Source: Candidatus Saccharimonadota bacterium
GTDB taxonomy: Bacteria; Patescibacteriota; Gracilibacteria; Absconditabacterales; Absconditicoccaceae
Direction of reading: 5' to 3'
NCBI GenBank assembly: GCA_965231145.1
Contig: OZ246420.1
Span: 870,001-902,000 of the forward strand
Length of the DNA: 32,000 bases
Positions 1-32,000 of this stretch are shown here, in pieces; the stretch's first letter is position 1, and the number at the start of each line of letters is the position of its first letter. The position numbers were made by a program, and so were the translations under genes. Below the pieces are notes generated by a model, which was given only the letters and a program-made list of their open reading frames with translations, had not been told where the DNA came from and did not search any database.

Positions 1-1
1 G

Positions 2-1657
2 CTCCAGCGTGGAGTTAACGAATATATTACTATTGTGACGAACAATAAAGATGCAGCATCTGATGCTATCATTTCTCATGCAGAAGATTGGTCTATGGTG
101 CAAGATAAGCTTGGCACAGAAAACTTTGATATTGCATCGCTTCCGCTTAGCTCATGGCAGACATTGCATGAACAATATGACAAAAAAAGAGCTGAGTACC
201 AAGCGAGCATGGGTGAACGTAAGGCGCTAGAAACACAACAACTACAGACTTCTCAGGAAATTGAGAAGTTGAAAGAGCAAAGAGCAAAGAGCAAAATTAT
301 GATTGAGAATCTCGAGAACAAGCTAAATACTGACAATAGTACTATCATCAAAGATTTTGTGATCAAAAAGCAGGACCTGCTTGCTCAGCAGGAGCTTATT
401 ACTCATGAACTACCGCTAGAAGCACTTGGTCTCAGCAATGTCTACGAACTCAATACATATATCATCGAGCTGGTTCAAAAAGGAAAAGATCTCGCAAGCA
501 AGAAAGAACAAAGCAAGCAAAAATTAGACTATCTCGAAAACGATCTTAAGAAGATCGATGAACGTAAAAACGGTATTGCGCAGCAATTAGCTATTGTAGA
601 TGAGTCGCGCTCAAAACAACAGTTTTTCTGTACAAAGATTGAAGACAACTGTCCATTTTTGGAGCAGATAAACCAAGGAATGTTTAAACGTCTCGATGAA
701 CAAAAGTCTCTTTTAGAAAAAGAGTTAGCATGACTCGATAAAGAAAAAATAGAGGCCGAACGCATCAAAGCAACCAAGGAATTAGAAGATGCAAAGGACG
801 CCTATGATCGTGCCATTGAAGAGTATAAAAAATATGATTTCAAGAAAATAAAAGAACAGATAGATGAATATAGCAAGCTTGATAGAGAACGCGGTGAAGT
901 CGATAAGAAAATAACCGTGCTTGATAAAGAAAAAGAATTACAGGAGGGTTATAGGACCGAGATCATACAGCTGCAGTCTCAGATAAAAAGCAATGAAGAA
1001 AGCATGAGCACCTTGAATACTCACTTAGTAAAGCTTGATACGCAGCTCAAGAAATTGCAAGAGACAACAAACATTAATGAGCTCGACAAAGTAGAAGCAA
1101 TGCTCTCCTCTATCGCGAGAGCGACGAAGATCCTTGAGTGAATAAAAGATCTCGTCGAGACACATAAGAATAATATGCTTCTCATTAAGCAGCTCGAAGA
1201 GAGAGAAGCGATGCTTGGACAGCTCTATACGATCTTTAGTAAAGAGATCATGATCCATGTACTGCAGCAAACGCTGCCACTTTTTGCCGATGTGTTGAAT
1301 AATTTATTAGCGAAGGTAGTAGAGTATACTGTCAGCTTTGAGACAAAAAATACCGGAGAGAAATTAGAGCTCGAGATTAAGGTACATGATGCCAAGGGAG
1401 AAAGACTCGTGAAATCACTTTCGGGAGGACAAAAAACTATCCTCAGGCTCACATGGACGCTTGCTATCTGTATTTTCACTCGCAGCAATGCGCTCTTCCT
1501 CGACGAAACGATTAATAATATCGACAAAGAAACCATAGGAAAAGTCGCTGACCTTATCGATGATTTCACGAAAACACACGATATTATGTTCTATATTATC
1601 ACACACTCAGAGACTATTCAGGAGATGGAGATTTGGGATAAGGTGATTAGTCTTTAA
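2..1657 (+). CDS. SbcC/Rad50-like SMC-family ATPase, C-terminal portion (5' end lies left of the window)
   Basis: Track ORFs 35-733, 917-1141 and 1175-1657 share one frame and are separated only by in-frame TGA (731-733, 1139-1141). The frame is open from nt 2. A long E/K/Q/L-rich coiled coil is followed by the ABC signature LSGGQK and Walker B ALFLDE. TAA at 1655-1657. Confidence 0.75.
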
Positions 1658-2769
1658 AGCAAATTATTCGGCTGAAGAAATTTTTCTTTCATAGCAACAT
1701 TCAACTGGGAATAAAGATGTTTAATTTCTTTTTCATGGTTAAATTTCTTCCAATCTTCAAAAATAAGTCCTGTTGTCATAGTCAGATGTCGTAGTTTATA
1801 GTTTCACTGAGGCAGAGATCACATATTTTCGCTATATTGTTTCATGGTCTCATCTTTACGAACATTATGACTCACTCACCTATCCAACAATTTATAAAGA
1901 TGTTGTTCAAAAGCCTTGTAGACTTCCGCTCCTGTTTTTTGTGATAAAAAGTCTTCTTTTATACCATTTATAGTGACAAATCCTTTTCTCGAGTGCGATG
2001 TACTTTTCACATCAATACAATAGACAGGAACTTGCTCAAATCAATTTTTCATCGCATATCATTTATCTATAACCACAATATCTGTTTTATAGTACTGATC
2101 GAGAAGTACAGAAAACTCCTTCAATGCCCTAAAATCAAGCACAATATAATTCCCTCTAAAGCTGGGTTGTAAGAAAAATCACAGCGCTAATGCATGAGAT
2201 AATATTCCTCCTATATTTGCCTGATCACAGTAAAGATCAAGAGTTTGTAATATAGATTGAATTTCACTGGTTCAGAGAGGAGCCTTATTTTTTATAAGAT
2301 GTTCATATAAGACTACTGCCAATGACTGTTGAAAAAATATAGTTTTTGAAACTTTATATTGTTTTTCATGATATAATTCGTGACCACCGCTCTCTTTATT
2401 GAGAGCCACATAGAATGTCTTTAACTCTTCATTCAATTTTTTCTTACTTTGCTCAAGAAGCAATACAATTTTTTTAGCAATTTCTTCTTGCACCTTATGA
2501 TAAGTCTTATTATTTACTGTCATATTCTTCACAATACGAGCACGAGTATCTTCGTCAATTTCTACAGACGCGAGTTTTCATGGAATAATACTTTCTCTAT
2601 GAGAAATTTTATCGACCTTCGATCATTCATCAGAAATAGGCAAATTATCTTTTTGCATCATCTCAGAAAAGATTCTCTCTTCTTCTTTATATGTATTAAT
2701 ATTATTATTAGCTCCCATGGCACCAGAAAGATAACACAATAACAAAAACACTATATCCTTAGCAGACAT
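1654..2769 (-). CDS. hypothetical exported protein (371 aa)
   Basis: ORF 2272-2532 extends in frame through several TGA codons in both directions. ATG at 2769, TAA at 1654-1656 (4-nt convergent overlap with the previous gene). The N-terminus MSAKDIVFLLLCYLSGAMGA looks like a signal peptide. No family recognised. Confidence 0.55.
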
Positions 2770-2787
2770 AATGTCAATGCATATGAT

Positions 2788-5196
2788 TTACAGCTTAATA
2801 TTTTGTGTATTCTGACACTCTGGATACTTGTTACATGCAAGGAAGTAACCACGCTTTGATTTCTTCACATGCATCACTCATTTTCCGCATTTTTCACATG
2901 TAACTCCTCCACATTTTGCTTCAAGTTCTTCCATCTTTTCATCCGGTATCGAAGAGATCCATTTTACCTTTGGATACTCAGATGATGTCAGAAACGGTCC
3001 AAATCTTCCCATCCTTACGACGATTGTTCCACCCTCCGGACATGGCTTCCCTTCATACTTTTCACGAAGCGGCTCAAGTGTGTCTTTTTCTTCCTGTGAC
3101 TTTTCTATGTAATCACACTCTGGATATCTACTACAACCAATAAACTTTCCAAAGCGCGTAAACTTATACACAAGATCTCACTCTTCACATTTCGGGCATT
3201 TTCTTCCTACTGGTACAATCTCCTTATCTCCTTTCTTCGCTTCCGCTATAGTCTTATCAAATCCTTCATAGAACTCTTTCATCATAGCAACCCATCATTT
3301 TTTTCATTCAGCAATAGTGTCTAATTCGTTTTCCATCTTCGCCGTGAACTCATAGTTCATCAGATTGACAAAATGCTTATCAAGGAAGTCTATAACCAGA
3401 AATGCTATCTCAGTCGGATGAAGCTTCTTATCTTCTTTTTTAAGGATGTATCCTCTATCTTGGATAGTTGAAATAGTTGGTGCGTATGTTGATGGACGAC
3501 CGATACCGTATGATTCAAGTGCTTTTACGAGAGTCGCTTCACTGTATCTTGCTGGCGGACGTGAAAATGATTGTGCTGCAATGATCGCTTTTGTATGGAG
3601 TGAAGTTCCCTTTTCAATGTTCGGAAGAGTTTGTTCTCCTCCTTCCTCTTCTTCTTCATCTCTTCCGTAGAGCACAAGAAAACCTGGAAATACGACACGA
3701 AGTCCTTTTGCTACCCACTCTTGCTTTGTCCCTTCAGGATTGAATGTATATGTAGTGCTCAGTAATTTTGCACTCGACATCTGTGAGGCAACTGTACGAG
3801 CCCAGATAAGTTCATAGAGCTTCAGTTCTTGTCATCCAAGCCCACTCGACGCTGGGATACGATCAATATATGTTGGTCTGATCGCCTCGTGCGCTTCCTG
3901 TGCATTTTTACTTTTTGTTGCAAATTTTCTGACCGTCAGATATTCTTTTCCATAGGCATCCTCAATATATTTTGCTGCAGCATTGATCGCAAGTCCTGAA
4001 AGATTAACGCTATCTGTTCTCATATAGGTAATGAAACCACTTTCGTAAAGCTTCTGTGCCGTCATCATGACCTGTTTTACTGATCGTCAGAGCCTTGATG
4101 CTCCGGCTTGTTGGAGGGTTGACGTAGTGAACGGTGCGGCTGGGTTTCTGGTAGTAGTTTTTTCCCCGATATCCGTGAGTGAAAAATGGCTATCAGCCGT
4201 GTAAGTATGTATCAGTGAGCCAGTCTTTTCGTTCGTTTTGATCTCAGGATTCATATGACTCGTAAGAGTTTTCACCATCGACTCGGCATCAGCAAGCGTA
4301 GGAAGTTCCACAGATTTTCCAGCATCTTTTATGAGCTCACAAGCTAAAGAACTGTTTTTATACTCAAGATTTGTTTTCAGCGTCCATGACTCTTGTGGTA
4401 CAAACTTCTGAATCTCTTTTTCTTTTTCTACGATCAACTTCACCGCTACTGACTGCACACGTCCCGCTGAAAGACCACGTCTTATCTTCGTCCAAAGTAC
4501 TGGTGACACATTAAATCAAACCAGACGATCGAGCACACGTCTTGCCTGCTGTGCATCTACTAGGTTCATATCTATGCTTCTTGGCTTTTCTACTGCAGCA
4601 TGTATGGCTTCCTTCGTAATTTCATGAAACACAATACGTGATGTTTTTTTGATATCCAAATTTAACGCCTGGGCTACATGCCATGCGATTGCTTCTCCCT
4701 CGCGGTCCTCATCGGTTGCAAGCCAGACTTTCTTTGCAACTTTTGCATCTCTTTTGAGCTCTGCGATAACTTTTTTCTTTTCCTCAGAAATCTCGTACGT
4801 CGGTGCAAAATTGTTTTTCACATCTATACCGAGCGTTTTTTGCGGCAAATCAGACACATGTCCAAACGACGCTTTTACTTCCCGGTCTTTTCCTAAAAAT
4901 CACTTAATGGTTTTTCCTTTTGCAGGAGACTCTACGATGACCAGATTTCTTCCCGTCACATCGACTCCCGATAACGAATATGATCTCGGCGCAGCCTTTT
5001 TATCAGAAGGCTTTTCTGCCGTTTTTTTTGCTGCTTTAGTCGTTGTTTTCTTCGCAGCTCTTTTTGCGGGCGCTTTTTTTGCTTTACTCGCTATAACACC
5101 TTCTATCATGCTTTCTGTAGTGTCGCCTCATGCAACAGTTGCCTTTTTTGCTTTCGCAGCGCTTCCGGCAGAACGCGTTGTTTTCTTTACTGGCAT
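2788..5196 (-). CDS. topA: DNA topoisomerase I with Lys/Ala-rich N-terminal extension
   Basis: Six same-frame minus ORFs (2878-3171, 3304-3780, 3832-4068, 4087-4509, 4516-4857, 4900-5109) are joined only by TGA. Motifs: Toprim [42 protein letters not shown], and C-terminal zinc ribbons ([32 protein letters not shown]). ATG at 5196, TAA at 2788-2790. Confidence 0.95.
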
Positions 5197-5338
5197 ATAT
5201 CCAAAGATCGTTTAAGGAATACAAAATGAATTTGTAATATAGGCAATAACACAGTAATTGCAAGAAAGGATACTCTTTGTGCTCTAAAAATAAGAAATAA
5301 TAGCATAATATGATCTTATTATTTGCGCTCAAGGATTG

Positions 5339-5366
5339 TTGACTTAATGCTTCATTTATGTAATAT
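5339..5366 (+). promoter_or_regulatory. sigma70-like promoter for the 922-aa orphan gene
   Basis: TTGACT (5339-5344), 16-nt spacer, TAATAT (5361-5366). The first in-frame ATG after it is at 5380. Confidence 0.45.
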
Positions 5367-5379
5367 ATGCTTTCTTACT

Positions 5380-8148
5380 ATGAGCCACGTATGTATGAGC
5401 ATAGAAGCCATCTGAAACAGAGAAGAAACGAATATACATGCAGAGCTTTTCGGCATCTTTTCTCGTATGAAGAAAGAACTCCTTAGCCTACAATTTCTCG
5501 ACACAAATGACTATAAGAAATTTATCTCTATTGTGCTGACATACAGAGATCTGCTCACAGATTTTTACTTTGAGCACGACTTGGCACTGGGGGATTCTTT
5601 TAGTGATCAAATTATCAAAGAAGGCGAACAGACTGAAAAAGGATGAAAATATGGACCAATCATGAATCTCCTCCGTAAAGATCACACTAATCCACATGGA
5701 CAGTTATCTTTGGAAAATAGCGAAAAACTAGATGATATTTTCATGACCGTTCTTCATGGACAAAGCTCCACCAGTAATCTTTTAGATAAATTAATAACCA
5801 GTGATAAAACTGATGTTGTTGACGCCACACGTAAGTTTTTTACGTTTTATCTTTCGCAATTATTATGGAGTCTTTCTTATATACAAGAGGATGCAACGGT
5901 AATAGGAATTACAGATGAGACCAAACTCTCATTAGGTAATAATCTGAAGCTGCTTTCATTTGATATCAATAACAAAACGAATGCTTCCGAAAATAATGAT
6001 GTAAACTATGAAACAGTCGATTCTATTTTTCCCCATGTGTACGTCAGAAATCCAGAACATCAAGCAAATATCTTTCTTGGATACGACGCAGCACAAAAGC
6101 GCATACAAACGATACAGGAAAAAAATGCTATTAAAAAAGCTATCGAAGAAGGAGACGAATCACAAAGACTCCAAAATCCCGAAAATGGCCAGGCAAGAAC
6201 TCTTCCTACAGACATAACTTCTCTTAAGATTCTTACCAAGGAAGAACTTCCACAAAAGGAGCTTATCTATCAGAGAGTTCTAGCTTTGCGGGATTGTAAT
6301 TGATGGCTTTTTGGTCATACAGAAGGCGTCCAAACAGATCCTGCTGCACAACCTGTTGCAGAGAAAAGAGGTCGAAAACAATTTCTGAAACAAGTAGCTT
6401 ATGTCGAAGAAAAAATGCAATGACTTCCTGAAGGCATTGCAGTCAAAGAAATAGACACCATTATCTTTCGCCTACTTCATCCTTTGTATAAAAAGAATCG
6501 CAATATACAAAGGCGTACACCATTTTACCTGCCTTCATCCTGAAAGAAGTATGGAGCAAGAGCATTTTCTGAACAACTTATAAGAAAATATTGCTCGGTT
6601 CTTGGCGAAGTGAATGCACACCGTCAGAGAGGAAATAGAGAACCCAGCAAAATGTATGCACGAAAGTATGAAAGCATTAAACAATTTTGCGACAATCAAC
6701 GAAAAGAAAAATTAGCAGCTATCGAAAAAAAAGGACAACAGCTCTTCCATACAGATGAATCCATAGCCAAAAATTTATGGCGTGCACTTGGACATACTAT
6801 GTTTTCTGATGGAGATAAAGCTACCGTCATGGCACATCAGCTTCTTATGGAAGCTCCTCGGCTTGAAATGAGGGATATACAAGAACTAGTAGATGAATTT
6901 CTCAGTACGAGAGAACTGTTACAAGAGACAAAACAAAATCTCAGCGCTGCCATAGATAAAGTGGATCGTCCTCAAATAGTAAGAGAAATACAGCAAGAAG
7001 TACAAGCAGAGCGAAATGACAAATTTGTACATGACGAAAAAACTATTCAGCATATCTATTATGCAATTTTGCATCAAATAATAAATAATGCAAATATTGT
7101 TCGAAATGGGAACAAAGAAAGACAAGATTCAACTTTTGCCTCTCTCGATCTACTCCATGAAGTCTTTACTGATATGCTTATTGCTGACAGCATAGATACA
7201 AAGTGTTTAGATAAAGCTTATCAGCAGGTCTATATGCACTATAGAGCAACAGGCATAGATGCATATGGCATACAAGATATCCTTGCTCATATCAAAAAAA
7301 AGTTATCTCCCGGCATGAAAATAGATGTAGAAGATATGACTAAAGTATTGCAACGTAATTACGATGAGTATGTAAAGAATAAGATATATATTACCGGACA
7401 CGAGTATAGAGGTGCGCACTATGAGGAATTAGCAGATATTTTTGGTGTAAAACTTACTTTGCGCAAGAAAAAAACAATGGAAGACCTCCTTGTGGAGCAA
7501 ATACATACTCCTCAGAAAATAGAAGCTATAGACTATATTGGGAATAGCTATGCACAAAGATGGGGAATGGAAGACTGGACTATCGATGATACCCAAAAGC
7601 ATCTCCAAGAAAATGGATCACTTATGCTTCCCGAAAATGCAAGAGCTCAAGATATTCGCGAAATTAAAGACATAACTCCTGACCAATGGTTAGACATTGA
7701 TAGCATCGTACCTATAGGAGACTCTATCCCCCAGTTGCATTTTCAATCTCATGCAAATCGATCGAAAAATGGCATGATGGAAGGGAATTATGTGCTTTGG
7801 TATAACGCGCAAACCGGCATGCTCGAACTCGTATATGATACTACCTTGAGAACTCATTATGATATTATGGAACAGTATAATCTGCATCCTTCCTCTATAC
7901 TGGGAGGTGGTTATGCAACTATTAATAAAGGACTGCAAGAAATATTACTTGAGTCCTATATGCCGACATTCCTCCACGAGCCAAGAATCATCTCTGTAGT
8001 AGCATTTAAAAATGCTTTCAAAGAAATACTACCAGACGCAAAAATCATTATCGGTGAAGATGGCATGCAAAATATCGAACATCATTTCGATAGAGAATAC
8101 GATAAACCCAAAGAGCCTGTAGAAAACCCTGACGAATTGCCATTCTAA
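5380..8148 (+). CDS. large hypothetical cytoplasmic protein (about 922 aa), no recognisable domain
   Basis: ORFs 5662-6303 and 6610-8148 are in the same frame. The frame stays open from before 5347 to TAA 8146-8148, with TGA at 5413, 5644, 6301, 6421 and 6541. Candidate starts are ATG 5347, 5380, 5395 and 5467; 5380 was chosen because it follows a TTGACT-N16-TAATAT promoter. No signal peptide or TM segment. Confidence 0.6.
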
Positions 8149-8151
8149 TCT

Positions 8152-8179
8152 AAAAAACAGCCCTTAATGGGCTGTTTTT
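8152..8179. terminator. bidirectional rho-independent terminator between convergent genes
   Basis: aaaaaacagccc-ttaat-gggctgttttt: a GC-cored stem flanked by an A-run and a T-run, between stops at 8148(+) and 8195(-). Confidence 0.8.
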
Positions 8180-8194
8180 AGTATTTATCTGTTA

Positions 8195-9061
8195 TTACTG
8201 TAACCAAGGTGCGATAACCTGAGTGAAGGTTGCTGCCGGATATGCTCCGGCAATAAGAGTCCACTCACCTGTTTCATTGTTGATAATAAGGTTACCTGGG
8301 GTTCCTGTTGAATTAAATCCGACTGCCTCTTTCCAGTTTGCCGCATAGACTGATGCGAGCTCTTTTGTATCGAGACATGAGCTGAAATTCTTTTGATTGA
8401 GACCAAGCTTTGTTGCAAGGCTTACAACCTGAGATGTAGGAACGAGTGTTTCTGGAGTTGAACCACCCATGATAGCATCAAAAAGTCCATAATATGCATC
8501 CGCTCCTCCAAGCTTTCCAGCACAAAGTATAGCGAGTGATTTATATTCAGTTCCCTGATGATTTACACCCTGAACCACTTTTGCAATGTGATTCACATTT
8601 CCTTCAAAGCTTGCCATCACCGTGCTGATAGTCTTATCGTTGTGATGCCTGATACAAAATGGACATTCAGGGTCACTATATTCTACGATAGTCACTTTTG
8701 CATCTTTGTTTCCTGCAACATATGCGTCCTTCTTGACAGCAGCAAGCTGGTCTGGAGTAAGCTTTCCTGTAGGAAACTGTCCTGCTGCAGTATCTCCCTG
8801 GTCTTGAGCTGCTGGTTGCTGACCATTCATCTGAGCAAGTGCTTGTGAGATCTGTTGTTTCTGAGCACTCTTAAATCCTTCTGACTCATATAAAGTCTTT
8901 AACGTCGCATAGTTTTCCATACCTCCGACCTTGATCGCCTCGCTCTTTTCGATTTCTTGATGAATGTATGTCTTGATAGCAAAGAATTGCAATGCGAGAC
9001 CGATAAGCGTCAAAAGGGATATCACAAGTAATACAACGTGTACGGTATTTTCTTTTTTCAT
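8195..9061 (-). CDS. membrane-anchored DsbA-family thiol:disulfide oxidoreductase
   Basis: N-terminal TM helix (VHVVLLVISLLTLIGLALQFF), then a thioredoxin-fold region with the active site SDPECPFCIRHH. ATG at 9061 is preceded by GGAG; the track start at 9073 is TTG. TAA at 8195-8197. No TGA codon. Confidence 0.85.
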   Translation of the reverse strand: MKKENTVHVVLLVISLLTLIGLALQFFAIKTYIHQEIEKSEAIKVGGMENYATLKTLYESEGFKSAQKQQISQALAQMNGQQPAAQDQGDTAAGQFPTGKLTPDQLAAVKKDAYVAGNKDAKVTIVEYSDPECPFCIRHHNDKTISTVMASFEGNVNHIAKVVQGVNHQGTEYKSLAILCAGKLGGADAYYGLFDAIMGGSTPETLVPTSQVVSLATKLGLNQKNFSSCLDTKELASVYAANWKEAVGFNSTGTPGNLIINNETGEWTLIAGAYPAATFTQVIAPWLQ

Positions 9062-9087
9062 GAACAACTCCAATAAGAGATTAAAAA

Positions 9088-9483
9088 TTACTGATTAGCT
9101 CCTGTCATAGTTTCATCTGTAGGCATAGCTTCTTCTGTATCAGTGTCAGCACTTGTAGAAGGAGTCATAGTTTCATCTTCCATATTCCCCCCCATCATAC
9201 CACCTTGTGCCTGCATCTGCTTGTATGTTTCGATCTGAGACTGAATCTGATCTACTTGCTCACCAAATACCGATGCGTTATCCATATATATCTTCTTTAG
9301 TTGCTCATATTTCTCATGTCCTCCTACTTTCATAGACTCAACATTTTCAACACCTCTTTGCACCATAGTTGGAAGCGTAAGATATGTCAAAGCAGAAAAA
9401 GCAGCCGCAACAATAGCAAAAATAAGAGCAGCAGTAGCAACACCGTTTGTGTTTCTTACTGTCGTAGTGTTCATATCATTCAT
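9088..9483 (-). CDS. small membrane-anchored protein sharing the N-terminal module of the adjacent DsbA-like protein, with an acidic T/D/E/M-rich tail
   Basis: ATG at 9483, TAA at 9088-9090. TM helix VATAALIFAIVAAAFSAL. VENVESMKVGGHEKYEQLKKIY aligns with IEKSEAIKVGGMENYATLKTLY of the downstream gene. Confidence 0.65.
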   Translation of the reverse strand: MNDMNTTTVRNTNGVATAALIFAIVAAAFSALTYLTLPTMVQRGVENVESMKVGGHEKYEQLKKIYMDNASVFGEQVDQIQSQIETYKQMQAQGGMMGGNMEDETMTPSTSADTDTEEAMPTDETMTGANQ

Positions 9484-9610
9484 GATAGTACCATATAAGA
9501 GAATAAAAAGCTCTTCACTCTAGCATTTTGATGCCCAAAAATCAAGTTGTCTGACAAAAAACAGATTGACAAACCACACAAAGAAAATGTGGAGCTTAAG
9601 AAAAACTTAA

Positions 9611-9648
9611 GTAACAAAAAACGGACATTGATGTCCGTTTTTTGTTAC
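9611..9648 (-). terminator. long perfect hairpin at the 3' end of the PLDc_N/zinc-ribbon gene
   Basis: gtaacaaaaaacggacat-tg-atgtccgttttttgttac, an 18-nt inverted repeat overlapping the TAA at 9645-9647. Confidence 0.65.
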
Positions 9649-10109
9649 TCTTCGGTATTTGGCGCTCCACACGATGGGCAGAACTCATAGTGAAGCTGAT
9701 AGTGATGCTTGCACTCTTTACACTTGACGGTAAGCTCGCTTCCGCATGATATACAGTAGTCATGAAACAATGGATTTCTGCTTCCACAGCCATAACATTG
9801 GACTATTTGCAATGCTAAAGCCTCTCTCCATCCAAGACGATCCCACTTGTATCTGATCGGTCTGAAAAGAAGATAGAGTGGCAATCCCACGATCGGTGTT
9901 CCTACTCATACAAGAAGGATACAGATAATCTGGACGAAGACATTATTTGTTCTTGCCCCGATATCCTTCATCGTCCACAGGATCACTATGACCCACAAAA
10001 ACAATACAACCCCAACCGTCCATGAAAAAATTTGATCATTACCCTGCATTGCCTGAGCTATTGGCTGCATAAATGGCCAATTCATAATAGCTTGGAACAT
10101 CTTATACAC
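9645..10109 (-). CDS. membrane protein with PLDc_N-like N-terminal domain and C-terminal double zinc ribbon
   Basis: ORFs 9906-10109 and 9645-9890 are joined by TGA at 9906-9908. Two TM helices, with GLPLYLLFRPIRYKW typical of the short PLD N-terminal membrane domain. The C-terminus carries CYGCGS..CISCGS and CKECKH..CPSCGA. The start is GTG 10109 or ATG 10100. TAA at 9645-9647. Confidence 0.6.
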
Positions 10110-10227
10110 TTACTTACTAAAAGTAATTTTACATTTGAAATGTTAAATATGGAGTACCATGTTGTATTTATCATTTAACATATCCTCTCATTTCTTTAAT
10201 AATTTACCAATGATTGCTCCTCATGTA

Positions 10228-10257
10228 ATTTAGAATTCAACATTTAGAATTTAGAAT
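10228..10257. repeat. 30-nt intergenic repeat, copy 1 (atttagaattcaacatttagaatttagaat)
   Basis: Its reverse complement matches 15577-15606 at 29 of 30 positions. Lies immediately 3' of the rel stop. Internally period-7 (aattcaa/catttag/aatttag/aatttct). Confidence 0.8.
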
Positions 10258-10259
10258 TT

Positions 10260-12479
10260 CTATTCAAGGGTCTTCTTCACTATCTTTAGAGAACTCAAAC
10301 GTTTTTTCAATTCATTTATCAGGAAATATATTTTCGCAGGATTATTTACATCAACAGTAAGATAGACATATTGCTGGTTTTCACCATGAAGTTCAGAATG
10401 TATTCCCGTAATATTGAGACGAAGTTCTGAAAACGTTTCGAAAAGTTGCAACAAGATGCCAGGCTGATCATCACAGAGTATTTTCAGTGAAAACTTATAA
10501 ACCGGAGCCTGTTGTCCTGCCCAGTGAGCTTCTAATAATTTATTGTAGGAAACACTTTGCAGCGCCATACAACTCATACGATGTATCTTTATTCCGTCTT
10601 TTCCTGAACGCGCAATAATTTTTTCTCCTACCGTAGGGCGACACTCCGGACATAAAAAATATCATATACTCATATCTCCATCGACCACCACTGTTTCAGC
10701 AAGCGGTGAATAAACCGGCGCTTGAGACTTTTTCTTTGTATGTTGCAATAGCGGCGAACTCTCTGGCAACTGATCTTTGTAGAGCCTTTTAATGAAAGTG
10801 TAGTACCCAAATTGTTTATCGAGAAGTTGCAACAACACCTGATCTAGGCGCTCATTTTTGTATTGTTTTGCAATACGGTCATCCTTTGAAAATAACGCAG
10901 GAAGATGATACTCCCTCAATTTTTCATCAAGTAGTTTTGTTGATTTTTCGATAAGATGCTTTCTTTCCTTTGTCTTGAGAAATTTCGTTAGTTTTGCTTT
11001 TGCGCTTGGAGTATGAAGATACTCAAACCGATTACTCGATGCGCTATATTTGTTTTTGAAAGGATTTATGACAACGATATCTCATGTATTAAGTATCGCT
11101 GAAATAGGCACGATACTTCCATTGACACTTGCATTGTTAAACCTTAGTCCAAGGTCAGAATGTATGCGAAATGCAAAGTCGAGCACCGAGCTTCACTCCG
11201 GAAGTTCGATAACATCACCCTTTTGGGTATAGACAAAAATATTGCGGTCGAACAGTTCTATATTCATATCATTTTTAAATTTTTCCTTATCGAGCTCGGT
11301 TGTATATGCTGTCACGATATCCTGAAGTTTTCTAATCCATTGTGCCTGACGCTCGCTAATAGTGGTAGAACCATGATTTTCTGCATATCCAAAATGAGCA
11401 GCCACGCCGTACTCCGCGATCTCATCCATCTCCTCCGTACGTATTTGTATCTCTACGGGAAAGTCAAACATACCAAGGATGGTTGTATGGATACTTTTGT
11501 AGTCGTTTGATTTTGGTATCGCGATATAGTCTTTAATCTTTTTTATCAATGGAATGTAGTGCGCATGAATCACTCAAAGGATATTGTAGCAGTTACCGAT
11601 ACTATCGGTCACTATACGAAATGCGATCAGGTCTGTCACTTTTGAAATATCAGCGGTGGAATTATACTTATGCTGCATTTTTTCAAATATTCTGTAGGGA
11701 CTTTTAATTCTTCCTATAATACGCACGGTAGGTATATGCTCTTCCGTAAGCAATCCCTGGATCATATCTACGCCCTTTTGCGTGATAGTATCATGAGCTC
11801 CTACCATCTTTTGAAGGTATGAGAAAATCCTCTCAAACTCTTTCGGGTAAAGTATCTTAAATGCTCCGTTTTCGAGGAACTGCTGATAGTAGAAGAGTCC
11901 TAGTCTTTTGGCGATAGGCACATAGATTTTTAGTGTCTCATTTGCGATACGTCTCCTCTTCTCTTCGTTTGGATGAAAATGCAGGGTCTGTACATTGTGT
12001 ATACGATCAACAAGCTTCACAAAAATAACGCGAAGGTCTTTTCCCATAGCAAGAAATGTTTTCTTCAGTGTCTCTAACTGGCGCTCCTCTCCTACATAAC
12101 GAACTTTTGACACTTTAACGAGTCCCTCACAAAGAACAGCCACCTCTTCACTGAAATGCTTTTTCACATCTTCATAGGTAATATCCGTATCTTCTATGAC
12201 ATCGTGCAAGATACATGTTTGGATAGTCGGGAGATCCGGCTTCATGGACATAAGGAAAATGGTTGCACGAAGAGGATGTACAATATATGGTTCGCCAGAA
12301 AGACGCTTTGTCTGCTCATGAGCATTTTTCGTAAACTCATATGTTTTCTGGATCACATCACGCGCTTGTACGGGCAAATATTGCGAAGCAAGATCTTTAA
12401 TCTCTTCTACCAAAAACTGAGGATCCTCAGAAAAAATCGGCTCATAGTCAAAATAACGCTCTAGTTCCTGTACATGCAT
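10260..12479 (-). CDS. rel: bifunctional (p)ppGpp synthetase/hydrolase, RelA/SpoT family (739 aa)
   Basis: Four same-frame ORFs (10260-10577, 10662-10919, 11193-11573, 11574-12479) are joined by TGA. Domains: HD (HPLRATIF...ILHDVIEDT), synthetase (YRIFEKM, LIAFRIV, CYNIL-G-VIH, KDYIAIPKSNDYKSIHTT), TGS (GDVIELPE-G-SVLDFAFRIHSDLG) and an ACT-like C-terminus. ATG at 12479, TAG at 10260-10262. Confidence 0.93.
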
Positions 12480-12485
12480 ACTGAA

Positions 12486-12514
12486 ACTATAGTCAATCGT
12501 TTTTCTTCTTGCAA
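12486..12514 (-). promoter_or_regulatory. sigma70-like promoter placed for a leaderless or near-leaderless rel transcript
   Basis: Minus strand: TTGCAA (12514-12509), 17-nt spacer, TATAGT (12491-12486), then 6 nt, then ATG at 12479. Confidence 0.35.
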
Positions 12515-12547
12515 GAGGAATTTACAAAATAATGCAGAATTCAAAAA

Positions 12548-12573
12548 GCAGAGAGCAGAATTAAATAACGAAC
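12548..12573 (+). repeat. 26-nt conserved intergenic motif, copy 1 (gcagagagcagaattaaataacgaac)
   Basis: Matches 20737-20762 at 24 of 26 positions in the same orientation. Lies in the 300-nt spacer upstream of rel. Confidence 0.75.
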
Positions 12574-12783
12574 TCTTATTAACTCCCGCCGAGTTCATTT
12601 TCGTCTCGGAAATCAATATACAAATAGCTATTAGCCAGATAAGCATCGACCCAAGGATCCACGACGGAGTGGGAAAGAGTAAGCGCTTCGTAGTTAATGC
12701 ATAGCTAACAATAAGCGTACAGTACTGAACGAGGCTAGACCTTTTTAAAATAGCCCCGGAATGGAAAAGAAAAAATACAATAT

Positions 12784-13329
12784 TTACAACTTACCTACCA
12801 CAAGGTCAAATACTGCCAATACTGATTCTATATGTGCCATGACAAATATGACAGCAACTATCCCTAAGAGGGTTCCAAATACGATATCAATAAAAAAATG
12901 CTTTTTCAGCACAATACGTGAACGCGCAATAAGCACATAGAAAGCTATGGATAAGAGTGCGATTTCTAATGCCCCTGCTGTACTTCGCTTCGTATGTTGC
13001 AAATATAAAATCTCTGCAAGAAATAGCCCAGCGCACATAAAAATAGTAGCATATGCGGTATGAATACTTGGAAATGAGCTTGCATCTATTTTTCTTCGCC
13101 AGTTTTTATAAGGCTTAGGCTCTGGCCTTTCTTTATAATAGATAAATTTTATCAGAGCGCCACATAAGAAACAGACACAAAGTGTAGCCACCAATACCCG
13201 AACAAATATTCATGCTGACTCAAGAGTTCCTCATGGCAGACACCATGCTATGATTCATAAAAGAGCAATTGGAAATATCACTCATGGCAACTGACAAAAA
13301 CGTGTTATGATTTTTCGAAATCTCAACAT
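12784..13329 (-). CDS. PAP2-family lipid phosphate phosphatase
   Basis: ORF 12784-13194 extends upstream through four TGA codons to ATG 13329. Motifs: KERPEP, SFPSIHT, SRIVLKKHFFIDIVFG. Multiple TM helices. TAA at 12784-12786. Confidence 0.8.
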
Positions 13330-13347
13330 ATTTCATTATATGATATA

Positions 13348-15111
13348 TTAAAATCCGCTTTGCAGCTCCAACATCTTTGCATAGTGTCATCACATTTTTA
13401 TCAATTCCTGATGCGTTCCTCTTTCTATCACTTTTCATGCCTCTACGACAATGATATCATCAGCATGCTTAACTGTCTGTAATCTATGCGCAATAATGAT
13501 GACCGTTCTTCATTGGAATAAGTTATGCATAGCTTTTGTGATCGCTTCTTCGCTCAGAGAATCCAATGCTGATGTTGGTTCATCTAACAATACTATCTCA
13601 GGATTTTTCAAGAATATTTTTGCAATAGCCAGTCTTTGTCTTTGTCATCATGAGAGACGAATTCCTTTTTCTCCAATTTCAGTTTGTAAGCCATCTTTAA
13701 ATTCATAGATGAATTGACATTGAGCTTGTTCTATCGCGGCATGCAACTGCTCCTCTGTCGGCTCATAATCCAGAGCATAAACAAAATTTTCATATATAGT
13801 CCCATCGAACACACTTGGTTCCTGCGTAAGGTAGCCTACGTGTTTATAGTAAGATTTAAGAGAAACCGATTTTTTCAAATTTGTTTCCATAGGTAGAAGC
13901 TGATTATCCACCGATATATATCCGCTTGTCACATGCAGATATCCTGCAATAAGCTTCACTATCGTAGTCTTGCCTCCTCCTGAAACACCAACGAGCGCAG
14001 TCTTTTTGCCTCACTCAATATCTAGTGAAAAGTTTTTTAATATCTCTTCTTCATTATACTTAAAAGAGACGTTGTGCAGAGAGATGTTTCACTTATCAAA
14101 AGAAAACTTTTTACCAACACTATATCATTTCATAGTTGGAGTCGTATCAAACATTTCCCACACTCTTTCTACTCTCTGGAAATTTTTAGAGAAAGATCTA
14201 TAGAGATTGATCACATCACGAGTACCCGTTTCAAGACTATTTACCAATCACAGATACAACACAACTTCTGCATAGGTTATATCATTTTGATAGAAAAATT
14301 TGTATCCTAAGAAAAGGAAAAGCGAAATAGTAATAATAGCAATCATGATAGTAGGTGTATTAAATCCCCGATGCTCATAGAACATTTTTTTACTATCATA
14401 ATAGGATATCTGATCTACCAACGCAGAATATTTCTTGTTTTCTAAATCTATTTTATCATTGAGCAATACTTCAAATTTGGACATTAATATTTTTACTGCA
14501 TGCCTCGTTGACTCATCGCTCGTATCATCTCTTTTCCGTCTCCATATATGTCCATGTTTAGTCAATAGAATAGTAACGCACAGACAAATAAGAAGAAAGA
14601 TATACAATACAAAAGGTGCATACCAAGCAACTTTTGTCAAAAGATATGTCACAAATACCATCTGTACAATTGCAGAGCTACCAAGCCAGACAGTTTGTAT
14701 ATTTAAGTCTACATTTTGCTCTACACCTTTATCTATAAGGGAAAGCATCTTACCCGTACCTGTTATTTCCACCTTATTATTATCTAGAGTTACAAACTGT
14801 CAGAAATATTTCTGAGATAGATAATCATGAGCTTTCCATGCATATTTCAGCAAACTATTGCGCATAGATCAATTATATATCTGATAGACTATGATAAATA
14901 TCACAAATCATGCTATCAATTGAAAAAAAGATTCTTTCTCTCCATATTGGAGATAGGAGACCGCCTTTGCCAGCACTAGGGTTGTAACGACACCATAAAA
15001 AGGCCACACGAATACCTGCAATCCAGCGGTTATAAATGCTTTTTTATGCACAACTGCTGGTTCAAAAAATCTCTTCAGATTGTTTCGAAAATTTCTTTTC
15101 TGTTCTCTCAT
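13348..15111 (-). CDS. ABC exporter, fused permease/ATPase (MsbA-like type I exporter, 587 aa)
   Basis: Same-frame ORFs 14908-15111, 14248-14772 and 13648-13959 are joined by TGA. TM domain, then Walker [11 protein letters not shown]-loop YLTQEP, signature LS-G-G-QRQR (both Gly are TGA at 13645-13650), Walker [14 protein letters not shown]-loop IIIAHRL. TAA at 13348-13350. Confidence 0.92.
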
Positions 15112-15153
15112 CCAAGAGTTCTATAACTAAAAAATATTTTTATCTCTTATTTT

Positions 15154-15570
15154 TTATTTCTGGTCTGAGAGATGAATAACATACTCATACTCCTCTTTTC
15201 TTATCGAAGCCACGGATAAACGCTGTTGTTTGAGCAATGATATGTGTTGTAAGTTTTTATCAGCCTTTATCTGTTCTAGTGAAACTGAATGTTTCAGTGC
15301 TTTGAACGGCTCTACTTCTACCACTACCCGATCTCATTTTTCTCATGCAGCGGTAGGATCGGGATAGGCTTCTTTGCTTACCTTTGCGATACCGACAATT
15401 TCTTTTCACTCATTACTATGATATCGAAAACAAAGGTCTCATTTTTTCATGGCATTAAGATTATTACGTGCCTGAAAATTTCTGACTCCATCCCACATCG
15501 TCTTACCATCGCGAACAAAATCATCTCGTGAATACTTATATGGCTCACTCTTAATCAATCGATAGTTCAT
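15154..15570 (-). CDS. EVE (PUA-like) domain protein
   Basis: Not in the track because of four in-frame TGA codons. Translation: MNYRLIKSEPYKYSRDDFVRDGKTMWDGVRNFQARNNLNAMKK-G-DLCFRYHSNE-G-KEIVGIAKVSKEAYPDP, the classic EVE-domain N-terminus. ATG at 15570, TAA at 15154-15156. Track ORF 15289-15531(+) is its antisense shadow. Confidence 0.85.
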
Positions 15571-15576
15571 TATATT

Positions 15577-15606
15577 ATTCTAAATTTTAAATGTTGAATT
15601 CTAAAT
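15577..15606. repeat. 30-nt intergenic repeat, copy 2 (inverted orientation)
   Basis: attctaaattttaaatgttgaattctaaat, one mismatch to the reverse complement of 10228-10257. Lies between the surface-protein stop and the EVE gene start. Confidence 0.8.
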
Positions 15607-15649
15607 GATTGTTAATCTCTAGTCATTAGTCTTCAGTCAATAATTTTTC

Positions 15650-15691
15650 CTTCGTTCATTCATCATTCGTCATTCCTAATTGGTAATTTAT
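15650..15691. repeat. tandem heptanucleotide tract (cttcgtt cattcat cattcgt cattcct aattggt aatttat)
   Basis: Period-7 units with the pattern MATTYNN, overlapping the stop codon (15688-15690) of the surface-protein gene. Confidence 0.65.
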
Positions 15692-18516
15692 TTGACAATA
15701 TGAGTTGGTGAGGTATTGATACGTATATTACCAGCACCGTTGAGCAAGACTGCTCTGACTTTGTCTCCCGCTTTGAGATCTGCACTATCTTGGACATACG
15801 GACATGGGCATGATTTGCATATAGGCTGGATCGATGCTTCGGAAAGTTCTGGTTGCATACCAATCGCATCAGGACAGCCATCATTATCAGAAATACCATT
15901 GTAGTTTTCTGGAGTATCCGGACACGCATCTTTGAGGTCAGAGATACCATCAGCGTCTCTATCTGAGTCTAGACGGATAAGGTTCTCACATCCATCTCCG
16001 ATGAAGTTTCCGTTTTTATCGGTCTGATCTGGACGAGGACTTACCGGACATTTATCGAGTCCCGCTCACTGGCTGATCAGATAAATGCTTTCTGCAAGGA
16101 TGCTATTATTCAAGTCAGTGGTAGCATAGCTACAGCTTACAGGCTGTGTGACGATAAGTCACAAAAGATTTTTTGTACCATCACCATTGATGTCGTCATC
16201 ACATATATCAGGAATAGCGTCTTTATCCATGTCACATGCGCCTCATAAGGTCGACTTTTGGAGGCAGATAGGCGCACCGGTTACGGTAATATGAGCCTCA
16301 GGATAAAATCGTAATCCATCGGTTTTCTGTACACGCGCAGTCACGCGATAAATACCAGGATTGAGATAAGTATAATTGAAGCCGTTTTGAAGAGCGCCAG
16401 TAAAGACGCGAACTTGTCCGTCTCCCATGTCGATGATACTGCGAGAGATGGTTGTTGGATCGATACCATTGAGAATAAAGCGATAGTTTGTCGATTGGTT
16501 GGTAGACATCACCAGTCTTTCCGGAAGAATATCTACTCCTTGGTCGGTGATCTTGTCAGCAGATGCAACATCCACGTTTATGATGTTTTCCAACTGAGTA
16601 CCATCGAGAAGATAGATAGTTTGTTTCACAATCTTAGGTCCTGCAGTAGTGTAGGTATAAGGCTGAGAAAGCGATGCATTGGTACGGACAGTCTCGTCGC
16701 CAAACTCCCGACGGATAGAAGCGATATCTTTATTTGCTATGCCCGCTGTTATTGTAGAAAATGTAAGCTGCGTACCAACGGTTGGTGTAAGCGTCGATGC
16801 TTTGAGATATGATCCCACTGCCCCGTCAAACGAGACAGACGCTTGTGAATACGCCACAATTTGTGTATTGTTATATGCCTTCGCTATGACAAGATATGTA
16901 CCTCCCGCATTATAGATAAACGACATACGTTGTCCGTCGGTTCCTCTCCTTCATGTACCATTTGTTTGTCGATCAATATGTCCAACAGTACGTGATGTCT
17001 CAGGCGCAAAGGCAATGGTAGCAGGAGACTGTGCCGCAAGGGAGCTAGGTATAATTTGAAATCCAAATGTTGGCTTTGCAGAAACTGCTATGCTTATGGT
17101 AGTAGTTGCGAGATAGGTGCGACTACCTCATTTCGCAGTGAGTACAACACTATAAATTCACTCTCCGGGAAATGTATGTGATATTGTTCTTCCTACGCCA
17201 TATGTTCCATCTCCGAAATCCCATGCGAAATCTGTGAGCGCACCGCTATAATTTGCAGCGAGCGCATAAGTATTGCTTCCTCACTTTCTCGTGACGATGC
17301 TCAGACCAAAACGAGTGCTGTCTGAACACGCATCACCTACTCATGTCTTATTTACATCTGCCTGATCGGCGTTTGCGACGAATAAACAATTATCAAGCCT
17401 ATCGGTAAAAGCATCTAACGAATGCGTATTGATATTTCACTTATCATCGACGATACCCACAGGATTTTTTACGGCATCTCCATCTATATCCTCATCACAC
17501 ACATCTCCGATACCATCTTGGTCCATGTCCTTTTGTGAAGGATTATAGATCAAATAGCAGTTATCACTATAGTCTTTTAGTCAGTCGAAATCCTTATCAT
17601 TGCTAAATTCACATGATACCTTCTCTTTCACCTGACTTAACGATCTTAGCACAGTCTTTCCATCAACGTAATCATTGACATTGATATCATTCGCTTCGCT
17701 CTCCGTTAATACACCTTCGAGCACAAGAACATTGAGCTCAGCGACGGGCCAGAAATTTTCTTCTGCACTGTCCCGTTCCTGCATACCACATGCATTGAGA
17801 TTAAATGTACAGTATTTCATATATGCCGCAAATTCCTCTGTTCAGCGGAGCGAACAACTTCCTGTTGTACACGCAACGGCTTTACGACGTATAAGTGCTT
17901 GCTCAGGAAGCGTCAGATATCTTTGGACTATCTGCTTGTTTTCTGCACTATCAACCCACTGCTGTACTTGCTTCCAGTCCACCTGATAGTGCGCACTGAT
18001 ACGATCAGCGAGCATATTTATGACTACCTGAAGAAAATCAGCAACAGTAGTATTGTTTGTTCAACAAAATTTTCCACTACACAAAGGACTGGTCTGTCTT
18101 GGATATCATGCCATGTATCACTGCGCTGCAACATATGCGGCACAGTAGTAATTATTAGTTTTACTGAGCGAGCTGCTATATGAAACATCATCGAAATTAA
18201 CTCATGGAGAAACACGAAAGCTATTCCATCGAGATGATGTAAGAGCATCTATCAGCTCATCTCATGGTCTATGGCAATCATGACAATCGACATAATTGAG
18301 CAGCTCAGCAAGATCATTTCTAGAAACAACCGACGCGTTTTCGATAGCTTGGGCATCGACATAAATAGCACTGAGTGAATCAATAAATTCCTCATAGCTC
18401 GCCGAAACTACTCCCGACAATGCGAGCAGACTCATACCTGCGAGAACAACTCTTTTCAAAAACATACTATTGCCTAATAATAAAGCAGCTAGCACATAGC
18501 AGACGGCATATAGCAT
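15688..18516 (-). CDS. large secreted surface protein with PKD-like domains, thrombospondin type-3 (calcium-binding) repeats and possible SLH-like N-terminal motifs
   Basis: ORFs 18262-18516, 17581-17820 and 16243-16926 plus the intervening sequence form one frame with about 15 TGA codons (translated end to end without TAA/TAG). Signal-like MFLKRVVLAGMSLLALSGVVSA (alternative ATG at 18465). TSP3-type runs: DQDGIGDVCDEDIDGD, DSDRDADGISDLKDACPDTPENYNGISDNDGCPD. PKD-like: FAWDFGDGTYGVGRTISHTFPGE-G-IYSVVLTAK. TAA at 15688-15690. Confidence 0.8.
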
Positions 18517-18564
18517 GCTACTTGCCAGTTACCAACCGCTCGTTGCTCTGTGAGAAAAACATTA

Positions 18565-19377
18565 TTATCTGATTTGAAAGAAAGCACTTGTAGCACAATT
18601 TTCCTGACATTCAAATCCATTGAGCTTATAGGTATTGCCATACTTCATAACATATGCAAACCATGTTTCATCGTACACTTTTTGTGTTGCACCTACAAGG
18701 TAGTGAGTCTTATATTGTACCACCATGGCATTTGGATTTCTTTGTGCAAGTGGATGATCAATCACCGCATTTACTTCACTGATCTGTAAATCTCCAATAA
18801 TATTTTTCTTCCAGTTCTGGAGTCTATTAACATTGAAATACGTTCTCAATCCCGGTACATTTGTAAAATTTGCATCGTACATTGCTGGGATCTGATCAAA
18901 CTGCTCTTGATTGAAATACATGTAGAAATTTTCGACCATCCTTTGTGCATCTACAGGAAATGTACCAGTAGAGATATTCATACCTGTCGCAACTGTTGCT
19001 CCTGTTGTAGATGTTGTACCGGTATTCATATCTCCTGATGTCGTAAGAGCATCTCATGTCATCTGACTATTTGTAGGCTCTTCTTTGTTCACTTGAATAT
19101 AGATACCTGTCACCACAAGAAGCGCTCCAAGGGCAAGAACAATGAGAGATAAGAAATTATTTTTCTTAAATGATGGATATTGCGTTGTGAGATCGTCCTC
19201 CCAAAGACCTGCCATATCATCTATAGCATTTCTTGTTTTGGCTTTCTTAAATGCCTTAGCGGGGCGCGTTGACTTGGTTTTAACAGAAGTGGTCTTTTTT
19301 ACCGGAGCAGAACGACGAGCAGATTTACTTGCCGAATTAGCGGAAGTTTTTTTTGCAGGTGTTTTTTTTGCGGGCAT
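18565..19377 (-). CDS. single-pass membrane protein: Lys-rich cytoplasmic tail, TM helix, T/G-rich linker, extracytoplasmic globular domain (possibly NTF2-like)
   Basis: ORFs 19054-19377 and 18565-19029 are joined by TGA at 19054-19056. N-terminus MPAKKTPAKKTSANSASKSARRSAPVKKTTSVKTKSTRPAKAFKKAKTR. TM helix FLSLIVLALGALLVVTGIYI. TAA at 18565-18567. Lies 48 nt upstream of the surface-protein gene on the same strand. Confidence 0.7.
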
Positions 19378-19500
19378 CGAAAAAACATAAAGAATAAATA
19401 AGAAACATCGCTAGCAGTTTTATAGTAAATTGATACAATAATGCAAACAAATCGTACTGAGAATACTCTTTACTTTAGCGCAAAACACTAAAACGTGAAT

Positions 19501-20733
19501 ATGAAAATTGCTATCATAGGATGATGAGCGGCAGGCATGATGAGTGCTGCCATCATCGCAGAATACGGATCTCATGAAATTCACCTGTTTGAAAAAAATA
19601 GCAGACTATGAGCTAAGGTTCTTATTTCAGGATGATGAAGATGTAACGTGACTACTGGTTATATCAAAAAACAAGAACTCCAGAAAAAATATATTCGTGG
19701 GCGAGATTTTCTGCAGCATTCGATTTGACAGTTCTGACCTCGCAAAATGCGGCAGTGGGTAGAAGCTCACGGAGTGCCATTGAAATGTGAAGATGATATG
19801 CGTGTGTTTCCGCAAAGTGACAACGGGGGCGATGTGGTTGGTATTTTTGAGAAAATATTTCGTGAAAAGAAAGTACGTATTCATTTTAAAGAATGAGTTA
19901 ACTCACTGGAGAAAAAAGAAAACATGTTTATCGTCACAACAAAAGAATGAGTATATACTTTTGATAAAGTAGTAGTTACAACAGGATGAAATGCATATGC
20001 TCATACCTGATCAACAGGTGATGGATATGAACTAGTGAAACCCCTAGGACATACCACTACCCCACTCTGACCCTCACTCAATAGTTTTCTCGTGCAAGAA
20101 GAACGGATAAAAACGCTTTCTTGAATAAGTTTCTCAAACGCCCAGATTTCTTATCCTAAAGCAAAGGTTGTAGGGCCTGTCTTATTAACACACTTTTGAA
20201 CATCTGGACCCGCAGTCTTTGCATTTTCTGCACATAGTAGCTTTGAACAGATTGAAAAAATACACCCTCTGCATGTATTGCTCGTTCCCCAGGCAGAGAG
20301 GAATACAGAATGGCGAACACGCCGGCTCAATGAGTTCTCTCAAAACTCTCCAAAGAAACAAATCAATACGATACTTTCTTTTGAGTTTCCAGATCGTTTT
20401 GCTGAAGCACTGCTCCAGGCAATACACATTCCTCTAGAAAAGAAAATTGCTGATCTATCTCGCGAAGAAAAATTACTCATAAGCAAAACGCTTGGCGAAG
20501 GAATTCCTCTTTCTCTCATCGCACGCAGACCGGGCGATGAGTTTGTCACTGCATGATGAATCAATACTGATGAAGTAAATAGTAAAACCATGGAAAGCCT
20601 CATCTGTCCTTGACTCTACTTTGCAGGAGAAGTATTGAATGTCGATGGTGTCACATGATGATATAATCTACAAGCAAGCTGGTCAACAGGCTATGCAGCT
20701 GGAGTTGCTATCACGAATCAACTAAAAGAGTAA
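19501..20733 (+). CDS. HI0933/BaiN-type FAD-dependent flavoprotein (410 aa)
   Basis: Almost invisible in the track because it has 19 in-frame TGA codons. Translation: MKIAIIG-G-G-AAGMMSA, LISG-G-G-RCNVTTG, VVVTTG-G-NAYAHT-G-STGDGYEL, FVTA-G-G-INTDEV, FAGEVLNVDGVT-G-G-YNLQASWSTG. ATG at 19501, TAA at 20731-20733. Confidence 0.9.
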
Positions 20734-20736
20734 AGA

Positions 20737-20762
20737 GCAGAGAGCAGAATTATATAAGGAAC
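20737..20762 (+). repeat. 26-nt conserved intergenic motif, copy 2 (gcagagagcagaattatataaggaac)
   Basis: Begins 4 nt after the flavoprotein stop, upstream of the SET gene. A partial third copy (aagagcagagatt, reverse strand) lies near 23661-23673. Confidence 0.75.
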
Positions 20763-20828
20763 GACTTTCATTATGATTACTTTTTTGTATATTCACACTC
20801 TTATTTCATAAAATATTTTGTAACCGCA

Positions 20829-21305
20829 ATGTCGCAACATCAGCTTTTGAGAAAAGACGCATATAGCGTACGTAAATCTGCAGCAGGACTATGACTCTAT
20901 GCAGAACAGCCTATCAAGAAATGACAAAAAATTATTGAGTATATCGGAGAAAGAATCAGCAATGCAGAAGCTGACAGACGTGGTGGAAAGTACCTTTTCA
21001 ACGTAAACAATCGTACCACCATCGATGGTACAGCAAGATACAATACAGCGCGCTATATCAATCATAGCTGCGGACCAAATGCTGAGCCAAGAGACAACAG
21101 AGGTCGTATCTTTGCCTATGCAATAAAGAATATCGAAGCAGGAGAAGAAATTACATACAATTATGGGAAGGAGTACTGGAATCACTATATCAAACCATAT
21201 GGCTGCAGATGTGAAAAATGTAAATGAGAAAATAAGAAATGAAAAATAAAAGATAAAAAAGCTTCTCCAAAGAAAACGACGAAAAAAGTTTCAAAGAAAA
21301 AATAA
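20829..21305 (+). CDS. SET-domain protein (putative lysine methyltransferase) with Lys-rich C-terminal tail
   Basis: Translation: MSQHQLLRKDAYSVRKSAAGL-G-LYAEQPIKK-G-QKIIEYIGERIS...GKYLFNV...ARYINHSCGPNAE...GEEITYNYGKEYW...YGCRCEKCK, then ENKK-G-KIKDKKASPKKTTKKVSKKK. ATG at 20829, TAA at 21303-21305. Track ORF 20889-21185(-) is an antisense shadow. Confidence 0.85.
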
Positions 21306-21314
21306 GCGCAAAAG

Positions 21315-21342
21315 AAAAAACATTCCTAACGGAATGTTTTTT
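21315..21342. terminator. bidirectional terminator between the SET gene (+) and the NUDIX gene (-)
   Basis: aaaaaacattcc-taac-ggaatgtttttt. Confidence 0.8.
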
Positions 21343-21727
21343 ACGTATGCTTCCTAATGAACTCTAGCAGATACGGCGTAAGTCATTTTTCCAATGCTGC
21401 ATCTTTTGTCGTCCACATATATTCTTCATGCTCCTCACTGAGATGAATTGCATGTTCAGGCGTCGTCCCTTTATACCCTAAAAATACAACATATTTATCC
21501 TCATCTTTATCATATGACGAAATACATTCTATCATCTGCAAAGAGTGTATATGAGTAAGTCACGTTTCTTCTTTGATCTCACGAATGAGTCACTCCTCTA
21601 TGGTCTCTGGCAGCACAACAGCACCTCATGGCAGATCTCGCATTTTATTGCCATATGATCTTTTCAAAAGCAGCAGATTTCCATCAGTATTAATAACAAT
21701 AATTTTTGCATGAATAGTAATCTGCAT
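21341..21727 (-). CDS. NUDIX hydrolase (128 aa)
   Basis: Nudix box LP-G-GAVVLPETIEE-G-LIREIKEET-G-L with TGA at the conserved glycines. ATG at 21727, TAA at 21341-21343. Confidence 0.85.
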
Positions 21728-21747
21728 GAGTAACTATAGAATATAAA

Positions 21748-22053
21748 TTAGTGTACACATTTGGTAAGCTTATCGATCACTTTCGTCACTTCCTTTCATT
21801 GTTTAGTCAGCAAATATCTGATCTGTACGGGTTTTTCAGAAACAACTTTTCTTTCGATCAATCCATATTGACTCAATTCGTCGAGCCTTTGGGAGACGAT
21901 GGTCGTGTTAGCGGAACCGATAGACTCTCTAATAGATGTATAGGTATCCGCCCCTTCATCGATCGCCTTTATGATAAAAATAACCCGTTTTTTTCAGAGA
22001 AGTTCAAAAAGTTCTGCAGACTTTGGACATTTATATTGTGGTGATTTTACCAT
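21748..22053 (-). CDS. HxlR-family winged-helix transcriptional regulator (101 aa)
   Basis: Translation: CPKSAELFELL-G-KKRVIFIIKAI..TYTSIRESIGSANTTIVSQRLDELSQYGLIERKVVSEKPVQIRYLLTKQ-G-KEV. ATG at 22053, TAA at 21748-21750. Divergent from the nitroreductase gene. Track ORF 21751-22044(+) is its shadow. Confidence 0.8.
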
Positions 22054-22130
22054 AAGACAATGAGGAATCAATAAATAATAATGATGATAATAGAGAAACT
22101 TTCAAAAAATACAATAGCTTTACTTTATAG

Positions 22131-22155
22131 ATCTACTTGATTTTATAGAGTAGAT
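22131..22155. promoter_or_regulatory. possible operator dyad in the HxlR/nitroreductase divergent intergenic region
   Basis: ATCTAC (22131-22136) and GTAGAT (22150-22155) form an inverted repeat, each preceded by TTTATAGA. Position fits autoregulation. Confidence 0.25.
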
Positions 22156-22193
22156 GAGTATAAGAGCATAACTTTATTAGTAAAATAATTCTC

Positions 22194-22820
22194 ATGGAAG
22201 CAAAAGAGATCATGGATGCATTACAGTGGCGTTATGCGACAAAGAAATTTGATACAAGTAAAAAACTCGAAGAAGATAAGTTGCATACGATACTTGAAGC
22301 AGGAAGACTTGCTCCATCTTCTGCTGGCTCTCAGCCATGGAAGTTTGTAGTTATAACAAACCCTGAACTTAAAGCGAAACTTGCACCTCATGCGTATAAT
22401 CAACCACAGGTGACAGACTCTTCACATTTGATAGTCCTCTGCTCTGTGATAAACTTTGATGAAGCCTATATTGATAGTCATATTGACCTCACAGCAAACA
22501 TAAAATGAATAAGTCCTGCCGACCTTGCAGGTTATAAAAATATGCTTATGGGACATACGACAAACACAGCGAACTGGCTAAAACATCAGGCATTTATACC
22601 GCTTGGCATGATGCTTATGGCAGCTGCAGAACTCAAGGTGGATGCTGCTCCTATGGGAGGATTCAATCCTGCTGGATTTGATGAAGTTCTTTGACTCACA
22701 GAAAAATGACTAACATCAGTAGTAATCATGGGACTCGGTTATAGAAGCGATGATGATGCAGCCGCATTACAACCTAAAGTCAGATGGCCGGAAGAAAAAG
22801 TGATTATACGTATGGACTAA
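22194..22820 (+). CDS. NAD(P)H nitroreductase family protein (208 aa)
   Basis: ORF 22194-22508 continues through three TGA codons. Motifs: RYATKKFD, LEAGRLAPSSAGSQPWKFVVI, AAPMGGF. TAA at 22818-22820. Confidence 0.88.
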
Positions 22821-23509
22821 GCAGCATCAGATATATTATGTACTTCTCTTTTGAATATATCTCAACGATCTGCATAGTTTTCAAATAAATCAAAGCTTGC
22901 AGCCGCTGGCGAAAGCAAAACTGTATGATCGGGATATGCAAAATTTTTCGCTGCATGTACTGCCTCTTTCATAGAGGCCGCTTCAAATATATTATCTACA
23001 ACAGTATTAAATACTCTTGCGATCGCCTTGTTATCTTTACCAATACAAACGATATTTGTCACTTTTTCTTTCACAAGATCTCTAATTTCTTCATACCTAT
23101 CTTCCTTTTGCTGTCCACCTAAGATAAGTACTGTCTCTGTTGTTAGCTTCTCAAGTGAAAACCACGTTGAGTTAATATTCGTAGCCTTACTATCATTGAT
23201 ATAATCCACACCATGTTTCTTGGCGACATACTCAAAGCGATGCTCTTCAAACTGAGGAGGTTGAAACACTTCACGAAATTGCTCTTTACGAAGATCATAT
23301 ATATTGTTTACTGTACGCGCAGCCAATCCTTTTCACTGATCTATGAAATGATGACCTTCAAAGTCACGAACCGAAAACCCACGAGAACGTTCAGACGACA
23401 AAATACTACCCAACTGCTTCGCATAAAGTCTATTAAGCTCCTTAATACTGATGCCCGGATAGCACTCAAGGAGTTGATCTAATGAAACAATTCACGTATT
23501 CATTTGCAT
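22817..23509 (-). CDS. MurD-like Mur-ligase C-terminal domain protein lacking the N-terminal and ATP-binding domains (truncated gene or stand-alone domain)
   Basis: ORF 22862-23326 extends through TGA codons to ATG 23509/23503 and to TAG 22817-22819. Motifs: EEHRFEYVAKKHGVDYINDSKATN, LILGGQQKED, VLLSPAAASFDLFENYADR-G-DYF. No P-loop, and only about 170 nt of AT-rich spacer upstream before the pirin gene. Confidence 0.7.
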
Positions 23510-23680
23510 CAGTTTATCAGATAAATTTCCAGAATTCTAACAAACTCACCCAAAAGTGTCAATAACAATTCTCCATAAAAGATATTATCAATTCTTTCTG
23601 ATAAATATATAAATGTATCCGATTATTGAATCAATAACTATTTCAAATATACCGCTCTTTAATCTCTGCTCTTATTATAG

Positions 23681-24391
23681 ATGAGTATAAGCATACAACG
23701 TTCACACGAAAGATGACACGCAAACCACGGGTGGCTTGACGCCAATCACAGTTTTTCATTTGCGAGTTATTACAACCCAAAGAAGATGTGATTTGGCACA
23801 TTAATCGTCATAAACCAAGATACGATCCAGTGATGATATGGCTTTCCATCTCATCCCCACGACAACATGGAAATCATCACCATTCCTCTCTCATGACGTC
23901 TGGCACACAAAGACAGTACTGGCAAAGAAGAGACTATCGGCTATGGAGATGTACAAGTTATGTCAGCATGAACTGGCGTCGTCCATAGCGAGTACAATGC
24001 TTCAAAGAGCGTGCAAACTCACCTGTTACAAATCTGGATACTACCACATACACAGTGAGTTGCTCCAAGACATGATAGTAAATCATTTGATTTTAATAGC
24101 AGAAAAAATACACGAACACTTCTTGTAAGTGACGATGGACGCATGGATAGCCTCATGATCCATCAACACGCATTCGCATCCATTTCGACACTGGAAGAAG
24201 GAAAAACAGTAGAGTACAAAAAATACCGTGAGCAAAACGGTATCTATCTATTTGTGATTTCTGGAAAAGTGAATGTGTGAAAAGACACCCTCAACAAGAG
24301 TGATGCGATGGAAATAGTTGATGAAGATGGCATTGTAATTAATGCATGAGAAAAGAGTCAGGCATTGATATTAGAAGTTCCGATGAAATAA
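23681..24391 (+). CDS. pirin-family (YhhW-like) bicupin protein (236 aa)
   Basis: Translation: [95 protein letters not shown]. ATG at 23681, TAA at 24389-24391. Confidence 0.9.
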
Positions 24392-24416
24392 AAAAAGAGC
24401 CATATGGCTCTTTTTT
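24390..24416. terminator. bidirectional terminator between the pirin gene (+) and the UbiA/crt operon (-)
   Basis: aaaaaaagagcc-atat-ggctctttttt. Confidence 0.8.
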
Positions 24417-24493
24417 AGTTTATGTAATATCAAATAGTTCAGCACTATGCTAATTCTTTTCGATTATCTATATGAACTATCTTCTCTGATAGA

Positions 24494-25348
24494 CTATAAA
24501 ATATTCCACAACACCATAAAGAAAAGCAGCATCCCACTGAGCGCATTGATCCGAGGAAATCGCTTATAGAAAGCAAATAGTTTTGTAGTTTTGTAGTAGC
24601 GCAACGACAATAGCATCATCATGCAATATATCGCAGACATGATGATAATAATCCATCCTCAGAATGAAAAAGAAAGAACGCCAGCAACTGCATATAATAC
24701 GAAACAGAGAACCAATGTTCACTTTGCCCCACATAACGTTGCGATCGTTGGTACTCATGCGTCCGCATCTGCTTTAATATCAGGAACAGCTGAATACGCA
24801 TGCATAGCCATTGCCCACAGCACTCACGCGACAATATAATAATAGTTCAAAGGCTCAGAAGGTGCAACTAACAGAAATCAAAATGCTGCAGTTGCAATGT
24901 AATGTCACGCGCTAAACAAACTATCAAGTATTGGCCTCCCCTTTGCCCTGATCGGAGTTGCAGAGTATTGGGCAGAAAAAAAAAGAAACAGAAGAAAAGA
25001 AATATACGTGGCAATAGTGAGAGGAAGGACAAACAAAAACGGGATTGTTGTTCCAATGATTCGCGCCCATAATTTTTTATGCTCCTTGGGTTCAACAAGC
25101 GCCTCATATCCCTGTTTTTTAGGGTTGAGTTTATCTGTCTCATAATCGTAGATATCATTGATACCATAGATCCAAATATTTGCTGGCACGAGAAAATATA
25201 ATCCAAAAACTAGGATGCGTCGTAATTCGAGGTCTGTCCATGTAAGAGACAGTGCGAACATTGCACTCAGTATTCCTATCATAAATGGTCATAGCTCATA
25301 GATCCAAAATCTTGGTCTTGAGATACGCATTACTCTTTGAAAACGCAT
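24494..25348 (-). CDS. UbiA-family polyprenyltransferase adjacent to crt genes (lycopene-elongase-like position)
   Basis: ORF 24905-25282 extends both ways through about 8 TGA codons. N-terminus MRFQRVMRISRPRFWIYEL-G-PF. First Asp-rich motif NDIYDYETD; second SAVPDIKADADA-G-VPTIATLCGAK. Multiple TM helices. ATG at 25348 (13 nt after the crtB stop), TAG at 24494-24496. Confidence 0.8.
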
Positions 25349-25361
25349 GATGATAAGATAA

Positions 25362-26213
25362 TTAGTAAAAGTATTTCCACATATGAGAGAGCACGATACG
25401 AAGTTTATCTCTTTTTGTGGTTTTTGCAGAATACGCAAAGATATTATAATCACATTTTTCTATTTTTCTCAAGATACCCTGATAGAGCTTTGCTGAAAGA
25501 TAAATAGCATTTCTTGTCTGTCGAGGGAGATACTGTAGTCATTGGAGAGCAAGCTCGTAGAGCGCATCTGCACGTGAGATCTGAAAGCGCATATACTCTC
25601 TTCGGGATGAGTCGATCTCACTAGTTGTCATATATCTTTCTATATCCTCATGCGACAACCCAAATGCTTTCATATCTTCAAGTGGCATATAGATACGACC
25701 GAGATCAACATAGTCCTCTTTGACATCACGCAGAAAGTTTGTAAGCTGCATTGCCTCTCCGAGGGTTCTTGCGTAAGGCAAAGCACGATCATCATGTTCT
25801 CCTAACACATAACACATCATTTCACCCACCACCATAGCAGATCCATACATATACGTTTTCAGCTCTTCATAGGTATTATAGCGAAACTTTTCTGTATCCA
25901 GCAGCATAGCATCCCAGAAAGCTCTACTCAATGCAAATGGAATATCATGCCTATAAAACAACCTTACCGCATCTCATCGGGTTTTATGCAATACATCTCT
26001 ATCGCTATATGCTTTCTCCCATTCCTCCCACATCTTCAGAAGTTCTTTTTTTGCGGAGTCAGCATCCTGATCTTTTACATCAACAACAAGATCGGGTATA
26101 CGTACAAATGCATACAGCGTCATCACATCATCTTTTATAGATGCAGGAAAAAACAAAGTAGCATAATAATAACTCGTCCCATACTTTTTCATGTAAAACG
26201 ATGTCTGCTGCAT
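25362..26213 (-). CDS. crtB: phytoene/squalene-synthase family enzyme (CrtB-like; a C30 CrtM type cannot be excluded)
   Basis: ORFs 25974-26213 and 25539-25961 plus the tail are joined by TGA. Motifs: YYYATLFFP, LYAFVRIPDLVVD, YMYGSAMVVGEMM, QLTNFLRDVKEDY..GRIYMP. The ATG at 26211-26213 overlaps the crtI TAA by 1 nt. TAA at 25362-25364. Confidence 0.88.
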
Positions 26214-27694
26214 TAGTGGTTTTTACGCGCTAAAACTCTTTGAGCAGTGAGTTCACCTGAGATAAGACACATCTGAGTCCCTATTCCCGGATTAGTATAC
26301 GATCATGTATAATAGAGTCATTTTACTTTTTTACTATAATTATTTGGTCTGAGTACTGCTGTTTGCATCAGAGTATGCGCTATACCTAGGGCAGTTCATT
26401 TATATGCATTATATCTTTCTGAAAAGTGTTTCATATGAAAAAGCCTTTTAAATTCGATGCGACTTTTCAAGTCAGGTATATGGCACACATCTGCTATCAT
26501 ATCGAGAACTTTCGCCGTATAAATTTCCTCTTCTTGCTCTGTCAGGATAACACCCGGCGCACAAGGAACTAACACAAACATATTTTCCTTACCAACTGGC
26601 GCAACGGAATCATCTGTTTCGCTTGACTTACAAATATACATAGAAGGATCTGTTGGTAATATTTTCTTTTCAAAGATCTCATCGAAGTTTTTCTTCCAAT
26701 CCTGCGTAAAGATAAGATTATGATGAGTAAGCATAGGAAGTTTCCCATCTACTCCAAGATAAAGGATATATGCTGATGGCGCGAGAGTTTTCTTTTTCCA
26801 GTAGCTTTCCGGATAGGTCTGTTCTTCTTTATCTAACATATGAGTCTCCGTAAACCGCATATCAGCATTTGAAACTACGATATTCGAATGAATATGTTTC
26901 CCACTTTCCAACATAATTCCGGTTACCTTTTTTTTCTCTGTGATTATCTTTTTTACTGGAGCATTAGTATATATTTCTACACCATTTTTTTCAGCAATAT
27001 TTTTCAAAGACCTGATTATTTCATAAAGCCCTCCTTGTGGATACCATACTCATTGTGCGAAATCTACATGAGACATAAGCGAATAGATGGCCATAGCATC
27101 GTATGGCGATGTCCCAAGGAATAATAGTGGATAACTTACTATTTTCTGCATTTCCTCTGTCTTAAAAAATCACTTTACATAGGAATGCATCTTTTGAAAC
27201 ACATTGAGTTTTAGTCCCTGGATTGCAGTATCAAGAGAAAAGAAATCCAAGAAAGAATCATAATTTCTGTAGACAAATTTTTCCAGCGCTACTGTATACT
27301 GATATGAAGCGCGGCGAAGATACTCCTTAAAAGGCTTACTCACACCTGGTTCTATTTTTTCAAATGTAGCAAGATCTTTTGACACATCAGCAGCCACATC
27401 CACTATGCGGTTTTGTGGAGTGAAAAATATTCTATAACTAGGAGAAAGTTTTGTCAGCTTCAAATGAGCATCAATATCTTCCTGTACTTCCTTATAAAAA
27501 CGCTCGAAAACATCCGGCATAAGATACCAGCTTGGTCACATATCAAATCTATATCCATTCTCTTCTAAAAGAGACGCTCTTCAACCAACTTCTTCATTTT
27601 TTTCATAAAGACAAACTTTATATCATGCGCGCGCAAGAAATATTGCACAACTCAACCCTCCTATTCCTCAACCAATCACTATCGCTTTTTCCAT
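26213..27694 (-). CDS. crtI: phytoene desaturase family FAD oxidoreductase (CrtI-like; CrtN type cannot be excluded)
   Basis: Same-frame ORFs 27170-27520 and 26396-27007 plus flanks are joined by at least 9 TGA codons. Motifs: MEKAIVIG-G-GIGGLSCAIFLARA-G-YKVCLYEKNEEVG-G-RASLLEENGYRFDM-G-PSWYLMP, FLGTSPYDAMAIYSLMSHVDFAQ-G-VWYPQGG, C-terminal TNPGIGTQMCLISG. ATG at 27694, TAA at 26213-26215. Confidence 0.9.
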
Positions 27695-27710
27695 CTGTTC
27701 TGTCTAATAG

Positions 27711-29093
27711 CTAAATAATATGTACTAATTCAGCAATATGCTTGATCCTTGTATAATCTATAACCGCCATACTCTCGCCCATCTCTTTCTTTCTTTTTTC
27801 GTGAAGCTTTGTCGGAAGAATCTGTCAGCCAAGGCCAATCTCCCCAAGGAATAATAAATTTTTATCGACTACCACATTTTTAAACTGTGAATAAATACCT
27901 GCTGCGATTGCGAGATCGAGTCCGCTGTCGTGAAACGAAAACTCTCACGGGATATTTACAAAGACGTCGAACCATCAAAGCTTCGCTTTGAGATATCTCT
28001 CAAGGATAGCGATAATAAGATCAACACGTTTGCCCTCCACTCCGACAACCTGACGCACAGGAAATTTTCCTTGAGTTTTATTGAGCAGGACTTCAAGATG
28101 TACAACAACAGGACGACCATTATCTATCCCTACAGTTAATACTGATCATGGAATAGTCAAATTTGCTGATCAGACGATACGTTCTTTGAGATCATAGACA
28201 GGCTTGAGTCAAAATAATGTCATCTCGAATATTGCAATCTCATCCGTACTTCAGAAACGATTTTTCATGTAACGAAGGATACGATATTGACCATAGCGAT
28301 CTCATTCCAAGTATAAAACTGCATCGACTAAATGCTCCAGATATTTTGGTCCTGCGATCTCTCCTCCCTTGGTTACATGACCGATGATAAGCGTCGTGAT
28401 ATTTTTCTTTTTGCTAAGTTCTGCTATCTTCTCCGCACAATATTTCACCTGCGCTGGGCTTCAGGATGCACCTTCGAGATTGCCTGATGAGATCGTTTGG
28501 ATAGAGTCAATGATGATGACCTGATACTGCCCTGTTTCTGCTGTAAGAAGGATATCTTCTACACTATTAGAGTGATATATATCAAATTCAGATCATGGGT
28601 TATGGGTTATAGGTTTACCTGCCGTGGTAGATCATAGCTTATTTTCTGTATCAGCATCAGTCGACTGTATCTCCTTATTTCATTCGTAATTCGTAATTTG
28701 TCATTCGTAACTAGTAAGCCTATGCTGTCTATCGACGATTTGATCACTCTGTTCTTCACCAGAAAAATATGCTATACGCACATTAGTCAGTTGATGGATA
28801 ATCTGGAGCGCTATAGTAGACTTGCCAATTCCTGGCTCTCCGCCTAGAAGATAAACTCATCACTCCTTGAGTCACTTTGGAAACAAACGAATGAGTTCCT
28901 GATCTTGCAATGAAAAATATGATGATCATTTTTTCTCTGTCATTTCAAGCGACTGTCATGTAGTCACTCATCATTTCTTCTTTCATACTCCAATAATTCC
29001 GGCTGCCGACACAAAAGAACCAAATGCTCCACACTCCGGACATTTTCCTAGTTTTATCGCACTCGCATTGCCACACTCACTACACACATACAT
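27711..29093 (-). CDS. radA: DNA repair protein RadA/Sms (460 aa) with a repeat-derived internal insertion
   Basis: Absent from the track because of 21 in-frame TGA codons. N-terminal zinc ribbon CSECG..CPECG, Walker A LLGGEPGIGKST, IIIDSIQ, GHVTK-GG-EIAGP, KNRF-G-STDEIAIFEM, and a Lon-like C-terminal domain (VFVNIP-G-E...LDLAIAAGIYS). ATG at 29093, TAG at 27711-27713. Confidence 0.92.
28681..28708. repeat. tandem heptanucleotide tract inside radA (cattcgt aattcgt aatttgt cattcgt)
   Basis: Four period-7 units, translated on the minus strand as ..YE-G-QITNYE-G-N... A second tract, atgggtt atgggtt ataggtt, lies at 28595-28615. Confidence 0.7.
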
Positions 29094-29174
29094 CTCACCT
29101 TCACGATACAAAATAAAGATAAACTCAGTCTATTCATCTCACAGAAGGATGCAACACCACCACTCATATATAAT

Positions 29175-29201
29175 AAAAAAGAGGAGATAATTCCTCTTTT
29201 T
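29175..29201 (-). terminator. terminator after the polyprenyl synthase gene
   Basis: aaaaaagagga-gataat-tcctcttttt, overlapping the TAA. It separates the synthase transcript from radA-crtI-crtB-ubiA. Confidence 0.7.
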
Positions 29202-30282
29202 AGATATTTCTCAAAAGATCTATGACCGCCTGGAAGTTCTCCTTATATGACTCAACTGGAAGTGTCATTTTCTTTAAAAGCTTTTCTGCTTCAGTCAGAT
29301 ATTCTTCCACACACTTTTTACCATAGGCAATTGCTCCACTATCAATAAACACCTGGCGCAACTCATCAATCTGCTGCTTTGAGAGCCTCTTTCCCATAGC
29401 GCTACTTATCGCAAGACGATGTGCATACTTTCCTTGGTCATAGATATATTGGGTAAGATATGTCTGCTGGCCATCCTGTATATCAGAGAACTTTGTTTTG
29501 TTATCGTAATGTGTAGTCTCATCCCCCTCTTCGACCATCACATCGAGAAGATCATCACGCATTTGGTATGCTTTTCCTAACACTTCACCAAGATAATCAA
29601 ATTTTTTACAAAGAGCCTTATCTGCTCATGCAAGAAGCGCTCCCGTTAAGATAGGTCTTACAAAAGTATATTTCCCTGATTTATAATGATTTTTTTTCTC
29701 CAATAATTGTTGATCAATATTGTCTCCTACCATAATATCTACATCAATAATCTGCCCTGCTATCACCTCTTCAATCGTCTCCTGTACATTTTTCTGTGCA
29801 GCAGCAAGATATGGTACATGTATAGATGGATACACGCTGTAGAGAATTTCATAGACCCATGAAAAAACAAGATCTCCCATAAGAATCGCCTGAGAGATAC
29901 CTATATGATCTTTATTTGTTGACGATAAAAGTCATGATACAAATTTATGGTACGTATGCACCCCATGTCTTAGCTCCCCCCTATCTATAATATCATCATG
30001 GATCAAAGCCATCTCATGAAGCAACTCATGCGTCTGTGCAAATTGTATTATCTCTTTGTCGGCAGTTCATCCACACGCCTTATAAGCAAGATACACAAGA
30101 TACGGTCTTACACGCTTGCCACCACTAAACGTAAAATCATCAATATATGCAACAATTTGTTGCATCCTTGGAGAGGAAGCTATTTTCTGCGATTGTTTTA
30201 CTTTCGCAGCGATGTATTTTCTGAGTTCTTTATCAAATATTTGCTTAAATGCTTTGATGTCCATCAGTTTGGGCTTTTTCAA
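29200..30282 (-). CDS. polyprenyl diphosphate synthase (FPP/GGPP synthase type, 360 aa)
   Basis: Same-frame ORFs 30067-30282, 29626-29880 and 29200-29583 are joined by TGA. GKRVRPYL, first Asp-rich motif LIHDDIID, second QMRDDLLD. TAA at 29200-29202, followed by a hairpin. Confidence 0.9.
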
Positions 30283-30331
30283 GCGCTAAATGCGATACAG
30301 TATACCGATCGACCTTGCGAATGCAAATCAG

Positions 30332-30359
30332 AAAAACTCAGCTAATATGCTGAGTTTTT
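30332..30359 (-). terminator. terminator after the InsA-like gene
   Basis: aaaaactcagc-taatat-gctgagttttt, an 11-bp stem overlapping the TAA at 30358-30360. Confidence 0.75.
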
Positions 30360-30657
30360 AATGTGAACACTGAGTACAATTTCATTTATGTTTCTTCGCC
30401 CATGCAATGATCGTAGAAGTCGAAAGAGAAAATTTTTCTGCGACGCTGCGAGCATCATTACCTGTATGACAGTACTCATCAACGACTTGCTGACGAAATC
30501 ATTCGTCATAGGTTCCTCTTGCTCCGCCTACCGTAAAATGTTTGCGGCAATCGCCGCAACGAAATCTCTGTCCGCCCGTGGGAAGCTGTCCGTTTTTTTG
30601 AATGCGACCGCTGTGACAGAATAAACAATCTATAAGACGTTTGAGATGTTTTTTCAT
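30358..30657 (-). CDS. IS1 InsA-like zinc-ribbon plus HTH protein with no adjacent catalytic transposase ORF
   Basis: Translation: MKKHLKRLIDCLFCHSGRIQKNGQLPTGGQRFRCGDCRKHFTV...FRQQVVDEYCHTGNDARSVAEKFSLSTSTIIAWAKKHK. This is the pattern C-x2-C..NG..G.QR..C..C. ATG at 30657; reads through TGA at 30499 and one more. TAA at 30358-30360. Confidence 0.55.
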
Positions 30658-30710
30658 GATGATATCTAATACAAAGAACGCCCCGAGTGTACACACCCGA
30701 GGCAAAAAGT

Positions 30711-31256
30711 CTATCTTTTTTTCAAAGAAACCGTGAATTTATTTTTAAGTCCCAATCTACGGAGCACGGCATCTCTCCACCAAAATGAAATAGTCACGAA
30801 AACAATAATAGCACCAAGCGCGACAAATTCTACTGTCTCACTCCCCGCTTCTTCGTGCTCATGAAGTTCAAAGCCAATAAGACGTGGAACGATATGCAAC
30901 AAGACAATATGTGCGATAAGTATCAACGTAGAAATCGAAAAGAATTTTCCTACTGACTGCGCTGTGTTATCATTATGCTTTGACCATCTATGGATCCACC
31001 ACCAATTAATGATTGCAAGAAGAATAACACCTAACAAATGGATACCTTGTAATACTCCCTCATAACCAATCATATCTTGCCAGCTCATATGATTTACCGC
31101 CGCGATGATGATAAGTTCAATAGCAAGAACGAGAATATTATAGATTATCGTTGCGATGCAGATCGGATGCTCCTTGAGATGCTTCCGGGAAAGATCGTGA
31201 TGATGATTGTGTGCGTGCATAGAGAGTATTATTTTAAGATGAATAATAAAGAACAT
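30711..31256 (-). CDS. four-TM membrane protein with His-rich N-terminus (HAHNHHHD)
   Basis: Intact ORF with no TGA. ATG at 31256 or 31220, TAG at 30711-30713. Four hydrophobic segments, Trp-rich loop INWWWIHRW. No family recognised. Confidence 0.55.
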   Translation of the reverse strand: MFFIIHLKIILSMHAHNHHHDLSRKHLKEHPICIATIIYNILVLAIELIIIAAVNHMSWQDMIGYEGVLQGIHLLGVILLAIINWWWIHRWSKHNDNTAQSVGKFFSISTLILIAHIVLLHIVPRLIGFELHEHEEAGSETVEFVALGAIIVFVTISFWWRDAVLRRLGLKNKFTVSLKKR

Positions 31257-31302
31257 AGAGCTAGCCCCGGTAAACCAGGGCTAGTCAATAAAGCATTTTG
31301 AC

Positions 31303-31608
31303 TTACTGTAAATAAGCATGCAATCTTTTTTGGGCAGCTACGATATAGCTGTTTTCCGGCTGTCGGGCAGGGAAAGTTTTTGTACCTACTTTCATATATA
31401 CATTACTTCCTGCCACGAGAATACTGCCACCCATTTTACACCCATAGGTAGCAGCATCTATAGCTACCGTAGCATGATTAGCGGCCACATGCGTCCGCGC
31501 GAACGCACAATTATTACATGGATTCGAACCGCCCGGACTATCGCATGGATGAGAGAGACATGGAGCAACATTTACCATTGCAGAACCAGTAAGAGATTTT
31601 TGTTTCAT
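31303..31608 (-). CDS. small Cys-rich protein (101 aa), unknown function
   Basis: Intact ORF with ATG at 31608 and TAA at 31303-31305. It looks more GC-rich than the surroundings and has no TGA. Motifs: CLSHPCDSPGGSNPCNNC and YGCKMGGSILVAGSNVYMKVG. A sigma70-like promoter lies upstream. Confidence 0.5.
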   Translation of the reverse strand: MKQKSLTGSAMVNVAPCLSHPCDSPGGSNPCNNCAFARTHVAANHATVAIDAATYGCKMGGSILVAGSNVYMKVGTKTFPARQPENSYIVAAQKRLHAYLQ

Positions 31609-31634
31609 TAGGTTTTCTATTTATGTGAATCTGT

Positions 31635-31662
31635 ATTGTACCACTCTTCTCCTCAAAATCAA
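31635..31662 (-). promoter_or_regulatory. sigma70-like promoter with extended -10 upstream of the Cys-rich small gene
   Basis: Minus strand: TTGATT (31662-31657), 16-nt spacer ending in TGG, TACAAT (31640-31635), about 26 nt before ATG 31608. Confidence 0.4.
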
Positions 31663-31847
31663 TACAATATTCCTCAAAACTACAACAACCATAATCTGGC
31701 CTTGAAACTTATTTCTTTTTCTCTTATAGTACGTACGTTCTTTTGTTTTACATAAAAAGCAAGAGATTATCGATATAAACTTTTCTCACTCCTGCCGGAG
31801 GGGCGTTACTTTTTAGCATATCCCTAAAAAGCAACCAAAAAGGTCTA

Positions 31848-31995
31848 GTCGGATATAGCACTACGAGCCTGTGAGTTATTCAAACATTGAATACGACGTC
31901 TTTCGCTGTCGCGCGCATCACAGCGACTCCAGCTCAATACTACCATTCTTATTATATTTCACGATCGCAAAGAGAAGACGTGGGGTATATCCGAC
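31848..31995. ncRNA. candidate structured RNA or MITE-like element (nested helices), family unknown
   Basis: Outer 10-bp pairing gtcggatata (31848-31857) with tatatccgac (31986-31995). Inner 7-bp pairing acgtctt (31896-31902) with aagacgt (31975-31981). Hairpin tattcaa-aca-ttgaata (31877-31893). Hairpin tcgctgt-cgcgcgcatc-acagcga (31903-31926). Non-coding in all frames. Confidence 0.3.
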
Positions 31996-32000
31996 GAATA

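Follow-up and report, generated by a model that had tools for sequence, protein, structure and literature searches.

A probable double codon reassignment, UGA to glycine and CGA/CGG to tryptophan, in a genome fragment of Absconditabacterales

The locus described here is interrupted by TGA in most of its reading frames, and the question it raises is which amino acid this codon stands for, and whether other codons have changed their meaning with it. If TAA and TAG alone are taken as stops, the window (the whole 32-kb stretch of DNA analyzed, with a GC content of 38.7%) holds 28 non-overlapping genes and is 92% coding (Table 1). Twenty-three genes end in TAA and five in TAG, and none has an in-frame TAA or TAG, as a preliminary description had already reported for gene ends and for the breaks between frame fragments. 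Read under translation table 11, four of the 28 genes are intact, and the longest remaining piece of RadA is 48 aa (10% of the protein). In-frame TGA occurs 156 times, alongside 480 GGN codons, and amounts to 24.5% of the glycine codons when read as such. On sequence evidence, we consider it very probable that the window comes from the chromosome of an Absconditabacterales bacterium with a doubly altered code, in which UGA means glycine, CGA and CGG mean tryptophan, and only UAA and UAG are stops. In this analysis, the meaning of the three codons was derived from conservation and ortholog codon exchange; the taxonomic placement likewise comes from the window.

Table 1. Genes of the window and their reassigned codons (x, residue encoded by TGA; residues after "opposite" are those of homologs).
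Gene product	Coordinates	Strand	TGA	CGA/CGG	Observations
SMC/SbcC-like ATPase, C-terminal part	2..1657	+	2	0	Stop TAA; 5' end outside window
Hypothetical protein, 371 aa	1654..2769	-	9	1 CGA	
DNA topoisomerase I (TopA), 802 aa	2788..5196	-	9		TGA 4516-4518 in DRLV-G-F (LDRLV-x-FNVSP); CGG 4882-4884 opposite E. coli Tyr; CGA 4084-4086 opposite E. coli Phe
Large hypothetical protein, 933 aa	5347..8148	+	5	6 CGA, 2 CGG	
DsbA/thioredoxin-like exported protein, 288 aa	8195..9061	-	0	0	24 Gly codons
Hypothetical membrane-anchored protein, 131 aa	9088..9483	-	0	0	
Zinc-ribbon membrane protein, 151 aa	9645..10100	-	1		
RelA/SpoT (p)ppGpp synthetase/hydrolase, 739 aa	10260..12479	-	4		TGA inside alignment opposite Gly of B. 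subtilis Rel at 3/3, including 11574-11576 (CYNIL-x-VIH); CGG 11028-11030 opposite Trp of B. subtilis Rel
PAP2 phosphatase-like membrane protein, 181 aa	12784..13329	-	4	3 CGA, 1 CGG	
ABC exporter (transmembrane domain + ATPase), 587 aa	13348..15111	-	13		TGA pair 13645-13650 in LSGGQ signature (LS-xx-QRQR)
EVE-domain protein, 138 aa	15154..15570	-	4	4 sites	Opposite, in PDB homologs: CGA 15559-15561, Trp (4/4); CGA 15526-15528, Trp or Ile; CGA 15424-15426, Phe or Tyr; CGG 15328-15330, Trp or Phe
Large surface protein with PKD + TSP3 repeats, 942 aa	15688..18516	-	16	3 CGA, 2 CGG	
Hypothetical membrane protein, 270 aa	18565..19377	-	1		
HI0933-type flavoprotein, 410 aa	19501..20733	+	19		14 TGA on near-invariant Gly columns; TGA pair 19522-19527 in IIG-xx-AAG; CGG 20104-20106 (residue 202), column Trp in 70/71 homologs; CGA 20314-20316 (residue 272), column Trp in 58/71 homologs
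SET-domain protein, 158 aa	20829..21305	+	4		Motif GL-G-LYA
NUDIX hydrolase, 128 aa	21341..21727	-	4		TGA include Nudix-box glycines; CGA 21638-21640 opposite Trp in 3/4 PDB homologs (W-x-LPGG, x any residue)
HxlR-type regulator, 101 aa	21748..22053	-	2		Sole Trp codon CGG 21985-21987, opposite Trp in 4/5 PDB homologs (LG-KK-W)
Nitroreductase, 208 aa	22194..22820	+	3		
Protein with Mur-ligase C-terminal domain, 230 aa	22817..23509	-	3		Stop TAG
Pirin/quercetinase-like protein, 236 aa	23681..24391	+	9		6 TGA opposite Gly of E. coli YhhW
UbiA-family prenyltransferase (lycopene-elongase-like), 284 aa	24494..25348	-	7	3 CGA, 1 CGG	
Phytoene/squalene-synthase family protein (CrtB-like), 283 aa	25362..26213	-	2	3 CGA	CGA at residue 204 opposite Trp of PDB 5iys
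CrtI-family phytoene desaturase, 493 aa	26213..27694	-	9	1 CGG	TGA 27668-27670 in VIG-G-GIGG (VIG-x-GIGG)
RadA/Sms, 460 aa	27711..29093	-	21		TGA 28251-28253 at KNRF-G-ST (KNRF-x-STDE); stop TAG
Polyprenyl diphosphate synthase, 354 aa	29200..30264	-	3		
InsA-type zinc-ribbon/HTH protein, 99 aa	30358..30657	-	2		
Hypothetical membrane protein, 181 aa (169 aa in Logan)	30711..31256	-	0	1 CGG	
Hypothetical protein, 101 aa	31303..31608	-	0	1 CGA, 1 CGG	No TGG

The reading of TGA as a glycine codon, advanced in the preliminary description, is supported by three independent lines. All six coordinates given there are TGA codons lying in the motifs named (Table 1), and its hand counts are exact, both for RadA (21 of 52 glycine codons: 21 TGA and 31 GGN) and for the flavoprotein (19 of 42: 19 TGA and 23 GGN). 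When TGA sites were aligned to standard-code PDB homologs, the residue was mainly Gly (47 of 80), with Trp once and Cys never (binomial P ~ 7e-33 for Gly over the first 78 sites). The single Trp match, residue 80 of the CrtB-like protein against PDB 5iys, falls within a CGA-TGA dipeptide masked in the query and is ambiguous, the adjoining CGA being the likelier partner for Trp. In 120-sequence alignments, TGA columns are Gly in homologs of normal Trp content, the flavoprotein reaching at least 97% Gly at 14 of 19 sites; in conserved columns of low-Trp homologs, TGA falls on Gly 25 times and on Pro once. About 40% of TGA sites lie in variable, uninformative columns. Codon exchange was read from a syntenic relative (L070, 57-79% identical), the source of the ortholog codon matrix: 83 TGA codons of the window face GGN 47 times and TGA 11 times (58/83 together), but never TGG, and 28 window GGN codons face TGA. 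Besides, full-length Pfam domains extend across the TGA codons of TopA, RelA/SpoT, the ABC exporter, HI0933, the CrtI-type oxidase, RadA, SET, NUDIX, EVE and pirin, and the Gly content would be 6.5%.

The preliminary description had also placed the sequence, as most likely, in a CPR genome, and this assignment holds, since the nearest relatives are Absconditabacterales (SR1). The closest named RadA proteins are those of Ca. Vampirococcus lugosii (52%) and Ca. Absconditicoccus praedator (51%), the closest GTDB representative shows 73% RadA identity, and the closest GTDB loci are Absconditabacterales/SR1 MAGs. The code is one already known, used here by an undescribed bacterium from an established group (Absconditabacterales; SR1, CPR/Patescibacteria).

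The same description had proposed NCBI translation table 25; its UGA = Gly part stands, and its CGA/CGG = Arg part does not, because the 47 CGA and CGG codons of the window (29 and 18, or 29 and 18 per 10,000 codons) behave, as far as alignments tell, as Trp and not as Arg. That these codons are still Arg, their placement on Trp positions being due to chance or to lineage-specific substitution, is an improbable reading, even though table 25 is the official one for SR1 and Gracilibacteria, CGG = Arg is retained in some Gracilibacteria (Shulgina and Eddy, 2021; PMC8629427), variable, uninformative columns account for about 40% of CGA/CGG sites, and some Arg turns up in a few homolog columns (residues 84 and 275 of the flavoprotein). 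Against it, the best standard-code PDB hits have Trp at six of 17 CGA/CGG sites, Tyr or Phe at four and Arg at none; in EVE, NUDIX, HxlR, Rel and HI0933, CGA/CGG stand where Trp is the textbook residue, two of these sites being flavoprotein columns with 82-99% Trp, and conserved Arg columns are filled by CGT, CGC, AGA and AGG only. In the relative, window CGA (n = 16) faces TGG five times, CGA five times and CGG once, and window CGG (n = 9) faces TGG three times and CGA once, with Arg codons absent from both; window TGG (n = 41) faces TGG 26 times and CGA 11 times. Exchange with TGG thus amounts to eight pairings when counted on the CGA/CGG codons of the window and 11 when counted on its TGG codons, while none of the 190 window CGT/CGC/AGA/AGG codons pairs with CGA or CGG in this matrix, nor does any CGA/CGG swap with those four. 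The exchange with TGG is directly visible in the EVE and SET alignments, TGG standing in the relative at three of the four EVE sites. Moreover, among UbiA and DsbA-like homologs, those with W in Gly columns and those with R in invariant Trp columns are the same relatives, and an Arg reading would leave HxlR and the last gene of the window without any Trp. CGA/CGG make up about 36% of the window's Trp codons, and table 25 therefore mistranslates that share of them.

A transitional state, in which UGA would be both Gly and stop, or CGA/CGG both Trp and Arg, appears equally doubtful. TGA is unevenly distributed across genes (chi-square 70, 27 df, p = 1e-5), two adjacent exported-protein genes carry no reassigned codons at all (P = 7e-5), and Shulgina and Eddy raised the risk of tRNA(UCA)/UGG wobble, noting that ambiguous decoding can be excluded by experiment only (PMC8629427). 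On the other hand, no gene needs UGA as a stop, the TAA/TAG gene ends coincide with Pfam domain ends, frequent termination at the 156 internal UGA of essential genes would carry a very high cost, and the TGA-free DsbA-like gene carries TGA in relatives.

UGA is read as tryptophan in Mycoplasmatales and some insect endosymbionts. Public databases translate the present genes in this way (Logan proteins P0001 and P0121 have W at every TGA), and gene callers based on coding density choose translation table 4 for these contigs, inserting W into the invariant Gly motifs of P-loops, FAD folds and LSGGQ. This reading is highly improbable and is refuted by the column tallies given above; it also implies 2.4% Trp and only 4.9% Gly, RadA homologs trade W% against G% at a constant sum (a signature of mistranslation), orthologs show no TGA/TGG pair, and the relatives are SR1, not Mollicutes. 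Finally, true stops in a decaying, pseudogene-rich genome, selenocysteine sites or sequencing and assembly errors, for which nothing but the bare presence of in-frame TGA speaks, have a negligible probability and are refuted by the 156 TGA against zero in-frame TAA/TAG, by the continuation of frame and domains beyond every TGA, by their position on invariant Gly, not Cys or Sec, columns, by the interchange with GGN in the relative, by the recurrence of the same TGA-rich genes in the independent assemblies ERR4405439, ERR4405440 and ERR4405441, and by Rfam finding no SECIS element in the window.

Regarding the decoding machinery, the 32-kb window contains no tRNA gene, gives no Rfam hit and has no release-factor gene, so tRNA-Gly(UCA), Trp-type tRNA(UCG/CCG) and RF2 loss are taken from the literature on the clade. 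Accounts of these relatives suggest that UGA would be read by a tRNA(UCA) with the glycine identity elements G1:C72, C2:G71, G3:C70 and U73, release factor 2 presumably being absent; CGA and CGG would be read by tRNA(UCG) and tRNA(CCG) of tryptophan identity (G73, no A20), and CGU and CGC would stay arginine via tRNA-Arg(GCG). No tRNA(UCA) was found in ~270 kb of the relatives' loci; TGA-recoded metagenome contigs do carry tRNA(UCA) genes whose acceptor stem is of glycine type, and the genes flanking them are similar to Absconditabacterales loci.

Both reassignments have already been described for Absconditabacterales, and their importance lies chiefly in correct gene annotation. UGA = Gly is known in SR1 and Gracilibacteria (PMC8629427; PMC8080830) as the code of table 25 (Campbell et al., 2013; Rinke et al., 2013, as cited in these two papers), and for Absconditabacteria Codetta inferred UGA = Gly together with a predicted CGA/CGG = Trp (Shulgina and Eddy, 2021, eLife; PMC8629427), since treated as established for Absconditabacterales (PMC13092985); the behavior of CGA/CGG here matches that prediction. 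The Codetta code comprises the same three reassignments, identical in meaning; there and here, CGA and CGG are rare and AGA and CGT are the predominant Arg codons, and our GC content falls within the reported range; the CGA/CGG frequencies lie at the high end (most species, <37 and <7 per 10,000) and resemble the "advanced" case GCA_002791215.1 (PMC8629427). NCBI translation table 25 shares UGA = Gly and UAA/UAG as sole stops with the window, but keeps CGA/CGG as Arg, so that 47 codons of the window would be mistranslated, the single Trp of HxlR among them. Translation table 4 (Mycoplasma/Spiroplasma) likewise lets a small, AT-leaning bacterial genome use UGA as a sense codon, but for Trp instead of Gly, and in an unrelated lineage.

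When TAA, TAG and TGA are all treated as stops, the window yields 53 ORFs of 100 aa or more, with a maximum of 534 aa; with TAA and TAG as the sole stops, long non-overlapping ORFs of up to 1,057 codons are obtained. The 28 genes derived from these TAA/TAG-bounded ORFs cover 92% of the window (38.7% GC overall), and every one of them terminates with TAA (23 genes) or TAG (5), as the preliminary description had maintained; in-frame TGA occurs 156 times in these genes, vs. 480 GGN codons. Under the standard code (table 11) just four genes stay intact and 24 are fragmented, the largest remaining piece of RadA being 48 aa. With TGA masked as X in the translations before the Pfam search, end-to-end matches ran across the TGA codons for Topoisom_bac/Toprim, RelA_SpoT/HD_4/TGS/ACT, ABC_tran, HI0933_like, Amino_oxidase, the RadA-type ATPase, SET, NUDIX, EVE, and Pirin. 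Reading TGA as Gly results in a normal Gly content (6.5%); reading it as Trp gives 2.4% Trp and just 4.9% Gly. Since TGA is a sense codon, the ATGA overlap common in standard-code bacteria is unusable as a stop/start junction; the CrtI (phytoene desaturase family) and CrtB-like (phytoene/squalene synthase family) genes overlap by TAATG. The right end of the window is non-coding, and on extension to the right all three Logan assemblies of the organism end at window position ~31.8 kb, pointing to a repeat or to sequence that is difficult to assemble directly beyond it.

Location of the features discussed (window positions unless a contig is named)
Feature	Position	Strand	Conserved in syntenic relative L070
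DsbA/thioredoxin-like exported protein and adjacent small membrane-anchored protein	8195-9483	-	
Carotenoid-type cluster, in the order polyprenyl diphosphate synthase, RadA, CrtI-family desaturase, phytoene/squalene-synthase family protein, UbiA prenyltransferase	24494-30264	-	3914-10855
CrtI stop/CrtB start overlap (TAATG)	26211-26215	-	
InsA-type zinc-ribbon/HTH (transposase N-terminal-like) small protein	30358-30657	-	3517-3813
Non-coding end (~400 bp)	about 31620-32000		
Canonical tRNA-Gly body with UCA anticodon	metagenome contig L109, 1-74	-	

The meaning of TGA was addressed independently of any gene caller, by masking the codon and aligning the proteins to solved structures of standard-code organisms. 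The best PDB hits of ten proteins provided 80 aligned TGA sites, and 47 of these are Gly, the rest lying in variable positions (binomial P = 7e-33, calculated on the first 78 sites with a Gly background of 7.5%). Trp was found at a single site, CrtB residue 80; the site is ambiguous, since the CGA directly before this TGA was masked as well and a shift by one residue places the Trp on that CGA. Conserved alignment columns at TGA are Gly in 25 of 26 cases. MAFFT alignments were also made, with 120 database homologs per protein. Of the 19 TGA columns of the HI0933-type flavoprotein, 14 reach 97% Gly or more when homologs of normal Trp content are counted, and Trp in these columns comes only from relatives with an inflated Trp content, which are table-4 translations. 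The comparative evidence thus supports UGA as a Gly codon in this organism, in agreement with the preliminary description; the six TGA codons which it had located in conserved motifs all lie inside the motif named, and its hand counts are exact (TGA makes up 21 of 52 Gly codons in RadA and 19 of 42 in the flavoprotein).

Residues aligned with masked TGA and CGA/CGG codons in standard-code structures
Protein	TGA sites that are Gly in the best PDB hit	CGA/CGG sites
Flavoprotein	14/19	
RadA	9/20	
TopA	2/8	Residues 105 and 371: Tyr and Phe, respectively, in E. coli
ABC	6/10	
Pirin	6/9	
EVE	2/3	Residue 4: Trp in 4/4 PDB homologs (motif YWL-KSEP); residue 15: Trp in 2/4; residue 49: Phe or Tyr in 4/4; residue 81: Trp or Phe
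HxlR	2/2	Residue 23: Trp in 4/5 PDB homologs (motif LG-K-W)
NUDIX	3/4	Residue 30: Trp in 3/4 PDB homologs (motif W-x-LPGG)
Rel	3/3	Residue 484: Trp in B. subtilis Rel
CrtB	0/2	Residue 204: Trp in 5iys

The window also contains 29 CGA and 18 CGG codons next to 85 TGG, and these two codons were masked and aligned to standard-code structures in the same manner. Among 17 aligned sites in best PDB hits, six are Trp, four are Tyr or Phe, seven are other residues, and none is Arg. In the flavoprotein, 70 of 71 homologs have Trp in the column of the CGG codon at residue 202, and 58 of 71 have it in that of the CGA codon at residue 272; the conserved Arg columns of the same alignment are written exclusively with CGT, CGC, AGA, and AGG. 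Among homologs of the UbiA and DsbA-like proteins, the relatives showing W in Gly columns are those showing R in invariant Trp columns.

Comparison with orthologs of the syntenic relative L070 (Logan ERR3428547; the 936-kb NCBI contig JAUIDC010000001.1 carries the same protein) is the strongest test of codon meaning. Thirteen orthologous gene pairs of 36-79% identity were aligned and their codon pairs tallied. The 83 window TGA codons are paired with GGN 47 times, with TGA 11 times and never with TGG, and 28 window GGN codons face a TGA in the relative. As for Trp, 41 window TGG codons are paired with TGG (26) and CGA (11); 16 CGA codons with TGG (5), CGA (5), and CGG (1); and nine CGG codons with TGG (3) and CGA (1). 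Combined, the 25 CGA/CGG codons face TGG eight times, CGA/CGG seven times and an Arg codon in no case; conversely, none of the 190 window CGT, CGC, AGA, and AGG codons is paired with CGA or CGG. In the EVE and SET alignments, the exchange can be followed residue by residue. CGA and CGG thus exchange with TGG and never with Arg codons, so that the three are synonymous in this lineage: by these comparisons, CGA/CGG is Trp. The reading of UGA as Trp (table 4) is rejected, having in its favor only the ambiguous CrtB site and no TGA-TGG ortholog pair. Selenocysteine, pseudogenes, and sequencing errors were likewise rejected as explanations of the in-frame TGA codons.

According to the clade literature (PMC8629427), UGA would be read by a tRNA(UCA) of glycine identity (G1:C72, C2:G71, G3:C70, U73) with RF2 (prfB) absent, CGA and CGG by tRNA(UCG) and tRNA(CCG) of Trp-type identity (G73, no A20), and CGU and CGC would be kept for tRNA-Arg(GCG). 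ARAGORN detected no tRNA gene in the window and Rfam gave no match, which indicates that no decoding RNA is encoded locally; no release-factor gene was found in the window either. Nor was a tRNA with anticodon UCA, UCG, or CCG present in 20 loci (~270 kb) of the organism and its Absconditabacterales relatives. A metagenome collection was scanned with a pattern made up of a TTCAA anticodon loop and a T-arm, and ending 3' in CGCT. Fourteen normal-sized tRNAs with a UCA anticodon were recovered, labelled SeC by ARAGORN, and eight of them (on metagenome contigs L084, L088, L108, L111, L116, L119, L139, and L150) form one family, with the acceptor stem GCGGGGG/CCCCCGC followed by U73, a length of 79 nt, an encoded CCA end, and an unusually long D-loop (TAACATAAAAGAGTGAGTGTA). 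Six of the eight adjoin a tRNA-Arg(GCG); that on L088 adjoins a tRNA-Gly(GCC), and that on L119 has no neighbouring tRNA. Their contigs (36-41% GC) are TGA-recoded, with longer ORFs when TGA is sense, and the flanking genes are 39-58% identical to those of L008, from a MAG labelled Absconditabacterales, and L013, from one labelled 'Candidatus Peribacteria'; the RadA proteins of these two MAGs share 50 and 43% identity, respectively, with that of the window. Since the Gly-type 3' end was imposed by the scan pattern, these tRNAs are shown for the wider group and not for the window organism; codon pairing among the loci bearing them says nothing on codon meaning, since their DNA is nearly identical and aligned in each of the six frames, off-frame ORFs included. 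Outside this family, the tRNA-Gly body with a UCA anticodon on L109 (GCGGGTGTAGCTCAATGGTAGAGCACCAGCCTTCAAAGCTGG...) belongs to a contig of 62% GC, and may act as a UGA suppressor or be of phage origin, in a non-CPR organism.

The use of TGA differs between genes (chi-square 70, 27 df, p = 1e-5). UGA encodes 40-45% of the glycines of RadA and the flavoprotein; the DsbA-like gene and its small neighbor use TGA for none of their 34 Gly codons (P = 7e-5), and contain neither CGA nor CGG. Recent horizontal transfer was considered for these TGA-free genes and rejected, as the closest relatives of the DsbA-like protein (45-50% identity) bear the marks of recoded genomes, W in place of G and R in place of W, from mistranslated TGA and CGR codons; the gene is therefore not foreign. 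Expression level and export are the candidate explanations. It is also conceivable, although we consider it improbable, that the reassigned codons are non-neutral, carrying a real translational cost or a residual ambiguity, and that the code is still evolving instead of being a finished reassignment; the source could be a tRNA-Gly(UCA) that decodes slowly or leakily, or Trp and Arg competing for CGA/CGG.

The nearest named RadA proteins are those of Ca. Vampirococcus lugosii (52%), Ca. Absconditicoccus praedator (51%), and SR1 bacterium Aalborg_AAW-1 (41%); the best locus in the GTDB species set is JAUIDC010000001.1 (73%), and the next best come from MAGs that carry the label Absconditabacterales or SR1. 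The CPR origin previously proposed is borne out by this similarity ranking, which likewise assigns the organism to GTDB class JAEDAM01, the recoded CPR clade. Near-identical contigs are present in the Logan assemblies ERR4405439, ERR4405440, and ERR4405441, adding ~1 kb of sequence to the 32 kb of the window, and the same organism illustrates what the wrong table does to public data: two of its Logan proteins (P0001 and P0121, from ERR4405439_654) were translated with table 4 and carry W at every TGA, and short contigs (L068, L069) were translated with table 11, splitting the polyprenyl synthase into pieces of 65, 84, and 120 aa. Among RadA homologs, the sum of W% and G% is nearly constant at 9-10%, one rising as the other falls, which offers a quick flag for such mistranslations.

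As regards the carotenoid-type cluster, its CrtI-family desaturase matches TIGR02734 with 493 bits and NF058655 (CrtID) with 602 bits, below the cut-off of 640, and its UbiA prenyltransferase matches NF009516 with 227 bits, above the cut-off of 205; relatives of the latter are labelled 'lycopene elongase/hydratase' by JGI. Pigment synthesis would be unexpected in a reduced CPR genome, and our literature search found no paper tying Absconditabacteria to carotenoids. The InsA-type protein lies near the polyprenyl synthase gene in L070 as in the window, and no transposase catalytic domain adjoins it.

The main practical value of these observations is in annotation. Table 4 turns every UGA glycine into Trp, including those of P-loops, FAD folds, and the ABC signature. 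Table 25, the code adopted in the preliminary description, is right for TGA and fails for CGA/CGG, turning 47 tryptophans into Arg; the only Trp codon of HxlR is among them. Structure predictions, family assignments, and phylogenies built on wrong-table translations inherit these errors. UGA = Gly has been known in SR1 and Gracilibacteria since 2013 (PMC8629427, PMC8080830). CGA and CGG as Trp were predicted computationally in Absconditabacteria by Shulgina and Eddy in 2021 (PMC8629427), and a 2026 paper takes them as the Absconditabacterales code (PMC13092985); the reassignment has so far been based on a computational screen, and the window adds independent comparative support, with an ortholog codon-exchange matrix. 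It is a clean new example of a known code in an undescribed species-level lineage, and no new kind of code. CGA/CGG amounts to ~36% of its Trp codons, and in comparison with published Absconditabacterales (PMC8629427) its frequencies of 29 CGA and 18 CGG per 10,000 codons stand at the high end.

Follow-up and report, generated by a model that had tools for sequence, protein, structure and literature searches.

A recoded, Absconditabacterales-type version of a Patescibacteria-wide carotenoid gene set with predicted acyclic C45/C50 products

CPR/Patescibacteria are commonly portrayed as lacking the capacity to make membrane lipids, and a run of carotenoid-type genes in a tiny, host-dependent bacterium raises the question of whether the gene set is genuine, how it came to be there and what it would produce. 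Here, a 32-kb stretch of DNA (hereafter the window) carrying such genes was analyzed together with related loci from other genomes. Judged from sequence, it is likely that the window holds an Absconditabacterales-type Patescibacterium's version of a carotenoid set found across Patescibacteria, with acyclic C45/C50 carotenoids as its predicted products.

When TGA was treated as a sense codon, five long minus-strand ORFs were recovered at the coordinates given in an earlier, sequence-only reading of this DNA (24494-30282); under translation table 11 the locus splits into short ORFs. From upstream to downstream, the order is polyprenyl synthase (pps), a terminator, radA, crtI, crtB, a UbiA-family prenyltransferase gene (ubiA) and a second terminator. 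The features of the region are as follows.

30711..31256, minus strand: His-rich membrane ORF, with homologues beside pps in the related loci L001/L004, L002, L084 and L085
30358..30705, minus strand: small Zn-ribbon/HTH ORF, InsA-like at its N-terminus, lying between pps and the membrane ORF (PF03811, 26.9 bits; PF01527, 21.8 bits)
29200..30282, minus strand: pps, short-chain trans-polyprenyl diphosphate synthase, probable GGPP synthase (CrtE role; PF00348, 138 bits)
29176..29201, minus strand: terminator-like hairpin, a stem of 10-11 pairs followed by a T-run, overlapping the pps stop codon
27711..29093, minus strand: radA, DNA repair protein RadA/Sms (TIGR00416, 332 bits, under the cutoff of 403)
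26213..27694, minus strand: CrtI-family phytoene desaturase, nearest to haloarchaeal bifunctional CrtI/CrtD ("CrtID"; TIGR02734, 493.6 bits, cutoff 238)
25362..26213, minus strand: CrtB-type phytoene synthase, predicted (PF00494, 203 bits; Asp-rich motifs IPDLVVD and RDVKED intact)
24494..25348, minus strand: LyeJ-type UbiA prenyltransferase, predicted lycopene elongase/1,2-hydratase (NF009516, 222.9 bits, cutoff 205)
24391..24416, bidirectional: terminator-like hairpin with an 11-pair stem and T-runs on both strands, between ubiA and a convergent pirin gene

Gene order and coordinates were thereby confirmed with TGA as Gly, and the spacings first proposed all match, with 16 nt between the radA stop and the crtI start, a 1-nt overlap of the crtI TAA and the crtB ATG (shared position 26213) and 13 nt between crtB and ubiA. 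The terminators expected after pps and after ubiA correspond to the two hairpins listed above; the region contains 13 terminator-like sites, compared with 4.7 ± 2.1 in shuffled sequences. One boundary needs revision. The pps gene does encode a synthase with intact DDIID and RDDLLD motifs, but translation more likely begins at ATG 30264 (354 aa) than at TTG 30282, since 354 aa is the length of the L001 and L084 orthologues. As the earlier reading stated, the 32 kb yielded no cyclase, and cruF, rhodopsin and MVA/MEP genes were not found there either. The His-rich membrane ORF matched no Pfam or NCBIfam family, and its candidacy as a CruF relative was rejected (hhalign probability of 3%). A 98-aa equivalent of the Zn-ribbon/HTH ORF occupies the same place in L001, so this ORF is a conserved neighbor rather than an obvious mobile element.

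Reading TGA as Gly corresponds to genetic code 25, which is used by Absconditabacteria/Gracilibacteria, and alignment supports it here because in-frame TGA codons coincide with conserved Gly residues of standard-code homologues. Of the nine TGA codons in CrtI, six align with positions where 94% or more of 70 standard-code homologues have Gly; of the seven in UbiA, five fall on majority-Gly columns, and neither alignment places a TGA codon on a Trp column. At Gly positions that do not vary within the family, the database entries of homologues from recoded genomes have W, which is what translation of TGA as Trp would produce. The earlier statement that all four genes carry many TGA codons is borne out for ubiA (7) and crtI (9), and likewise for radA (21), but not for crtB (2) or pps (3).

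The UbiA subfamily of the window is present in 437 species-representative genomes, the best 80 of which are mostly Patescibacteria. Among related loci, the trio of ubiA, crtI and crtB is found at 51 of 64 standard-code Patescibacteria loci, in five of six recoded genomes and at ten of 11 Acidobacteria loci, and pps lies directly beside crtB-crtI in 41 of the 64 standard-code Patescibacteria loci. The carotenoid gene set is real and common in the whole bacterial group, and not a new kind of system. A pigment pathway had been called unexpected in CPR, which is not supported: the cluster is widespread, public MAGs already carry annotations of it, and lyeJ, crtD and cruF were described in Lake Baikal Patescibacteria in 2023, with cruF reported for a Baikal Saccharibacterium (PMC9948471). 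A mevalonate pathway is, moreover, a usual feature of Gracilibacteria MAGs (PMC9166423), which also makes IPP supply plausible.

The sequence-only reading further proposed that radA and the carotenoid genes form a combined protection module. The radA product has a Zn-ribbon, a RecA-like ATPase domain containing the KNRFG motif and, at the C-terminus, a ChlI/Lon-like domain. The synteny comparison suggested in that reading was carried out on other recoded genomes, and the radA-crtI order was indeed shared with L001/L004 and L084; among the loci compared, however, radA lies upstream of crtI only in these and in the window. In L002, L085 and L086, equally close relatives whose CrtI proteins are 72-80% identical, an ABC transporter gene takes this position, and L002 has its radA on the opposite strand, ~6.7 kb from crtI and 1.5 kb past the end of the gene set at which pps lies. 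Linkage is thus confined to one sub-lineage, and radA is a neighbor of the pathway, not a component. That the genes constitute a functional stress operon against DNA damage and photo-oxidation is unlikely: the 16-nt radA-crtI gap does lack a terminator, with terminators upstream of radA and after ubiA, but radA is a near-universal housekeeping gene and its placement upstream of crtI is most likely a local rearrangement, not functional coupling. By analogy, uvrA, uvrB, uvrC, photolyase or photolyase-related genes occur within ~8 kb of the cluster in 22 of the 64 standard-code Patescibacteria loci, some only 2-24 bp away, although many of these loci are closely related and so are not independent. 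These neighbors in other Patescibacteria lend some indirect support to a milder link with light or UV protection.

The nature of the product depends foremost on the UbiA protein (PF01040, 74 bits). Its assignment was based on the LyeJ-type family model NF009516 (PRK12875), which was identified as the LyeJ-position model by calibration on the Halocatena crtI/D-prenyltransferase-cruF-crtB cluster; the haloarchaeal lyeJ-position protein scored 426 bits, a Paceibacteria UbiA 242 bits and the window UbiA 223 bits. The Asp-rich motifs NDIYDYETD and DIKADADAG are intact, at columns that do not vary among 22 homologues. A co-directional crtI is found two genes upstream of ubiA, and ubiA-crtI linkage is kept in at least 74 related loci. 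Homologues are labeled "lycopene elongase/hydratase" by JGI, but we know of no characterized bacterial member of this subfamily. A CrtEb/decaprenoxanthin type was rejected, as the window UbiA reached 161 bits on NF009608 (PRK13105), under its cutoff of 217 (an Arthrobacter homologue, at locus L083, scored 469 bits for reference), and the window contains no cyclase. The claim of a lycopene-elongase-type carotenoid cluster is therefore supported and can be narrowed to a haloarchaeal LyeJ-type UbiA, predicted to act as a lycopene elongase/1,2-hydratase.

It is improbable that the pathway instead stops at C40 (e.g., lycopene), with UbiA prenylating something else or only hydrating. The window UbiA shares just 34% identity with the haloarchaeal protein at the LyeJ position and clears the NF009516 cutoff narrowly, which would suit such an endpoint; against it, all other UbiA subfamily models scored far lower, linkage of ubiA with crtI and crtB recurs in ~66 loci from three bacterial groups, and cruF is found beside the cluster in ten of 11 Acidobacteria loci and eight of 64 Patescibacteria loci.

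CrtI carries an N-terminal FAD-binding GxGxxG motif (VIGGGIGG, residues 6-13) and scored 603.8 bits on NF058655, a near miss of the equivalog cutoff of 640. Calibration with Halocatena identified this as the model of CrtID (bifunctional phytoene/3,4-desaturase), a name based on knockout and complementation in Haloarcula japonica (PMC11946383); the Halocatena reference, to which the window CrtI is 43% identical, scored 750 bits and a Paceibacteria homologue 624 bits. Among solved structures, CrtI matched the CrtD enzyme 4REP (251 bits) better than the CrtI enzyme 4DGK (209 bits), and it reached 264 bits on a CrtD model. As the score falls under the CrtID cutoff, 3,4-desaturase activity of the window protein can only be guessed at. 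The nearest solved structure to the polyprenyl synthase is the Corynebacterium glutamicum GGPP synthase 3LK5 (108 bits), and the residues at positions -4 and -5 before the FARM are Ala and Met, with no aromatic; a GGPP synthase in the CrtE role is probable.

A C30 pathway of the CrtM/CrtN type, starting from FPP, appears very improbable next to the favored C40-based chemistry. Pfam does not separate CrtB-like proteins from CrtM, structure matches of CrtB are close (phytoene synthase 70 bits, CrtM 54-57 bits), and the product-specific NCBIfam synthase models all stay under cutoff for pps, each of which leaves room for C30 chain length. Conversely, the CrtID and CrtD scores of the desaturase, the absence of any diapophytoene-desaturase model from the best 25 of its 103 NCBIfam matches and the GGPP synthase as nearest solved relative of pps all speak for C40, as does the LyeJ-type partner UbiA, given that LyeJ is known to act on C40 carotenoids.

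CrtB scored at most 145 bits on the CrtB equivalog models, whose cutoffs are 480 or higher, but the CrtB of the haloarchaeal bacterioruberin cluster is also under these cutoffs, so the assignment relies on genomic context: crtB adjoins crtI in ~66 related loci, and a phytoene synthase is predicted on this basis. The results already contradict two further readings, a squalene/hopanoid set (HpnC/D/E) and a contig that was mis-binned or obtained recently from a standard-code donor: HpnD is the best NCBIfam match of CrtB, but HpnD (162 bits, cutoff 279), HpnC (134, cutoff 250) and HpnE (52, cutoff 283) are all under cutoff, the genuine bacterioruberin-cluster CrtB likewise matches HpnD best (193 bits), TGA-Gly codons run throughout, and there is synteny with Absconditabacterales MAGs. 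The HMM placement recommended at the outset thus gave a pass for the LyeJ model, a near miss for CrtID and failures for HpnC, HpnD and HpnE.

The inheritance of the genes agrees with this. The UbiA and CrtB trees each group the recoded sequences in a single clade, and the window sequences branch among Patescibacteria sequences. Synonymous sites are saturated (pS 0.75-0.82), pN/pS is 0.18-0.45, and synteny with the Absconditabacterales MAGs extends for more than 15 kb, well past the cluster. The carotenoid genes are vertically inherited under purifying selection, and the absence of a recent transfer, previously argued from TGA usage, is borne out by the single recoded clade, the TGA codons on Gly columns, the saturated synonymous sites and the extended synteny.

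Among the closest known systems are the pps-crtB-crtI plus ubiA clusters of Patescibacteria and Acidobacteria, which contain the same four families at 45-57% identity (28-39% for pps). In the standard arrangement ubiA faces a run of pps, crtB and crtI that converges on it, whereas in the recoded lineage crtI, crtB and ubiA are co-directional, pps is detached by radA or other genes, and TGA encodes Gly. The haloarchaeal bacterioruberin cluster (crtI/D "CrtID"-lyeJ-cruF with crtB nearby; Haloarcula japonica c0507-c0505 and the Halocatena salina plasmid NZ_CP096020, L082) resembles the window in having CrtB, a CrtI/CrtD-like desaturase and a LyeJ-type UbiA above the LyeJ-position cutoff, encoded by adjacent genes without a cyclase. 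It differs in its gene order (crtI-lyeJ-cruF as opposed to crtI-crtB-ubiA) and in possessing cruF, identities are 33-43%, the window CrtI is under the CrtID equivalog cutoff, and the window host is bacterial with a tiny genome and code 25. Actinobacterial C50 clusters (crtEb, lbtBC or crtE2 with crtYe/Yf-type cyclase subunits; decaprenoxanthin, C.p.450 and sarcinaxanthin), whose UbiA type is exemplified by the Arthrobacter plasmid locus L083, share a UbiA-family elongase with crtE-crtB-crtI and the predicted addition of C5 to lycopene; the window UbiA, however, stays under the cutoff of NF009608, the model that the Arthrobacter protein matches, and no cyclase subunits are present.

Following the favored reading of an acyclic C45/C50 pathway, the polyprenyl synthase would supply GGPP, two molecules of which CrtB would condense to phytoene, and the CrtI-family desaturase would convert phytoene to lycopene; if bifunctional like its nearest characterized relatives, it would also add 3,4-double bonds. 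The LyeJ-type UbiA would then transfer C5 from DMAPP onto C-2, with hydration of C-1, at one or both ends. The expected products would be acyclic, hydroxylated C45/C50 carotenoids of the bacterioruberin series, up to (dihydro)bisanhydrobacterioruberin. The cruF product is bisanhydrobacterioruberin hydratase (PF04240), which is specific to the bacterioruberin series. A tblastn search of the 32-kb window for cruF returned noise only, and the sequences flanking the clusters of recoded relatives lack the gene as well, so the locus is not predicted to yield full bacterioruberin; were cruF located elsewhere in the genome, the end product would be bacterioruberin itself. In the cell, we infer that the carotenoids would likely serve as a membrane-embedded antioxidant, photoprotectant or membrane stiffener.

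Taken alone, the window adds little beyond the presence and vertical inheritance of the cluster in a TGA=Gly lineage as well; the more useful by-product is that the cluster is widespread in Patescibacteria yet little discussed in the literature, with a single paper, from 2023, located on it. A wider reading is quite possible, though we stop short of favoring it: Patescibacteria, including code-25 Absconditabacterales, may make membrane-spanning C50 carotenoids of the bacterioruberin series by an old route that has been exchanged with Acidobacteria and is tied to light or UV, the latter suggested by photolyase and uvrABC neighbors in many lineages. If so, C50 carotenoids would be the first known endogenous membrane lipids in organisms regarded as incapable of making lipids themselves, and a C50 route under purifying selection would be one of the few self-built membrane components of CPR, with a pigment that would serve as a marker for enrichment and microscopy.

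Under the standard bacterial code, the 23.5-32 kb part of the window was fragmented into dozens of short ORFs, and reading TGA as a sense codon gave long, tightly packed ORFs window-wide. All five minus-strand genes proposed in an earlier sequence-only reading were then found at the positions listed below, with the spacings it had given (crtI starting 16 nt after radA, crtB overlapping crtI by 1 nt and ubiA following crtB after 13 nt), and hairpins were present for both of its terminators.

Genes and terminator-like hairpins of the carotenoid cluster and its upstream neighbours
30711-31256, minus strand: membrane ORF, His-rich and with several hydrophobic stretches, directly upstream of pps
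30358-30705, minus strand: small Zn-ribbon/HTH ORF between the membrane ORF and pps (window and recoded relative L001)
29200-30282, minus strand: pps (polyprenyl diphosphate synthase), ORF with TGA as sense
29176-29201: terminator-like hairpin that takes in the pps stop codon
27711-29093, minus strand: radA, ORF with TGA as sense
26213-27694, minus strand: crtI, ORF with TGA as sense
25362-26213, minus strand: crtB, ORF with TGA as sense
24494-25348, minus strand: ubiA, ORF with TGA as sense
24391-24416: terminator-like hairpin separating ubiA from a convergently oriented pirin gene

In alignments to homologues, six of the nine TGA codons in crtI fell on columns that were at least 94% glycine (70 standard-code homologues) and five of the seven in ubiA on majority-glycine columns, with none in either gene on a tryptophan column. 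TGA thus encodes glycine in the window genes, in agreement with the earlier proposal of TGA-glycine at conserved positions. The accompanying description of "many" such codons suits radA (21), crtI (9) and ubiA (7), but not pps (3) or crtB (2).

Catalytic motifs were intact in all four enzymes (pps, CrtB, CrtI and UbiA). The pps product scored 138 bits against PF00348, with a Corynebacterium GGPP synthase (3LK5) as its closest solved structure, and CrtB scored 203 bits against SQS_PSY, with a phytoene synthase as its closest. CrtI exceeded the cutoff of the phytoene desaturase family model (494 bits, cutoff 238), and its top match was NF058655 "CrtID" (bifunctional phytoene desaturase/3,4-desaturase; 604 bits, below the cutoff of 640), a name resting on knockout and complementation of Haloarcula japonica C0507 and D1086 (PMC11946383). 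Among solved structures, the CrtD-type desaturase 4REP outranked Pantoea CrtI (4DGK). Proteins of a Halocatena salina replicon carrying canonical crtI, prenyltransferase, cruF and crtB genes were scored on the same models for calibration. The lyeJ-position protein of this haloarchaeon reached 426 bits against NF009516, which identifies the latter as the LyeJ-type model; a Paceibacteria UbiA homologue scored 242 bits on it, and an Arthrobacter UbiA encoded beside crtE-crtB-crtI scored 469 bits against NF009608. Judged by these references, the window UbiA protein, which passed NF009516 (223 bits, cutoff 205) and failed NF009608 (161 bits, cutoff 217), is a predicted elongase of the LyeJ type (acyclic, bacterioruberin-series) and not of the CrtEb type. 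The lycopene-elongase assignment made previously (bacterioruberin/decaprenoxanthin) is thereby narrowed to its LyeJ-type part. A squalene-forming role for CrtB, which its top match to HpnD might imply, was rejected: the CrtB of the haloarchaeal bacterioruberin cluster likewise has HpnD as its best NCBIfam match, below cutoff as in the window, so that this match is uninformative for squalene chemistry, and the HpnE model gave a non-match in the window (52 bits, cutoff 283). In the Arthrobacter sp. StoSoilB13 plasmid locus L083 (NZ_AP024649), the CrtEb-type UbiA ORF (5638-6837) is 399 aa long, with a hydrophobic N-terminal extension of ~110 residues ahead of the UbiA domain; in PLSDB, the gene table of NZ_AP024649 is empty over this stretch.

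The UbiA-subfamily alignment was used to scan a single genome from each of 185,579 species, and relatives were encoded in 437 genomes. Among the best 80 of these 437, 64 use the standard code and, apart from a few under generic or other names, carry Patescibacteria labels (Paceibacteria, Saccharibacteria, Nomurabacteria, Parcubacteria); 5 are TGA-recoded and 11 are Acidobacteria. Within this best-80 set, ubiA, crtI and crtB occurred together in 51 of the 64 standard-code loci, 41 of which also contained pps, and the usual layout placed pps, crtB and crtI on the same strand, convergent with ubiA. The recoded lineage has a conserved crtI-crtB-ubiA core with pps a few kb distant. The hydratase gene cruF (PF04240) adjoined the cluster in 10/11 Acidobacteria loci, 8/64 Patescibacteria loci and none of the recoded loci. 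The recoded loci L005 (10857-12908) and L012 (~4231-6540) showed the order crtB-ubiA-crtI and an apparent insertion of ~125-245 residues between the N- and C-terminal halves of CrtI, which in L005 forms a single 683-aa ORF.

Neighbour-joining trees of UbiA and CrtB placed the recoded sequences in one clade among Patescibacteria. Window CrtI was 80% identical to that of L002, a Candidatus Absconditabacterales MAG, and comparison of the window with L002 and L004 (a further recoded relative) gave 0.15-0.31 non-synonymous differences per site against 0.75-0.82 synonymous differences, which are saturated, so that pN/pS ratios are given instead of dN/dS. These values indicate that the cluster is old in the recoded lineage and under purifying selection, and together with the single clade they bear out the earlier argument against recent transfer. 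Acidobacteria (L024, L034, L048, L067, L070, L072, L079 and L081 among them) likewise grouped in one clade, which fell within the Patescibacteria sequences and beside those carrying cruF, a position that suggests exchange of the cluster between the two groups. CruF ORFs were ~430 aa long in Acidobacteria and ~255 aa in Patescibacteria.

The radA product contains Zn-ribbon, ATPase and Lon-like domains and scored 332 bits against the RadA/Sms model (cutoff 403). TGA provides ~40% of its glycines (21 of 460 codons), far above neighbouring genes, and it has a low-complexity insertion of ~35-50 residues relative to its 424-431-aa orthologues in L001 and L084. Co-transcription of radA and crtI in the window genome is plausible because the gap is short, no terminator was found between the two genes and one lies on either side of the four-gene unit. 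However, radA precedes crtI only in the window, L001/L004 and L084; in L002, L085 and L086 its place is taken by an ABC transporter gene. Since the adjacency is confined to one sub-lineage, it is read as incidental, and the combined radA-crt protection module put forward from the sequence is unlikely. In other Patescibacteria, a UV-repair gene (uvrA, uvrB, uvrC, photolyase or photolyase-related) lay within ~8 kb in 22/64 loci, including a photolyase at a distance of 17 bp (L025, L033, L059, L060), uvrA 2-24 bp from pps (L025, L033, L055, L060) and a photolyase-related PF04244 gene 48-449 bp away (L013, L040, L045, L047, L053). This hints at a link between the cluster and light-damage repair there, but since many of these genomes are closely related to each other it is no more than a lead.

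The His-rich membrane ORF stays with pps in all recoded relatives with sufficient flanks (L001/L004, L002, L084, L085). No known family was found for it, and a remote relationship to CruF was rejected (hhalign probability 3%). Between ubiA and a MutT-like NUDIX gene 2.8 kb away (21341-21727, minus strand, 128 aa), whose homologue in L084, the closest relative, lies directly downstream of ubiA (13235-13621), the window also encodes a pirin, a nitroreductase and an HxlR regulator, a stretch that loosely suggests redox stress functions. The NUDIX protein was rejected as a type-1 IPP isomerase, as it matched no Idi model and resembles MutT/NudI-type hydrolases, and the AA_kinase gene near pps in L085 was rejected as an isopentenyl phosphate kinase on its UMP kinase motifs. 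A 230-aa ORF (22817-23509, minus strand) consists of a Mur ligase C-terminal domain only, also kept as a stand-alone gene in L084 (18373-19110). No Pfam family was found for the 941-aa ORF at 5323-8148 (plus strand) or the 371-aa ORF at 1654-2769 (minus strand) of the window.

The enzymes are shown to belong to these families and to have intact motifs, and the cluster to be conserved in its linkage and vertically inherited. A supply of IPP is plausible, as freshwater Gracilibacteria MAGs mostly encode the mevalonate pathway (PMC9166423); were an IPP source lacking, the pathway would have to draw on prenyl precursors from the host. In the predicted pathway, CrtB would convert GGPP to phytoene and CrtI phytoene to lycopene, and the LyeJ-type UbiA would add and hydrate a C5 unit at one or both lycopene ends; 3,4-desaturation would follow if the desaturase acts like CrtID, yielding C45/C50 carotenoids as far as bisanhydrobacterioruberin (C50H72O2). 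Because the locus is without cruF (tblastn of the window with 19 CruF sequences gave noise only), it is not predicted to lead to bacterioruberin itself (C50H76O4); cruF may lie elsewhere in the genome. In haloarchaea and Arthrobacter, bacterioruberin is known as an antioxidant and photoprotectant with roles in membrane rigidity and fluidity, and by analogy the products here likely serve as antioxidants, photoprotectants or controls of membrane rigidity and fluidity.

Pigment and isoprenoid genes had been called unexpected in CPR bacteria, a premise left unsupported by the 2023 report of lyeJ, crtD and cruF in Lake Baikal Patescibacteria (PMC9948471) and by public MAG annotations that already name these proteins (Absconditabacterales, Paceibacterota). 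No literature was found on a carotenoid cluster in code-25 lineages (Gracilibacteria/Absconditabacteria, including the Vampirococcus genome paper) or on the breadth of the cluster across Patescibacteria. The main interest of the finding lies in this group-wide pattern in Patescibacteria, rather than in the window locus alone.
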